The notes beneath the pieces were generated by a model, which did no database searches, was not told the DNA's origin, and saw only the letters and a list, made by a program, of their open reading frames with translations. Positions 1 through 64,000 of a stretch of 64,000 bases of DNA are shown piece after piece. Position 1 is the first letter of the stretch. Every line of letters begins with the position of its first letter. The translations under genes were made by a program, and so were the position numbers. The stretch comes from Promethearchaeota archaeon. Lineage in GTDB: Archaea; Asgardarchaeota; Lokiarchaeia; Sigyniarchaeales; SOKP01. The stretch spans positions 31,134 to 95,133 of the forward strand of contig JBHLMQ010000011.1 in assembly GCA_048938005.1 (NCBI GenBank). The letters run 5' to 3'.

Positions 1-95
1 TGAGTGGAGATCTACAAATCGAGGGAAATCTCCAAGATGCAATAGCATATGGAGAAGTTAATAACATGGTTGGAGAAGTATTGAGAGAACTTTGA
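1..95 (+). CDS. 3' end of SCP2 sterol-binding-domain protein (partial)
   Basis: Frame from nt 3 reads SGDLQIEGNLQDAIAYGEV...EL-stop, a typical SCP2 C-terminal motif. Confidence 0.65.
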   Translation, partial: SGDLQIEGNLQDAIAYGEVNNMVGEVLREL

Positions 96-148
96 GGAGA
101 GTAATATCATAAACATTACAATCTGAATTTTAATTCAATTTTTAAATA

Positions 149-460
149 TTAATTTTTTTTATTACTTTTTCTATGCTTAAATTTTATTCTTATATAGTCT
201 ACTAGATTAATTATCAGAAACATTATAAAACTCCATGCTAGGATGTTTATTAATAAATTAGACCAGTTAATTGTTTTCTCCGCTCCTGGATATACTAATC
301 GGCTCAACCAATAGAATGGAAAGCCCCATCTCTCAATGCCCATAACTTCTCCTATTGGATAGGGAAATAATCCAGTAATAATTGTAATAATTAAACCTCC
401 AATAATAGAAAAAAGTAATTTAATGATTAATTTAGTTTTCATAGGAGGATCTATTTGCAC
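149..460 (-). CDS. small membrane protein, hypothetical
   Basis: Two hydrophobic helices around a WGFPFYW motif, basic tail. Confidence 0.6.
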   Translation of the reverse strand: MQIDPPMKTKLIIKLLFSIIGGLIITIITGLFPYPIGEVMGIERWGFPFYWLSRLVYPGAEKTINWSNLLINILAWSFIMFLIINLVDYIRIKFKHRKSNKKN

Positions 461-537
461 ATGTTATATTTAATACCTCTATCAAAAGTCATTTCTAGGA
501 ATTCATGACCAAATAGATGTTTATATATTTCTACTAT

Positions 538-2022
538 TTATGTATTCCATCTCCCTGGATTAAAGATATTATTAGGATCCATACAGTTTTTTATCTTATC
601 AAATAACTTTAACCAGCCTGGATTGATTTTCTCTCGCAATTTTGCTGTTATCCAAGAGGGTGTTTTATAAGGGATACACCCTAAATCTATACAGACATCA
701 GCAATTTCATTTAATAATTTTACAATTCTTTCTTGATCTGAAAATTTTTTAAAACGAAAAATTGGTCTAAATATTCCATAATGACCCCCTTTCATAATTT
801 TAAGATAATTATAGGGTGGTACACCATATTTATAATATAATTCATCAGTTTTTTTAATCAATTCCTCAAACTTATCTGACGGGGCATAAGCACCAAACCA
901 TGTAAGACCACTATATTCATGCAAAGAAAGGATTTGAGAGGGTAGATCATAAATATTTCGAGCTTTTAAATTAAAGAGCTTTGCAAACTCATTATAATCA
1001 ACCAAATGAATATTAGCTCCTTTTTTATTCAAATCTTCAATTATCATTGTTAATATTTCTAATTTAGCTTCCATTTGTTTTTCTGTTTTTGCTGAGATTG
1101 GCATTACTCCTGTATATATTGGTTCTCCTGGATATCTTTTAGGTTCAGGAATACCTATTTCCATTTTAGCCACTTCTACGGAGAAGGCTGCAATATCATT
1201 AATTATATCTGCTCTTCCAACCTCTCTTAAAAACGGAGCTATATCCGTTAAACCAAAAAATAATACAAGTTGAGGTTTTTCAATTGGTTCTTTTGGCCAT
1301 AATTGAACTGAACATTTTGTTACAAGACCTGTCATTCCTTGAAAATTTACAAATAGCCCAATTAAATCAGGCATAGGATATCGACACCACCAACTATCAA
1401 AATTCTCATTATTTGTTCCATAAAAGCATGAACCAATCCTTACAACTTCTCCATCTGCGGTTATGACTTCTAAACTATTAATACTTTCTGCCATTGATCC
1501 TATTTTTGCGGCTAAACTTGTCATACCGCTTAAAAGGGCATTTCCTACGACACCAGCATATGGAGGAGCGTTGGGATAACTATATCTTAAATTAGGATAA
1601 TTATCATCTAAGCATTTTTTTAATTGCCCAAAAGTAACTCCTGGTTCCAACACAGCATACATCATATTTTCATCTATGTAAAGAATTTTATTCATTTTCT
1701 TACCGAAATCTACAATTATTCCACCATAATCAGGAATTGTAAGCCCTCCTACATTATTACCAGTTGCATAAGGAACAATAGGAATTACATTTTTGTTACA
1801 AAATTTAACAAGCTGGACTAATTGTTCTACTTTCTCAGGAATTACAACAAAGTCAGGCATATGTGGCTCATTTTCTGTCATATCATAAGAATAGGGATAT
1901 AGATCTACTTGTTTACTTGTTACATTCGATGAACCGAATATATCAACTAATTTGTCATAGACATCTTGTTTAGAAGCTCTTTCAAATATGTTTCTTTTAT
2001 TAGTTTTTGTAATTTCCATCAA
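538..2022 (-). CDS. FAD-binding oxidoreductase (GlcD/vanillyl-alcohol oxidase family)
   Basis: YSYD, PDFVVIP, VPYATGNN, VLEPGVT, GMTGLVT and C-terminal DPNNIFNPG motifs. Confidence 0.9.
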   Translation of the reverse strand: MMEITKTNKRNIFERASKQDVYDKLVDIFGSSNVTSKQVDLYPYSYDMTENEPHMPDFVVIPEKVEQLVQLVKFCNKNVIPIVPYATGNNVGGLTIPDYGGIIVDFGKKMNKILYIDENMMYAVLEPGVTFGQLKKCLDDNYPNLRYSYPNAPPYAGVVGNALLSGMTSLAAKIGSMAESINSLEVITADGEVVRIGSCFYGTNNENFDSWWCRYPMPDLIGLFVNFQGMTGLVTKCSVQLWPKEPIEKPQLVLFFGLTDIAPFLREVGRADIINDIAAFSVEVAKMEIGIPEPKRYPGEPIYTGVMPISAKTEKQMEAKLEILTMIIEDLNKKGANIHLVDYNEFAKLFNLKARNIYDLPSQILSLHEYSGLTWFGAYAPSDKFEELIKKTDELYYKYGVPPYNYLKIMKGGHYGIFRPIFRFKKFSDQERIVKLLNEIADVCIDLGCIPYKTPSWITAKLREKINPGWLKLFDKIKNCMDPNNIFNPGRWNT

Positions 2023-2026
2023 CTCT

Positions 2027-2449
2027 TTATCTTGTTTCTTTATTTAATTCATAATATTTTAGATTAGGGTCTTCAGCAACCATTATCATAGAGTCTACAA
2101 AAACATTGTAAAATTTGACAATCATACTACTGTCTTCACCTAATCCTTCAATTTCCATTTTTCCTTCATTTAACACATTGAAAGGATCTAATCTTCCGTA
2201 TGCAATGTCTAACATCGTATGAATATCTATTTTTACTTTTAGATCTGCATCCTCGAGATAAATTCTCTCAAAACTAATATTATTTTCTTTAAAAATGACA
2301 GTTATAGGATAAAACGGTGTTATATGCAGAACAACCTTTTTATTCCAATCTTTTATGTGTTTAATAAAGTTCTTATCATTTTTACGGTATTTAAAAATAT
2401 TATACAAGGATAGAGATATCAAATCATCTGGCATGTCTATACTTAGCAT
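2027..2449 (-). CDS. SCP2 sterol-binding-domain protein
   Basis: ADLKV...GRLDPFNVLNEGKMEIEG motif; 4 nt from the oxidoreductase. Confidence 0.7.
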   Translation of the reverse strand: MLSIDMPDDLISLSLYNIFKYRKNDKNFIKHIKDWNKKVVLHITPFYPITVIFKENNISFERIYLEDADLKVKIDIHTMLDIAYGRLDPFNVLNEGKMEIEGLGEDSSMIVKFYNVFVDSMIMVAEDPNLKYYELNKETR

Positions 2450-2578
2450 AATTTACTCTTAAGAAATTTTACTATAATTGGACAAATGAATTTATAATAA
2501 TTAAATTATGAATATTTAAAATTAAGAATTATCGTTAAATTGATCTTTTTTCATAATAAAAAAATTAAATAATAAATT

Positions 2579-3829
2579 TTAAGGGAAAATGCCTCTTAAT
2601 TTTATTGCTTCAGCAATCCTTGATACTGCGATAATATAAGCGGCTGTACGAAGTTGTAGATTCCTTTCTTTTGAAATTTGATAAACTTCTTCAAACGCTT
2701 TTAAAATAATTTTCCTTAATTCTTTATTAATCCTTTCTAAATCCCAAAAATATGCACGAATATCTTGAACATATTCAAAATATGAAACACATACGCCACC
2801 GCCATTTGCAAGAATATCTGGAAGCACATGAATTCCTTTATTAAACAATATTTTATCTGCTTCAGGCGTAACAGGTCCATTAGCCCCTTCTAAAACAATT
2901 TTACATTTAATATCATTAGCATTCTTTTCTGTTATCTGATTCTCGAGAGCAGCTGGAATTAAAACATCACAATCGATTATAAGCAAATCATCATTGGTAA
3001 TTAATTTATACCTCTTATCTTTATAATCTTTCAAGTAATTCCCTTCTACAGTCCACTCTAATAATTTGTCAATTTCCAATCCTTCGGAAAAATAAAGTCC
3101 TCCAGATATATCTGAAACCGCTATTACATTACAACCCTCTTTATATAATATATCGGCAATCGTACCACCTACATTTCCAAAACCTTGAACTACAATATTC
3201 TGCGATTTTAAATCTAAATTCAGCTTTTCACACATCGCCTCAAGCACAAAATATAATCCCATTCCTGTAGCAGGTTCTCGACCAACAGATCCACCAATGG
3301 AAATAGGTTTTCCTGTAACTACTCCTGGAACAGAACGCCCTTTATTCATACTATAGGTATCCATCATCCAAGCCATAATTTGGGCATTTGTGTTAACATC
3401 TGGTGCAGGGATGTCGATATCTGGACCAATAATATTAATTATTTCGGATGTATATCTCCTAGTAAGGCGTTCTAATTCCGCTCGTGATAATTTTCTAGGA
3501 TCAACACAAACTCCTCCCTTAGCTCCCCCTAAGGGCAAATTTAAAAGACTACACTTCCAAGTCATCCAAGTAGCTAAAGCTTTAACTTCATCTAAAGTGA
3601 CTTCTGGAGAAAATCTTACACCTCCCTTTCCAGGACCTCGAACAGTTGAATGATGAACTCGATATCCCTCAAAAATTTGGAGATTTCCATCATCCATCAT
3701 AATAGGAATTGAAACGATTAGTGATCGTTCTACTCTCTTAAGATATCTAGTTAAATTAGGATCTAATCCCATCTCTTTAGCAACAATATCTATTTGTTTT
3801 TTTGCTACTTCAAATGGATTTAATTTCAT
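2579..3829 (-). CDS. gdhA: glutamate dehydrogenase (Glu/Leu/Phe/Val family)
   Basis: RGPGKGG, GGAKGG, DIPAPDVNT, QGFGNVG, EGANGP, PDILANGGGVCVSYFE. Confidence 0.95.
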   Translation of the reverse strand: MKLNPFEVAKKQIDIVAKEMGLDPNLTRYLKRVERSLIVSIPIMMDDGNLQIFEGYRVHHSTVRGPGKGGVRFSPEVTLDEVKALATWMTWKCSLLNLPLGGAKGGVCVDPRKLSRAELERLTRRYTSEIINIIGPDIDIPAPDVNTNAQIMAWMMDTYSMNKGRSVPGVVTGKPISIGGSVGREPATGMGLYFVLEAMCEKLNLDLKSQNIVVQGFGNVGGTIADILYKEGCNVIAVSDISGGLYFSEGLEIDKLLEWTVEGNYLKDYKDKRYKLITNDDLLIIDCDVLIPAALENQITEKNANDIKCKIVLEGANGPVTPEADKILFNKGIHVLPDILANGGGVCVSYFEYVQDIRAYFWDLERINKELRKIILKAFEEVYQISKERNLQLRTAAYIIAVSRIAEAIKLRGIFP

Positions 3830-3941
3830 AAGTTATCACCTTTTTGAAAAATAAATTTTGAATTGATCTTAATAAAGTAATTTTTAGATTATATGAATTG
3901 TATTATTATTTTTTAATATTTAAAAAATTTCAAAAAAAGTA

Positions 3942-4979
3942 TTATAAATTAACAAGGCAATATTGTACAAATTTTAAAGGATCATTTGCGCATCCTCCTG
4001 AATCTAATCCTCCTAATTGATCTAGAATCTTTTGAGGGATAAGATTATCAGCAATCCACAAATCTTTTAAATTCATCAAGGATTCTAATCCTTTAATTTG
4101 TATTATCTGGTTTTGGCCTAAATCAAGCGTTTCTAAATTTGTCAATGTTTCAAGTCCTTTAATTTCACTTATATTATTTTCTGATAGAAAGAGATTCTCT
4201 AAATTAAGTAAGGAATATAGTCCTTTAATGTGGCGAATATTGTTTTGTTTTAAATTTAGTATTATTAAATCTTTACAGTTATCCAAACCTTTAATTTCTG
4301 AAATTTGATTAGTATTAAGCCATAGAGTTTCCATACTTTCTAAAGTATTTAATCCATTTATTTCTTCGATTAAATTGTTATTTAGATAAAGACTCTTTAA
4401 TTTTTTAAGATTTTCTAACCCAGCAATATTTTTAATTTGATTTCCAGCAAGGTTTAACACTTCTAAATTCTCTAAATTTTCAAGATTTTTCATTTCCTGT
4501 AGTTGATTTCCTGCAATCCATAAAACTTCTAGATTTGTTAAATTATCAAGAGCTTTAATTTCTGTTATGTTATTCCATGAAAGATCTAACCTTATTAACG
4601 AAGTTAAATTTTCTAAACCTTTTAGCTCGGTTATTTTATTTCCCCTTAAATATAACTCTTCCAAATTTCTTAAATTTTCTAATCCCTTTATCTCCGTTAA
4701 TTTATTACTTACTAGATGTAAAATCTTGAGTTTTTCTAAATTTTCTAAACCTTTAATTTCTACAATTTTATTACTACCCAAATTTAAAATTTCTAAATCG
4801 GTTAAGTCGTCCAAACCTTTTATTACTACAATGTCATTTGAACTTAACTCTAGATTCTTTAAATCCTTTAGTTTCGATAATCCTTGTATTTCATCGATAT
4901 CTTTTATTTCTAAAAGACCTAAATCCAGAAAACCGTCCTTAACATCAAACCTAGTACCCGCTAATTCAACAGATTTCAT
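3942..4979 (-). CDS. leucine-rich repeat protein (SDS22/internalin-like 22-aa repeats)
   Basis: About 13 repeats of LxxLxLxxNxIxEIKGLExL. Confidence 0.9.
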   Translation of the reverse strand: MKSVELAGTRFDVKDGFLDLGLLEIKDIDEIQGLSKLKDLKNLELSSNDIVVIKGLDDLTDLEILNLGSNKIVEIKGLENLEKLKILHLVSNKLTEIKGLENLRNLEELYLRGNKITELKGLENLTSLIRLDLSWNNITEIKALDNLTNLEVLWIAGNQLQEMKNLENLENLEVLNLAGNQIKNIAGLENLKKLKSLYLNNNLIEEINGLNTLESMETLWLNTNQISEIKGLDNCKDLIILNLKQNNIRHIKGLYSLLNLENLFLSENNISEIKGLETLTNLETLDLGQNQIIQIKGLESLMNLKDLWIADNLIPQKILDQLGGLDSGGCANDPLKFVQYCLVNL

Positions 4980-5161
4980 ATAGTTTACGCCATTTAACTT
5001 TCTAAAATAACATACTGTTATTAATTCGATATAAATAATTATATAAGCCTTATTATTTATTCATTTTTTTTATAAAAACTTATTATAAGTTTAAACAAGA
5101 TTTAACCTGATTCTATAACATAATAAAAACTTATTAAATCTTAATTTAGTATAAGATTAAT

Positions 5162-5314
5162 ATGAATGTAGTTGTTTGTAAAGAGTGTGGATACTCCTTC
5201 GAAAATAAAATTGAAGGTAAATATTTTTGCCCAAATTGTTCGAAAGAAATGAAATTTTTTAAATTTGAAGCTTTTTGTGGAGCTAAACCTAATGAAATTC
5301 ATGAAAATGATTAA
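5162..5314 (+). CDS. small zinc-ribbon protein (50 aa, not in ORF track)
   Basis: MNVVVCKECGYSF...FCPNCSKEM: CxxC...CxxC. Confidence 0.6.
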   Translation: MNVVVCKECGYSFENKIEGKYFCPNCSKEMKFFKFEAFCGAKPNEIHEND

Positions 5315-5345
5315 AGTTATAAGTTAACGTATTTTCTTTCTTTTT

Positions 5346-6053
5346 ATGGCAAGAGCACTCTATATGGATGATTCTTATCTTAAAAATTGGAATGCTAAAG
5401 TCCTAAACGTTACAGATGATAAATATATTGTTCTTGATAAGACGGCATTCTATCCTAAGGGAGGCGGTCAACCATGGGATGAAGGCTTTATCATTAAAGA
5501 TGATGAAAAATTTAAAGTGATTTATGTTGGAAAGTTCTCAGGTAAAATAAGTCATGAAGTAGATAAACCAGGTTTAAAAGAAGGTGATGAAGTGAATTGT
5601 GAAATTAACTGGGAACGAAGATATACTTTTATGCGCTATCATACAGCTTCTCACTTAATCAGTAATATACTTTACAACAGAGCAGGAGCAAAAATTACAG
5701 GTAATCAAATTGAGTTGGATAAAACGAGGATGGATTTTTCAATGAAAGATTATTCTCCAGAAAAACTGCGTGAATTTGTCGATGAAGCTAATAGGATTAT
5801 CAAGAAAAATTTGCCAATAACCATCAATTACATGACTAAAGACGAAGTTTTAGGAAGACCAGAATTAGCTAGATTAGCAGTAGGATTACCCGAAAATATT
5901 AAGGAATTTCGTATCGTTAATATCGGTGAGATAGATGAACAAGTCGATGGTGGCACTCATGTTAACACCCTAAAAGAAATTGGGAATATTGAAGTTATTA
6001 AAACCATAAATAAAGGGAAAAATAACAGAAGAATGTATTTTGTTTTGAAATAA
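5346..6053 (+). CDS. alaXM: alanyl-tRNA editing protein AlaX-M
   Basis: LDKTAFYPKGGGQP, MRYHTASH, DGGTH motifs. Confidence 0.9.
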   Translation: MARALYMDDSYLKNWNAKVLNVTDDKYIVLDKTAFYPKGGGQPWDEGFIIKDDEKFKVIYVGKFSGKISHEVDKPGLKEGDEVNCEINWERRYTFMRYHTASHLISNILYNRAGAKITGNQIELDKTRMDFSMKDYSPEKLREFVDEANRIIKKNLPITINYMTKDEVLGRPELARLAVGLPENIKEFRIVNIGEIDEQVDGGTHVNTLKEIGNIEVIKTINKGKNNRRMYFVLK

Positions 6054-6100
6054 TAATTATACTGTTCTTAATAAAAATATAAAATAATATTGTTTTTACT

Positions 6101-7834
6101 ATGGTTGAAAATAAACCTGGTAAGAAGGAGAAAAAGAAGTTAATAGCTCGGTTGGGGAAAAAACAAGTAATTTCTGTAGGAATAATATCATCAGTAGCAA
6201 TAGCAGTGATTATTAGCGGTATTTATTTCTTTACAATACCAGAGGTAAGAGGTGATGAAATTATCATTGGTTTGAACGATGCTCCAAATTCTATCGATCC
6301 ACTTAAGAATCCAACTCCAAAATATGTAAATCTAATCATAATTGATCAAATTGCGGAAGGATTATTTGCTTACGACCAAAACAAAACGGATACTCCCATT
6401 ACTCCTAATCTAGCATTGAATGGGAGTTGGAGCCTTGATCACCTAAATTTCACTTGTACTCTAAGAAGTAATGTCACATTCCACGATGGAACACCATTTA
6501 ATGCTACAGCTGTAAAATGGAACTTTGATAGAATTTATAAATTTATTGAAATTATGCCGCAATATGACACGATGTATTGGTATCCTGCATATTTAGACTC
6601 AGAAGGTAATCCAATCATAAATCGCACTGAAATAGTAAATGATTATACTGTAAAATTTGTCTTAAACAAACCTTATGTTCCTATAAGGGATTTACTTACC
6701 CTCTGGAACTCTTACATACTTTCCCCGAATTCTACTCCAGATGACGAATTCATCGATATTAGGACTGGGAAGCTAGTCGGAACTGGCCCTTTTATTTTTG
6801 ATTCCTGTGAGGTAGATTTCTACGGTGAGAGTTTGAAAACAGATATGCATGCTAATCCAAATTATTGGGGTGGAACACCCTCAATTAATATACTGTCATT
6901 TCTTGCATTAAATTCTGGTACAGAAAGAATGGAAAGAATGTTATCTGGAGAGCTTTCATATACTATGGGACCTCGTGATGATAGTGTACTCGATATATAC
7001 AGAAACACTCCCGGAATTACTGTAGTTCCAAAAACAAGATTGAATTTATTTTATCTTGGTATGAATAACAACACAATAGATGTCACAATGAGAAGGGCAA
7101 TTTCTTATGCTTTTAATTATACTCGCCATATTGAAGAATATTGGGGAGGACATGCAGAGAGAGCAAGATCTCCTCTTTCAAATAGGATGCGTTATTCTAA
7201 CTGGGAGGATTTTGATGTGCCAGATTATAATATTACAAGAGCAAGACAAATCTTAAAAGATGCGAATTGGCCTGGAACAAGTGGGTTAACCGCAAACGAT
7301 AATATAACTACTGGAAACGAGTGGGAAATGATAGCAAATAGTTCAACACCTCTAAGAATATATAATTTTTCGACTTGTACTTCATGGATGGAATTCGTAG
7401 CTAATCTAACAATTGCAGATCTCAAACAGATTGGAGTGAAAGTAAATATTCTTAAAATGGGAGGTGTTGAATTTTTTGATAAATTATATGAAGGTGAACA
7501 CGATATTTTTACGGCAGGATGGGGAGTTACTCGTACGGACCCTGTTGATGTTATCAACCCATTATACTCAAGTAAAGTAGATGGGGTTAGTAATTATATT
7601 AATTTCAATGATACAAAAGTACAACAATGGATGGAACAAGCTCTTGAAGAATTTAATGAAACCAAAAGGGAACAATTATACTTTAAGATTCAACAGCGCT
7701 TTATTGAACAGCTTAATCCATTCCTATGGCTAGCTCATCCTATAGATTATGATATTTGGGATTCAGATGTAAAAGGAATCCCAATAGATGGAGCTCCATT
7801 GAGACTTATATTAAAATATTGTTATTTAACTTAA
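6101..7834 (+). CDS. membrane-anchored family-5 (DppA/OppA-like) solute-binding protein, cassette copy 1
   Basis: LRSNVTFHDGTPFNATAVKWNFDR, VGTGPF, NPNYWG, RRAISYA; N-terminal TM anchor. Confidence 0.9.
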   Translation: MVENKPGKKEKKKLIARLGKKQVISVGIISSVAIAVIISGIYFFTIPEVRGDEIIIGLNDAPNSIDPLKNPTPKYVNLIIIDQIAEGLFAYDQNKTDTPITPNLALNGSWSLDHLNFTCTLRSNVTFHDGTPFNATAVKWNFDRIYKFIEIMPQYDTMYWYPAYLDSEGNPIINRTEIVNDYTVKFVLNKPYVPIRDLLTLWNSYILSPNSTPDDEFIDIRTGKLVGTGPFIFDSCEVDFYGESLKTDMHANPNYWGGTPSINILSFLALNSGTERMERMLSGELSYTMGPRDDSVLDIYRNTPGITVVPKTRLNLFYLGMNNNTIDVTMRRAISYAFNYTRHIEEYWGGHAERARSPLSNRMRYSNWEDFDVPDYNITRARQILKDANWPGTSGLTANDNITTGNEWEMIANSSTPLRIYNFSTCTSWMEFVANLTIADLKQIGVKVNILKMGGVEFFDKLYEGEHDIFTAGWGVTRTDPVDVINPLYSSKVDGVSNYINFNDTKVQQWMEQALEEFNETKREQLYFKIQQRFIEQLNPFLWLAHPIDYDIWDSDVKGIPIDGAPLRLILKYCYLT

Positions 7835-7844
7835 TTAAACGAAG

Positions 7845-8834
7845 TTAAGTTGGGACACTATATAGATTCCAAAAATAATCTCCTCCATCCCATTTAAATA
7901 AAGTGAAATTATAGTTATTTTGAGTAGGAAAATCTTTGGAATAAAAAAATTGTCCTGCCATTAATGGTAAGGTATCCCTCTCGAAGCCTATCCATGTATT
8001 TTGTCCTTCAACGCCGAAACCAGTTTTATTATACAATGTAAATTGAGCCCCGATATTAGGTGAATAATCATTATAGATTAAAGAGATGTATCCAGTTTTT
8101 GTAATTCCAGTACCAGTAATATTGGCACCCATTTCTTCAAATTGATAAATATCAATAGTAATATAACCTATTTCATTAACAAAAGTCAATGTACAATTTT
8201 GATTATATTGATTGTTATAAGCTTTTAATGTTATATCTCCATTATTGACAATTCCAGTTACATTGCCTAAAATGTTACAGGAAGTAAAATCATAAAAAAT
8301 ATTACCATTAATGACATTTGTGAATACGTTATTTAGGTTAATTCCCATTGGTGTGATCACTTCGACTGCCCCTTCTAGAACTGATGAATTAATATCAAAA
8401 ATAACATCAGCTCGTAATAAAACATTTATGTTAATATTTGCTTTATGTAGATTTGAAAAATCCGCTATCATGTCTGATTTTATTTCTAAAGTGAAATTTA
8501 TTGGAGAAGTCAAGTTTTCCCAATAAATATTCAATAGATCTAAGTACGATTTTCCATCTAAGTTTGGACCTGCCATCTCAATATTTACGTCTATTTTTAC
8601 AAGATAATCAACCGGTTGAGTATTATAATTTATATTGATTTTACCTACATCAGCATTAAGATTCAATTGTCTTTCAAGAGGGTGTGTAGTTGATGAATAT
8701 ACATATGTAAGGGATTCATCAATCCTACTATAATTTGAATATTCAGCTAATAGAATGACGGTTGGAATACTTATAATAATAAGAGCAAAAGTAATGTTTA
8801 TTATGATAAGTATGGTTTTATAATTTCTCTCCAT
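7845..8834 (-). CDS. membrane-anchored beta-rich extracellular protein (DUF4097/adhesin-like), copy 1
   Basis: N-terminal TM followed by Asn/Ile/Gly-rich beta repeats; paralogous to 16716.. and 25988.. Confidence 0.7.
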   Translation of the reverse strand: MERNYKTILIIINITFALIIISIPTVILLAEYSNYSRIDESLTYVYSSTTHPLERQLNLNADVGKININYNTQPVDYLVKIDVNIEMAGPNLDGKSYLDLLNIYWENLTSPINFTLEIKSDMIADFSNLHKANININVLLRADVIFDINSSVLEGAVEVITPMGINLNNVFTNVINGNIFYDFTSCNILGNVTGIVNNGDITLKAYNNQYNQNCTLTFVNEIGYITIDIYQFEEMGANITGTGITKTGYISLIYNDYSPNIGAQFTLYNKTGFGVEGQNTWIGFERDTLPLMAGQFFYSKDFPTQNNYNFTLFKWDGGDYFWNLYSVPT

Positions 8835-8873
8835 TATTACAATTCTTGAAAGATTACAAATTTCTCTAAGTAA

Positions 8874-8900
8874 TTAGATAAGATAAGTTTGTATTTAAAT
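8874..8900 (-). promoter_or_regulatory. conserved promoter motif (TTTAAATA TATA-like + TCTTATCTAA) of beta-rich gene, copy 1
   Basis: TTAGATAAGA..N..TATTTAAAT recurs at 17785-17811 and 27024-27050 at the equivalent position. Confidence 0.6.
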
Positions 8901-9017
8901 TGTTTACCAAAAATAATCCTATATAGCCCTCTATTGAAATTTATCAAAAAAGCATAATTTATTAATATTGAAATTCCTTAATAGATATTTATTGATTAAT
9001 TTAACTTAGCAGATGTT

Positions 9018-10010
9018 ATGACATTCGATCCTCTAGAACGTTTTTTCTCAAGCATGGCTATTTTTCTATTATTTATTTGTAGTCTTTTATATATCTCCAG
9101 GGGATTTAAAAGAGACGATAAAAATGAAAGAATTTTAATGTTCGGATTTGGAGTTTTTTCGTTTAAGATTGCCTTAACAAGACTATTTTTTTATATCATC
9201 GACTATTTTTTGATCGGAACTTACACTGGCGATTTAAATATTATTATTCAGACTTACGATGTCGTAAATTATATTTTTCTATATTTCTACTTATATCTAT
9301 ATATCCAAGTTTTTATAAGTACAATAGTTATAATGACCATATTTATTTGGTCGTCATTCAAGTCAAAACATGAATTTCAGGCAATCTCATCAGTTATAGC
9401 GATCGGATTTGCCATATTTTTAATTGGATGGAGTTTTGAGGCATTTATTATAAAAAATTTAAGAATATTTACTCCTGCAATACCTCCGATATTTATAATA
9501 ATGGGAGTTCTTATAACTATTTCACCGTTAATAGGCTATATTGAATTCTTTTCAAAACGCATTGTCAAAGTATTTATTTTAATCATGATAAGTTTACTCG
9601 CAATATATATAGGATTAACTTTAATTTTTAATATTCAATTGGTTGATTTGGTCCTAATTATAATTTGGATAGCCGTTTTTACTCTCATTTTAACAATAGG
9701 ATATATATTTTATAATTATGTGAAAAGAAGAGAATCTGGCAAGTATAAGGAAGAACTAAAAGATACATTAAGAATTTTTACCAAACCTCCTAAATTTGAT
9801 ATACAAGAAATCAAATATAGTAGAGAAAAAGAATTATGTCTGGTGTGCAAAAATAAGATTTCAGGATTGACATATGTTTGTCCTAAATGTGGTGCATGGT
9901 ACTGTTTAGCCTGTTGTGAAGCCTTAACTGAGTTAGAAAACGCTTGTTGGGGATGCGAAACACCTTTTGATAAGTTTAAATCTGTAAAATATATGAATAA
10001 AAATTATTGA
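9018..10010 (+). CDS. multi-pass membrane protein with C-terminal C4C4 RING-like zinc finger, copy 1
   Basis: About 7-8 hydrophobic helices; C-x2-C-x10-C-x2-C-x4-C-x2-C-x10-C-x2-C. Confidence 0.8.
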   Translation: MTFDPLERFFSSMAIFLLFICSLLYISRGFKRDDKNERILMFGFGVFSFKIALTRLFFYIIDYFLIGTYTGDLNIIIQTYDVVNYIFLYFYLYLYIQVFISTIVIMTIFIWSSFKSKHEFQAISSVIAIGFAIFLIGWSFEAFIIKNLRIFTPAIPPIFIIMGVLITISPLIGYIEFFSKRIVKVFILIMISLLAIYIGLTLIFNIQLVDLVLIIIWIAVFTLILTIGYIFYNYVKRRESGKYKEELKDTLRIFTKPPKFDIQEIKYSREKELCLVCKNKISGLTYVCPKCGAWYCLACCEALTELENACWGCETPFDKFKSVKYMNKNY

Positions 10011-10040
10011 AGAAATTTTATAAAAAAAATTCATGAAAAA

Positions 10041-10238
10041 GTGAAGTTAATGATTGATTTTATTTTTTTAATTCTAATTATTTTCTTAATAATTTCATTT
10101 CTTACTTCATTAATTATATCAATATGGGTTTATAGAGATGCAAAAAACAGGGATCTAAATGCTTTCCTATGGATTTTAATAATATGGTTGATCCCTAGCT
10201 TATTTGGATTATATTTTTATCTAAAAAGTAGAGAATAA
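10041..10238 (+). CDS. small 2-TM protein (WVYRDA, PLDc_N-like)
   Basis: IWVYRDA...WILIIW motif; paralog at 28327. Confidence 0.7.
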   Translation: MKLMIDFIFLILIIFLIISFLTSLIISIWVYRDAKNRDLNAFLWILIIWLIPSLFGLYFYLKSRE

Positions 10239-10377
10239 TTATTAAAAAATATACATCCTTATATCATTAGAGAATATCGTAAAGTCTTTTTGATTATAAT
10301 CAATAAATTTACTTCAATTAGAATTAATATCTATAAATAAATTAGCTAGAAGCATAAAAACAGAAAGCTACACAATT

Positions 10378-11477
10378 ATGGAGGGGTATAATTAATCCTG
10401 GCTCAAATTTTATTAACAGGAGAGGAAGGTGTAGGGAAATTAACAATCTTGAATCTATTCCCAGGTGAAAATATTTTAGAAATAGACTTACATTTGAATG
10501 AAATTTTTAAAAAATCAATTGAGATAAGAGGGCTCAATGGTATAAAACAATGTATGTTAAGAGTTATCGATTTAAAAGAATTAGTTAGGAATTTAAGATC
10601 ATATAAAGATCTATTACAATCAATTGATATAATTTGTATTATCACAAATTCGCAACTAAGAAATTTAAAAAGTACTCGTATATTGTTATCAAAACTAAAA
10701 CAAAAAGTCCCTGAAGCAAATTATTATGTAATTGCTAATTTTCAAGATAGAAAGCGAATAGTTTTAGAAGTAGAAGAAGTTGAAAAAATGTTAGAAGAAA
10801 AAACGTTTGGATTTTCAGCAGTTCAGAAAGATTCTATGGATAAATTAATTTCTATTATTAAAAATATGTTAAAATTAACAAAATTAGAGAAAGAGATAAA
10901 AACTATCTCTAAGATAGAAATTATATCAAAAGAGGAAAAGAAGGAATCTATTATTAAAGCCAAGGAGAATTATTCAAATATTTGGTCAGAATTAGAGGAA
11001 GCAAGAATATTAGATAATCAAGGAAAAAAGCTCATTGCTGCAAAAAAGTTCTCCAGTGTTGCCTCTCATCTTAAAGAACTTGGTTCAGAAATAGAACTTA
11101 AACAAGAAGGAGAAAAGATTAATGGTTTACATTATTTGTGTAAAGCATGGGAGTTTATGGCACTTGCTGAAGAATATAAAGATCCTAAAAATTATTTAGA
11201 AGCAGCAAATCTCTTTACCGAGGCTAGTGAATGTATTCATGATAGTAAACTAAAACTATTAGCCTTAGGAAATTCAGAGTTATGTAGAGCACTAAAGTTA
11301 GGGCTTGAACTCTGTAAACTGAATCAAACTAAGAATAACTTAGAATATTACCCAAAAATAAAAATATTGATTAAAAAAGCTGTGGATTTATACAGAAAGG
11401 GTGGTTTTGAAAAAGAAGCAGAGTGGGCTTTAGATAAATCCTCTCATTTTAATGCCACCAATCACTCTAGTCCATAG
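10378..11477 (+). pseudogene. degenerate small GTPase + helical-repeat protein, frameshifted and 3'-truncated, copy 1
   Basis: ATG at 10378 aligns with the copy-2 start but one nt is missing after codon 4; P-loop reads GEEGVGKL; C-terminus is shorter than copy 2 and runs into the Ubl gene. Confidence 0.65.
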
Positions 11478-11705
11478 TTCTAATTTATCATTTTCTTTTA
11501 AACCAAAATCTTGAACGGCTTCTCTTATGGATAAGGAATTAGGTAATTCTTTACCTTTATAGACTAAAGCAAATGATCGATCTTCTAAGCTCATTGTGCC
11601 TAAATGTTTAACAACTATATTTATGATACTTTCAATCATATGTTTTTCATTAACATCTATTTTAATTATTTTCCCTTTTCTCGTATCTTCAACTGATAGT
11701 ATCAT
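11430..11705 (-). CDS. ubiquitin-like protein (…WTRVIGG + tail)
   Basis: Beta-grasp pattern LVYKGKEL...GLKENDKLEL and a di-Gly motif. Confidence 0.8.
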   Translation of the reverse strand: MILSVEDTRKGKIIKIDVNEKHMIESIINIVVKHLGTMSLEDRSFALVYKGKELPNSLSIREAVQDFGLKENDKLELWTRVIGGIKMRGFI

Positions 11706-11822
11706 AATATCTTGAATATTGTTTTTATTAATTCCTATTTAATAATTAACTATTTTACAATTTAAAGAATATTCTAATCAATTATTTTTAATTATTGTTA
11801 TTTAATTCATAGTTTATTAAGC

Positions 11823-11865
11823 ATTTTTAGATTTAACTTCGGAATATTTTAAAAAGTTCGAAGTT
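11823..11865 (-). repeat. inverted repeat / operator copy A
   Basis: 42/43 nt reverse-complement match to 13454-13496. Confidence 0.85.
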
Positions 11866-12055
11866 CCTTGAAATTTAAATCTAACCAGAGATAGTGATTT
11901 ATTTTAAGATTTAAATGTAGTATCTTGTTAAGATGAGATTAAATTATTTAAACAGGATTGAATTATCTCTATATTGAAATTATAAATATATGTTTTAAAA
12001 AAGTATAAACTAAATTATTTTAGAAAAAATAAGAGTTATATGGTGTTTTATTAAG

Positions 12056-13399
12056 ATTTGTGCTAAAAAATTAAATTATCCCCCACAAGAGATACTTACA
12101 CCTTCAGGGATTGAAAAGAAAGATTTTGAATATATTATTCTTTGGATGTTAACTAATAATGAAGAATGCAATTGGTCAGATTTTTCAGACGAACCCATAG
12201 AAATCAGCTTAGCTACATTATCAAAATATATGAATCAATTAATGACAAATGGATTTGTGGAAAAAAAAGAGAAGGGGATCTATAAAATTACAACCGAAGG
12301 TAAAAAACGATATTTTGATTTGCGATTTAAAGATTCTTATGACAAGAAATTAAGGTACCCCCCAGAAATCCTTCTAAATAAAAGAAATTATGACCACATT
12401 ATCCTTTGGATGTTGTTCAATAATGATTATTGTAAATGGTCAGATTTCCTCGAAAAACCTCTCTCAATTAATCACAATTCTCTTTCGAAAAATCTAAATC
12501 TTTTATTAAAAAAAGAATTTGTTGAAAAAGAAAAAATGGAATATCGAATCACTAAACAAGGTGAATTACAATATTCTAAAATGTTAAAAAAATATGATTT
12601 AGACTATCAAACTATTTTAGAAGAAGAAGTTAAAAGAATTGAAAATGCCAAAGAAAAGGTAAATGATCTTCTTGAAAAGTTCGAAATTGAGGAGGATGAG
12701 ATAAAAGTCATATTATTGGATTTAGTTAACCATGTAGACTATGCTACAATTGAAAACTTACTACCGTCAGAGGAGGATTATTATAGGATATTATTATTCT
12801 TTTCGTTGAATCATCCTTACAATTATCCAGAATACATATTACCTGAAATATTCTCTCTTAAATTTAATATTAAACTTGTCTCATTAAATTTCTTCATACA
12901 AAAAATTGTAGAAGAGAATTTGTGTGGAATAAAATTCTTTAAGTTAAGTATTAATGAGGACGGAACATATTATTTCCGAGTAGACGAAAAATTTGAGAAG
13001 ATGTTATATTTAATCATAGATGAGAATATTGTAAAATTTAGTTATCTAACTAAACTAAAACCAAGTATTCCAAATGAAAAACAAGTTTTACAAACAATGA
13101 GTTTAATAGAGAATATTGTAGAGGATATCTCGAATAAGTTGTTCGATGAAAATATAAAACCGCATATAATAAAATTCTTACCACAATATATCAAATATTT
13201 ATACTCGAAATTTCAGAGAACTGATTATACTAATGATGGAATGGAAAAGTTCAAAGGGATTGCTTATCAAAACATTATTAATTTAAATTGGGATGATTTC
13301 AATGAAATACTTCTCAAAAAGAAATTAATCACAAATCTTATGCATACTTTTCCGAAGTATACAATATTGGATAAAATCAAAAAGAAATGGGCAAAATGA
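12056..13399 (+). CDS. tandem winged-helix transcriptional regulator, copy 1 (probable ATT start; first ATG 12146)
   Basis: Two internal repeats YPPxE...IILWMLxNNxxCxWSDF...LS...Y.IT..G; homology extends 30 codons upstream of the ATG. Confidence 0.8.
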   Translation: MCAKKLNYPPQEILTPSGIEKKDFEYIILWMLTNNEECNWSDFSDEPIEISLATLSKYMNQLMTNGFVEKKEKGIYKITTEGKKRYFDLRFKDSYDKKLRYPPEILLNKRNYDHIILWMLFNNDYCKWSDFLEKPLSINHNSLSKNLNLLLKKEFVEKEKMEYRITKQGELQYSKMLKKYDLDYQTILEEEVKRIENAKEKVNDLLEKFEIEEDEIKVILLDLVNHVDYATIENLLPSEEDYYRILLFFSLNHPYNYPEYILPEIFSLKFNIKLVSLNFFIQKIVEENLCGIKFFKLSINEDGTYYFRVDEKFEKMLYLIIDENIVKFSYLTKLKPSIPNEKQVLQTMSLIENIVEDISNKLFDENIKPHIIKFLPQYIKYLYSKFQRTDYTNDGMEKFKGIAYQNIINLNWDDFNEILLKKKLITNLMHTFPKYTILDKIKKKWAK

Positions 13400-13453
13400 A
13401 TACTAAATTTATTATTTAGATCTATCCTATATTGTATTGAACGAATTTCAATA

Positions 13454-13496
13454 AACTTCGAACTTTTTAAAATATTCCGAAGCTAAATCTAAAAAT
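13454..13496 (+). repeat. inverted repeat / operator copy B
   Basis: AACTTCGAACTTTTTAAAATATTCCGAAGCTAAATCTAAAAAT, about 60 nt upstream of the 13554 start. Confidence 0.85.
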
Positions 13497-13553
13497 AAAT
13501 TGGTGAAGTAAAGATCAATTAATAAAAATTTAAATAAAAGAGGTTAAATATAA

Positions 13554-14240
13554 ATGAAAAAATCTAACTTAATGAAAAGTTTATTGGTGATAATTACTTC
13601 CTCAATATTTTTTTCGTGCTTTCTCCCGATTGCTTATTCTGATGAAGTTGGAATTTTCGATGGTATGGAAGTTAAACATACTTATACTCTCTCCCAAATG
13701 CCAGGAACAGAAATACCTATGATCTTTACGTTCTCTAAGTTGTCAGATGACATGTTTCATATTGAAAATGAATTGAAGGCTCCTATTTATGATACAGGTT
13801 CTTGGGATGTAAATACCAGCACAAGAGTTATATCAAATGTGAAGAAATTTGGCCCAGACGAAGGTGATCATGCGGTGTTTTGGATTTATACTGATGTTTC
13901 CCTTAATGATCAATTTTTGATGTGTAATTTATGGAAGGGCCAGCTTTCCCCTCCGGGTGACACTCTTTTCAATGTTACTGGTGAAGCGATGCATGGTTCT
14001 ATGGCAGTTTGGATATTAGAAGATGCTTATGGAAGTGAACTATGGTATGAGAAAACTAAAGGATTTTTTGTAAATGGCACAATTAGCTATGCTCCAGAAT
14101 GGAATCATTATGAGTTCGTGGAGACCAATGCCCTTCGTACAAGTGGAGCAGCGATTCCAGGATACAGTTATCTCTTCTTAATTAGTATTATAATTGCTGT
14201 CTCAATTATTATACTGAAAAAGCAGAAAATCAAAAAATAA
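13554..14240 (+). CDS. secreted protein with Loki-CTERM-type sorting tail (type A)
   Basis: Signal peptide; C-terminal IPGY-TM-basic tail; paralog of 31660. Confidence 0.8.
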   Translation: MKKSNLMKSLLVIITSSIFFSCFLPIAYSDEVGIFDGMEVKHTYTLSQMPGTEIPMIFTFSKLSDDMFHIENELKAPIYDTGSWDVNTSTRVISNVKKFGPDEGDHAVFWIYTDVSLNDQFLMCNLWKGQLSPPGDTLFNVTGEAMHGSMAVWILEDAYGSELWYEKTKGFFVNGTISYAPEWNHYEFVETNALRTSGAAIPGYSYLFLISIIIAVSIIILKKQKIKK

Positions 14241-14333
14241 AATTTAAATAAATTACTTTTTTTTCCTTTTTTTTATTCCTTTAACAATATAATTAAACTA
14301 ATAACATTCCAAGAAATATCTTTTATCTTTATC

Positions 14334-14594
14334 TTAAATTTTGCCCCCAATCACTCTAGTCCATAATATTAATTTATCTCCTTCTTTTAGATCAAATTTA
14401 TGAATTGCATCCTTAATGGTTATTGAATTTGGTAATTCTTTTTCATTGTAGATTAAGGAGTAAGATCTTTGTTCAGAGTTTGAAAATTGCTTATTTTGAA
14501 TAATATATTCGAGAATAGACCTAACTACCTGGTTAGGTTTAACATCTATTCTTATTAATTTCCCTGTTCTCGGATCTTCAACAGATAATCGCAT
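14334..14594 (-). CDS. ubiquitin-like protein (…WTRVIGGKI)
   Basis: Paralog of 11430; LIYNEKEL...DLKEGDKLIL, di-Gly. Confidence 0.8.
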   Translation of the reverse strand: MRLSVEDPRTGKLIRIDVKPNQVVRSILEYIIQNKQFSNSEQRSYSLIYNEKELPNSITIKDAIHKFDLKEGDKLILWTRVIGGKI

Positions 14595-14691
14595 AATAGT
14601 TTCATTTAATTTTTGATTCTGAATATCGCTTATTATACAATTAGGGAATCTATTATTTTTTTTATACTAATAATTAATTTAAAAATGTCAT

Positions 14692-14730
14692 TATTTAGAT
14701 TTAGGTTTGGAACTACTTTGAAAGTTCGAA
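14692..14730 (-). promoter_or_regulatory. operator copy C upstream of second Ubl gene
   Basis: Reverse strand reads TTCGAACT-TTCAAAGT-AGTTCCAAACCTAAATCTAAATA, same consensus as A/B. Confidence 0.75.
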
Positions 14731-14986
14731 TCTTTTTTAGGAATAAGCTTGGTTTCTTTATTGAATTTTATTAAGAGTCTTAAAAAAATTTAAGTAATAA
14801 TCCTTTTTTTCTGTAAGGATTAGCTTTCTATTCTAAAAGTTTACAAAAAAGTAGTAATAATTTTAAATAATTTCATCTTATCTATTTACATTAGTGAAAT
14901 ATTTAGCTTCCTTCTGAAATCTACTGCATATCAAGAACATTTATCAAAAAAAAATAAATAAATAAAAAAAAGCAGTTGATTGTCTT

Positions 14987-16684
14987 ATGGTAGAAGCCGA
15001 AATTAGTCCGAAAAAGAAAAAAAAGTTTTTTAAAGTACTGAATAAAAGACAAAAAATAGCAGTTGGAACAACGAGTATTATCGCTTTAGCGGCAATTGTT
15101 AGCGGTATTTATTTCTTTTTACAGCTGCCAAAGAAAAATTCTCTTGTTGTAGGTATTAATGGTGGCTTGTATGGTATTGAAAGTATTGATCCATTTAAAG
15201 CTTTTTTTCAGGAACGAATGGTAGTTGATCAGCTTGCTGAGTGTTTATTTGTTTATGATCCTTCTGGGGATCATTTTCAAATTAGTCCAAATTTAGCAGT
15301 AAATTATAGTTGGAATGGGAATTACACAGAATTAACATGTAGCCTTAGAAGAGGCGTGAAGTTTCACGATGGAACAGAATTCAATGCTACAGCAGTTCAA
15401 TGGAATTTTGACAGAATATGTTTTCTTGTTAATAACACACAATATTTTCAATATTTTAATTACCTTCATTGTTTTCCAAACGGCCGCAGGATTCTCAATA
15501 AAACTCAAGTTGTTGATGATTATATAATAAAATTTGTACTAAATGCACCCTATATTTCATTTAGAGCATTATTGACCCACTATTCCACAAGTATTTTATC
15601 CCCTACATCCACCCCGCATAACAATTTTACAGACATTACAGGGAATTTAATTGGGACTGGTCCTTTTATCCTTGATAGTTTTGAGCCTGGTGTCAAAGCT
15701 ATATTATCCCCTAATCTGAATTATTGGGGCGCGAAACCTAAGATTGATAAATTAATTTTTTCAGTGTTTTCTAATCGTAAAGCGCAATGGGACGCAATGC
15801 TTGCAGGAGATATTTCCATGTTGGATCCATTTTGGACATTTGGATATCAATTCAATTATTCATTAGATTTACTCAAAAATGATCCTCATATCACTGTACG
15901 AGAAGAAGGAACATGGGCTCATTTATCTTATATTGCCATGAATAATAAATTGATCAATATACCCATGAGAAAAGCAATCTCTTATGCCATTAACTATTCT
16001 TATATATTTGAAAAAGCTATACTTTATAATACCTCTATAAGATGTAGGTCTCCTATTCCAGTAGGATTATTATATTCTAATACAACTGGTATTAATCTTC
16101 CTTATTACAACATTACTATCGCGAGACGTACTTTAAAAGAAGCTGGTTGGGCTGGAACCGCTAACTTGACTGCAAATGATGATATTAGCCCTGGTAACGA
16201 ATGGGAGCAGTTAGTAACTGAGGGGACGCCTCTTGCAACATATAATCTTACACACTATATAGTTGACCAACGAAAAAATATCCAATCAATTCTATTACAA
16301 GATAATCTTAAACAAATTGGAGTTGAAATAGACCAAGCAGGTTATGTTCCATATAAGCATATTATGTTAACTGGCTGTGCGGCAGATTTTAATGATCCAG
16401 CTAACACGATCAATTTATTTTACTCAAATAACTCATTATTTTGTAATGATTGTCAATTTAATGACAATTTAACGCAGCAATGGATGGATCAAGCTATAAA
16501 AGACCCTAATCCTAATTCAAGAAGACAGTTATACAACAAAATTCAAAAACGTATAATTGAAGAGCTTTTTCCATGTGTATTGACTTATACCTATAAGAAT
16601 TTTGGTATCTATATTCGAAATTTAAGAGGATTTAACATAGATCCATTTAAACGAATAAAATTTAATGAGATTTATTTCGATTAA
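14987..16684 (+). CDS. membrane-anchored family-5 solute-binding protein, copy 2
   Basis: LRRGVKFHDGTEFNA, IGTGPF, RKAISYA. Confidence 0.9.
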   Translation: MVEAEISPKKKKKFFKVLNKRQKIAVGTTSIIALAAIVSGIYFFLQLPKKNSLVVGINGGLYGIESIDPFKAFFQERMVVDQLAECLFVYDPSGDHFQISPNLAVNYSWNGNYTELTCSLRRGVKFHDGTEFNATAVQWNFDRICFLVNNTQYFQYFNYLHCFPNGRRILNKTQVVDDYIIKFVLNAPYISFRALLTHYSTSILSPTSTPHNNFTDITGNLIGTGPFILDSFEPGVKAILSPNLNYWGAKPKIDKLIFSVFSNRKAQWDAMLAGDISMLDPFWTFGYQFNYSLDLLKNDPHITVREEGTWAHLSYIAMNNKLINIPMRKAISYAINYSYIFEKAILYNTSIRCRSPIPVGLLYSNTTGINLPYYNITIARRTLKEAGWAGTANLTANDDISPGNEWEQLVTEGTPLATYNLTHYIVDQRKNIQSILLQDNLKQIGVEIDQAGYVPYKHIMLTGCAADFNDPANTINLFYSNNSLFCNDCQFNDNLTQQWMDQAIKDPNPNSRRQLYNKIQKRIIEELFPCVLTYTYKNFGIYIRNLRGFNIDPFKRIKFNEIYFD

Positions 16685-16715
16685 TATATTCTAATACAAT
16701 AAAGTTTTGAGAAAT

Positions 16716-17744
16716 TCAATTTATACTTTTAAGATCCAAGTAAAAACTTGAATCAATGATTTCAAATATCAAATTATAATAGTAATTCACCTTATTTGTC
16801 AAAACATCATTTGAGGTAAAACAATGAATACCGACCGAAGCATTATTATATATAGCATCATTATATTCAAACCCATCTAGGCATTCGGTTAGGTCATGAT
16901 ACATACAATTCGGTTCAGTTACATGTCTGCTATTTCCATAGGGTATTTGAAATTTAGCCCCAATATTAGCACTGTTGTCATCATAATTTATATTTAGGAT
17001 TCCACCATTCATTATTACTTTACCTGTTATATTCGCCTCTAGATCGATATATTGAGAAATATAAATGTCGAAGTTTCCAGTTTCTATTGTAAAATTCCAA
17101 TAACTATTTTGTGTATATCTCGCATCAAAGGTCTTTAATTCAAAATTACCCAAATTAATTATCCCTGTCACATTTCCCCTGATAATACAGCTGTAAAAAT
17201 TATAGAAAACATTACCGTTGGTGAGATTTATTAATAAATTATTTATAGAAACACCAGATGGAACTGTTAGTTTAATATTTCCATCATATACTGTTGTTAT
17301 AATATCAAGAACGATATCAGATCTTATAGTTACTGAAATGCTGACATTTCTTTCAAAAAACTTTGAAGAATCAAACCAACTACCTGATATAAGCTTCATT
17401 GTAAAATTTACTGGAGAGCTTGTATTATGCCAAGCAATATTAAAGAAATCTAAATATGATTTCTCATTTAAACCTGAACCACTCATTTTAATATTCACAT
17501 TTATCTTCAAAATATAATTAACTGGTTGATCAGTATACTTTATATCGACGTTTCCTATATCCGAATAAATATTTAATTTTTCAATAGGTGATGGTGTACT
17601 TGGTGTATATTCATAGGTAATTGATTCATCAATCCTACCGTAGTTTGAATAACCGAGTAAAAGAATAGTAGTTGGAATAGTTGCAATGATAATAACTATG
17701 ATAATGTTTATTATAGCAATTGTAATTATACTTTTTTTCGCCAT
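16716..17744 (-). CDS. membrane-anchored beta-rich extracellular protein, copy 2
   Basis: Paralog of 7845 (YSNYGRIDES, KSYLD); start at MAKKSII chosen by alignment. Confidence 0.7.
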   Translation of the reverse strand: MAKKSIITIAIINIIIVIIIATIPTTILLLGYSNYGRIDESITYEYTPSTPSPIEKLNIYSDIGNVDIKYTDQPVNYILKINVNIKMSGSGLNEKSYLDFFNIAWHNTSSPVNFTMKLISGSWFDSSKFFERNVSISVTIRSDIVLDIITTVYDGNIKLTVPSGVSINNLLINLTNGNVFYNFYSCIIRGNVTGIINLGNFELKTFDARYTQNSYWNFTIETGNFDIYISQYIDLEANITGKVIMNGGILNINYDDNSANIGAKFQIPYGNSRHVTEPNCMYHDLTECLDGFEYNDAIYNNASVGIHCFTSNDVLTNKVNYYYNLIFEIIDSSFYLDLKSIN

Positions 17745-17945
17745 TATTGAGTTCATTAAATAAAGTGAAAAATCCTTCAAATTATTAGATAAGAGAGATT
17801 TATATTTAAATCATGCACATAAATAATACTTAAAGAACTCCTATTGAAATTTATATGAGAAATTAAAAATTTATTATATAGAATTCCTTAATTGGTATTT
17901 ATTAATTACATGAAAATGCTCAGGTGAATCCAAATACCAAATGGT

Positions 17946-18938
17946 ATAATCTTTGATCCAGTGGAACGTTTTTTTTCAAGTATGGCTATTTTTTTGTTTT
18001 TTATATCCAGTATTTTCTATATATCTAGAGGATTCAAAAGAGAAAAAAAAATTGAAAAGATTTTAATGTATGGATTTGGAAGTTTTTGGCTTATCGTTTC
18101 GCTTTCAAGGTTATTTTTTTATATCTTTGACTATATTTTAGAGGGAACTTATTCTGGTGATTTATATGTTATTATTGTAACTTCTGATGTTGTACTTTAT
18201 ATATTTTTATATTTCTATTTATATTTCTATATCTATATATTTATAAATATAATAATAATAATTGTGATATTTATTTGGTTTTCTTTTAAATCAAAACATG
18301 AGTTTCAAGCAATTTCTTCAATTATAACTATCGGATTTGTTACTTTTTTAATTGGATGGACTATTGAGGCAGTATTTATAAAAAATTTAAATATATTTTC
18401 ACCTGCCATCCCTTCGATATTGGTAATAATAGGAGCCATTATTGCAATTTTCCCATCAATAGGGTATTTTGAATTTTTTTCTAAGACTATTATTAAACTT
18501 TTTATTATAATAATGATAATTTTAATAGCGTTGTTTTTAGGTTTTAATCTATTCTTTAATCTTCAATTAATTACTTTGATTTTATTCATAATTTGGAGTT
18601 CAGTTTTTACACTTATTTTGGTGATAGGTTATGTAATTTATCGCTATGCTAAAAGAAGAGAATATCATATAGAAAAAGAAGAAATCCATGATACTATACA
18701 AAAATTTGCTCGACAACCAAAATTTAGCGTAGAAGATGTAAAGTATCACAGAGATAAAGGATTATGCCTTGTATGTAAAAATAAAATTTCAGGATTAACA
18801 TATGTTTGTCCTAATTGTAATGTATGGTATTGTATTAAATGCGCTGAAGCTTTAATTGGAATAGAAAATATTTGTTGGGTTTGTCAAACACCTTTAGACA
18901 GATCTAAACCAGTAAAAAATCAGAAAAAACTCCCATAA
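17946..18938 (+). CDS. multi-pass membrane protein with C4C4 RING-like finger, copy 2 (start ATA 17946 or GTG 17961)
   Basis: CLVC-x10-CPNC-x4-CIKC-x10-CWVC; IIFDPVERFF aligns with MTFDPLERFF. Confidence 0.8.
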   Translation: MIFDPVERFFSSMAIFLFFISSIFYISRGFKREKKIEKILMYGFGSFWLIVSLSRLFFYIFDYILEGTYSGDLYVIIVTSDVVLYIFLYFYLYFYIYIFINIIIIIVIFIWFSFKSKHEFQAISSIITIGFVTFLIGWTIEAVFIKNLNIFSPAIPSILVIIGAIIAIFPSIGYFEFFSKTIIKLFIIIMIILIALFLGFNLFFNLQLITLILFIIWSSVFTLILVIGYVIYRYAKRREYHIEKEEIHDTIQKFARQPKFSVEDVKYHRDKGLCLVCKNKISGLTYVCPNCNVWYCIKCAEALIGIENICWVCQTPLDRSKPVKNQKKLP

Positions 18939-19150
18939 GAAATATTATAAGGAAATAATGGAATATGTAAAAATGGGGAGTGAGTGAATCCTTTCAGTAT
19001 ATTAATTGTTAATAATCTTTAAAACTCTATATGAACTCTTTAATTAATGTTAGAATATATAACTAAATTAAATGCATCTAAAAAGAAAATCTAAGTTGAT
19101 ATTAAAAAATAAATCATTTGAAGTAATAAGCCAGTTATTCCAAAATATTA

Positions 19151-20434
19151 ATGGATGTGCATAGATTGATACCTCCAAGCATTTTAATTACAGGAGAAAA
19201 GAGTGTAGGAAAATCAACAATTTTAGATCTGTTTCCTAGTGAAAAGATTTTAGATATAGATGAAAATTTAAAAACAATGATAAAAAAACAAATTGAAATA
19301 GATAATTTGAAAGGTATTAACCAATGCATTCTCAGAGTTATAAATTTGGAAGATTTGGTCAGAGATTTCAAATCTTACAAAAATCTATTACAATTTGTTG
19401 ATATAATTTGTATTATAATAAATTCAACTATTAAGAATTTAGAAAGTACACATAAATTGCTCTTAAAATTAAAACAAAATATACAGGATATCGATTACTA
19501 TGTTATAAATAGTTTCCAAGATAGAAAAAAAGCTTTAGAAATGAAAAAAGTCGAAGAATTATTGGGAGAAAAAACCTTTGGATTTTCAGCCGTTCAGAAA
19601 GATTCTAAGGAACAAATGCTCTCCATTATCAAAGATATTTTAAGAATTTCTATTTTAAATAAGGAAGAATTTAAACGGTTAAAACCTGAAGAGAGAGGAT
19701 TAATCGATTTAAAAGAAATTACAACTAAACGGACTGAAGAAATTCTTAAAATGAAGGAAAAATATCTAGATCTCTGGTCAGAGGTAGAAAAAGCAAAAAT
19801 TTTAGAGAAGCAAGGAGAGCATTTCAGAGCGGGAAAAAAATTTTCAGATGTGGCTTCCCTATTTAAAGAAGCAAGTTCAGAATTACATATCAAACAAGAA
19901 AAGGAAAAAATCTGTGCGATGTATTATTTATGTAAAGCATGGGCGAGCATGGAATTAGCTCGAGAATATAAAGAACCTGAAAAGTTTACAGAAGCTGTGA
20001 AATTATTTACCCAAGCTAGCGAACATATATATGACAATGAATTAAAATTATTAACACTAGGAAATTCGGTGTTTTGTAAAGCTCTAGAGCTAGGATTAGA
20101 ATTTGATATTTTGGATGAAACTAGTCTTAAGGCAGAATATTATCCAAAAATAAAAGAAATGATTAAAAAAGCAGCTGATTTGTATAGAGAGGGTGGTTTT
20201 ATAAATGAAGCAGAATGGGCTCTAGCAACATCATCCTATTTTGATGCAATTTGGCATTTAATCAGAGCAGAAAAAGAAATAAATTTAGATGAGAAAAAAA
20301 GAATTATAGGTATCATTCCTGACATTTTTTTATCCTCAGCTAAACTATTCGGAAAAGCAGGGTATAAAGAAAAAGAAAAAGAAGTATTAGATTATTTAGA
20401 ACTGTTTCATAAGGAATGGGATAAAAATCGTTAA
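19151..20434 (+). CDS. atypical small GTPase fused to TPR/SNAP-like helical repeats, copy 2
   Basis: GEKSVGKST P-loop, NSFQD (G4-like), FSA (G5-like), no DxxG; Ala-rich helical C-terminal half. Confidence 0.75.
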   Translation: MDVHRLIPPSILITGEKSVGKSTILDLFPSEKILDIDENLKTMIKKQIEIDNLKGINQCILRVINLEDLVRDFKSYKNLLQFVDIICIIINSTIKNLESTHKLLLKLKQNIQDIDYYVINSFQDRKKALEMKKVEELLGEKTFGFSAVQKDSKEQMLSIIKDILRISILNKEEFKRLKPEERGLIDLKEITTKRTEEILKMKEKYLDLWSEVEKAKILEKQGEHFRAGKKFSDVASLFKEASSELHIKQEKEKICAMYYLCKAWASMELAREYKEPEKFTEAVKLFTQASEHIYDNELKLLTLGNSVFCKALELGLEFDILDETSLKAEYYPKIKEMIKKAADLYREGGFINEAEWALATSSYFDAIWHLIRAEKEINLDEKKRIIGIIPDIFLSSAKLFGKAGYKEKEKEVLDYLELFHKEWDKNR

Positions 20435-20474
20435 AAATTGAATAAATTATCCCAAATACAAAAAAAATATCTAG

Positions 20475-20747
20475 TTAAATCTTATTATTAGTTATTCCTC
20501 CAATCACTCTAGCCCATAAAGATAATTTATCATGTTCTTTTAAATCATATTTTTGAATTGCTTCTCCAATGGTTATTGAATTTGGTAATTCTTTTCCATG
20601 ATGGATTAGAGCATAGGATCTCTGTTCTGAATCTATGATACCCATATGTTCCACTACAAGTTTTATTATACTTTCAACATAATGGCTTCTTTTAACATCT
20701 ATTTTAATTGATTTTCCCAATCTCGTATCTTCAACTGATAGTAGCAT
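20475..20747 (-). CDS. ubiquitin-like protein (…WARVIGGITNNKI)
   Basis: Paralog of the other two Ubls; start MLLSVEDTR by alignment. Confidence 0.8.
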   Translation of the reverse strand: MLLSVEDTRLGKSIKIDVKRSHYVESIIKLVVEHMGIIDSEQRSYALIHHGKELPNSITIGEAIQKYDLKEHDKLSLWARVIGGITNNKI

Positions 20748-20890
20748 TAATTGATCATTTTGAATTATTATAAACAAGAAAAATTTTATTATCTAATTTT
20801 GGGGGTGATTAACATATTATATAAATAATTAATAAAAAATTCTCTAAATTTTTTCATTGCTTTTTTATAAATTATATTTTATCCTTCATT

Positions 20891-20927
20891 TTTAGATTTA
20901 CATTCGTAACTTATCACAAAGTTCAAA
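20891..20927 (-). repeat. inverted repeat / operator copy D
   Basis: 33/37 nt reverse-complement match to 22467-22503. Confidence 0.8.
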
Positions 20928-20933
20928 TAGGAT

Positions 20934-22283
20934 TTAAAAATTATCTTTTAACTTTCTTCTAATTTCATCCAAAATTACATATTTTGGAAATTCCACCAAA
21001 AAGGGGATTATCTTTCTTCTCCCTGGAGTTAAAGTACTAAACTCATTTAAATCTAAGTTCAATATATTTTGATACGCTATACCCTTGAATTTATCCATTA
21101 AATTCTGTGGATGGGAATCTCTTTGAAATTTTAAGTAGATAAATCTTATGTATTCTTGTAAGAATTTCCTTAATAATGGCTTTATTCTTTTATCAAATAG
21201 TTTATTGCAAACGTCATTTAAAATATTATCTAGTAAAATTGCTGTTTCTAAAACTTTTTTATTATCTGAAATATCTGGTTGTAGTTTATTAAGATAACTA
21301 TATTTAACAATATTCTCATCTAAAATTAAATACATCATCTGCTCAATCTTTTCGCCTTCTCGAAAATAGTAAGTTGCATTATTATCAATAATAAATTTAA
21401 AAAATTTTATATTATAGAGATTCTCTTCTACAATATTTTGTATTAAAAAGTTAAGAGTTGGAATTTTGATATTATATTTAAGAGAGAAATCTTTAGGTAA
21501 TATATAATCTGGATAATTATTTGGGTGATTAATAGAGAGGTATAATATAATTTTATAAAAATCCTCCTTGCTTACTAATGACTTTTCAGTTTTAGTATAA
21601 TCTAAAAGATTAAACAAGTCAAAAAATATAATTTTAATGTTATTATTTTTAACTTCATACTCTTCTAGGAAAGCATTAACAGTTTTCTTGAGTTTTTCGA
21701 TTCCTTTAATTTCTTCTTCTAAAATTGATTTGTAGTCTAAATCATAAAGTTTTAATATTTTATTATACTCAGATACGCCTTTTCTTGTAATTTGATACTT
21801 AGAATTGTCTTTCTTTATAAATGTTTTTTTTAATAAGAGATTTAAATTTTTTGATAAAGAATTATGATTAATTGAGAGAGGTTTCTCAATGAAATCTGAC
21901 CATTTACAATAATTGTTATTAAATAGCATCCAAAGAATTATATGGTCGTAATTTCTCTTATTTAAAATTATTTCTGGAGGATATCTTAGTTTCTTGCCGA
22001 ATGAGTCTTTAAATCTTAGATCAAAATAACGTTTTCTTCCTTCAGGTGTAACTTTATAGAGACCTTTCTCTTTTTTTACTACATGTTCGTTTGTCATTAA
22101 TTTTTTCATATATTTTGATAATGTAGCGAGATTAAATTTCAAGGGATCATCTAAAAAGTCAGACCAATTACATTCTTCATTATTATTAAGCATCCACAGA
22201 ATAATATATTCAAAATCTTTCTTTTCGATTCCAGGGGGATTAATTAATTCTTGAGGAGGATAAATTATATTTTTTCCAGTAAT
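20934..22283 (-). CDS. tandem winged-helix regulator, copy 2 (probable ATT start; first ATG 22193)
   Basis: Close paralog of 12056..13399 in the opposite orientation. Confidence 0.8.
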   Translation of the reverse strand: MTGKNIIYPPQELINPPGIEKKDFEYIILWMLNNNEECNWSDFLDDPLKFNLATLSKYMKKLMTNEHVVKKEKGLYKVTPEGRKRYFDLRFKDSFGKKLRYPPEIILNKRNYDHIILWMLFNNNYCKWSDFIEKPLSINHNSLSKNLNLLLKKTFIKKDNSKYQITRKGVSEYNKILKLYDLDYKSILEEEIKGIEKLKKTVNAFLEEYEVKNNNIKIIFFDLFNLLDYTKTEKSLVSKEDFYKIILYLSINHPNNYPDYILPKDFSLKYNIKIPTLNFLIQNIVEENLYNIKFFKFIIDNNATYYFREGEKIEQMMYLILDENIVKYSYLNKLQPDISDNKKVLETAILLDNILNDVCNKLFDKRIKPLLRKFLQEYIRFIYLKFQRDSHPQNLMDKFKGIAYQNILNLDLNEFSTLTPGRRKIIPFLVEFPKYVILDEIRRKLKDNF

Positions 22284-22466
22284 CTTATGAAATCACCGTG
22301 GATCTCTTGATTTTTAATAATATACATTATTTCCAACATTTCTTAGACTTAAATTTCCAATATCTGTATAAAAATATGCAAGACGGATTTAAATAGTTTA
22401 ATCTAAATAAAAATCTACTCATTTTATCCAAATCTCTTATTAATCTCAATTTAAAATTCAATAGAC

Positions 22467-22503
22467 TTTGAACTTTGTGAAAAGTTACTAAGCTAAATCT
22501 AAA
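22467..22503 (+). repeat. inverted repeat / operator copy E
   Basis: TTTGAACTTTGTGAAAAGTTACTAAGCTAAATCTAAA, about 60 nt upstream of 22563. Confidence 0.8.
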
Positions 22504-22562
22504 TATTAAAATGTGATCTAAACGTCATTTGACAGCAATCAAAAAAATGAGGCTGTATAAAA

Positions 22563-23207
22563 ATGAAGAAATCTAATTTAATGAAAAAATTGATGTTGCT
22601 AACTTTAGTAGGGCTTATGATCTCTGGTTTTACAATAGGAGTTCTAGGAGCAAAAACCGAAAAAATTAGACCGCTTGAAGAATGGGGTGAAGTTAATCCC
22701 TGGCTTGGTGTTTCGTTTGTTTTCCCTAGAGCGTTTTTTTCTTATGACTGGTATGGTGAACTTGCCGACCCTGATATAACCTATAATGGGTTCATTCTCG
22801 AACAAGAGAACTCTGATGGATCCATCGATGTAAAAGTGAACTTACGCATCCACAATTTACCTATGGGTGTGCTTGAAGTGGGAAAAGGCTTAATATTTAT
22901 GGGGATTGGAGAGCTATATTTTTATATAGAATTCACAATGGATAATGGATACTATGGTATTGAACTACCAACATTAGATAATCTTTTTGAGAATTACACC
23001 TTTGGAATCCATGGCCAATTAAAATCAATACATGAAATTGCTAATGGTTCTGGATATTATTTTGAACCTGGTATGGAACCCGTACCGGCACAAGTCACAT
23101 ATAAAGGATTAGGGTTAGTAAAACCCGATATAAGAGAAGATCATCCATTGCGTGAAATTTACCCTATAATTTGGCCTGGTGAATTCATAGATATTCATAT
23201 GATATAA
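22563..23207 (+). CDS. secreted hypothetical protein (type B)
   Basis: Signal peptide MKKSNLMKK...; similar to 32773 (YxGxxLE..DG, terminal IWPxxFI). Confidence 0.7.
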   Translation: MKKSNLMKKLMLLTLVGLMISGFTIGVLGAKTEKIRPLEEWGEVNPWLGVSFVFPRAFFSYDWYGELADPDITYNGFILEQENSDGSIDVKVNLRIHNLPMGVLEVGKGLIFMGIGELYFYIEFTMDNGYYGIELPTLDNLFENYTFGIHGQLKSIHEIANGSGYYFEPGMEPVPAQVTYKGLGLVKPDIREDHPLREIYPIIWPGEFIDIHMI

Positions 23208-23247
23208 GAAAGGCAGATACCTATCTAGGGTTGAATTTTTTAATTAA

Positions 23248-23337
23248 ATATAGAAGCGGAGGTTTAAGTTTAGATAATTGGTCTCTCGATAAACCATACC
23301 TAAATTATTATTCCTCCTTTCTATATCTTTTTTTTTT
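23248..23337 (+). terminator. long hairpin + poly-T after type B gene
   Basis: ATATAGAA/TTCTATAT, GGAGG/CCTCC, TTTAG/CTAAA, TGGT/ACCA stems followed by a T-run. Confidence 0.6.
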
Positions 23338-23443
23338 AAATTTCGAAATTATTATTAATGAAAATAAGAGTTTTAACAAACCTTTTTATTTTTTAAAATC
23401 TAATCATATTTTAAGTACAATCCTGTAGTATTTATTCTAATCT

Positions 23444-23989
23444 ATGAGTAGCTCTGGAAAAAAATTAAAATTTAAAGTTACTGTTATAGGGGATGGAAGA
23501 GTCGGAAAAACATCCCTAATTAAAAAATTCACACTTGGCACATTTGAAACGGATTATGTTGAGACTATTGGGGCCCAATTTTCTAAATATGATAAAGAGA
23601 TCAATAGTGATAATATTAGATTAATATTTTGGGATATTGCCGGACAACGAGATTTCGATTTTCTACGTCCTTCCTTTTATAGAGAGAGCAATGCCGCTAT
23701 CATTGTATATAGTCTTGAAGAGAATCAACTGGGGAAGCGTAGCTTTGAACACATAACAGATTGGCATCAGGATATTAAACAGTTCTGTGGAGATATCCCT
23801 ATTGTTCTTTTTGCTAATAAAATTGATTTAATTGATGAGTCTAATTTAGAGCACTCTGAAATTCAAAATATTGCAAATAAATTTAGTTTTCTTGGCTATT
23901 ATATAACATCCGCCAAAACAGGTCAGGGAGTTTATCAAGCATTTAACGCTATTATTGAAGAATTATATTATAAATCTAAAGCAATTTAA
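23444..23989 (+). CDS. Rab-like small GTPase
   Basis: GDGRVGKTS, TIG, WDIAGQ, NKID, SAK: all G-motifs intact. Confidence 0.92.
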   Translation: MSSSGKKLKFKVTVIGDGRVGKTSLIKKFTLGTFETDYVETIGAQFSKYDKEINSDNIRLIFWDIAGQRDFDFLRPSFYRESNAAIIVYSLEENQLGKRSFEHITDWHQDIKQFCGDIPIVLFANKIDLIDESNLEHSEIQNIANKFSFLGYYITSAKTGQGVYQAFNAIIEELYYKSKAI

Positions 23990-24170
23990 ATTCTACTTAC
24001 AAATTCTTAAGAAAATAATAGAGAGAATTTGACAAGATTGTACATTCTACTGACCAAAAACCTTATTTATGAATCTATCTCATATTTATTTTGTATTAAA
24101 ATAGAGGAATCTAATAAAATGCCTATTGTAATATTTTTATCATTAGAGAATAACCTAAGTGAATCTTATA

Positions 24171-25970
24171 ATGAGTACAGACAAGAAAACACAAAAGAAA
24201 ATACTTCCTAAAAAGGAAGGCCGATTATTAAAGAAAAGGACGATTATAGCTTTTGGAACAGTGGCTGTTGTGGCTATAGCAGGTATTATTGGTGGTATAT
24301 ACCTTTTCAGTGAACCAGCTAAATATCCTAACTTGACTGTAGGAACAATTTGTGGAATATGGGGAGCGATTGATCCATTAAATACCATTGCTCCAACAGA
24401 TTATGATGTTATAAGTCAAGTTGTTGAAGGATTATTTGATCATGAAATGGTGGGTGGTAATTCTTTACTTACCCATAATTTAGCGATAAATCATATCTGG
24501 AGTAATGATTATTTAAATCTTACTTGCTATCTCAGACAAGGCGTTAAATTCCACGATGGAACAATATTTAATGCTGCCGCGGTTAAATGGAATATCGATA
24601 GAATTTATAACCTTATGAATCTCGGCGAAAAACCATATTTTTTATATGACTGGCTTATACCGAATGGTACAAAGTTTGTAGATGGATCTAAAGTTGCCAA
24701 TAGCGCTAGGAGGATTATTAATGATACTGAAATTATTAATGATTACACAATTAAGTTTGTTTTAAACAAACCATACCTCCCACTTCCAGCATTATTAGCT
24801 TCTGTTCATTCTTATATCCTGTCACCAACTTCCACTCCCTTTGATAGTTTCATTCCAATTGATGGAGATTTAATTGGAACAGGGCCCTTTATCTATGATA
24901 ATTATATAGAAAATGATAAAATAATATTTTCTTCTAATCCATCTTATTGGGGTGGGCAACCAAAGATAAATAACTTAATTTTTTTAATTCTTAATAAGAC
25001 TGCTCGATATGATGCTTTATTATCAGGAGAAGTTTCAATGCTTAATAGCTTTAATCATTTATATGACCCAACCCCCGATGCAATTTATTATGATGATACT
25101 ATTGATGTGGATTCATTTTTTGATGATCCTTCTATTATAATCCAAAAGGGTCCACCAGCATTCACCTTCACCTATCTTATTATGAATAATAAATTGATCC
25201 CTGTAGAAATGCGAGAAGCAATCTCTTATAGCCTTGATTATTCTTCCATAATCGAAGAAATGATTAACGGGCATGGTACAAGACTTAAATCACCTATTCC
25301 TGAAGGGATGAAGTATTCAAATATCACAGATATCGATTATCCTTATTATAATATCTCCAAAGCAAGAAGTGCATTGAAAGATGCTGGATGGCCCGGTACT
25401 GCTAATTTAACTGCAAATAATAATATCACTACTGGTAATGAATGGGAAAAATTAGTAGATGATGGAACACCTCTCGCAATATATAATTTTACCTATACCT
25501 TAAATGATTTTTTAGCTATAAATTTTGCGCCTTTAATAGCAAATTATCTTAAACAAATTGGCATTAAGTTAGAAGACGCTATTATTTCAGATATAGTGTC
25601 TTATTATATTTATTTTGAAAGATTTGGGTACAACCTCAACATGATTGAGCTTAGTATAATGGGATTTAATGGTCCCTGGTATAACGATCCTAGCAGTATT
25701 ATTAATTGGATGTATTCCAATAAAACAATAGATCTGAATTATTCTCAATTTAACGATACAAAAATTCAAGATTGGTTAGAAGAGGCCTTAGAGGAGTCTG
25801 ACCAGAATGTAAGATCACAAATATACTTTGATATTCAAAAAAAGGTTATGGAAGAACTTTTTCCATATTGTTTCCTCTATAGGAAAAATTTTTTGAGCAT
25901 TTTCCGATCGGATGTAAAGGGATGGGAAGTCCAACAATTTAAATCAAATTTTAAAAATGTTTATTTTTAA
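24171..25970 (+). CDS. membrane-anchored family-5 solute-binding protein, copy 3
   Basis: LRQGVKFHDGTIFNA, IGTGPF, REAISYS. Confidence 0.9.
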   Translation: MSTDKKTQKKILPKKEGRLLKKRTIIAFGTVAVVAIAGIIGGIYLFSEPAKYPNLTVGTICGIWGAIDPLNTIAPTDYDVISQVVEGLFDHEMVGGNSLLTHNLAINHIWSNDYLNLTCYLRQGVKFHDGTIFNAAAVKWNIDRIYNLMNLGEKPYFLYDWLIPNGTKFVDGSKVANSARRIINDTEIINDYTIKFVLNKPYLPLPALLASVHSYILSPTSTPFDSFIPIDGDLIGTGPFIYDNYIENDKIIFSSNPSYWGGQPKINNLIFLILNKTARYDALLSGEVSMLNSFNHLYDPTPDAIYYDDTIDVDSFFDDPSIIIQKGPPAFTFTYLIMNNKLIPVEMREAISYSLDYSSIIEEMINGHGTRLKSPIPEGMKYSNITDIDYPYYNISKARSALKDAGWPGTANLTANNNITTGNEWEKLVDDGTPLAIYNFTYTLNDFLAINFAPLIANYLKQIGIKLEDAIISDIVSYYIYFERFGYNLNMIELSIMGFNGPWYNDPSSIINWMYSNKTIDLNYSQFNDTKIQDWLEEALEESDQNVRSQIYFDIQKKVMEELFPYCFLYRKNFLSIFRSDVKGWEVQQFKSNFKNVYF

Positions 25971-25987
25971 TTATGATATTAGTAGCT

Positions 25988-26983
25988 TTAGCTATTATTG
26001 AGATCAAGTACCAAATAGAGCCCATTTGAATTATTAAATAATAAATTATAGTTATTTTTAGTTGGATAATCATCGGACCATAGATAAAAAATATCTTGCT
26101 CATCTGAAGGAATAGAATTGAATCCTATAACCTGATTCATAGCTTGACGTAAAGAGAGATCATCAGCATTGTAATATAAAGTAAAGTATGCCCCAACATC
26201 TGTATTATCATCTTTATACTTAAATCTAATATTACCATGATCATGAGAGATGGTACCAGAAACGTTTGCATTCATATCAGTATATTGAAAAATTTCAATT
26301 AAGAAATCTCCTGATCCAGTATTGAGAACCCAAGTAGTGTTTTGTGAGTATTCTATATTATATGTTTTTAATTCTATATTTCCTGTTTCCTGGATAATTC
26401 CGGTTAAATTACCTTCTAAAATACAGTAGGAAAAGTCATAGTGAATGTTGCCTTTTGAAATGTTAGTTAGTATATTCCCAACAGAAATACCATATGGAAC
26501 TGCTATTTTAACACCTCCTTGAACATTGACAACTACACTAATATCACATATTATATCTGCTTTAAGCGCTACAGCTATGTTGACATTCTTTATAAGGGAT
26601 AATATTTCAGCTTGATCTATACCTGCTTTTAGCTCCATGCTAAAGTTTACGATACCGCTTGTATTTTGCCAAACAATCTTGAAATAATCTGAATAATTTT
26701 TTTCAATTAAATTTGGACCTATCATTTCAATACTTACCTCAATTTTGGCATCATAATCAACTGGGGGATCAATATATTGTATTTCAATATTTCCTATATC
26801 AACATATAGGTTTAATTTGTCAAGATAAGGAGGTGAAATTGGAGCATATTTATAAGTAAGAAACTTATTAAGCTTACCATAAGATGAGAGCCCAACTGAG
26901 AGAAATGTGATTGGAGCGGCAATAATAAAACTGAACACAATTACAATCATTATAGCAATAGCACTTATAACATTCCTAGCCAT
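25988..26983 (-). CDS. membrane-anchored beta-rich extracellular protein, copy 3
   Basis: Paralog of 7845 and 16716. Confidence 0.7.
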   Translation of the reverse strand: MARNVISAIAIMIVIVFSFIIAAPITFLSVGLSSYGKLNKFLTYKYAPISPPYLDKLNLYVDIGNIEIQYIDPPVDYDAKIEVSIEMIGPNLIEKNYSDYFKIVWQNTSGIVNFSMELKAGIDQAEILSLIKNVNIAVALKADIICDISVVVNVQGGVKIAVPYGISVGNILTNISKGNIHYDFSYCILEGNLTGIIQETGNIELKTYNIEYSQNTTWVLNTGSGDFLIEIFQYTDMNANVSGTISHDHGNIRFKYKDDNTDVGAYFTLYYNADDLSLRQAMNQVIGFNSIPSDEQDIFYLWSDDYPTKNNYNLLFNNSNGLYLVLDLNNS

Positions 26984-27215
26984 CTTTAAATCTTATGTAA
27001 AGGTTTATTAATTTTACAATTATTTAGATAAGAGAGCCTTTTATTTAAATTAATCCATCTAAATCATTCAATTATTATTCAATTCTCTCTATAATAAATT
27101 AGATAAATCAAAGTGCGAAAAATCAAAACTCTTTTATATTGATATCTCTTATAGGCTAATTATTGTAAAAGAGTATAATTTTGTTTTTTTTAGGTGATTC
27201 TAAGCAATTATTTTT

Positions 27216-28274
27216 ATTGTTTATGACGCATTAGAGCGTTTTTTTGCAGGTTTTGCGATTTTTACATTAATAATTAGCAGTTTAATGTATGTATCTCGAG
27301 GTCGTAAAAGAGAAATTATACATGAAAAAATGCTAATGTACGGATTTGCAAGCTTTTGGCTAAGTATTGGATTGGCACGTCTTTTCTTTTATTTCTCTGA
27401 TTTTTTTTTAGAAGGGACTTATACGGGTGATTTAAGCATAATAATTCAAACTTATGACATCATTCACTATACTTTTCTTTATTTCTATTTATATTTTTAT
27501 GTCTATATCTTCATTAATATAATATCTTTAACCATATTGTTTATTTGGTTTTCTATGAGATCGAAAAAGGAATTCCAAGCAATATCCTCTGTGATGGCAA
27601 TTGGATTTACTGTATGTTTGATAGGATGGGCTTTTGAGACAATGATTGTAAAAGATTTAAATCTAATTTCTCCAATAATCCCCCCTATACTTGTCTTAAT
27701 TGGTGCGATCATCGCAATAGCCCCTTTAATTATCAATCTTGAGTTTTTTTATAGATCTTTAGCTATTTGGTTTGTAGCAATTTTAATTAGTTTTATATTG
27801 ATATTTTTAGGATTGACATTTTTTACTAATTTTCCTTTACCAATAATAAGTCTAATAATAATCTCTATTTCAGCTCTGGCACTGGTATTGTTAACAGTTT
27901 ATATATCGATTAGCATAGTTAAGAGAGTTAGAACACGAGAAGATACTTCTCCGGTTAAAAAAGAGGAACTCAAAGATTTTCTTACTATTTTCACTAAACC
28001 TCAAACCATTACTGAAGAAGAACTTAATACTTATAGAGAAAAGAAAATTTGCGTCGTATGTAAAAGTAAAGTTTCACGACTAAATTATGTGTGTCCCGAA
28101 TGTGATGTCTTATATTGCATTAGATGCTCTAAAGCGTTAGTTAATTTAGAAAATGCATGTTGGGTATGTGATACTCCTATCAATATATCAGATCAGGTTC
28201 CAGTTTTGAAAGTAGAGGAATTATTAAAAGAAACAGAATTAAATCCTAATGACAAAGAAATTAGAAATAATTAA
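27216..28274 (+). CDS. multi-pass membrane protein with C4C4 RING-like finger, copy 3 (probable ATT start; first ATG 27285)
   Basis: IVYDALERFFAGFAIF upstream of the ATG aligns with the copy-1 N-terminus; CVVC-x10-CPEC-x4-CIRC-x10-CWVC. Confidence 0.8.
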   Translation: MVYDALERFFAGFAIFTLIISSLMYVSRGRKREIIHEKMLMYGFASFWLSIGLARLFFYFSDFFLEGTYTGDLSIIIQTYDIIHYTFLYFYLYFYVYIFINIISLTILFIWFSMRSKKEFQAISSVMAIGFTVCLIGWAFETMIVKDLNLISPIIPPILVLIGAIIAIAPLIINLEFFYRSLAIWFVAILISFILIFLGLTFFTNFPLPIISLIIISISALALVLLTVYISISIVKRVRTREDTSPVKKEELKDFLTIFTKPQTITEEELNTYREKKICVVCKSKVSRLNYVCPECDVLYCIRCSKALVNLENACWVCDTPINISDQVPVLKVEELLKETELNPNDKEIRNN

Positions 28275-28326
28275 ATAAAGCGAGAAAAAAAATAAAATGA
28301 GTAAACCTTAAAATAAAAGTGATTTT

Positions 28327-28548
28327 ATGATTTTTGACCTTTTCTCTTTAATGATGACGCTTCTTTTGGTTTTTATATTAATCCCATTTATAATTTTATC
28401 TTTTATAGCGATTTGGGTATATAGAGATGCTAAAAAAAAAAGGATTAATGCAGCTATATGGGTTATCATCATATGGATAATTCCTTTTTTTATTGGTGTA
28501 ATTATATACTTTATAATGAGAGATAAAATCTCAGAAGAAGTTCAATGA
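28327..28548 (+). CDS. small 2-TM protein (WVYRDA, PLDc_N-like)
   Basis: Paralog of 10041. Confidence 0.7.
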   Translation: MIFDLFSLMMTLLLVFILIPFIILSFIAIWVYRDAKKKRINAAIWVIIIWIIPFFIGVIIYFIMRDKISEEVQ

Positions 28549-28568
28549 GTTTTTTATTGGATACTTAG

Positions 28569-29450
28569 TCAATCATAAATTTCAAAAACGTTATTTAACA
28601 TTTCCTTTATTATTGAAAAAATCTTATTTTCAGCATCTTTTGATTTTGCTGAAAAACCAAATGTTCTAACTCCAAAAATTTCCTCAACTTCTTCTGGTTC
28701 GAGAGAGACCTTATCTAAATCTTGAAAGTTTGCGATTACAAAGAAGGTTGCTTTCTTTACTTTTGGTCTTAATGATAAGAATAATTTCTGGGTTTTACTT
28801 ATATTAGTTGCACCCGAATTAGTAACAAGACAAATTATATCAATAGAATCTAAGAGTTGTCTGTAAGATCTTGAATTATCAACCAATTCCTTTAAATTAA
28901 TTTCCCTTAAAATACACTCATTAATACTCTTAAAATCAGGTAAGAAAATAGATTTTTGTATAACTTCTCTCATGTCTTCATCTAATTCAATTATTGTTTC
29001 TCCTGCAAATAAGTTCATTATAGTAGTCTTACCAACACCATCCTCGCCAACCAACAAAATTATAGGAGGAATAAAAATGTGTTTTTCAACAAATTCATCA
29101 AAACTTTCAAATTTTCCTATATCATGATCCCAATTTATTAAATCATCATGATATCGTTTGATAAATTCCTTTTTTAGAAGTTCCAATTTATTCCTTAGTT
29201 TTTCCTCTGGGTCATTGATATCAGCTAATAATATAAAAATGCAACGCTTATCATTATCATAAGAATAGATAATGTTAAAATTTCTAAAATTTAATGATCT
29301 TATTTCTCCTCCTCCAATCTTTTTAGAAATATCAATAGTCGCTGTGAGAAATGCACTTACAAAATCCTCATCAATCTGATTTGTACCAAATAGCGTTTTT
29401 GAATAACAAAGTATACCGCTAGATAATATAATTAAAACCTTAGAAATCAT
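28569..29450 (-). CDS. longin-like domain fused to atypical small GTPase
   Basis: N-terminal SGILCYSK...VSAFLTA...GEIRSL longin pattern; GEDGVGKTT, NFQD, FSAK; no DxxG. Confidence 0.8.
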   Translation of the reverse strand: MISKVLIILSSGILCYSKTLFGTNQIDEDFVSAFLTATIDISKKIGGGEIRSLNFRNFNIIYSYDNDKRCIFILLADINDPEEKLRNKLELLKKEFIKRYHDDLINWDHDIGKFESFDEFVEKHIFIPPIILLVGEDGVGKTTIMNLFAGETIIELDEDMREVIQKSIFLPDFKSINECILREINLKELVDNSRSYRQLLDSIDIICLVTNSGATNISKTQKLFLSLRPKVKKATFFVIANFQDLDKVSLEPEEVEEIFGVRTFGFSAKSKDAENKIFSIIKEMLNNVFEIYD

Positions 29451-29521
29451 CTGAGATTTCGAAATTTTCTTTTTTATTTTGACTAATATTTAATCATAAT
29501 ATGATTGAAAAATTATAATAA

Positions 29522-31426
29522 TCATTCTAAATCTTCAATCTCAGCAAGAAAAATATCTGCTATTTTATGCCATTTCTGTTTAATATCTAGTTCTTTTGAC
29601 ATCGAATCTGTTAATTCTTTTCCCTTTTTAAGATATTTAACTGCAGACTTCTTATTTCCGAGCTCTTTATAACATATACCTAACTTTATATATGTCTGAT
29701 TAATATACCATTCATCAATAGCAATTTCAATTACTTTTTGAAATTGTTCTACAGCATTTTCATACTCTTCGAAATACATCAAAATTTCTCCATAGGTATC
29801 ATAGTAAGTCCCATTATCAGGGTCAAGTTCTATGATATTGCGAATGAGATTTAATGATTCTTCTTTTTTATTTAGATATTGCAACCAATAAGCCTTATAA
29901 ATAAGTATCTCGTTATCTTTAGGATATTTTTGGAGTAATTCATTAATGATGGTTAATCCGGCTTCAAGATTCCCTATTCTTTTAAGTATAGACGCTTTTT
30001 TTATTTTAATGTCTATCTCATTTTTAGGAAAAATTTCAAGCATATAATCCAATAATGCCAAAATTTCATCAAATTGGCCAAAATAAATTAGAATCCTAAT
30101 TTTTGAGTTATATAAGTCTAGCGATTTTGGATTCAATTCAATTTTTTTATTAATTTCGTTAAGTTCTTCCCGATATTGAATTTCTAGCTTTTCAGGACTT
30201 TTTGATTGAAAGATTTTTGGTATGTTTTGCCAAATAATTCCTTCTAATTTATCATATGTTTCTATTAATTCCCTCTCAGCTTCGATTTTATATGCCAAAT
30301 AATTAATATATCCAGGTATAAACTCTTTTAACGCTTCCTTTAAACCTTTATCAAGCAAAGTTTCACAGATTTCTTCTACAATATCATTTAAAGTACTTGC
30401 TGCATCTGAGGATCTAGCGAATAATTTGTTTAAATATATAAATTCTGTTAAATGATTCTCAGTAATCGCACGCATTATTGTCTCCAATTTTTCATATTCC
30501 TGAAAATAATAATGTTTATCTGGTGGTACTCTTAATTCAAAAAATTTTAGTGGATATATATTATTCTCAACAATTTCATCAACATAATAGGTTAGAGTAT
30601 TCTCCTTAATTCTATAATTCTTAGAAAATTCTTCAGCTGAAACGTAATCGGGAAATTGATCTGGATGATTAATTGAAAGAAATAATAAAATCTTATGAAA
30701 ATCTTCCTCGTTTTTTAACATAGATTTAACTCTATTATAATCTAATTTTAAAACATTGTTTAAAAATCTAAATTGGATACGCTTATCCTTAATATTATAA
30801 CTATTAAAAAAATTGATTGTTTGTTTTGTGATTTCTTCAATTCGCTTACTTTCTTCTTCCAAGATTGTTTGTCTGTCCAAATCGTAATATTTCAGCATCC
30901 CTGAATACTCAGATTTGCCTAATTGAGTAATTCTATATTCTCTATTTTCATCATCCTTTCTAATAAATCCATTTTTTATCATCATTTTCATTGTTTTTGA
31001 TAATGATGATTGATTAATTGAAAGAGGTTCTTCAAGAAATTCAGACCATTTACAATAATTATTATTGTACACCATCCATAAAATCCAATGATCGTAATTC
31101 CTTCCACTTTTTAAGATTGTCTCAGGAGGATAACTTAACTTTCTTTCCTTCTTTTCAACTTTAGATAAGTCATAAAATCTCCTTTTTCCATCTAATGTAA
31201 TTTTATAATGTCCTTTTGATAGTTTAGTGATGTATCCTTCACTCTTTAATACATTAAGGTGTCTTGATAAAGTTGATGTGGGAATTTCAAGTGGGCTCTC
31301 AAGAAAATTAGACCACTCACATTCATCGTTATTAAATAACATCCAAAGAATAATATGCTCATAATTCTTTTTGTCTACCGTTGGAGGATTAATGATCTCT
31401 TGAGGGGGGTAATTAATCGTTGACAT
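29522..31426 (-). CDS. tandem winged-helix regulator with C-terminal TPRs, copy 3
   Basis: Same duplicated wHTH repeat; TPR motifs such as IELDPDNGTYYDTYGEIL. Confidence 0.82.
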   Translation of the reverse strand: MSTINYPPQEIINPPTVDKKNYEHIILWMLFNNDECEWSNFLESPLEIPTSTLSRHLNVLKSEGYITKLSKGHYKITLDGKRRFYDLSKVEKKERKLSYPPETILKSGRNYDHWILWMVYNNNYCKWSEFLEEPLSINQSSLSKTMKMMIKNGFIRKDDENREYRITQLGKSEYSGMLKYYDLDRQTILEEESKRIEEITKQTINFFNSYNIKDKRIQFRFLNNVLKLDYNRVKSMLKNEEDFHKILLFLSINHPDQFPDYVSAEEFSKNYRIKENTLTYYVDEIVENNIYPLKFFELRVPPDKHYYFQEYEKLETIMRAITENHLTEFIYLNKLFARSSDAASTLNDIVEEICETLLDKGLKEALKEFIPGYINYLAYKIEAERELIETYDKLEGIIWQNIPKIFQSKSPEKLEIQYREELNEINKKIELNPKSLDLYNSKIRILIYFGQFDEILALLDYMLEIFPKNEIDIKIKKASILKRIGNLEAGLTIINELLQKYPKDNEILIYKAYWLQYLNKKEESLNLIRNIIELDPDNGTYYDTYGEILMYFEEYENAVEQFQKVIEIAIDEWYINQTYIKLGICYKELGNKKSAVKYLKKGKELTDSMSKELDIKQKWHKIADIFLAEIEDLE

Positions 31427-31500
31427 TTTCTATGTAACTAAATATTATGAACCTTAGATAATGTTATACTATTATTCTATTTATATTTTTTTCCTAATAC

Positions 31501-31553
31501 TGCCATGATAGTTCGGAATTACTATGGGACTGCGATGATAAAAACTATAAATG
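31501..31553 (+). repeat. direct repeat / operator-promoter upstream of 31660
   Basis: 50/53 nt identical to 32636-32688. Confidence 0.85.
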
Positions 31554-31659
31554 TAACAGGATCTATCTGTTATATTGATCTGATAACTATGATCGAAATT
31601 TACATAAAAAGAGGAGTTGATAAAAAATAAAACAACGTAAAAATAGGATTATTAAAGTC

Positions 31660-32346
31660 TTGAAATATAGCTTTCTACTAATTATATTAATAGGTCTATT
31701 CTCGCAATTTATTAGTTATGGCCGTTCTGCTCCGTCAGGAATATTCGATGGTTTGTATATTAGTCATATACATAGCCTTTCTACATATCCTGAAGAAATT
31801 CCTACAAATCTCTCATATACTCATGTTTCAGGTGATATTTATCATGTTGAATGGGCTTGGGGAGGTTCAATCGGTTCTACGGGTTCTTGGGATGTCAATA
31901 TTAACACTAGAATTGTCTCAAATGTGCAAGTTTTTGGTCCTCCAAATGGATCTCATCCTGCATTTTGGATTCACACAAATATTTCACTTTATGATGAAAT
32001 TATATCATCCTGTGCTTTAACTTCTGCTGGTACCTTTACCATTTCTAATAATTTAGTTATACCCTATGGAAATATCTCTATAAATATTTGGGAAATGACA
32101 GATCCAGATAATACTAAAGTATGGTATGAAAAGAGTACTGGAATTCTTTTAAATGGCACGTTTCGTAAGGGAACAATCCATTGGGAGAGTTTTGAATATG
32201 TTGATACTAATGCTGTTTTCAATGAAGCAACAATACCTTCAGATGGGGGCACAATTCCAGGATACAATTATTTCTTACTAATTAGTATGTTTTGCTTAAT
32301 TGGAATAATAATAATTCAATACAAATCAAAAAAAAGGAAAAAATGA
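31660..32346 (+). CDS. secreted protein with Loki-CTERM-type tail (type A)
   Basis: GIFDG, GSWDVN, WYEKxTG shared with 13554; IPGY-TM-basic tail. Confidence 0.8.
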   Translation: MKYSFLLIILIGLFSQFISYGRSAPSGIFDGLYISHIHSLSTYPEEIPTNLSYTHVSGDIYHVEWAWGGSIGSTGSWDVNINTRIVSNVQVFGPPNGSHPAFWIHTNISLYDEIISSCALTSAGTFTISNNLVIPYGNISINIWEMTDPDNTKVWYEKSTGILLNGTFRKGTIHWESFEYVDTNAVFNEATIPSDGGTIPGYNYFLLISMFCLIGIIIIQYKSKKRKK

Positions 32347-32413
32347 TAATATTAGCAAGTAGAAATTATAGATTTATTTTTGCAATATTAAAATAATTAA
32401 AAGATATGGAAAA

Positions 32414-32478
32414 AGGAGGAGTAAGGTTAAAAAAGCACACATAAACTTTTATTCCTCCATTCTATCTACCTTTTTTTT
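32414..32478 (+). terminator. hairpin + poly-T
   Basis: GGAGGAGTAAGGTT / AACTTTTATTCCTCC stem (with G-U pairs) followed by a T-run. Confidence 0.55.
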
Positions 32479-32635
32479 AAAATTATACAAAAAAAGTGGA
32501 GTGAAAATATTCAACGTTTTTTAATATTTAATAGAATTTATTACTTGAAATTCCATAACAACAGAACTATATAATCGAATAAAAGTTATAGATAATATCA
32601 TATTTATTACTCTATTTATATCTGTTTTCCAATAT

Positions 32636-32688
32636 TGCCATGATAGTTCGGAATTCCCATGGAACTGCGATGATAAAAACTATAAATG
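32636..32688 (+). repeat. direct repeat / operator-promoter upstream of 32773
   Basis: TGCCATGATAGTTCGGAATTCCCATGGAACTGCGATGATAAAAACTATAAATG. Confidence 0.85.
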
Positions 32689-32772
32689 GAATTAAATCAT
32701 CACTTTTAATTGGTCATCCATAAGATGATCACTAAAAAATTTAAAAAATATAAAAAAAAGAGATTGAAAAAA

Positions 32773-33504
32773 ATGAAAAATACAAAAATACTATTAGGTG
32801 CAATTCTAGGGGTTTTAGTACTTAGCTTTGTACCCACAGTTCTCGGATATGGAACTATAAAAAGATCTCTTGAAGATGATTGGCTCATCCACACTGATGG
32901 CGTATCTGGTTTAAATGATCATATAGGAATTTGGGCTTCAGAACAGTTAGCAATCTGCCCACATCGCGAATATGATCCTTATTGGAATTTCGTATCTATA
33001 TTGGAGTGCGATTATCATGGACACCTCCTAGAAAGAGCATTGCCTGATGGAAGACATATGATAACAGTCCACATACAAGTAAAAGGAGCGCCGGTACTAG
33101 TCGAAACATATGATACTGATCCTAGTAATATCATCACACTATTTGTAGGGAAAATGGATTATATATTTCAGTTAAGATTCATAGTTGATTTAGAAGAATG
33201 GCCGCCTTGGTTGGTACCATGGTTAGATGATGATGGCTTTGATAATAAGACGGGGTATGTCATACTACCTGCATATTTACCTCTTGCTTTTGATGCTCTT
33301 ATGATGTACGAGTTTGGATTGGAGTTTGTCAGCGTGCTGTTTATCGGTATCGGTAAAGGAGAAATGGTTAATGACTGGAATGGTTTAGAGCTTGGAGATA
33401 CTGCAAAAGTAGTAGGAGCTACGTATGGATCCGCAAAGAAGGGATATAATTTTATAGATCCATTTTGGCCAATATGGCCTTGTAACTTCATAAAATTGTT
33501 TTAA
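32773..33504 (+). CDS. secreted hypothetical protein (type B)
   Basis: Signal peptide MKNTKILLG...; paralog of 22563. Confidence 0.7.
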   Translation: MKNTKILLGAILGVLVLSFVPTVLGYGTIKRSLEDDWLIHTDGVSGLNDHIGIWASEQLAICPHREYDPYWNFVSILECDYHGHLLERALPDGRHMITVHIQVKGAPVLVETYDTDPSNIITLFVGKMDYIFQLRFIVDLEEWPPWLVPWLDDDGFDNKTGYVILPAYLPLAFDALMMYEFGLEFVSVLFIGIGKGEMVNDWNGLELGDTAKVVGATYGSAKKGYNFIDPFWPIWPCNFIKLF

Positions 33505-33520
33505 ATAGATTTAAATAAAA

Positions 33521-33612
33521 ATATAGGATAGAAGGAAAAAGTTTAGAAAGAGGGCATCTCGAATACCCTAACCTAAACCGAATATCCTCCCATTTTATAT
33601 TTCTTTTTTTTT
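33521..33612 (+). terminator. long hairpin + poly-T after type B gene
   Basis: GTTTAG/CTAAAC and AGGG/CCCT stems, TCTCGA loop region, T-run. Confidence 0.6.
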
Positions 33613-33691
33613 ATTTTTTAAATTAATTTGAAAAGATTTAACGTTTTTTAATGTTCAATAAGATTGTGTAATTAAAAACATAGTTATTTTG

Positions 33692-34642
33692 TTATATGTT
33701 AAATCCATCATCAAAATCTTCCCATTCTTCTGCTCCACTATCAAGTCTTTTCTTTTCTTCTTCTTTCTTTTCTTTCTTTAGCTCTCGACGATCTTTACGG
33801 GTAAGCTCATCATATCTCTTTGTATAAATCTCTTCATATTTTTCTCTTAACGCTTCAACATCCTCAACATGTCCTATCTTATCTTCTAGTCCGTCTTCAA
33901 AAAAATAGTTTCTTTTAAACTTTTTAGCAGGAATACCAACATATATATACCCATTTTCTAATACTTGCCCAACTGTCGTCACAGAATTAGCTGCTAAGAT
34001 ACATTGGTATCCTATATGCGTACCAGGCATAACTATTGCGTGTGAACCTATTCTTACATCATCCTCAATAATAGTTTTTCTAATAATTAATAGATTTCCT
34101 ATGATAACGGCGGATTGAACGATTGCACCCTGCCCTACAACCACATCTTTTCCAAATTCTATAAATTCTGTATCTACCCATCCTTCAAATAAGGAATTGG
34201 AAATTTTAGTCTTAACACCAAACATTTTAAAACAAATGTTATCTAAAATTCCAGGAAAGGGAAATCGGTGAGCAAGCCAAATAGGCCACCTTTTTATTGT
34301 ATTGCGAAGGCTCCAGTATCGATAATCTTTATCTTCTGGAATTCTTAAGAAAACACCTTCTCGAGGTTTATGAATCGCATTAACGAAAACTAACAAAATT
34401 TTAGCAAAAAGTATCCCAGAAAACACTATTGTTATATACATCAACACAGCTAAAAGAGGAAGAAATGTATAAAAATGGACAGGCCTAACAGGATGCCATA
34501 AAAACCGCCAATAAACCCAAAACTCTAAAAGTACAGGGATTAAACTAATCCATATTAGAAAAATATAAAATATCAAATATTTCTTCTTTACTAAGACTGT
34601 TGGAGTAAATGGTCCAACACGCATCGTATTTGGAACACTCAT
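33692..34642 (-). CDS. membrane protein with left-handed beta-helix acyltransferase-like domain (one repeat)
   Basis: 2 TM + HKPREGVF + hexapeptide repeats + YVGIPAK. Confidence 0.8.
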   Translation of the reverse strand: MSVPNTMRVGPFTPTVLVKKKYLIFYIFLIWISLIPVLLEFWVYWRFLWHPVRPVHFYTFLPLLAVLMYITIVFSGILFAKILLVFVNAIHKPREGVFLRIPEDKDYRYWSLRNTIKRWPIWLAHRFPFPGILDNICFKMFGVKTKISNSLFEGWVDTEFIEFGKDVVVGQGAIVQSAVIIGNLLIIRKTIIEDDVRIGSHAIVMPGTHIGYQCILAANSVTTVGQVLENGYIYVGIPAKKFKRNYFFEDGLEDKIGHVEDVEALREKYEEIYTKRYDELTRKDRRELKKEKKEEEKKRLDSGAEEWEDFDDGFNI

Positions 34643-36504
34643 TTTTCTTCTACCTCTTTTTCAGTTTTGATTAATTCTTTTTTATCTTCATCTATATTCA
34701 CATCATGTATAATTTCAAACTTTTTCACTTCATCTACATCCACTTTTTTGATAATATCTCGTCTTTGTTCAGCATATTTGTTTTCCTTTAACTTTATAAC
34801 TGGAATTCCAAAATAAATCCAGGCTGGATCAAGAATTTGGTTAAATGTAGTGGTACTAATTGCTCCAACCATAGATTCTTTACCTATTACAGTTCCTGGG
34901 GCAATCGTAGTATGCCCTCCAACCATCACATAATCATCAAAAATCAAATTTTTAATTAATAAATATCGCCCAACAACCATACTCGACATAATTGTGGCAC
35001 CTTGACCAATTAGATTCTTACGTCCAAATTTGATAAATTCCGCATCACACCATGCATCGTTGAGATGGCTTGTAAAATCCATATTTACCCCAAATAATTT
35101 TAAAGCAACTGCATCAATCCAAGGGAGTGGAGAATTTCTCATAAACCATAAAGCCATTTTCTTCAATTCGGTTCTTAGCATCCAAAATTCAAAATCTGTA
35201 TCTCCGATTTCTGCTTTAAAAATACCTTCTTTCGGTTTGTGAATTAAATTCACGAGAATTAAGAGTAATTTACTAAAAAGTAGGCATGCAAAAATGAAAA
35301 AATAAATAGATCCAAATACCGCAAAGGGAAAAAGAGCTAAAATAATTGTCCAATTTTGATCTAGTAAATACCAATACCAAAAAATAGAGACTATTAAACC
35401 TGCTAACCAAAAAACAGGAAGATAAACAGCTAAAAACTTCAAATTAACTCTACTTATAGCAGAACTCGTAGTGAAATCAAGAGCTAAATCTTGTTCGGTT
35501 AAATTATTTATATCGATTTGATCCTTATGTAAATAACTAATGATGTCTTTCCTCTCGAGCGTGCCGTTAAAGAATTGTTCAGCACTTTCCTCAGCTTTTA
35601 ATTTTTTCAGTAATTTTTTATTCATATATCCATTAATATTTTCATTTTTGTCTAAATTTTTTGGTGAAACACCTAAATACCCAATAATTTTTTTTCTAAA
35701 GATTCTTCTTAGCGGAATTCCAAAATAATAATTTTTCCCTCCTTTTACTACATTATGTTTGGTTGCACAGGCAAATGGGAATAAAAAAGAATTATTATAA
35801 ATTTCTGTTCCAGGTCCAATTTGATTCATTGCAGCCGTAGTCACATTATCACCTACTTTTATTTTAAAATAGGAAATATTGCCAAAAATTCCCTCTATTA
35901 TATGGCTAGATAACGTAGAATTAACTCCTATATAACAGTTCTTCCCTACGGAAATAAATTTATCATTACCTACAGACTCCTCTAATGTTGTGCCCTTTTC
36001 GATTTTACTTGACCCTATAAAATTAAAAAACCAATTGCTGAGCCAAGGAAATAGTCCTTTCGTAATAATATTCTTTCCATATTTGATCATGAAGCTTCTG
36101 ATGTGATATGCATTTGCCGCTCTACTACGTATATTTCGTGGGATTATTCCGGATTTTGAAGGAGTAATTTTCTCAGATATTCTCCAAAAAATACGAGTAA
36201 TTAATCCTAAAAAAAATAAACGAAGTAGGTAGCAACCAATAAGCACTAAAGGCATTAAAAGAAAAGCAATTAAAGGTTTTAATTCAATAAAGATAAGAAA
36301 AAAATTAGGAATTTCTAAAACATAAGGAAGGAAAACTTGGAAAAAGTACCAAAAAAAGCAAATCCCTGGGATTACCCATGAACTATAATATATTAACGCA
36401 AATATCAATAAATATAAATGATACTGAAGTTTGACCTCTTCCTTTATAACCTTATTATTATTTGGTGGATCAGCTTCTTCAGTTTCTTCGCTCATTTTTA
36501 CCAT
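34639..36504 (-). CDS. membrane protein with two TM+LbH repeats (Pls/PosA C-terminal-domain-like)
   Basis: Two units of TM pair plus hexapeptide repeats, each ending YFGIP. Confidence 0.8.
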   Translation of the reverse strand: MVKMSEETEEADPPNNNKVIKEEVKLQYHLYLLIFALIYYSSWVIPGICFFWYFFQVFLPYVLEIPNFFLIFIELKPLIAFLLMPLVLIGCYLLRLFFLGLITRIFWRISEKITPSKSGIIPRNIRSRAANAYHIRSFMIKYGKNIITKGLFPWLSNWFFNFIGSSKIEKGTTLEESVGNDKFISVGKNCYIGVNSTLSSHIIEGIFGNISYFKIKVGDNVTTAAMNQIGPGTEIYNNSFLFPFACATKHNVVKGGKNYYFGIPLRRIFRKKIIGYLGVSPKNLDKNENINGYMNKKLLKKLKAEESAEQFFNGTLERKDIISYLHKDQIDINNLTEQDLALDFTTSSAISRVNLKFLAVYLPVFWLAGLIVSIFWYWYLLDQNWTIILALFPFAVFGSIYFFIFACLLFSKLLLILVNLIHKPKEGIFKAEIGDTDFEFWMLRTELKKMALWFMRNSPLPWIDAVALKLFGVNMDFTSHLNDAWCDAEFIKFGRKNLIGQGATIMSSMVVGRYLLIKNLIFDDYVMVGGHTTIAPGTVIGKESMVGAISTTTFNQILDPAWIYFGIPVIKLKENKYAEQRRDIIKKVDVDEVKKFEIIHDVNIDEDKKELIKTEKEVEEK

Positions 36505-36632
36505 TAAATCCGAATTCCAACCTATGCACTATATATATTACTCTATTAAAAAGCTATTAATACTTATTATACATAAATAGTTATTTTTTTTCCTTAAAAA
36601 TTATTAGTCTTAAGCAAAAAGAAAAATTTAAT

Positions 36633-37031
36633 ATGGAAAATAAATGTGAAAATTGCGGAAAGTGTTGTTTAGAAACAGAAATGACTCTTTCTCAGCAAGA
36701 TATTGAACTAATAAAAACCAATTACCCTAATAATATAAGAGAACACGATTTTGTATCCAAAAACAAAATTAAGCAGTTCAAATTGAAAAATGTTGAGGGA
36801 CATTGTGTGTTTTTGGATTCTCTTTTTAAGACTTGCAATATTTATAAATATCGACCTCAAGGTTGTAGATTTTACCCATTAATATATGATATAAATGAAA
36901 AAAGATGCAAGCTTGATGTAGATTGCCCTAGAAAGGATTTGTTTTACAAAGACAAACAAAATTTTAAGCTTACATGTCAAGATTTAAAGATATTCTTAAA
37001 AAAGCAATTAAATATGAGTATAAATTATTAA
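36633..37031 (+). CDS. YkgJ-family cysteine-cluster protein
   Basis: CENCGKCC...CVFL...CNIYKYRPQGCRFYP. Confidence 0.85.
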   Translation: MENKCENCGKCCLETEMTLSQQDIELIKTNYPNNIREHDFVSKNKIKQFKLKNVEGHCVFLDSLFKTCNIYKYRPQGCRFYPLIYDINEKRCKLDVDCPRKDLFYKDKQNFKLTCQDLKIFLKKQLNMSINY

Positions 37032-37049
37032 ATTAGAGTTTTTTAAACG

Positions 37050-38873
37050 TTATCTTTTTTTATCTTCTTCGATGTTGACTTCATGCTCAATTTCGAATTT
37101 CTTTTCTTCATCTACGTCTCGTTTCATAATTATATCTCTTCTCTCTTTCGCATATTTATTTTCCTTGAGTTTTATCACAGGTATTCCAAGATATATCCAC
37201 CCTGGCTCAAGAATCTGGTTATATATTGTATTTGAAATCGCACTAACAAAAGTATCTTCACCTAGGACAGTCCCTGGCGCTATAGTGGTGTGTCCACCGA
37301 TAAGAGAATAATCTCCACATATAACATTCTTTATAATTAAATATTTACCTACAACCATCGAAGACATAATAGTTGCCCCTTGACCAACTAATATCCTTCG
37401 TCCAAGCGTAATAAATTCGCTATCACACCAAGAATCATATAAAGAACTAGATAAGCTCATTCTTATTCCAAACCATTTAAAAGCCAATATGTCCATCCAA
37501 GGAATAGGCCAGTTCCGCATAAGCCATAAAACAATCTTCTTTACTTCAATCCGTAAACACCAAAATTCAAAATCGGTATCGCCGATTTCTGCTTTAAAAA
37601 TACCTTCTTTAGGCTTATGGATTAAATTTATTAAAACTAAAAATAATTTGGTGAAAAAGAAACAGCCTAATATAAATATAAACCACATTAGAATTACCAT
37701 TGTAGGTAGTAAAAAAGCCATTATAAACCATATTCGAGCGAAATAAGTGAACGTATAAAAAATAATAGTTACTAGCATACCAGAGAGCCAAAAAATTGGA
37801 ATATATACAATAAGGAATTTTATATTAACTCTTGAAATGGCACTACTTGTTGTAAAATCAATTACTAATTCTTTTTCTGTTAAATTATTTTTATCAATTT
37901 CATCCTCTCCTAAATTTTCTTTTGTTTGTTCATCTTTGAGGATAACTTTAGATTGTCTCAATTCTTTCTCTATTTTCAATTTTTCAAGTAATTTTTTATC
38001 ATGGTAACCTTCAATATTATCATTCATCTCTAAATCTTTTGGAGATAACCTTAAATAGTTCATTATCTTCTTTCTGAATATTTTTCGTAATGGTATCCCC
38101 CAATAATAGTTATCTCCTTTTAATACACTATGTTTTGGGGTGCATGCTATAGGAAGTAAAAAAGAATTATCATGAACTTCTGATCCCGCTGCAATCAGGT
38201 TCGTTCCAGAAGTTGTAACATTATCTCCTACTTTTACTTGAAAATAATTAATATTTCCAAAAGTTCCATCTACCATATGGCTTGCTAACATTGAGTTAAC
38301 GGCAAAATAACAATTTTTACCCACAATTGCAAATCTGTCATTCCCAGAGCTCTCCTCAAAGGTTGTACCTTTTCCAACCTCAATTGAACCTACAAAGTTG
38401 TAAAACCAATTACTAAGCCAAGGAAACACCCCTTTTATAAAAGAATTTTTCCCATATTTGATCATAAAGCTTCTCAGCTGATAAAAATTTAATGCTCTTG
38501 AAGGAAAATTTCTTGGTATTATTCCATTTTTACTTGGTAATTTTTTTTCGCTTGATCTCCAAAATCCACGAGTTAATAGACCAATAAAAAATAACCGAAT
38601 AAGATAACAACCAATTATTACAAAAGGCATTGCTATTAATGCAATTAGCGGCTTAATTTCTGTAAAAAGGGCAAAAAAATTAGTAATTTCTAAAAAATTA
38701 GGTAAAAAATAGAAAATTATGTAAGCTATAAATATTAGTGCTGGCACAATCAGTGAAGCCAAATAAATAGTAAAAAATACAACTAAAAACGAAAAATAGT
38801 GGAATTTAATTTCTTCTTTAGGAACTTGATCCTCTGAAGCATTTTCAGTTGATTGTTGCTCCGTCATTTTCAT
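37050..38873 (-). CDS. membrane protein with two TM+LbH repeats, paralog of 34639
   Basis: Shared blocks such as DFTTSSAISRVN and HKPKEGIFKAEIGDTDFEFW. Confidence 0.8.
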   Translation of the reverse strand: MKMTEQQSTENASEDQVPKEEIKFHYFSFLVVFFTIYLASLIVPALIFIAYIIFYFLPNFLEITNFFALFTEIKPLIALIAMPFVIIGCYLIRLFFIGLLTRGFWRSSEKKLPSKNGIIPRNFPSRALNFYQLRSFMIKYGKNSFIKGVFPWLSNWFYNFVGSIEVGKGTTFEESSGNDRFAIVGKNCYFAVNSMLASHMVDGTFGNINYFQVKVGDNVTTSGTNLIAAGSEVHDNSFLLPIACTPKHSVLKGDNYYWGIPLRKIFRKKIMNYLRLSPKDLEMNDNIEGYHDKKLLEKLKIEKELRQSKVILKDEQTKENLGEDEIDKNNLTEKELVIDFTTSSAISRVNIKFLIVYIPIFWLSGMLVTIIFYTFTYFARIWFIMAFLLPTMVILMWFIFILGCFFFTKLFLVLINLIHKPKEGIFKAEIGDTDFEFWCLRIEVKKIVLWLMRNWPIPWMDILAFKWFGIRMSLSSSLYDSWCDSEFITLGRRILVGQGATIMSSMVVGKYLIIKNVICGDYSLIGGHTTIAPGTVLGEDTFVSAISNTIYNQILEPGWIYLGIPVIKLKENKYAKERRDIIMKRDVDEEKKFEIEHEVNIEEDKKR

Positions 38874-38932
38874 AGCAATAAATTTTCAATTATGATATAT
38901 AATTAGTAATTAAGATAGTTTTTCTAAAAAAT

Positions 38933-39958
38933 TCAGTGTATTTGAACAATGGTTTTAATATGATCGCGACTCAATTTATAAGACTCAAAAGCTTCTTTTA
39001 TATTATCTAATTCGAATTTTTTGGATATCAGTTCTTTTACTTGAATTTTTCCAGATTTTAATCCTTCTATTGCTTTCTCGAAAGGTCCACATCTACTACT
39101 ATAAAGAATAAGCTCACGGACTACAATATCGGTAAGATTTATCGGTGTTTCAAGTCCATGTGTGCTTTTAACATGAATTTTTCCTCGAGTTCTACAAGAA
39201 GCAATAATATCTTTTAAGGCATCGGGATTTCCAGTTGTATCTACTACAATATCTGCTCCTAAACTATTAGTGAGATTTTTTATCTCCTGTGGAATATCTT
39301 TACAGGCTAATCTATTGATTAAATGGTGCGCACCAAACTTTTTAGCTAAATTAAGTTTTTTATCCGAACCATCTACAACAATTAGTTTCAGTCCTTTTAA
39401 TAAAGCTACTTGAGTTATCAATAATCCTAACTTTCCTAGACCAAATATAGCCATTATCTTATCATTTTGTTCTAAAGGCATCATTTCAAAAGTTTGATAA
39501 GCGGCAGCTAAGGGTTCGATAAATGTAGCATCTTCATTTGAAATAGAATCAGGTATTTCATGCAATAAATAAGTTTCTAATGCAATATGTTCTGCGAGAG
39601 CACCATCAATATCAATACCAACTGCTTTACGAGATATACATTGAGTAAATAGCTCTTGTTTACAATAATAACAATTAAAATCAATATTACTGTTTATTTC
39701 TGAAGTAACTCTCTTATTTAACCATGCTTTATCAACTTCTTTACCTAATTTCACTACTTCTCCTACAAATTCATGACCAAGGATAATAGGAATAGGTGTA
39801 GGTAAACTCCCTTGAACTATAGCTAGATCTGTTCCACAAATTCCTACGGCTCTAACTTGAACAAGAACTTGAGATTTACTTATGATTGGCTCAGCGACAT
39901 TTTTGATATTAATTTCTTTACCATCATATATTGCTGCTTTCATCATTTTATCCTCCAA
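38933..39958 (-). CDS. zinc-dependent alcohol dehydrogenase (MDR, Tdh-like)
   Basis: GICGTD, GHEFVG, GLGKLG. Confidence 0.9.
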   Translation of the reverse strand: MEDKMMKAAIYDGKEINIKNVAEPIISKSQVLVQVRAVGICGTDLAIVQGSLPTPIPIILGHEFVGEVVKLGKEVDKAWLNKRVTSEINSNIDFNCYYCKQELFTQCISRKAVGIDIDGALAEHIALETYLLHEIPDSISNEDATFIEPLAAAYQTFEMMPLEQNDKIMAIFGLGKLGLLITQVALLKGLKLIVVDGSDKKLNLAKKFGAHHLINRLACKDIPQEIKNLTNSLGADIVVDTTGNPDALKDIIASCRTRGKIHVKSTHGLETPINLTDIVVRELILYSSRCGPFEKAIEGLKSGKIQVKELISKKFELDNIKEAFESYKLSRDHIKTIVQIH

Positions 39959-40161
39959 ATTGAATACTAACTTTCAAATTTTGAAATTATAAATAAAATT
40001 ACCTAAATATAGTTTATAATTAACATTTTCTAGTATAAAGTTTATATTATCTAAACAAACTTTTTTTATCTCAAAATAAATATAGATAATTAGAAACCCT
40101 TTTTTAAAGAATATTTTTTAACTATTTTATATTAAATTAATATTTTAAAAAGTCTAAAATT

Positions 40162-40704
40162 ATGAATAAATCAATTTTGAAGTGGGAAGTACTTGGTATT
40201 ATAATCGTTGTTGCTCTTGGGGGTTTATTCCATTTTATGTTCGAGTTATTAAATTATTGGATACCATTAGGAGCGATTTTTCCTGTGAACGAAAGTGTTT
40301 GGGAGCATCTTAAGTTACCTTATTGGCCATTGATTATATTTTCTCTAATTGAATACTATTTCATTAGAGAAAAAGCGAATAATTTGATTCTAGGCAAAAC
40401 TATCTCATTCCTAATAAGTATTGGAACAATTTTAGTTATATTTTACACGTATACAGCTATACTTGGAACAGAGTTACTAATTGTGGATATATTAAGCTTC
40501 GTTTTAGGAGTCATAATAGGACAATTTGTAAGTTATAAAATCTTAACAAAAGAGCCATTAAAATCATGGTCTATTATTACATCTTGGATAGTATTTATTG
40601 GATTTGGCATAATATTTGCAATATTCACATATTTCCCTCCACCCTTACCAATATTTCAAGATCCTGAGACTGGATTTTATGGAATTATTTTGCATTTTAT
40701 ATAG
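40162..40704 (+). CDS. membrane protein (DUF6512-like)
   Basis: PVNESVWEHLKL motif, about 5 TM. Confidence 0.65.
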   Translation: MNKSILKWEVLGIIIVVALGGLFHFMFELLNYWIPLGAIFPVNESVWEHLKLPYWPLIIFSLIEYYFIREKANNLILGKTISFLISIGTILVIFYTYTAILGTELLIVDILSFVLGVIIGQFVSYKILTKEPLKSWSIITSWIVFIGFGIIFAIFTYFPPPLPIFQDPETGFYGIILHFI

Positions 40705-40768
40705 TTTTAACATAATTATTTATTTTTTTTTTCTTTCTTTCTAACATAAATAAATTCTTATTATTGAA

Positions 40769-42409
40769 TTGAACTCATTCGATTTTAATTTTGAAATTCA
40801 AAAGATATTCGATAAGCAATTTTCTAATATTCAATCTACAGATTGGAAAAAATGGCTTGACATATCATCAAAAGAAGAATATGAGGAATTTGCTTTAAAA
40901 AATTCTGGATTATCTTCAATTAGTGATATTTTTAAGAAGATAAAAAAAGAAAAAACAAATTCAAAAGATTTATCCGTCGATCTTTATAGCTTTTTGGAGA
41001 ATCATGATGTATCCGAACCTTTAATTGTATGTCATAGTTCTGGTACAACGAATAGTGATCTTTCTGCTCTTAAATGGCTTCATATGTCCCAAGATATCAT
41101 TCAAAGATATTGGGCGCCAGGTATGCAAGCAATTTTTGAATCAAGCGGTCTTAATTCAAAATCTTCTATTGTTATTTTTGTTCCTTCAAGACTCAAAAAT
41201 GATGGAATAAATTTTTATGAAGAAAAGAGTTATATTTCTCTCTATTCTTCTGAATTTTCACAAAGATTAATGTTATCAATAATAAAACCTTTTTCTTACA
41301 CTCTTTTTGAATATAAAAATTCTAAGAATATAGAAATAATCACAAAAATTTTATCAATGGACCATATCTCTGCTGTTTCTGCACCAGCATCAACAATTTT
41401 AGGGTGGGCTGATATTGAAAAATTTCAAATTGGATTAAAAAATTCGCTTGGTCATATAAAAAATGTTGGAGATCCACTTTTAGAAACATTTCTAAGTAAA
41501 ATAAAGAAAAAAGGGATTGAAGGTACAGCTAAAGAGATTCAAAATTTATTATCCAAGAAAATATCTAAAGCAACAGTTGTTTTTGGTATCAGTTCTCTTT
41601 CAGAAAATGAATGGGAAATGATTCGTAACTTTATGAATTGGGAAAGAGGTAAAGAAAAATTTGTAAATCTGTATGTAGCGTCAGAGATAGGACCTTTCGC
41701 AGCCAGTATTACTAAAGACGACTATAGTTTTTCGAGAACAGGAAATTTATATGTATTTCCTTTAACTTTACCTATAATCGAAAGTAAAGGAAAAAAAGAA
41801 TTAATATCGCGAAGTAAAGGAAAAATTGGAAGACTTCTAATATCAAAATTAAATGAATCCAAGCCTTTTATAAATATTGATGTAGGAGATATTATAAAAA
41901 TAGTTAATCAAGAAACATTACCCCAGATTGAGGGTAAAATCCTGCGATCTAGTTTTAAATTGAATTATCAAATAATTGTTTCTAATGAAATACAATTACC
42001 TTCAAGTTTCAAGGTATATGCCGGTGATTATTTTACATTTAGCAATTTTGAAATTTATAATCCCCGTTATATGTTAAACTGCCTAAAAAGCAACTGCAGC
42101 TTAGATATTGATTCTATTCTTTTATTAAATCAAAATAAAATAAATGATGCTAAGTGGAAATTAGTACTTCTCTCAAATGGTGAAAAAGATTGTTCCAATG
42201 TAGAAGATTATCGAAATATATTATTTAAATGTATTAAGAATGATGATTTTAAAGCAAAAATAAAGGAAAATCTTATTAATATTCAATTAATAAAGGAAAA
42301 TCCTATAAATTTCTTAGCAACTCGTTCAGAAATGTTAAATAAAGTTAGAAAGGGAAAAAATCCTAAAGGAATATTAAAAAAGTGGCCACTTTATGTGATA
42401 GAAGTCTAA
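40769..42409 (+). CDS. ANL-superfamily adenylate-forming enzyme (GH3/PaaK/LuxE-like)
   Basis: HSSGTT P-loop, YVASE, DVGDII motifs. Confidence 0.65.
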   Translation: MNSFDFNFEIQKIFDKQFSNIQSTDWKKWLDISSKEEYEEFALKNSGLSSISDIFKKIKKEKTNSKDLSVDLYSFLENHDVSEPLIVCHSSGTTNSDLSALKWLHMSQDIIQRYWAPGMQAIFESSGLNSKSSIVIFVPSRLKNDGINFYEEKSYISLYSSEFSQRLMLSIIKPFSYTLFEYKNSKNIEIITKILSMDHISAVSAPASTILGWADIEKFQIGLKNSLGHIKNVGDPLLETFLSKIKKKGIEGTAKEIQNLLSKKISKATVVFGISSLSENEWEMIRNFMNWERGKEKFVNLYVASEIGPFAASITKDDYSFSRTGNLYVFPLTLPIIESKGKKELISRSKGKIGRLLISKLNESKPFINIDVGDIIKIVNQETLPQIEGKILRSSFKLNYQIIVSNEIQLPSSFKVYAGDYFTFSNFEIYNPRYMLNCLKSNCSLDIDSILLLNQNKINDAKWKLVLLSNGEKDCSNVEDYRNILFKCIKNDDFKAKIKENLINIQLIKENPINFLATRSEMLNKVRKGKNPKGILKKWPLYVIEV

Positions 42410-42460
42410 TTCTTATAATGATTAAAAAAAAATTTAATTAGATTTTAATAGATAAATAGT

Positions 42461-42874
42461 TTATTGCCAAATTGCTAAAATTAATCCTGATAATAAAAAT
42501 CCTACTAAGTAAACTCCATATTCTATTAAAAATAGCTTTAATCCTCTATCATTGAAATTGTTTTGATTAATTCCTATTATTCCTACAAAACCAATCCATA
42601 ACAACAAAGTAAGTAATAATGCTGATGCGATATCATTCATGCCAGTCAAATCCATCATTATTTCAATGAAAAGGACAGTTATGAAACTAGTTGGAATCAT
42701 TATTATAGTATCTCTAATAATTTTAGATTTTGGCTCGCTTTCTTTTCCAACTAACTTAAGCCATAGATTACCAAAAGCTTTTGGAAAATACCAGAAAAAA
42801 ACTATAGCAAAATAAATTATTGCTACAACTACGAGAGCAATCCAATTTATATCAAGAGCCATTTTTTCCACCAA
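42461..42874 (-). CDS. DUF1761-family membrane protein
   Basis: INWIALVVVA...WYFPKAFGNLW pattern, 4 TM. Confidence 0.75.
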   Translation of the reverse strand: MVEKMALDINWIALVVVAIIYFAIVFFWYFPKAFGNLWLKLVGKESEPKSKIIRDTIIMIPTSFITVLFIEIMMDLTGMNDIASALLLTLLLWIGFVGIIGINQNNFNDRGLKLFLIEYGVYLVGFLLSGLILAIWQ

Positions 42875-42980
42875 AGAATAGACATTTAGAATAGATTTAT
42901 AATTTTAAAGAAATATATAATTAAACAATATTTATTTATTCTTTATTTAAAATATAAATAAAAACTAAAGTGAAGTCAAA

Positions 42981-43454
42981 TTGAAAGATAAATTCAATTT
43001 AGTAGGTACTAAAATAGCTGAGTTTACTCTACCAAACTCTAGGGGAGAAACAATCAACATCAGAGATTTTGAAAACAAAAAAAATGTAATAATAGTTTTA
43101 TTCAGAAATATCAATTGACCTTTCTGTCGGTGGCATGCTGCTAGATTAAGAAGAGATCTCGAAAAATTTGAAGAATTGGATGGGTATTTATATCCTATAC
43201 TAGTAGATAATGAAAATAACGCAAAAAAAATGGAACAAAAATATGCACGAAAATACCCAGTTTTTTATGACGAATCAAAAAAGGTTGCTAGCATGTTAAA
43301 ACAAGAAGTAAGGAGAATCAAATTAGGTCGGATGCCTGGATTATTGGTAATTGACAAGCAGGGGATAATTCAATATGCATACTATGGTAAAAATATGCAT
43401 GACATCCCTGAAAACGAGGAAATTTTGGAAGTTCTAAAAAAAATTAATGAATAA
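42981..43454 (+). CDS. peroxiredoxin-like (AhpC/TSA) protein with in-frame UGA; putative selenoprotein (UxxC)
   Basis: TTG start, GTKIAEFTLPNSRGETINIRDF...VLFRNIN-TGA(43116)-PFCRWH continues in frame into the tracked ORF. Confidence 0.8.
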
Positions 43455-43506
43455 CGATTTGGTAAGAATAAAATAAAAAAAATGAGATTTTATTCCTAAT
43501 AGTTAG

Positions 43507-43534
43507 CCACACTTTCCAAATCAAATTTTCTTTT
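43507..43534 (+). repeat. direct repeat left of heliorhodopsin
   Basis: CCA.ACTTTCCAAATCAAA.TTT.TTTT also occurs at 44493-44520. Confidence 0.6.
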
Positions 43535-43632
43535 TACTTATTCATTTAAAAATCTTCAGTTAATAAATTATGTTGAAAATACTTTTATAAAAAATTTTCT
43601 AAAGAATATCATAAACAAAATTATATAAAAAT

Positions 43633-44439
43633 GTGAATAAAATGGAAGTAAGAGAAGATTCTGCTATAACTTTCCCATATTTACGAAGATTTAATTTAAT
43701 AATGGGAATTTTACACCTTATTCAAGCAATATTAATGCTAACTTTAGCATTAGTAATCCCTGAAATAAGAGATTTCGAACTGCCAATTACTACTGCGTTT
43801 TTGCAATATGTTGATCCTCCTGGAATATTAGTCCCTAATTATACTCAATTAACTTCAATACCTGTAGGACCAATAGTTTCCTCATTTCTTTTTATATCGT
43901 CAATAGCACATTTTTTAACTGTATTACCACGCGTTAATGAATTCTATAACGAAAAATTGAAATCAGGCATTAATTATTTTCGATGGTTTGAATATGCCTT
44001 AAGTTCGTCAATTATGATTGTTCTTATTTCGATGTTTTTTGGAGTTTATGATTTAGGAAGCTTAGTTGTTATTTTTGCGATTAATGCCACAATGAATTTA
44101 ATGGGGCTAATGATGGAATTACATAATCAAACAACGGAGAAAACGAGATGGACAGCTTTCTATATTGGAGTTTTCGCAGGAATTATACCTTGGGTAATAA
44201 TATTAATATACCTATTTGGTGGTGGTAATTTCGGTGAAATACCTTGGTTTGTTTGGGCTATTTTTGGTTCATATTTCTTTTTCTTTAATACCTTTCCAAT
44301 TAATATGATTTTGCAATATAAAAAAGTTGGAAAATGGAAAGATTATTTATATGGAGAAAGAGGATATATACTTCTAAGCTTAATTTCTAAAACGCTTCTA
44401 GCATGGCTTGTATTTGGTGGAGTATTACAACCTACATAA
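43633..44439 (+). CDS. heR: heliorhodopsin
   Basis: LRRFNLIMGILHLIQ, NYFRWFEYALSSSIM, GERGYILLSLISK (retinal Lys), 7 TM. Confidence 0.92.
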   Translation: MNKMEVREDSAITFPYLRRFNLIMGILHLIQAILMLTLALVIPEIRDFELPITTAFLQYVDPPGILVPNYTQLTSIPVGPIVSSFLFISSIAHFLTVLPRVNEFYNEKLKSGINYFRWFEYALSSSIMIVLISMFFGVYDLGSLVVIFAINATMNLMGLMMELHNQTTEKTRWTAFYIGVFAGIIPWVIILIYLFGGGNFGEIPWFVWAIFGSYFFFFNTFPINMILQYKKVGKWKDYLYGERGYILLSLISKTLLAWLVFGGVLQPT

Positions 44440-44492
44440 TTTGAATGTATATTTCAACTCACTTTTTTTTTTTAAATTTTAAAGCTTTTTAA

Positions 44493-44520
44493 CCAAACTT
44501 TCCAAATCAAAATTTATTTT
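44493..44520 (+). repeat. direct repeat right of heliorhodopsin
   Basis: 15-nt exact core ACTTTCCAAATCAAA at 44497-44511. Confidence 0.6.
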
Positions 44521-44562
44521 TTAAAAAAAAGTTTTGTAATACTTTAGTAATTTTAATAATTA

Positions 44563-45444
44563 TCAACTTATATAACGATCAAGAAAATTACGTACTACTG
44601 TAATATATTTTTCATTTTCTTCAACAAATGTCATATGACCGCTATTTTCAAATATGACTAATTCTGCGTTCGGTACACCACTCGCAATTGCTTCTGAAGC
44701 TTCTACTGAGCACACTCGGTCATGTTTACCAACCATTACTAACATAGGAAAAGCTACAACATTTAAGCGATCTAGAACTTCAATTCCCCCATATTCTTCT
44801 TGCGAAAAATGACGAAGTATTTTTGGGGAGTATTTCGCTCCTGAGCTACGACTTTCATATTCTTCCATTAGAGGGGTGCGTGGGTTAGCAAAGTGAAAAG
44901 GCATTTGATCTTTAAGTAAAGATTTTACATCCTCTTCTGTTTCAACGGTTTTTTCTCTTTCCCAGGATGCTGCAATTCTTTCCCTTAATTCTTGCGGTTC
45001 AAATACCTCCAGATTATGTTCAACATGGTTAAGAAATTTTGATGAAGGAAATCCGCTTGAGATAATTGTTTGAATATGTTGATCAGGAAAATCAACCGCA
45101 TTTTGAAGAGCTACAAGTGCACCAAATGAGTGCCCTAAGATCCCATAATTCTCGAGGTTCATTGCTCGTGCTAGAGAAAAGACATCTTGTGCCATTTGCT
45201 TCAACGTCCATGTATTTTCTGGAGTCAGATCTGAACGACCTTGACTCCGTAGATCCACAAAAATTAAGTGGTATTTATCTTTAAGGGGATCGAGATAATC
45301 TCCAAACATATGATGATCCCATCCTGGTCCTCCGTGGAGTATCAATACCGGATAACCTTGTCCGCGTTCCACTATATAGAGACGTGTATCTTCAATAGAT
45401 ACATATCTACCCCCAGGTTCATTTTCCATATTAATATTTTCCAT
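44563..45444 (-). CDS. alpha/beta hydrolase (proline iminopeptidase-like)
   Basis: HGGPG, GHSFG, GKHD, SGH. Confidence 0.88.
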   Translation of the reverse strand: MENINMENEPGGRYVSIEDTRLYIVERGQGYPVLILHGGPGWDHHMFGDYLDPLKDKYHLIFVDLRSQGRSDLTPENTWTLKQMAQDVFSLARAMNLENYGILGHSFGALVALQNAVDFPDQHIQTIISSGFPSSKFLNHVEHNLEVFEPQELRERIAASWEREKTVETEEDVKSLLKDQMPFHFANPRTPLMEEYESRSSGAKYSPKILRHFSQEEYGGIEVLDRLNVVAFPMLVMVGKHDRVCSVEASEAIASGVPNAELVIFENSGHMTFVEENEKYITVVRNFLDRYIS

Positions 45445-45491
45445 CTTTCTAACTCTCTTAGAATAAAATATACTAAATGTTTGAAATATTT

Positions 45492-45962
45492 TTAAATCGA
45501 TTTTAATCCAATTGGAGTTCCTATTTGCTTGAAATTATAAATAAGTTGATCTTTTGCTGTAAATACATCCCAACCTTGACTTTTTTCAAAACCATGCACT
45601 GATAGAAAATTTTTTGAATATTTGTTCCTTGCGGATTGTACCATTCGATTCATCACTTCTTTTTTTAAATCATTATCTTCAACTAATTTTAATTTACCCT
45701 TCATTGACACAAAATAGTAACTACTTAAATCTGGTTCGAAATGTTCAATCGATATGCATATGTTTTGATTTTTCAATAAAATTTGCTTTTTTTTACCATA
45801 ATCTGTAAAATGGAAATATAAAACATCATCAATACAAACATACTGAAATGGCGCAATATAAGGATACTCGTCATCAATAAATGCGATTCTACATAAATTA
45901 TGTGAATTAATTGCTTCTTTTATCTCCTTTTCTTCCATTCTAGGTAATTTTATAATACTCAT
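45492..45962 (-). CDS. pyridoxamine 5'-phosphate oxidase-like flavin-binding protein (NimA-like)
   Basis: CRIAF...YPYIAP...LYFH...GKK; start MSIIKLPRM. Confidence 0.8.
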   Translation of the reverse strand: MSIIKLPRMEEKEIKEAINSHNLCRIAFIDDEYPYIAPFQYVCIDDVLYFHFTDYGKKKQILLKNQNICISIEHFEPDLSSYYFVSMKGKLKLVEDNDLKKEVMNRMVQSARNKYSKNFLSVHGFEKSQGWDVFTAKDQLIYNFKQIGTPIGLKSI

Positions 45963-46020
45963 TAAAGATAACAGCTCTTTTACTTTTAAAAATATATCGC
46001 TAATTATTTTATAATTATTC

Positions 46021-46929
46021 TTAATTTTGATTAAATCGAATGTCATTAATTAGATTTTTCACAGCAAATAAAGCACTTTTTTCTTTATTTTTAATTTCCA
46101 ACATTAAATCAAAATTGAAATTAGTTGTTCTTTTTACAAAGTTCCTAAAATGATTTATATCAAGTTCATCAGCATGAATATATTTACCTCTATATGGGTG
46201 TTCAGAACTGTAATGCAGAATTGGTGATCCATCACTTTTCTTCCAAGTTTTAGTAATAAGTTCTATAGCTTTTTCTAATGATTCTCCTTGATTATAACAA
46301 TAATGATGGTATATATCTAAAACAATTGGAACTTTTATAGATTCACTGATTAATAAACAATCTTTTAGCTTATAGGATTTATCATCATTTTCAATAACAT
46401 AGTGATTTTTAATATTTTCATCCAATTGGTTATACCGTTCTATAAATCGTTTAATGCTATTTTTCTTATCACCATAAACTCCTCCTACATGGGTAATTAC
46501 TTTGGCATTTGAATCTAAATCCAATAAATCTAAAACTTCAACATGATATTTCAATTCTTTTATACTATTCTGAACTACTATATCATTTTTAGAGTTAATA
46601 ACAGTATATTGACCTGGATGCATCGTGATTCGCATTGATTTCTTTTTTATGTAAGCACCAATTTCTTTAAATTTTGATTTAAAATATTCTTGCCAACCAA
46701 ATTTCATGATTGGATGAGAAGCAAAAGGTATTAAATCTGAAGTGATTCTAAAAAAGAAAATCTTATTTTTATAGTTAAACTCTAATATTTTTGCTAAGCA
46801 ATTTAAATTATTTTCAATAGTTTCTATAAGTCTTTCTTCCGAATAATTTTTTAATCGAAATGTTCTACTGCTTCTACATTTTAATGTTAAATTTATACAA
46901 GGATATCCTATTTTCATAAAAAAAAGCAA
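46021..46929 (-). CDS. uvsE: UV DNA damage endonuclease
   Basis: GYPCIN, FFRITSDLIPFASH, MHPGQY, ENDD, DIYHH, LEIKNKE. Confidence 0.93.
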   Translation of the reverse strand: MLFFMKIGYPCINLTLKCRSSRTFRLKNYSEERLIETIENNLNCLAKILEFNYKNKIFFFRITSDLIPFASHPIMKFGWQEYFKSKFKEIGAYIKKKSMRITMHPGQYTVINSKNDIVVQNSIKELKYHVEVLDLLDLDSNAKVITHVGGVYGDKKNSIKRFIERYNQLDENIKNHYVIENDDKSYKLKDCLLISESIKVPIVLDIYHHYCYNQGESLEKAIELITKTWKKSDGSPILHYSSEHPYRGKYIHADELDINHFRNFVKRTTNFNFDLMLEIKNKEKSALFAVKNLINDIRFNQN

Positions 46930-46941
46930 TTATATTGATTT

Positions 46942-47730
46942 TTAAATATTTTGATAAAATTCTTTTCGTCTATCTTCAAATAAGTTATTATATTCATTAA
47001 GATTTTTATCCCTTGTTTTCTTAATATCGATATTAACAATATCTACAAATTCTTCCGATTTTGGGGCTGAAGACAATATTTCTCCGTTAATAGACGTGAT
47101 TTGACTTCGTCCTGTAAACTTAAAATGATCAACACCTCTGTTTTCAACACCTATTCTATTTGAAGTTATTGCAAATACTCTATTTTCTAAACATCTTGTT
47201 ATCATTGCATTTTGACAGTAAGGCAGTACTAAATTAGATGGATGGGCAATCATATCTGCCCCTAGCAAAGCAAGTGAACGAACTGTCTCTGGAAATATCC
47301 AATCAAAACATATCATCATTCCGATATTTACATCTTTAATCTTATATATACTCAGTGGTTTATTTCCGGGGGAAAACCATAATTTTTCTTTATAATATAA
47401 ATGAAGTTTTCTATATACTCCTAAAACTCCTGAATCAGATACAATCATCGCAGAATTAAATATTCCCTCTTCATTTTTTTCTATAAATCCTCCAACTATA
47501 ATAGCGGAAGTTTTTTTAGATAATCTTATTAAAAAATGTGCTGTCTGTCCTTCTAATCCTTCAGCTAAAGATTTAGCTTCCTCCTTTGAAATAAATGCGT
47601 ATCCTGTAGCGAATAATTCTGGTAAAACAAGTAAATCAGCTTTTACTTCAGATACCATAGCATTTACTTGGGCAAAATTTTTTTCTTTGTCCCCAAAAAT
47701 AGGAGAAGTTTGAATATATCCAACTTTCAT
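46942..47730 (-). CDS. carbon-nitrogen hydrolase (nitrilase family)
   Basis: LPELF, YRKLHL, ICFD catalytic E-K-C. Confidence 0.9.
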   Translation of the reverse strand: MKVGYIQTSPIFGDKEKNFAQVNAMVSEVKADLLVLPELFATGYAFISKEEAKSLAEGLEGQTAHFLIRLSKKTSAIIVGGFIEKNEEGIFNSAMIVSDSGVLGVYRKLHLYYKEKLWFSPGNKPLSIYKIKDVNIGMMICFDWIFPETVRSLALLGADMIAHPSNLVLPYCQNAMITRCLENRVFAITSNRIGVENRGVDHFKFTGRSQITSINGEILSSAPKSEEFVDIVNIDIKKTRDKNLNEYNNLFEDRRKEFYQNI

Positions 47731-47778
47731 GTTTAATCAATCATTAATTTTATTTTTTTATTGAAAAAAAATAGTGTA

Positions 47779-48630
47779 TTAATCAATTTTAGTTTCTTTA
47801 TCTCTACGTATTGTATATAATTCATCAAATTTTTCTTGTGGTTCCATTATCAATTCTCCTTGCTTTTTAATAATATCTTCTAAACCATCCTCAAAAAACA
47901 CGTTTTTCTTGAATTTCTTTGCTGGAGCACCCAAATATACCCAATTTTCTTCTAATTCTTGACCAACAGTAGTCATAGAATGCCCCCCTAATATACAATT
48001 CTTTTTTATATGCGTTCCTGGCATAACAACGCTTTGGGAACCAATCATTACATTATCCTCGATAATAGTTTTTCTTATAATGAATAAATTTCCAATTATA
48101 ATTGCTGACTGCACAACAGCTCCTTGTCCAACTACTATGTTCTTACCAAATTCGATGAATTCTGTATCAACCCATCCTTCAAATAAAGAATTGGAATATT
48201 TAGTCTTCACACCAAACATTTTGGAACAAATATTATCCATAAAAGGAAATGGGAATTTATGAGATATCCATATTGGCCATTTCTTTATAGTACTTCTTAG
48301 ACTCCAGTATCTATAATCTTTATCAGAGGGATGCCTCAGAAAAACTCCCTCTCTTGGCTTATGAATAAGATTTACGACTACAAGGAATATTTTGGCAAAA
48401 AATAAAGATATTATTATAGATGTTAGATACATTATAAAAATTACAATTGGTAAGAAGAAGTAATAATGAACATACTTTTTAATAAGATAAAAATGCCAAA
48501 ACCACCAAAATTCAAATTGTATTGTAAAAATACTTATCCAAATAAGAAAAATGTAGAAAATTAGATATTTTTTTTTAACTAAGGTAAGAGTAGTATTCGG
48601 TCCAACTTTTAAACTTGAAGGCACAGACAT
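47779..48630 (-). CDS. TM+LbH acyltransferase-like protein, paralog of 33692
   Basis: HKPREGVFLR...DKDYRYWSLR, NSLFEGWVDTEFIEFG. Confidence 0.8.
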   Translation of the reverse strand: MSVPSSLKVGPNTTLTLVKKKYLIFYIFLIWISIFTIQFEFWWFWHFYLIKKYVHYYFFLPIVIFIMYLTSIIISLFFAKIFLVVVNLIHKPREGVFLRHPSDKDYRYWSLRSTIKKWPIWISHKFPFPFMDNICSKMFGVKTKYSNSLFEGWVDTEFIEFGKNIVVGQGAVVQSAIIIGNLFIIRKTIIEDNVMIGSQSVVMPGTHIKKNCILGGHSMTTVGQELEENWVYLGAPAKKFKKNVFFEDGLEDIIKKQGELIMEPQEKFDELYTIRRDKETKID

Positions 48631-48635
48631 AATTT

Positions 48636-49526
48636 TTAATCCTCACTATTATTATTTAACAACTTTTTCTTATCTTCATCTATATTTACTTCCTGCTCAA
48701 CTTCATATTTTATCTCATCATCTACATGTTTCTCATATATAATATCACGTCTTTGTTCTGCATACTTATTGGGTTTATATTTCCTTGCAGATTGAGGACC
48801 CAAATAAATCCAACCTGGTTCTAAAATTTGGTTTGGAATTGTTGCAGAAAATGCACCACTCACAGACTCCTTCCCCATTTTTGTACCTGGAGAGATAAGA
48901 TTTAAACCACCTACTACAGTATAATCTCCTAGAACTACTTTTTTAATTATTAAATATTTTCCTACAACCATTGAACTCATCACAACAGCCCCTTGCCCTA
49001 CCGTGACATTCCGACCAAATTCGATGAATCCTGCATCTGACCAAGCATCATTCATATGACTTGAAAAATCTACCTTGATGTTCATCCATCTAAAACCCCA
49101 CATTACGACCCAAGTTAAAGGACCATTATTCATAAACCAATAAACTAACTTTTTTAACTCTACTCTTAATCTCCAAAACTCATAATCCTTATCGCCTTCT
49201 TCGGCCCGAAAAACACCTTCTTTTGGTTTATGGATCATATTTATCATTAAGAGAAATGCTTTTGTGAAAATCGCAATACCAAATATTAAAATAAAATATA
49301 AAATGAAAAACCAAACAGGAAATAAAAACATGTTTATATACCATGGTATATATCTTGATATATCGAAGAAAACAGCAACAGCCTGGTATCCAGAAATCCA
49401 TAGGATAGGAATATATAAAGCAAGAAATTTATAGCCAATTTTACTTATTGAGCTTGTTGTTACAAAATCAATAGTATAATCAACTTTACTTGCATCAATA
49501 TTATTATCTTCCAAATTTTCATTCAT
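48636..49526 (-). CDS. TM+LbH protein, homolog of the C-terminal half of 34639/37050
   Basis: DFVTTSSIS, HKPKEGVF, MSSMVVGKYL. Confidence 0.8.
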   Translation of the reverse strand: MNENLEDNNIDASKVDYTIDFVTTSSISKIGYKFLALYIPILWISGYQAVAVFFDISRYIPWYINMFLFPVWFFILYFILIFGIAIFTKAFLLMINMIHKPKEGVFRAEEGDKDYEFWRLRVELKKLVYWFMNNGPLTWVVMWGFRWMNIKVDFSSHMNDAWSDAGFIEFGRNVTVGQGAVVMSSMVVGKYLIIKKVVLGDYTVVGGLNLISPGTKMGKESVSGAFSATIPNQILEPGWIYLGPQSARKYKPNKYAEQRRDIIYEKHVDDEIKYEVEQEVNIDEDKKKLLNNNSED

Positions 49527-50442
49527 TTTGATGATTCTCCTTACTTTTTTCTTTTCTTTGCCTTTTTAATTCCAATTTTTTAGTTAATTCTTCTGATCTT
49601 TTCAAATCTTCCTCTGTGATTTGTAGAAAATCCATTACTTTTTTTTTGAAGATCTTCCTAAGAGGTGCTCCAAAATAATAGTTATTCCCTTTCATGATAT
49701 TATATTTTGTTGCTCCCGTCATAGGCAACCACCAGGAGTTATCTCCTGTATCCATTCCAGGAGCAAAACAATTAAATCCCGCAGCAGTAACATTATTTCC
49801 AATTTTTACTTTAGCAAATGAAATATTTCCAAAAATCCCTTCTACAGCATGAGAACTAATTCCTGGATTTGTTCCAACGTAAGTATTTTCACCAATTTCT
49901 ACAAATCTATCACCAGCTAGTTGTTCCTCAATAACAGATCCCTTCGCTATTTTATTAGTACCAACAAAATTGTACATCCATTTTAATAACCAGGGAAATG
50001 GACCACGGGAGAAAGCGTTCTTGGGGTATTTAATAATAAAACTGCGAAAGTGATAATAATTTAGAGTTTTACTGGGTATATTTCTGGGAATAATTCCTGA
50101 TTTGGAAGGAGATTTTTTTTCTGAGTATCTCCAAAACAAACGAGTTATGAGAGCTACAATAAATAAATGTATTAAATAACATATTATAATTACAAGCGGT
50201 ATAGTTAACGAAGCAATAAGGGAATTTAAGTTAGTAAAAAGAGAAATAAAATTTCTAACTTCTAAGAAATATGGTAAATAGAGGAATATGATATATAGCA
50301 TGAAAATTATACCCGGTACTAGAAAGGAGCAGTAATAAATAATATAGAACAAGGGTAGCCATAGACGTAAATTTAGACTAATTTCTTCTTTAATAATTGA
50401 ATTTTCTGAGTTTTCTTTTTGTTCTGAGTTTGATATTACCAC
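49519..50442 (-). CDS. TM+LbH protein, homolog of the N-terminal half of 34639/37050
   Basis: SGIIPRNI, SHAVEGIFGNI, YYFGAPLRKIF. Confidence 0.8.
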   Translation of the reverse strand: MVISNSEQKENSENSIIKEEISLNLRLWLPLFYIIYYCSFLVPGIIFMLYIIFLYLPYFLEVRNFISLFTNLNSLIASLTIPLVIIICYLIHLFIVALITRLFWRYSEKKSPSKSGIIPRNIPSKTLNYYHFRSFIIKYPKNAFSRGPFPWLLKWMYNFVGTNKIAKGSVIEEQLAGDRFVEIGENTYVGTNPGISSHAVEGIFGNISFAKVKIGNNVTAAGFNCFAPGMDTGDNSWWLPMTGATKYNIMKGNNYYFGAPLRKIFKKKVMDFLQITEEDLKRSEELTKKLELKRQRKEKSKENHQNE

Positions 50443-50820
50443 TTTGCTTCAACAAAAGTTATTAATTTCTTTATAAAATCCTTTTCTTTTCTGTTTCTTT
50501 TGTATATACTTATCACTATTTAAAAATTTTCAGATTAAAAATCATAGGATAAGTGGAAAATAACATAATTTATTTTATTTAATCAAAAAAAAATCAAACT
50601 AAAAATGAAGTCATGGAAATGTTTAAGACATGAACATTACTGTGGTTTTAATAAAGAATCTCCTTTATGCAATTTCACCGTAATTATATTAAATTTACTG
50701 GTAAATCTTAGATTTTACTGGTATTTTTCAATAGAACTTTTATATTTAAATTAATCTATTTACATTTTGATAATCAATTTTGGAAAATATCAAGTGAGAT
50801 TAAAATTAGAAGGAAAAGAA

Positions 50821-52008
50821 ATGAATGAACTAAACAAAAAGATTGATGTAAATCAATTTCTGAATAATATTAAGGAAGAGATTTCAGGTCCCAATCCATT
50901 AAGCTATCGTAAATGGAATATTATATCCTCTTTATGTAATTTACGGACTAAAGAAGAATATCAATTTCTTTCTGATTCCGAATTTTATGATATTGTAAGA
51001 GAAACTTTCAAATTGGATCCGGATTTTTTTATGAAAGAACTTAATAATCCTTTCAGGAAAAAAATGGGCAAAATAATTGGAGCTGAAAAATTAAAGGAAA
51101 TGGAAAAATACATCATTGAAAAATATTGCCTATATGATGGAGAAGAAATTCTTTATGAATGCCATGGGAGTATAAAGCAGAGCACTGGAGAATCTGACGT
51201 GGCTGTATCAGTGTCGAAGGGATTTTTGTTTGTTACTACTCATAGAATCATTGCTCAAGGTACACTTAAAGTGAGCGGGGGGAGTTACACCCCTGAAGGT
51301 CTTTTGGATTTGATTATAGTACCTTTCTCGGGGATCTCCAAGAAGGCTCGAGGCAAAAAGAAGCTTATTGAAAGTTCATTAGATCAAGAATTACCATGTT
51401 ATGGGTATCAATTTCAGATTAAAAATCATATAAAGTTGAAGAAAAGCGGCGATAGATGGATAAGATATATTGTAATTGATTTACAATCAATTACAAAAAA
51501 AATTGAAAATATAAGCTTGTCAAAGCGACTACAAAAAAGCCTCCAAGATGAAATTAATAAAATCATCTCCAGGATGGATTTAATAAAAGCGAGCAAACCT
51601 ATCAGAATAACCCTACCTTCTCCATCAAAAGATAAACTAGACGAACTCTTTCAAGTATTATGTAAGGATGCGAATCAAATTGTAGATTCATTTAGAGAAT
51701 TACATGAAATGGGATTAAATGAAAAATTAAAACGGAAACAGTTTTTATATAGATTACGCCAATTATGGAAAAGTGAAGAGTATCAGCAACTTTCTGATTC
51801 AGATTGCTTAGATATTGTAAAAGAGATTTATAAATTAGATCCTGAGTTTTTTATGACTTCAATTTACCCAAAGATGATGTCTTGGAAAGAACCCTCATTT
51901 TTAAGTGTGAAGGAGGAAGTAATAACACTTATTGATAAGTTAAACAATGAATTAGCGCTTTCTAAACCGGAACAAGCCGATGACTCCATCAAATTCATTA
52001 AAGAATAG
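50821..52008 (+). CDS. hypothetical protein: GRAM/PH-like core between duplicated helical motifs
   Basis: EEYQxLSDS..DIVxExxKLDPxFFM occurs twice; GEEILYEC...GFLFVTTHRII. Confidence 0.6.
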   Translation: MNELNKKIDVNQFLNNIKEEISGPNPLSYRKWNIISSLCNLRTKEEYQFLSDSEFYDIVRETFKLDPDFFMKELNNPFRKKMGKIIGAEKLKEMEKYIIEKYCLYDGEEILYECHGSIKQSTGESDVAVSVSKGFLFVTTHRIIAQGTLKVSGGSYTPEGLLDLIIVPFSGISKKARGKKKLIESSLDQELPCYGYQFQIKNHIKLKKSGDRWIRYIVIDLQSITKKIENISLSKRLQKSLQDEINKIISRMDLIKASKPIRITLPSPSKDKLDELFQVLCKDANQIVDSFRELHEMGLNEKLKRKQFLYRLRQLWKSEEYQQLSDSDCLDIVKEIYKLDPEFFMTSIYPKMMSWKEPSFLSVKEEVITLIDKLNNELALSKPEQADDSIKFIKE

Positions 52009-52026
52009 AATAAAGAAAAAGCAAAA

Positions 52027-52851
52027 TTATTTCTTTTTTTTTGGAAACCATGGGAAAAATTGGCTTGTTCTCCTTTTATAATCAGCATATTTATCATCAT
52101 CCTTATATCGGTAGTTTAATAGTCTTATTCCTGAAACTTTAATAATCATATAGGTAATAAAGATTGGTCCGACAACCGAAATAAAGCCAAATGGTACTGC
52201 GAGAGCAATTATAAATATTCCCCACCATTGAGTAACTTCTCCAAAATAATTAGGATGCTGAGTATATTTCCATAATCCTTGATCCATTACTTGTCCTTTA
52301 TTGTTTGGATCTTGTTTGAACTTGTAAAGTTGATAATCGCCAAATGTTTCAAATAAGAATCCAATTATCCATATAATTGCGCCCAACCACAATGTAATTC
52401 CACTAAAGTCTATTAAACTTATTAGGGGAGGATTAATACTAACATTTACAAACCAAACTGGAAATGCAACAATAAAAATAACAACACCTTGAAATATGTA
52501 AACTCTAATTAGACTTTTTAAAACTATATTAGTTTTCCATCTTTTCCTCATAGCTTGATACCGATAATCTTCAGGTTTTCCTCGATTTCTAATAAATACG
52601 TACAATCCCAATCTTAGAGCCCATATGAATACAAGGCTAGTTACAATGATTTGACGAATATTTATAAAGCCATTAATTAGAAAGTAAAGGATTAGACTGG
52701 TTAAAGCAACTACAAAGTATCCTGGACCGTAAAATACATCCATGAGACCATTATTTTTCTGTATTGTTCCTACTATAAAAGCGATAATAAGATATCCCAA
52801 AAGAAATAATGCAGAGTATCCTATGATAACTAACATATCTAAAATTGCCAT
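52027..52851 (-). CDS. DUF1295 / steroid 5-alpha-reductase-like membrane protein
   Basis: EDYRY, GDYQL, GLWKYTQHPNYFGE. Confidence 0.88.
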   Translation of the reverse strand: MAILDMLVIIGYSALFLLGYLIIAFIVGTIQKNNGLMDVFYGPGYFVVALTSLILYFLINGFINIRQIIVTSLVFIWALRLGLYVFIRNRGKPEDYRYQAMRKRWKTNIVLKSLIRVYIFQGVVIFIVAFPVWFVNVSINPPLISLIDFSGITLWLGAIIWIIGFLFETFGDYQLYKFKQDPNNKGQVMDQGLWKYTQHPNYFGEVTQWWGIFIIALAVPFGFISVVGPIFITYMIIKVSGIRLLNYRYKDDDKYADYKRRTSQFFPWFPKKKK

Positions 52852-53275
52852 TTTTTTATCACATAGTTAAAGCTTTTTAATTTATATTGTTGAATAATTA
52901 CTTTTTCTTTTTATTGTTTCATCTAATAAAAAAAAGGAGGTTTTTCAAAAATTAGTTATTCAAATCTGAATTTTCCTTTAAATATTGCCAATCATTCTAT
53001 ATTATGAAGAATAACGACATAATTCCGACGAAAAAATGTCGAGAAGTTTTTAAATAAAACCAAAAAAAATATATGTACATATTTGTGTATGTTCCATAGA
53101 TTTATCAAACCGTAAATAATCAAAAATTAAAGAGGTTAATCAATAGCTTAATATAAAGTAAACATTAATTTTAAATTGAAAGAAAAAATAAATTTATACT
53201 TAGGTTAAGGCAATTTAAATTATTTAATAATTAATTTAGCCGATAAAATTACAATTATTATATTTCACATAAGTA

Positions 53276-55522
53276 TTGATGAGGAAAATGCCCAACAATT
53301 CGTTCTCGTTAATTGATTTATATCCTAAATATGTAATCAATTCAAAAGGAGAAAAGAAAAAGTTCGATGAAAATAATATAGCAAAAGTGCTAAATAAAGA
53401 AACAGGTCTTGATATGCATATTTCCGAGAAAGTAGCGGAAGATGTGATAAGAACGATAATAGGTTTAGGAATGGATGAAATTACTACAAACTACATTCGC
53501 GAATTAGTTTGTGTTGAATTAACTCAACGTGGTTTGAATAAATATAGAAATCTATTTGCGAGAGCTATTAATTTGGAAAGTGTTGGGTTCAAACTTGATG
53601 AAAAATTCATAAATAAGTATAAAGGAAAGCAACCGGATTGGGGGCCTTTGGGATATATTACATATAAAAGAACATATGCTAGAATAATTGAAAATGAAAA
53701 CAGAAAAGAAGAATTTTGGGAAACTATAAGACGAGTTGTGGAAGGTTGTTATTCAGTTCAAAAGGAACACTGTTTAAAATTAAGTTTACCATGGTCTGAC
53801 TCAAAAGCTCAAAAATCAGCACGAATAATGTTTAAAAAGATTTGGGATTTCAAATTCCTTCCTCCGGGGCGAGGTTTATGGATGATGGGTACAGAATTTA
53901 TAGCTCGCCATGGATCAATGTCTCTTAATAATTGTGGGTTTGCATCTACGGAGGATATTGCTTTAAAACATTCAAAAGCTTTTGAATTTGTAATGGATGC
54001 CTTGATGCTTGGTGTGGGAGTAGGTTTTGACACTAAGGGGGCAGGTAAAATTACAATCAAGAAACCTAAGGAAGGACATTTCGAATTTCAACTTCCTGAT
54101 AGTAGAGAAGGTTGGGTAGAATCTTTAAAATTAATGTTAGAAGCTTATTTTTTAGGAAAACAATTACCAATATATGATTTTAGCTTAATAAGACCTGCTG
54201 GTGAACCTATACGAGGATTTGGAGGAGTTGCTAGTGGTCCAGGGCCTTTAAAAGAGATGTTAGAAGCAATTCAAAAGATATTGCAATCAAGGATAGGTCA
54301 AAAAATAACTTCTATTGACATTGTAGATATAATGAATCACATAGGGAAATGTGTAGTTGCTGGGAATGTCCGGAGAAGTGCTGAAATTGCTCTCGGTGAT
54401 CCAACAGATTTAGATTTTGTCTTATGCAAGCAGGATGAAAAAGCCTTATATTCCCATAGGTGGGCAAGTAATAATTCTGTGTTTGCTGTTAAAGGGCTTG
54501 ATTATTCATTTATAGCGAACCAAATTGCGGTGAATGGCGAACCGGGAGTGTTTTGGCTTGAAAATGCTAGAAACTATGGGAGGATGGGAGATCCACCAAA
54601 TTTCAAGGATAATAAAGCAGCAGGGGTTAATCCATGTGGAGAGCAAACCTTAGAGTCTTTTGAATTATGTTGTCTTGTTGAAACTTTCCCTTCAAGGCAT
54701 GAGTCTTATGAGGAATATCAAGATACGTTAAAATACGCCTACTTGTATTCTAAATCGGTTACTCTTGTGAACACTCATTGGCAAGAAACTAATGCGGTTA
54801 TGTTAAAAAATAGAAGAATGGGTATTTCACAAACAGGAATAATTGAAGCATTTATTAGACATGGAAGACGGAACATGTTGGAATGGTGTGAAAAGGCTTA
54901 TAACTATTTACAAGAATTAGATGAGCAATATTCAGGATGGTTATGTATTCCAAGATCTATAAAGATAACTACAGTTAAACCGAGTGGGACAGTAAGTTTA
55001 CTTCCTGGAGTTCCGCCTGGAATTCATTATCCGCATTCAGAATATTATATAAGAAGAATTCGTATTTCTAAAAACTCTGATCTTATTGAGCATATTAGAA
55101 ATGCTGGTTATAAAGTTGAAAATGATTTATATTCACCTAATACAGTTGTAGCAGAATTTCCTATTCATGAAAAATATTTTGATCGTTCAAAAAATGAAGT
55201 TTCTATCTGGGAACAAGCGGAAAATGCAGCAGCATATCAAAAATACTGGTCAGATAATCAAGTATCAATAACTATTACGTTTAAGGAAGAAGAAGTAGAT
55301 CAAATAAAGCATGTTCTTGAAAGCTATGAAGATAAGTTAAAGAGTGTAAGCTTCTTACCAATAAAGGAACACGGGTATAAACAAGCACCTTATGAGGAAA
55401 TTACACAAGAACAGTATGAAGATATTATTTCTAAACTCAAATTATTTAACCTTAATGGAACAAAAGATAGAGCAATCGGTGAAAAGTTTTGCGATTCTGA
55501 CAGGTGTGAAGTTCGATTTTAA
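53276..55522 (+). CDS. nrdJ: class II (B12-dependent) ribonucleotide reductase with N-terminal ATP-cone
   Basis: TYKRTYAR, PPGRGLW, NNC, GNVRRSA, NPCGE, VKPSGT, C-terminal CDSDRC. Confidence 0.93.
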   Translation: MMRKMPNNSFSLIDLYPKYVINSKGEKKKFDENNIAKVLNKETGLDMHISEKVAEDVIRTIIGLGMDEITTNYIRELVCVELTQRGLNKYRNLFARAINLESVGFKLDEKFINKYKGKQPDWGPLGYITYKRTYARIIENENRKEEFWETIRRVVEGCYSVQKEHCLKLSLPWSDSKAQKSARIMFKKIWDFKFLPPGRGLWMMGTEFIARHGSMSLNNCGFASTEDIALKHSKAFEFVMDALMLGVGVGFDTKGAGKITIKKPKEGHFEFQLPDSREGWVESLKLMLEAYFLGKQLPIYDFSLIRPAGEPIRGFGGVASGPGPLKEMLEAIQKILQSRIGQKITSIDIVDIMNHIGKCVVAGNVRRSAEIALGDPTDLDFVLCKQDEKALYSHRWASNNSVFAVKGLDYSFIANQIAVNGEPGVFWLENARNYGRMGDPPNFKDNKAAGVNPCGEQTLESFELCCLVETFPSRHESYEEYQDTLKYAYLYSKSVTLVNTHWQETNAVMLKNRRMGISQTGIIEAFIRHGRRNMLEWCEKAYNYLQELDEQYSGWLCIPRSIKITTVKPSGTVSLLPGVPPGIHYPHSEYYIRRIRISKNSDLIEHIRNAGYKVENDLYSPNTVVAEFPIHEKYFDRSKNEVSIWEQAENAAAYQKYWSDNQVSITITFKEEEVDQIKHVLESYEDKLKSVSFLPIKEHGYKQAPYEEITQEQYEDIISKLKLFNLNGTKDRAIGEKFCDSDRCEVRF

Positions 55523-55736
55523 TTTTATTAAACTATTTTTTGTCAATCTAATATCTATTAGATCTATTCACAATTTTTAGATATTATTGTCAATTATTAA
55601 ATTAAGATCTAATTACAATTAGAGAACTTAATACTGGGTAATTATTTTAGCCTCTCCACTAATAATATATAATTAAGTGAATTTTTTAGATAATAAATCA
55701 AATTTGAAGAGTTGAAAAAAAAAGAACATATTTAAC

Positions 55737-56849
55737 ATGACGCTTCAGAGACTAAAAAGCATTGACACTTTTCGTGGATTATGCATGGCGTGGATGATTT
55801 TAGGGCATTTAACGGGATGGTGGTTGAGAGAAGAGGATTTTTGGTTAGCTAATTCTATTAATATTATTTTAGATCCAATTGGCGCTTCTGGATTTTTATT
55901 TATTGCAGGTGTGAGTTTGATGTTATCCTATAGAAAAAGGCTTTTAAAATCTATAAATTCAGAAGAATATACTTATCGGATGATAAGAAACGAATACCTC
56001 CTTCGTTCTTTTTTTATATTTGTAATTGCATTAATTTATAATGCTTGTATCGCCATCGCTATCAATGATTTTAAATGGATTTGGACGTGGTTCATTTTAA
56101 TGACAATCGCAATTTCCCTTTTTATGGCATGGCCATTGTTAAAAACATCAAAGTATTTTAGATTAGCTCTTGGGATAATCATATGGATTGTAGATAAATT
56201 GATTTTTGATGTTTTAATAATATATGAAGGGCAATCTAATTTTTTTGGAGTATTATTTCATATTTTATACAGTGAATATACTCTAGAGCCTATTTTAACT
56301 TTTTTTCCTTTTTTATTATTTGGTACTGTTGTTGGAGATGTGATTTATGATATATTCAACATAAATAATCTGGAAGACAGAAAAGAAAAGTTTAAAAAAA
56401 TTTTCTTAATCCCTTCAATAATAATTGGAGGTTGTTCAATTCTTTTAAATGTAGTTTTTTTATTTCCAGAATTTTTAGTGAGAAGAAGCATTTCATGGTT
56501 AGTATATACTTTAGGAATAGATTTAATATTATTTTCTATCTTATTATCATTTGAAATATTTAATATTATTAAGACAGAAAAAAGTTATAGATTATTATTT
56601 TACTACTCTTATTATTCACTCACAGTTTATTTAGGTCATAATGTCTTATATTTTCTCTTTTTAGATATGTTAAACGTGTTTAATATTTGGTTCTTCGTAG
56701 CAGGGGCATTCTTTATAATTGGTTTGATATTAAGGAGTGTTTATAAAAAATGGAGTGGAAAAGCATCACTCAAATTTCAATTGGGTAAATTAAGTTTGAC
56801 ATTGGCAAGAATTATTGAGAGTAAAAGATATTCACAGAAAAGTCTTTAA
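55737..56849 (+). CDS. DUF1624/HGSNAT-like membrane acyltransferase
   Basis: RLKSIDTFRGLCMAWMILGH, FLFIAGVS. Confidence 0.8.
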   Translation: MTLQRLKSIDTFRGLCMAWMILGHLTGWWLREEDFWLANSINIILDPIGASGFLFIAGVSLMLSYRKRLLKSINSEEYTYRMIRNEYLLRSFFIFVIALIYNACIAIAINDFKWIWTWFILMTIAISLFMAWPLLKTSKYFRLALGIIIWIVDKLIFDVLIIYEGQSNFFGVLFHILYSEYTLEPILTFFPFLLFGTVVGDVIYDIFNINNLEDRKEKFKKIFLIPSIIIGGCSILLNVVFLFPEFLVRRSISWLVYTLGIDLILFSILLSFEIFNIIKTEKSYRLLFYYSYYSLTVYLGHNVLYFLFLDMLNVFNIWFFVAGAFFIIGLILRSVYKKWSGKASLKFQLGKLSLTLARIIESKRYSQKSL

Positions 56850-56898
56850 AAGTTGGCTTTTAATTATTCATATCTCTTACAATTTTTTAATGATTCAT

Positions 56899-57804
56899 TT
56901 AGCCAAAAATTAGCATTGCAAGCAAAGGGGCTAAGGAACCCAAAAATAATAGAAGTGAAAGCAGTATAATTCTAAAAATTCTTCTTCTTTTAGGATCTTT
57001 AATATTTTCAATTAATACAAGCACTATAAAACCATAAAAAATTAATTGAGCAGTTTGAAACGCTTTTGCCATTATCCGTAAAAATTTTATAAAATCAGAT
57101 ACGGTAGCAGGGTCAACACCTCTGATAATTGTTAGATTAAATAAAAAATTAAAGAAATATTCGGGAAAAATAATATAGGGAAGGCATAAAAGCGTTAGAG
57201 GGATGAAGAAATAAATAAGATCCTTTAATTTTATCTTTTTTACAATTAATAAAATTATTGGAAACATAATTGGAGTTAACTTAAATACTGTTAGCGCAAA
57301 TAATATTCCTGAAATCCATTTTCTATCCTTCTCTAATTCAATATACGACAAATAAAGCAATAATAGTACAATCCAATTCGAATTATTGAGATAAGCATCA
57401 GCAAAATAACCTAAAGTACTCAAAATGAGGAATACCACGATATTTTTTCGGTCTTCTGAGATTTTCTCAACATTTTTGAATATATATATTGTTGATAATA
57501 ATCTTGCTAGGTCCCAAATATAAACACCTATATCTTTAGGAATGATTGAAAACGGAAAAAACATTAAATAAAAATAATATAGATAAAAAGTCCCTGAACC
57601 AGGTTTATGGATCTCAATTATACCTAATTGACTTTCAGAGTAAAATATGCCATAGTCAACATCTCTTAAAACTGAAAAGACATTTATATCTGTAAAATAG
57701 AAAATTATACGTAATTCTGTTAAAATGATCGTAATTCCAATGATAATATATATAAACACTGAAATAATTGGGTACTTTTTATCTTCTGACATTATATGTC
57801 GCAT
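56899..57804 (-). CDS. GT-C fold glycosyltransferase (GT87/DUF2029-like)
   Basis: DY early loop, FYLYYF...FPF, N-x-N, K-L-T-P helix pattern, multi-TM. Confidence 0.7.
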   Translation of the reverse strand: MRHIMSEDKKYPIISVFIYIIIGITIILTELRIIFYFTDINVFSVLRDVDYGIFYSESQLGIIEIHKPGSGTFYLYYFYLMFFPFSIIPKDIGVYIWDLARLLSTIYIFKNVEKISEDRKNIVVFLILSTLGYFADAYLNNSNWIVLLLLYLSYIELEKDRKWISGILFALTVFKLTPIMFPIILLIVKKIKLKDLIYFFIPLTLLCLPYIIFPEYFFNFLFNLTIIRGVDPATVSDFIKFLRIMAKAFQTAQLIFYGFIVLVLIENIKDPKRRRIFRIILLSLLLFLGSLAPLLAMLIFG

Positions 57805-58123
57805 ATAATTTTGATTTCTTTAATTTTTAGAACTTAAATAATTTTAGTTATTTAGAAAAGGATTCAATTTTCATTATTTTATTTTGAAATTGAATGTGGT
57901 CTTATAAAATACTTTCAAAAAATTTTTTATCTTTAAAAGAAAAAATGGTATACAGCCCCTAAATTATCAAGTTTTCTAAGCTATGAAATAGAAAGTTTTT
58001 ATTAAAAAATCTAAAAAGTTTTTTAAAAAAATAAAGGCGTAAAGTAAAAATTATAAGGTATACTAATGAAAATAAATTTAACATAATAATATTTTAAAAA
58101 TTAAATTAAAGATGTGATTTTAT

Positions 58124-59068
58124 ATGTCAGAAGAAGATCCAATTGAAGAAATAGAAAAAACTGCAGAGAAAGCAGCAAAGAAAACTCGAGAAAAGGCAAG
58201 AACGACACCAGAAAAAAAGAAAGTTAAAAAATCATCTAAAAAGGCTGCTACCCCTGAGGTTGAACCTAAACCTGGCAGAGCAGTTCATAAGAAGATAAAG
58301 GTTAACTTTTGGCGGACTCGCTTACATGATGAAGAATTAGGAATACATCAACAACTTAAATATCAAGCAAAAACTCGATGGTTTAGTAAAAATTTTGATA
58401 TCGAAGGAGTTGTAGAAGAGGATGATGAGAAGAAATATATAATTGCTTTTAGTAAAGATGATTGGGAAGAAAAACCTCTCGAGGAAAAAACATTAACTTG
58501 TCGTATATTCACAATTATGGAAGAAAAAATCACTGATGTAAAGGAAGCTAGAGGTGGGAATTTCAAAGGAGGTGTTGAATTAAGTATTTCCCATTCATTA
58601 ATCCAAAGCTATGAAATTAAGCATCCCGGCCCCGTATTTATTATGCAAATTCCAAGAACAATATATTTAGCACGAGTCGTAAGAGGGTGGAGATTAGTTG
58701 GTACATATTGGTCATGGCCATTACTTCCAGAACAAAAGGATGATAAATTACAAGTAGTTACAGCTAAAGGTATTGTAGGACCAGGAAGGAATTATTGGAT
58801 TTATGTTGGTGATCAAAAAATTGCCCGAGTAGATGGACAAGTAGTTCAAAAAAATTTTGAAATTGAAATTTATGATGCAGCTTATGCAAAAGATAAAATG
58901 TTTGTAATATACATGATCTTATTTGGCTGTGTTTGCAATTTTATGAATGTTGCTGAGAAGATTATTAAGAAACTCTATAAAAAGATGAAGAAGACAGGAA
59001 CAAGTGATTACGATATTCCACGAAAAGAGTTAACTCTATTTAGAAACCCAAGAATGATGAGAAGGTAA
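58124..59068 (+). CDS. hypothetical protein, Lys-rich N-terminus, possible LURP-one/tubby-C-like domain
   Basis: Long ORF; GRNYWIY...IARVDG...FEIEI followed by a terminal hydrophobic helix. Confidence 0.5.
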   Translation: MSEEDPIEEIEKTAEKAAKKTREKARTTPEKKKVKKSSKKAATPEVEPKPGRAVHKKIKVNFWRTRLHDEELGIHQQLKYQAKTRWFSKNFDIEGVVEEDDEKKYIIAFSKDDWEEKPLEEKTLTCRIFTIMEEKITDVKEARGGNFKGGVELSISHSLIQSYEIKHPGPVFIMQIPRTIYLARVVRGWRLVGTYWSWPLLPEQKDDKLQVVTAKGIVGPGRNYWIYVGDQKIARVDGQVVQKNFEIEIYDAAYAKDKMFVIYMILFGCVCNFMNVAEKIIKKLYKKMKKTGTSDYDIPRKELTLFRNPRMMRR

Positions 59069-59217
59069 ATCTAATAATAATTATTATTTTATACTCTTTT
59101 TTTTAGTTAATTTTTAAAGTTGATATTAGCAACCTAAGTAAAAACTAAATTCTATAAGTTAGTAATTCTCAAAAAATTTTTTAAAAAAAAAGTAATTTAA
59201 AAAAAAATAACTAAAAT

Positions 59218-59991
59218 TTATTCTACCATCTGTTTCTTTTTCCATTCAATATAGCCTTTTGTCTCCTTTCCTCTATGTATTGCTTTCTTACCTGTCTCTT
59301 TTTTATACACTGATTGGAGTGTTCTTTCATCCATTTGTTTTAATGCTTCTCTCTTAATACGTTCATCAACTTCCATCTCATCTTCGATTGTTTTAACTCG
59401 GCTGAGTACAGCGTATACACCATGATTCCAGAGAACAAAACCGATAAAAATGATACCTACTATTAAAAAGATCATAGCTCCTACCCATAGAATCCATAAA
59501 CCCCACTGAAAATGATTTAACATCCATACCCATAAATTCCAAATAGCATTCCAAAATGTATAAGGGAGTAAACCGATTAAAAGTGCAATTATAGTGATAT
59601 ATAGGCCAAATAAAGCAACACCAATAAGTAATCTTAAAGTACTATAGTCTTCCCACTTTTTTGCTAAGCGACGGTCTTTAAACATTGCTTTACATAATTT
59701 TACCATACCTCCTCGGAATAATGTATAAAAGAGGACTAATAAAAACGCGTGACCTGTGATAATACCGGCTATTATTGCAATCTGGAATCCAAGACCTATA
59801 CTAACAAACCAATCCCAGGCAGCACCAGGAATTAAAGATGTGATAATGACAATCCAAATCCCAAGGACAACGACGGCTGTAGCAATTATAAGACCGTAAT
59901 ATATTACTTTTGCAATTCTAATATCCCATGTTGAATATAAATCTAATGGATCCGGCACTCTATCAGGAGCTTTACGACCTGCTCGCGGCAT
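59218..59991 (-). CDS. 4-TM membrane protein, hypothetical
   Basis: Long ORF with four hydrophobic helices. Confidence 0.65.
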   Translation of the reverse strand: MPRAGRKAPDRVPDPLDLYSTWDIRIAKVIYYGLIIATAVVVLGIWIVIITSLIPGAAWDWFVSIGLGFQIAIIAGIITGHAFLLVLFYTLFRGGMVKLCKAMFKDRRLAKKWEDYSTLRLLIGVALFGLYITIIALLIGLLPYTFWNAIWNLWVWMLNHFQWGLWILWVGAMIFLIVGIIFIGFVLWNHGVYAVLSRVKTIEDEMEVDERIKREALKQMDERTLQSVYKKETGKKAIHRGKETKGYIEWKKKQMVE

Positions 59992-60132
59992 AATTATCTC
60001 ATTTTATATTATTTTATATTATTTTTCGTTTAGATATTCAAATTTCTATATTTTAATAATTAGTTTTCCTATTATTTATTTTTATTAGTAAATTGATAAG
60101 AAAAATAATTTTTTGAGACTCATTTGAAAAGC

Positions 60133-60588
60133 TTATGATTTTAAGGGAACTTGGCAGAAGGGGCAAGTTGCATATTCCTTATCCAATGTTTCTCCACAAT
60201 ATGGGCAAACTCTTATTTTTTCTTCCAATTTTTCTTCTTTCTTCCTTTTTTTAGCTTCTGGTTTCTTTTTAGACGGTTCTTTTTCTTCAGGTTCTTCTAT
60301 TAACCCTGCTTTATCTAATACTCTTTCTTTAGGTGTCATATCTTCACGCTTCTTTTTTGGTTTCACAAAAGGTTTATCTGAGTATTCTAACTTAGTGAAA
60401 CAAGTAGGGCAGTAAACTTTTGGTCTGTTAGATAAATAAAATCCATAAGCAATTGCTGCGATCCCTAATGTGCCCACAATTGCAATTCCCCATACTACTT
60501 TTTGCATTGTAGTTAATGGATTCCTAACTGATTCTTCAACTTCTTGCTTACAAACCTTGCAATATGCAAATTTGATTTTCTTTGACAT
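60133..60588 (-). CDS. LITAF-like zinc-ribbon membrane protein with extra C-terminal zinc ribbon
   Basis: CKVC-hydrophobic stretch-CPTC, then CPYC...CPFC. Confidence 0.65.
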   Translation of the reverse strand: MSKKIKFAYCKVCKQEVEESVRNPLTTMQKVVWGIAIVGTLGIAAIAYGFYLSNRPKVYCPTCFTKLEYSDKPFVKPKKKREDMTPKERVLDKAGLIEEPEEKEPSKKKPEAKKRKKEEKLEEKIRVCPYCGETLDKEYATCPFCQVPLKS

Positions 60589-60715
60589 TTTCACACCTAA
60601 CTTCAAATAAATAATATGTATTTTTATAATAGATTATTTTAATAAAAAAACGTTTTTAATACCTAATAATCAAGTTCTTTTTATAAATTATTATATTGTT
60701 TAAAAATGGACTAAC

Positions 60716-62041
60716 GTGCAAAAAAACTCATTCTATATTGAAACTTATGGATGTACATCTAACAAAGCAGATTCATATATAATTTCAAATGTGTTAAGAA
60801 AATCGGGTTACATTCGAACCTCGTTAGAAAATGCTCAATTCTTAATTATTAACACATGTGCGGTTAAAGAGCAGACAGAAAATAAAATAAAGGCACGTTT
60901 AGAAAATTTGCATAGACAATATCGTAATAATCCTAAAAAACATATCATAATTGCTGGTTGTTTACCTCATATAGCACCGGATTATATTAGGGTTGTAAAA
61001 AGAATCATTCCATCATTTGCGGCTATTATCGATTTGGATAATATAACGGATTTTCCAAAGATATTTCAAAATATTAAGAGTGGAAAGAAAAACCTAATTG
61101 TTAAATCAGACAGACTAATAGATAAAGCCAAATTTTATATAGATCACCCTCCCGGAAAAATTACAGGGATAATACCGATTTCAGAAGGGTGTTTAGGTGA
61201 TTGCACTTATTGTTGTGTGAAAAATGCTAGAGGAAAGTTAAATTGCTATAATCCTATAGATATTGTTGGGAATATTAAGTATCAGTTAAATCAAGGAATA
61301 AAACAAATATATCTAACTTCACAAGATTGTAGTATTTATCAATATAATGGCACAGGTTTAGCAGATTTAGTAAAGAGGATTGTTGAATTAGATTATAAGT
61401 TTTATCTAAGGATAGGAATGATTAATCCTCAGTTTTTAATTAATAATACTCAGGATTTAGTTTCAATATTCACGCATAAGAAAGTTTACAAATTTTTACA
61501 TATTCCAATCCAATCTGGAAGCAATGAAGTTCTTAAGAGAATGCAAAGAAAATATTTAATTTCTAATATAATCGATAACATTGAAATCTTACGGAAAGAA
61601 TTTGAGAATCTAACGATATCAACTGATATTATATGTGGATTCCCTGGTGAAACTGAATATGATTTCTATAGAACTATTAACTTGATAAAATGGTTGAGAC
61701 CAGAAATTCTAAATATCTCAAAATTCACACCTCGTCCTGGCACTAAAGCAAAAAAAATGGAACAATTAAATAGTAGAATAATAAAAGAACGATCTATTCG
61801 ATTATCAAAGGTCTTCCGTAATATTTTTATTGGTTTGAATGACAAGTGGAAAGATTGGGAAGGAGAGGTTCTAGTTTTACATGAAGGGGCAAAGTTAAAT
61901 CAAATTTTTGGAAGAAATTTAGCTTATAAAAATATTTTCATAAATGATTATCAAGGTGGATTTGGGGAATTTATCCAAGTCAAAATTGTTAAGATTGATG
62001 GATTTAATTTATATGGAATCCCTCTAAGTTCAAAAAAATAG
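60716..62041 (+). CDS. tRNA methylthiotransferase (archaeal MiaB-like / e-MtaB), radical SAM
   Basis: ETYGC, NTCAV, AGC, CLGDCTYC, HIPIQSGS, TDIICGFPGE, TRAM domain. Confidence 0.92.
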   Translation: MQKNSFYIETYGCTSNKADSYIISNVLRKSGYIRTSLENAQFLIINTCAVKEQTENKIKARLENLHRQYRNNPKKHIIIAGCLPHIAPDYIRVVKRIIPSFAAIIDLDNITDFPKIFQNIKSGKKNLIVKSDRLIDKAKFYIDHPPGKITGIIPISEGCLGDCTYCCVKNARGKLNCYNPIDIVGNIKYQLNQGIKQIYLTSQDCSIYQYNGTGLADLVKRIVELDYKFYLRIGMINPQFLINNTQDLVSIFTHKKVYKFLHIPIQSGSNEVLKRMQRKYLISNIIDNIEILRKEFENLTISTDIICGFPGETEYDFYRTINLIKWLRPEILNISKFTPRPGTKAKKMEQLNSRIIKERSIRLSKVFRNIFIGLNDKWKDWEGEVLVLHEGAKLNQIFGRNLAYKNIFINDYQGGFGEFIQVKIVKIDGFNLYGIPLSSKK

Positions 62042-62090
62042 AAAAAATTTATTGAATTAATCAAGAATTTCATTGGAGTAAATTAGGATA

Positions 62091-63260
62091 ATGTCTAATA
62101 AATTGTATTGGGATGATGCCTATAAAACTAAATTTACTGCAAAAGTTATAGCAGTTGAAGATGACGGGATAGTGCTTGATAAAACTCTTTTTTATCCAGA
62201 AAGTGGAAATCAAGCTAGTGACTATGGATTCTTAATAATCGGAAATGATCGCTTCAAAGTTAATAAAGTTTCTAAAGACGGAGAAGATATAATGCATCAT
62301 ATTTCTTCTAACTTTAAGGATAAAATTAATATTGGAGATATTGTTAATGGAGAGATTGATTGGGAATATAGATATGGAATAATGAAAGCTCATACCTCTC
62401 AACACATTTTTTCAGCAGTACTTAAAAATAAATTTAATATAGATACTACTCGAGCTAATCTAGCATTTGAAGAAGTATTTTTACAAATCTCTCAAAAAAT
62501 TGACTATGCTCAATTAAAAGAGGCATTAACTGAAGTCAATAGGATATGTACAACGAATAATTTAAATGTCAACGCAAGCATAATATCAAATAAAGAAGCT
62601 AAAGAAATTTCTGAGAAAATAAGAAGTGAAATTCCCAATGAATCTAAGGTACGATTAATGGAAATTAAAGATTTAGATTTGGTGTGCTGTGGCGGAACTC
62701 ATATCAAGGAAACTACAGAAATAGGAAAGATATATATTTATGACTTTAAAAGAGGAAATGAAATTAGGTATTACGTTGGGAATAAAGCTTTATTGATGAG
62801 TTCAAAAGATAATTTAGATATGATAAATTTAGCTAATAAATTAAATTCCCCTTTAGAAAAGACAAAAAACCTTATTGAAAAGCGTTTAGAACTTCTTGAT
62901 AAAATGCAAGAAGAACAGAAAGATTTATCTATAAAGTTATTAGAATTGATTTCTAAATCACCTTTTAAAGTAATTAATAAAATTTCACTCTTTTATATTG
63001 ATTTCAACATTAATATAAAACTCTTGAACAAAATGTTGGATCGCTTCCCTCAAAATTCATTAATTATCGTAAAATTTGAAAAAAATAAAATAAGATTATT
63101 ATCCTTGAGCGAAAAAATTGATTCCAATGAACTATTACAGAAATTAGTCCAGAAATTTGGGGGAAAAGGCGGTGGAAATCCTCAATCTGCTCAAGGACTT
63201 CTAGAAAAGATGCCTGAAAATATACTTTCTGAAATTGAATCACTTGTTCCTAATGATTAA
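62091..63260 (+). CDS. alanyl-tRNA editing protein (AlaX-L type, with DHHA1)
   Basis: LDKTLFYP, HTSQH, CCGGTH, GGKGGG. Confidence 0.88.
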   Translation: MSNKLYWDDAYKTKFTAKVIAVEDDGIVLDKTLFYPESGNQASDYGFLIIGNDRFKVNKVSKDGEDIMHHISSNFKDKINIGDIVNGEIDWEYRYGIMKAHTSQHIFSAVLKNKFNIDTTRANLAFEEVFLQISQKIDYAQLKEALTEVNRICTTNNLNVNASIISNKEAKEISEKIRSEIPNESKVRLMEIKDLDLVCCGGTHIKETTEIGKIYIYDFKRGNEIRYYVGNKALLMSSKDNLDMINLANKLNSPLEKTKNLIEKRLELLDKMQEEQKDLSIKLLELISKSPFKVINKISLFYIDFNINIKLLNKMLDRFPQNSLIIVKFEKNKIRLLSLSEKIDSNELLQKLVQKFGGKGGGNPQSAQGLLEKMPENILSEIESLVPND

Positions 63261-63353
63261 AAAATTGAAAGCGATATATTTCTGAAATCTGAATTCTTAA
63301 ATTTAACTAATGCCTTAAAAATATTATCAAAATAAATATATAAGTGAAATTTA

Positions 63354-64000
63354 ATGAGTATTTCTGATAGATTTTATGAAAAGATTAAAGGAGGTTATTT
63401 TGCGTTTTTAACACTAATAGCTGTTGGTTTTGGCATATTTGTTGCTTTATTTATCTACTTACCAGTTGATCCTTCTTATAGCATATTTTCAAATTATATT
63501 AGTGATTTGGGTGCTGGGCCAATAGGTTCTAGGATTATTTTTAGCATCGGTATGATATTAGGGGCAATATTTATGATTTTTTTTATTTTGTATGTTTCAA
63601 TATATTTAAAGAAAAAAGAAGAAAAATCCCAACTGATATGGGGGTTCCAAAATACCGGATTATTCGCTGAAGTAGGGCTTATAATAATTGGAATTTTCCC
63701 TTTAGAACAAGTGGGTACTCTAACATATTCTTTCCATTTTTTTGGCGCACTAATTTTTTTTGTATTTATTGCAGTATCTACCATATACTTTGGATATATT
63801 GAATATAAGAATAGTGAATTTCCAAAAATATATGCTATAATTTCTTTTCTTACAGGTGGTTTTTCTGCAATTTTTATTTCTGGCTTCGTAATCCAAGAAC
63901 TTGTGCCTATCCCGAAGAATACTTTTGTCTATTTATCTGAATGGACTTTTTTGGTATTTGTTAGCATTTGGCTGATCATTCATGGAATATATTTCTGGAA
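63354..64000 (+). CDS. DUF998-like membrane protein (partial, runs off window)
   Basis: ATG 63354; YSIFSNYISDLGAG motif, GIFP...HF, multiple TM. Confidence 0.75.
   Translation, partial: MSISDRFYEKIKGGYFAFLTLIAVGFGIFVALFIYLPVDPSYSIFSNYISDLGAGPIGSRIIFSIGMILGAIFMIFFILYVSIYLKKKEEKSQLIWGFQNTGLFAEVGLIIIGIFPLEQVGTLTYSFHFFGALIFFVFIAVSTIYFGYIEYKNSEFPKIYAIISFLTGGFSAIFISGFVIQELVPIPKNTFVYLSEWTFLVFVSIWLIIHGIYFW

Follow-up and report, generated by a model that had tools for sequence, protein, structure and literature searches.

Three paralogous cassettes related to the archaeal ubiquitin operon in a Promethearchaeota genome

What could a solute-binding protein (SBP), a membrane protein ending in a zinc finger, a GTPase-like protein and a ubiquitin-like protein (Ubl) be doing side by side, three times over, in an archaeal genome? 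The question is raised by a stretch of 64,000 nucleotides from a Promethearchaeota archaeon (hereafter the window). The reading favored here, with a probability of roughly 0.6, is that the window carries an extended, membrane-bound version of the eukaryote-like ubiquitin operon of archaea in three old paralogous copies, and that this module is conserved across one genus of Promethearchaeota (Loki-type Asgard archaea).

Gene content and age of the cassettes

The window contains three paralogous cassettes (6101-14594, 14987-23207 and 23444-33504; Table 1) with a gene order common to all. A preliminary description had recognized the same three ordered cassettes, and every gene it named was found at or near the position given for it. 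Cassette 1 reads SBP(+), beta protein(-), RING(+), two-TM protein(+), GTPase-like(+), Ubl(-), winged-helix (wHTH) protein(+), surface protein(+) and Ubl(-); cassette 2 reads SBP(+), beta(-), RING(+), GTPase-like(+), Ubl(-), wHTH(-) and secreted protein(+); and cassette 3 reads Ras(+), SBP(+), beta(-), RING(+), two-TM(+), GTPase-like(-), wHTH with TPR(-) and two secreted proteins(+). Thus, the small two-TM gene occurs in copies 1 and 3 and not in copy 2, while Ubls occur in copies 1 and 2 only, as described before. The Ras gene at 23444-23989 belongs to cassette 3, which corrects the start given earlier; its orthologue lies directly 5′ of the SBP gene in seven loci (L035, L040, L045, L046, L067-type, L075 and L092).

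Table 1. Features of the three cassettes; percentages are protein identities.
Feature	Coordinates	Strand	Description and evidence
SBP1	6101..7834	+	Family-5 SBP, N-terminal membrane anchor; Pfam SBP_bac_5 4e-64
BETA1	7845..8834	-	N-terminal TM anchor, toast-rack/DUF4097-like beta domain
RING1	9018..10010	+	Seven-helix membrane protein, C-terminal eight-cysteine RING/PHD-like zinc finger
sTM1	10041..10238	+	Small two-helix membrane protein; ORF
NTP1	10392..11477	+	Arf-like domain, decayed P-loop (GK-L), helical C-terminal domain; NTP2 55%
UBL1a	11430..11705	-	Ends VIGG plus 7-residue tail; weak Pfam ubiquitin/TUG-UBL1; alignment; profile matches ubiquitin
WH1	12014..13399	+	Double winged helix, helical C-terminal domain; Pfam HTH_45, HTH_34
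SECa1	13554..14240	+	Surface protein: signal peptide, Loki-CTERM-like sorting tail
UBL1b	14334..14594	-	Second Ubl of cassette 1; GG plus 2-residue tail; alignment, paralogy
SBP2	14987..16684	+	PF00496 match in genome search; paralogy
BETA2	16716..17780	-	BETA1 46%
RING2	17961..18938	+	RING1 63%; orthologue (G014) 84%
NTP2	19151..20434	+	Arf-like domain, intact P-loop, helical domain
UBL2	20475..20777	-	GG plus 6-residue tail; Pfam TUG-UBL1 2.5e-6, over cut-off
WH2	20934..22193	-	WH1 62%
SECb2	22563..23207	+	Secreted, no family; orthologue (L037) 68%
RAS	23444..23989	+	Canonical small GTPase, first gene of cassette 3; Pfam Ras 2.3e-41
SBP3	24159..25970	+	Paralogy; genome search
BETA3	25988..26983	-	Paralogy (BLASTP)
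RING3	27285..28274	+	Weak Pfam zf-C3HC4_3 and C1_2; paralogy
sTM3	28327..28548	+	Small two-TM gene; ORF, paralogy
NTP3	28569..29450	-	Longin-like N-terminal domain, Arf-like domain
WH3	29522..31426	-	Double wHTH, C-terminal TPR repeats; Pfam HTH_34 3.6e-10, TPR families
SECa3	31660..32346	+	Paralogy (SECa1 36%); NCBIfam search
SECb3	32710..33504	+	ORF; orthologue (L039) 89%

In an all-versus-all BLASTP comparison of the cassette proteins, the components proved paralogous far above chance, with pairwise identities of 36-64% between copies: 51-63% for the RING proteins, 46-55% for the GTPase-like proteins, 51-64% for the Ubls, 40-42% for the SBPs, 41-46% for the beta proteins and 42-62% for the wHTH proteins. 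SECb2 and SECb3 gave no BLASTP match to each other at E 1e-3. The cassettes had been called triplicated; in the tree, the three copies are paralogues of old date and not the product of a recent tandem triplication. In four public runs, short contigs span 13001-33000 and bridge both the junction of cassettes 2 and 3 and that between the two-TM and GTPase-like genes of cassette 3, so the arrangement does not stem from misassembly of this one genome. No RNA run contains this stretch. All of the named homologues and loci come from Promethearchaeota/Promethearchaeia metagenome-assembled genomes, in agreement with the Asgard assignment made at the outset.

Several components required closer description. 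BETA1 had no Pfam match at 0.01; its structure matched Toast_rack_N and DUF4097 clusters of the Atlas (TM 0.59-0.79). Both Pfam and the AF2 model of WH1 (pLDDT 85) show two wHTH domains, bearing out the tandem architecture proposed previously. The first ATG of WH1 lies at 12146, with conserved in-frame coding from about 12014 and no canonical start; in NTP1, the first canonical start (10449) lies 3′ of the P-loop. The "atypical GTPase" holds up as an Arf-like domain in which the G3 DxxG is absent and G4 is NFQD, not NKxD; P-loops are decayed in the type-1 copies, and the Atlas cluster of NTP3 comprises 376 Asgard proteins, 45-47% of them with Arf/Ras/Roc matches. SECa1 scored 18.4 bits against the NCBIfam Loki-CTERM model (cut-off, 19.9).

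Linkage to ubiquitin-like conjugation

There is good support for a tie between the module and ubiquitin-like conjugation. The Ubls are homologues of ubiquitin, as had been supposed: their profile aligned with ubiquitin residues 7-77, and the C-terminal GG is invariant and followed by tails of 0-10 residues. The window's three copies are without E1, E2 and JAMM genes, and the one E2-E1-JAMM set of this type in the genome is on another contig, C9, in the order RING4-Ubl4-E2-E1-JAMM-NTP4-Ras (Pfam UQ_con 7e-11, ThiF 3e-47, JAB 6e-14). This E2 has the invariant HPN motif and Cys and matched eukaryotic E2s at 3e-10; the closest solved relative of the JAMM protein is the Caldiarchaeum Rpn11-like protein (4.7e-12), and NTP4 is an 880-aa GTPase-like protein with a CN_hydrolase (nitrilase) domain.

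The preliminary description would have fallen had its genes failed to co-occur in other genomes, and they do co-occur. Linkage was counted at 29 loci of the RING1-3 type in other Promethearchaeota genomes; these, like all the evidence here, come from one genus and are not independent. A small two-TM gene, homologous to sTM1, lies 3′ of the RING gene in 29/29, a GTPase-like gene is present in 27, toast-rack in 25, Ubl in 24, SBP and wHTH in 23 each, JAMM in 12 and E2 in 11, the E2 adjoining E1 and the JAMM deubiquitinase. It is the presence of E2, E1 and JAMM in 11 of the 29 loci that makes the module an extension of the known archaeal ubiquitin operon. Nine cassettes are complete with E2-E1-JAMM (L033, L035, L039, L040, L042, L045, L090, L091 and L092), and in orthologous cassettes these three genes separate the Ubl gene from the GTPase-like gene; in cassette 3, NTP3 directly abuts sTM3 at the spot where orthologous cassettes carry Ubl-E2-E1-JAMM. 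The full, ancestral-type cassette of sister genomes thus consists of a Ras-like GTPase, SBP, toast-rack, 7TM-RING, small two-TM protein and Ubl, then E2, E1, JAMM, longin/Arf-like protein, double-wHTH protein and surface proteins.

Counting from E2 instead, at 29 loci of the genus, E1 was found in 29/29, an Arf-like gene 3′ of JAMM in 27, Ubl and JAMM in 26 each, and a 7TM-RING gene (≥200 aa, ≤6 kb away) in 17; the misses fall mainly at contig ends. Two observations count against the favored reading: SBP/toast-rack genes lie within 12 kb in only 8-9 of the 29, and the E2 of the neighboring family f4 stands alone.

The zinc finger appears RING/PHD-like, albeit at borderline scores, so that the "RING-like" label stands as a likeness. 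Of its eight ligand positions, six are invariant and two at least 90% conserved; the pattern is C4C4 (C4HC3 in RING4) and, with four residues separating ligand 4 from ligand 5, deviates from the classical RING consensus. Profile matches included the TRIM37 RING (0.002) and TFIIH p44 (0.0026), and Foldseek matched it locally to the RING domains of TRIM37, HRD1 and Ring1B (probabilities 0.85-0.98), while the Pfam matches, which extended to C1 and PHD families, were all under cut-off. The AF2 model of RING1 has seven long helices (pLDDT 77), and K/R-rich loops follow helices 1, 3, 5 and 7, an arrangement that would put the N-terminus outside and the finger in the cytoplasm. Neither Foldseek nor VIA-align related the membrane domain to a known fold above helical-bundle noise level.

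Prediction of a RING/E2 complex, as proposed previously, weakly supports a contact between E2 and the finger. The predicted complex scored 0.52 (best of three controls, 0.00), passing a mark that 58 of the 80 solved complexes and 2 of the 110 mismatched pairs attained, with scores of 0.60 or less comprising only 7 of those 80 and both mismatches; runs shared at least 83% of contacts, and partner pLDDT was at least 79. Because RING proteins and E2s are textbook partners, similarity to complexes already solved may account for the pass.

Possible functions of the cassettes

If the window's cassettes do work as copies of this operon, the lone set on C9 would have to provide them with E1, E2 and JAMM in trans. 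We infer a scheme in which JAMM would trim the Ubl tails to expose GG and E1 and E2 would charge the Ubl, after which the cytoplasmic finger of the 7TM protein could recruit E2~Ubl at the membrane and act as an E3. The externally anchored SBP/toast-rack pair might provide the 7TM protein's extracytoplasmic input, be it a ligand or a client protein. The Arf-like protein could be an adaptor, switch or substrate, with copies 2 and 3 presumably GTP-competent and the P-loop of copy 1 decayed, and the wHTH protein might link the system to gene expression or itself be modified. The satellites could also be losing their ubiquitin link, having no E1, E2 or JAMM, no Ubl in copy 3 and a decayed P-loop in copy 1.

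A more specific account, that of the preliminary description and a tentative one that we hold possible at less than even odds, is receptor-type ubiquitin signaling: the SBP would bind an external ligand, the 7TM-RING protein and GTPase would relay the signal, and the wHTH protein, which would control surface-protein and Ubl genes, would be ubiquitylated or degraded. Such a chain from sensor through relay to regulator is consistent with the absence of any ABC permease or ATPase domain among the window ORFs scanned, in line with the preliminary description, which leaves the SBPs orphan there. In 23-25 of the 29 loci, SBP/toast-rack pairs lie directly 5′ of the 7TM-RING gene, and they have multiplied as pairs, with two or three per RING gene in L041, L042, L045, L084, L087 and L093; toast-rack/DUF4097 clusters in the Atlas include fusions to PspC, LiaF-like and HAAS signaling parts. 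The DNA-binding-type HTH families scored over cut-off in the frequently retained wHTH protein, and wHTH and surface genes form divergent pairs around 22194-22562 and 31427-31659. Against this, a shared operator motif did not emerge, the conserved stretch 5′ of the wHTH genes turned out to be coding, and multi-winged-helix folds also occur in scaffolds such as RPC62 and cullin.

Could the neighborhood instead be a loose one, in which the SBPs serve ABC permeases elsewhere, the zinc-finger protein is no E3, and an island of envelope genes is co-inherited beside ubiquitin genes in some species? The genome does encode two complete Opp-type ABC operons (permeases on C97 and C65), and all nine of its BPD_transp_1 matches are on contigs other than the window's; the finger's borderline scores and the lack of E1, E2 and JAMM in the window point the same way. 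We nevertheless consider this unlikely, as at least 15 genomes retain the gene order while their proteins are 45-84% identical, the split of the paralogues predates that of the species, the Ubl gene is kept even in cassettes without E1 and E2, and, of the four Ubl genes of this type in the genome, three lie in the window.

More improbable still is quality control or turnover of surface proteins by a forerunner of ERAD, in which SBP and toast-rack proteins would detect damaged or unfolded surface proteins outside the cell and the RING protein would ubiquitylate them or their cytoplasmic tails, marking them for extraction and degradation. Hrd1-type ligases do place a multi-pass membrane domain before a cytosolic RING, the HRD1 finger was a local Foldseek match (0.97), family-5 SBPs (the Opp/Dpp family) bind peptides, and the cassettes encode surface proteins with Loki-CTERM-like tails. 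However, Hrd1 was not among the Foldseek and VIA-align matches listed for the membrane domain, domain scans of the cassettes found no Cdc48/proteasome, Der1 or lectin-like gene, and the wHTH protein and GTPases better suit regulation. Antiviral defense of the bacterial Ubl/E1/E2/JAB kind (Bil or CBASS-associated), with surface proteins as receptors or decoys, is very improbable: the module is multi-copy, variable and lineage-specific and PADLOC matched, at the level of domains, E1 to E1-E2 (Cap2-like) models (6e-18), JAMM to JAB (1e-8) and the nitrilase domain of NTP4 to one for a DRT nitrilase (5e-14), but Ubl, E2, 7TM-RING, toast-rack and Arf-like proteins had no or marginal matches to any defense model, the E2 is a eukaryote-type UBC protein encoded on its own rather than fused to E1, and the module occurs once per genome in 31 of the genus's 36 genomes, like a housekeeping system.

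Relation to known systems

Among the RING E3 ligases of eukaryotes, Hrd1, MARCH and ZNRF3/RNF43 are examples of transmembrane proteins, and the 7TM protein resembles them in having a membrane domain followed by a RING-type finger, predicted to be cytosolic, with a local fold like that of the HRD1 finger and TRIM37 RING; it differs in a membrane domain without detectable similarity to theirs and in its ligand pattern and spacing. Bacterial toast-rack/DUF4097 envelope-stress proteins (LiaF, PspC-DUF4097) and those SBPs that pass signals to membrane sensors with no transport involved (LuxP-LuxQ, TorT-TorS) offer another parallel, with a membrane-anchored toast-rack fold and orphan SBPs beside a multi-pass protein with a putative cytoplasmic output domain. 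That output is here a RING-like finger linked to Ubl conjugation rather than a histidine kinase, and the cassettes showed no two-component genes.

Asgard small GTPases fused to longin or roadblock domains have been described (bioRxiv 10.1101/2020.10.19.343400, PMC10933270, PMC11914678), and the Arf-like proteins share with them an N-terminal longin-like domain and an Arf/Rag-like G domain, but depart from them in the G3, G4 and P-loop features noted above and in being embedded in a ubiquitin operon. In Asgard ESCRT-ubiquitin clusters (bioRxiv 10.1101/2023.07.25.550441, PMC9192718, PMC10936438), including a Hodarchaeia cluster described as containing a Rab-like GTPase together with a Yip1 membrane protein (bioRxiv 10.1101/2023.07.25.550441), genes for Asgard Ubl, E1, E2 and RING E3 likewise occupy conserved neighborhoods. 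Here, by contrast, the partners are envelope proteins and an Arf-like protein, and domain scans of the cassettes found no ESCRT or UEV-Vps23 gene.

The closest relative is the compact operon for ubiquitylation known from Caldiarchaeum subterraneum and from Asgard archaea, which comprises Rpn11, ubiquitin, E2-like, E1-like and small RING finger proteins (PMC5654768, PMC6043591). Both have a Ubl with a GG end and removable tail, a clustered ThiF-type E1, UBC-type E2 (HPN, Cys) and Rpn11-like JAMM, and a RING-like zinc finger gene alongside. In that operon the finger is a small soluble protein, whereas in the module here a seven-helix membrane protein carries it at its C-terminal end. In 27/29 loci, moreover, the gene after JAMM encodes a longin/Arf-like protein, which can reach 880 aa and include a CN_hydrolase domain; SBP, toast-rack, two-TM, wHTH and surface-protein genes are joined on, and satellite cassettes have their own Ubl without E1, E2 or JAMM. 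The preliminary description knew of no account of the module, and our literature search found none either, but the core operon was known and the link to it had been missed. What is new, then, would be a membrane-bound, extended form of the archaeal Ub/E1/E2/RING/Rpn11 operon, whose core is the one known from the sources just cited.

Three paralogous cassettes and their relatives

The preliminary description of this DNA had reported a triplicated cassette, and this observation is confirmed, because the ORFs follow in the order described and all-vs-all BLASTP gives 36–64% identity between the copies for all components but SECb2 and SECb3. These two did not match each other in that comparison, and their common label reflects position only. 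Listing and translating the ORFs made the three cassettes visible against a background G+C content of 28–31%. Each runs from a family-5 solute-binding protein (SBP) with an N-terminal membrane anchor to a convergent gene whose product is beta-rich and anchored at its N-terminus (BETA, toast-rack-like), a membrane protein with a RING-like zinc finger (RING), a P-loop protein (NTP, Arf-like), a ubiquitin-like protein (Ubl), a winged-helix protein (WH) and one or two secreted-protein genes (SEC); a digit after the name gives the cassette. There are two Ubl genes in cassette 1 and one in cassette 2. A two-helix membrane gene (2-TM, 65–73 aa) lies behind the zinc-finger gene in copies 1 and 3, not in copy 2. 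In cassette 3, which has neither a Ubl gene nor an E2–E1–JAMM block, 20 bases separate the 2-TM gene from NTP3, and this junction is confirmed by independent contigs. Four public runs supplied short contigs that cover positions 13001–33000 and bridge the junctions; 19 public runs contain the stretch, and the absence of an RNA run among those listed says nothing about expression.

All three SBPs exceeded the SBP_bac_5 cut-off in a genome search (SBP1, 4e-64 with Pfam). As the preliminary description had also stated, they are not accompanied by an ABC permease or ATPase: none was found anywhere in the 64 kb, no ABC domain exceeded threshold in the ORFs scanned, and the genome search gave no BPD_transp_1 match on the window's contig, C70. 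The SBPs may nevertheless use permeases encoded elsewhere.

The assembly (G000) to which the window belongs amounts to 3.72 Mb on 101 contigs (completeness 95%, contamination 7%), and the organism occurs in sediment and mangrove samples. Named homologues of the zinc-finger membrane protein, all "hypothetical protein" with no Pfam domain, come only from Promethearchaeota, Promethearchaeia or Lokiarchaeia MAGs and a few with other Asgard labels. The C-termini of SECa1 and SECa3 resemble the NCBI Loki-CTERM sorting domain (18.4 bits, cut-off 19.9), and together the labels and the tails bear out an Asgard host.

The features located in the window and on related contigs are collected in the table below. 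Outside the cassettes, the hexapeptide-repeat membrane proteins include two with duplicated halves (607 and 621 aa).

Coordinates of the cassettes, of features discussed in the text and of neighbouring genes
Feature	Position	Strand	Remarks
Leucine-rich-repeat protein	window 3942-4979	-	LRR_4, 8e-48; just upstream of the cassettes
AlaX-like editing-domain protein	window 5346-6053	+	free-standing; tRNA-synt_2c C-terminal part with tRNA_SAD or DHHA1
Cassette 1	window 6101-14594		
NTP1 P-loop	window 10392-10448		upstream of first canonical start codon; GK-L, not GK-S/T
WH1 upstream stretch	window 12014-12145		
Cassette 2	window 14987-23207		
WH2 upstream stretch	window 22194-22325		
Cassette 3	window 23444-33504		
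Ras-family GTPase	window 23444-23989		canonical; first gene of cassette 3; same position in related loci
Multi-pass membrane proteins, hexapeptide-repeat	window 33692-38873	-	paralogous; LbH acyltransferase-like domains
Heliorhodopsin	window 43633-44439	+	Pfam PF18761, 2.4e-97
Multi-pass membrane protein, hexapeptide-repeat	window 47779-48630	-	paralogous to those at 33692-38873
AlaX-like editing-domain protein	window 62091-63260	+	as for 5346-6053
Fourth toast-rack paralogue	G000 C70:29577-30422		~0.7 kb before window start
880-aa protein (NTP4)	G000 C9:66777-69419 (L049:8778-11420, - strand)		
FG-GAP-TM-RING protein	G000 C9:71357-74062		
FG-GAP-TM-RING protein	G000 C9:74328-76997		
Second E1-like gene	G000 C97:14309-16869		JAMM-like gene nearby

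The co-occurrence of these genes in other Asgard genomes, for which the preliminary description had proposed a neighbourhood search, was followed with RING2 through 61 related genomes, the surroundings being annotated by BLASTP of ORFs against the window proteins. Full-length orthologues (44–84% identity) occur in 16 of the 36 drawn genomes of the same genus, and matches to the zinc finger only are far more numerous, in the hundreds. The arrangement recurs at 29 loci with RING1–3-type genes in other genomes, where the neighbours include the 2-TM gene (29/29), the Arf-like gene (27/29), the toast-rack gene (25/29), Ubl (24/29), SBP (23/29, two of the misses being contig ends), the winged-helix gene (23/29), SECa/b (18/29), JAMM (12/29) and E2 (11/29). 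These loci come from related genomes of one genus and the counts are not independent, yet the paralogues are old and the proteins 45–70% identical. In a maximum-likelihood tree of 49 RING proteins, RING1 falls in a clade of 10 rows (support 100/96), RING2 and an orthologue from a related genome (100/100) are sister to that clade (97/94), RING3 lies in a basal grade with cassettes that carry E1 and E2, and RING4, a paralogue on contig C9 that is 23–25% identical to RING1–3, forms a separate clade (100/100). From this topology, the three copies in the window split before the sampled species did.

In cassettes of other species that resemble cassette 3 (type-3), the gap between the Ubl and Arf-like genes holds a JAMM/MPN+ gene (164 aa), a ThiF-type E1 (~295 aa) and a UBC-type E2. 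In six loci the SBP/toast-rack pairs are duplicated as units, two to three per RING gene, which suggests that the two proteins act together.

The membrane protein and its zinc finger

In an AF2 model of RING1 (56 sequences, pLDDT 77), seven long helices are followed by a small alpha/beta domain at the C-terminus. Considering the K/R-rich segments after helices 1, 3, 5 and 7, the protein is predicted to be N-out with the finger inside. The zinc ligands are spaced C-x2-C-x10-C-x2-C-x4-C-x2-C-x10-C-x2-C; in alignments of 24 and 56 sequences, six of the eight are invariant and two are kept in at least 90%, and RING4 has a His at ligand 5. The finger differs from the C3HC4 consensus of the classical RING by its x4 gap and its all-Cys ligand set. 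Among Pfam models, zf-C3HC4_3 reached 18.8 bits (cut-off 27), short of the curated RING threshold, and RING, C1 (C1_2, C1_1) and PHD-like models score alike, all below their cut-offs. A profile of the finger matched the TRIM37 RING (0.002) and the TFIIH p44 finger (0.0026) among PDB sequences, along with PHD fingers, RNF4 and Mdm2. Foldseek matched the RING1 model locally to RING domains (TRIM37, probability 0.98; HRD1 finger, 0.97; Ring1B, 0.85), all with E > 0.1, since the search used the full model of 330 aa, for which Foldseek found nothing in the PDB at E <= 0.001.

A fold for the membrane domain was also sought with VIA-align wide, which listed GPCR-like proteins and designed helical bundles with Z up to 10.7, under the helical noise bar, and no assignment was made. 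Of the parts of an Hrd1-type ERAD ligase, only the zinc finger was matched; the matches listed for the membrane domain comprised those same GPCR-like proteins and designed bundles.

The preliminary description had suggested predicting a complex between the RING protein and an E2. The RING1 finger with the E2 from contig C9 scored 0.52, the best of three controls scoring 0.00, which lends the pairing weak support. In the benchmark, 58 of 80 solved complexes came up to this mark, as did 2 of 110 mismatches, and scores of 0.60 or less included 7 of the 80 solved complexes and both mismatches. Contacts agreed between runs to at least 83%, with partner pLDDT of at least 79. Since RING–E2 complexes have been solved many times over, such a prediction measures likeness to solved complexes rather than binding, and a textbook pair may score well on that account.

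RING-like fingers have multiplied greatly in the genus: the genome of the window has 11 matches, and one relative has as many as 22. Such a finger is often the cytoplasmic tail of a large membrane protein, for example one of ~900 aa in which FG-GAP repeats are followed by a TM helix and the finger.

Conjugation enzymes and other components

Neither the ORF listing nor tblastn found an E1, E2 or JAMM gene in the window. The only E2 of this type in the genome lies, by tblastn, with an E1 and a JAMM gene on contig C9. RING4 and Ubl4 come first there; E2, E1, JAMM, a protein of 880 aa and a Ras-like GTPase follow on the opposite strand, and after them two of the FG-GAP-TM-RING proteins of ~900 aa. 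C9 and C70 are contigs of a MAG with 7% contamination; the complete single-contig genome of a relative (G006) has both kinds of locus. Pfam confirms UQ_con, ThiF and JAB on C9. The E2 matches eukaryotic E2s, its HPN motif and catalytic Cys being conserved in all 31 sequences compared, and the closest solved relative of the JAMM protein is the Rpn11-like enzyme of Caldiarchaeum. The 880-aa protein combines longin-like, Arf-like, helical and CN_hydrolase (PF00795, 1e-9) domains, and by our reading of its sequence the positions of the E, K, C triad look present. Orthologues of 791–880 aa occur in at least eight genomes. A second E1-like gene, on contig C97, is 28–29% identical to the C9 E1 and, with the JAMM-like gene near it, may represent another Ubl system of the SAMP/Urm1 kind.

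Among the 61 genomes, 31 of 36 from the genus have the E2 (mostly once each), as do 3 of 4 from family f4, and none of the 14 from family f2 does. At 29 E2 loci of the genus, where misses are mostly at contig ends, the adjacent genes include E1 (29/29), the Arf-like gene (27/29), Ubl (26/29) and JAMM (26/29); 17 of the 29 have a 7TM-RING gene no more than 6 kb away, and 8–9 have SBP or toast-rack genes at a distance of up to 12 kb. One f4 E2 (L072) stands alone among unrelated genes by Pfam, L070 and L071 having been screened by BLASTP only, and with these queries the module could not be followed outside the genus.

The Ubls end close to a diglycine that is invariant in 21 of 21 aligned sequences, including the three in the window, with 0–10 residues after it. 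Their profile covers ubiquitin residues 7–77, with E values of 0.015–0.09 for single-ubiquitin chains and down to 1e-25 for polyubiquitin. The Pfam ubiquitin model stays below its cut-off, and TUG-UBL1 exceeds its own for UBL2 only. Of the four Ubl genes of this type in the genome, three are in the window.

In the Arf-like protein, the G1 P-loop GxxxxGK[ST] is present in NTP2 and NTP3 and absent in NTP1 and several orthologues resembling it (type-1), in which the loop has decayed, to GK-L in the window copy and to GK-H or G-N-T among the orthologues, or, in some of the latter, has been truncated. By sequence, NTP1 looks like a pseudo-GTPase in the making. All 12 aligned type-3 sequences lack the DxxG of G3, and their G4 reads NFQD rather than the NKQD of Arf; the SA of G5 is present. 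Pfam Arf scored 19.2 (cut-off 22.3), and the profile of the 12 aligns G1–G4 with Arf1/Arl proteins in the PDB at E 0.0016–0.1, Arf1 giving 0.0016. NTP3 belongs to an Atlas cluster of 376 Asgard proteins, 45–47% of them with Arf/Ras/Roc hits, near longin- and roadblock-fused GTPases. Its N-terminal beta-beta-alpha-beta-beta-beta-alpha domain reads to us as longin-like; NTP1 and NTP2 have a helical C-terminal domain instead.

The Atlas's own model of BETA aligns to Toast_rack_N and DUF4097 clusters (TM 0.59–0.79), several of which are fused to PspC, LiaF-like or HAAS parts. BETA had no Pfam match at 0.01, and the toast-rack profile gave 0 matches to PDB sequences at E <= 1. The fourth, more distant paralogue (27–34% identity) lies ~7 kb upstream of SBP1, and a like arrangement is seen at three other loci (L032, L038, L044).

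The winged-helix proteins have two such domains (HTH_45, HTH_34, MarR), and copy 3 also has TPR repeats. The WH1 model (pLDDT 85) is a multi-winged-helix protein; against the PDB it matched nothing at E <= 0.001 and only multi-winged-helix proteins and local wHTH regulators beyond that, with Sso10a, Sta1 and Lrs14, all families of archaeal DNA-binding proteins, matched below threshold in NCBIfam. No operator was found upstream of these genes, because the k-mers enriched in 250 nt before 22 of them turned out to encode an N-terminal extension that is absent from the annotation. Compared with five other loci (L031, L047, L048, L075, L093), the ~100 nt before the first ATG of WH1 and WH2 vary at third codon positions across species and supply, in frame, the first half that the first winged helix would otherwise lack, as judged from the N-terminus of WH3. 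This stretch has no in-frame ATG, GTG or TTG, and in L048 an in-frame TGA stands right before it, so translation of WH1 and WH2 probably starts at a non-canonical codon.

A possible membrane receptor linked to ubiquitin

The 7TM-RING, 2-TM, Arf-like, Ubl and winged-helix genes show conserved linkage with one another, with the E2–E1–JAMM set and with the SBP/toast-rack pairs. The core of the module is the known archaeal eukaryote-like ubiquitin operon. Unlike that operon, the module has its RING finger fused to a seven-helix membrane domain, regularly includes a longin/Arf-like protein (with a nitrilase-type domain in its long form), has envelope-protein and winged-helix genes attached, and forms satellite cassettes without E1 and E2, each with a private Ubl. 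A full-text literature search found no description of this arrangement, although supplementary tables of Asgard papers may list some of the families.

In the mechanism that these genes suggest, E1 and E2 would charge the Ubl after JAMM trimmed its tail, and the cytoplasmic finger of the 7TM protein would act as a membrane-bound E3, for which the small RING finger protein of Caldiarchaeum (PMC5654768) offers a precedent. The cassettes of the window would use the C9 enzymes in trans. The SBP/toast-rack pair could serve as ligand sensor or in client recognition, the Arf-like protein as switch, adaptor or substrate, and the winged-helix protein as regulator or target. The zinc-finger and GTPase roles in this scheme are putative, assigned from sub-threshold scores and predicted structures.

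The combination of Ubl, E1, E2 and JAB could also be thought to form an antiviral defence system of that type, a weak proposal; PADLOC returned domain-level E1, JAB and nitrilase matches only. Receptor-type ubiquitin signalling at the cell membrane is a further possibility, to which we give a probability of roughly one in five: the 7TM N-out/C-in protein would read an extracellular SBP/toast-rack pair and set off RING-dependent Ubl conjugation inside, with an Arf/Rag-like longin GTPase as the gate and the winged-helix factor as the readout.

Descriptions of the Asgard ubiquitin machinery to date present either a compact soluble operon or a partner of ESCRT. In these genomes, conserved gene order ties it to a multi-pass RING-like membrane protein, an Arf-like/longin protein and extracytoplasmic binding proteins. 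The Ubl, E1, E2, JAMM and cytosolic finger are small and well defined, which makes the question testable in vitro. Should the finger prove to be an E3, RING ligases embedded in membranes and a link between GTPases and ubiquitin would be older than eukaryotes, and the spread of RING-like fingers on membrane proteins of the genus would be an early case of E3 diversification. If receptor signalling is indeed what the module performs, it would represent, in a prokaryote, a precursor of the transmembrane RING ligases of eukaryotes and of nutrient sensing in which longin-GTPases are coupled to ubiquitin, and the paralogous cassettes would be separate input channels on one E1/E2/deubiquitinase set.
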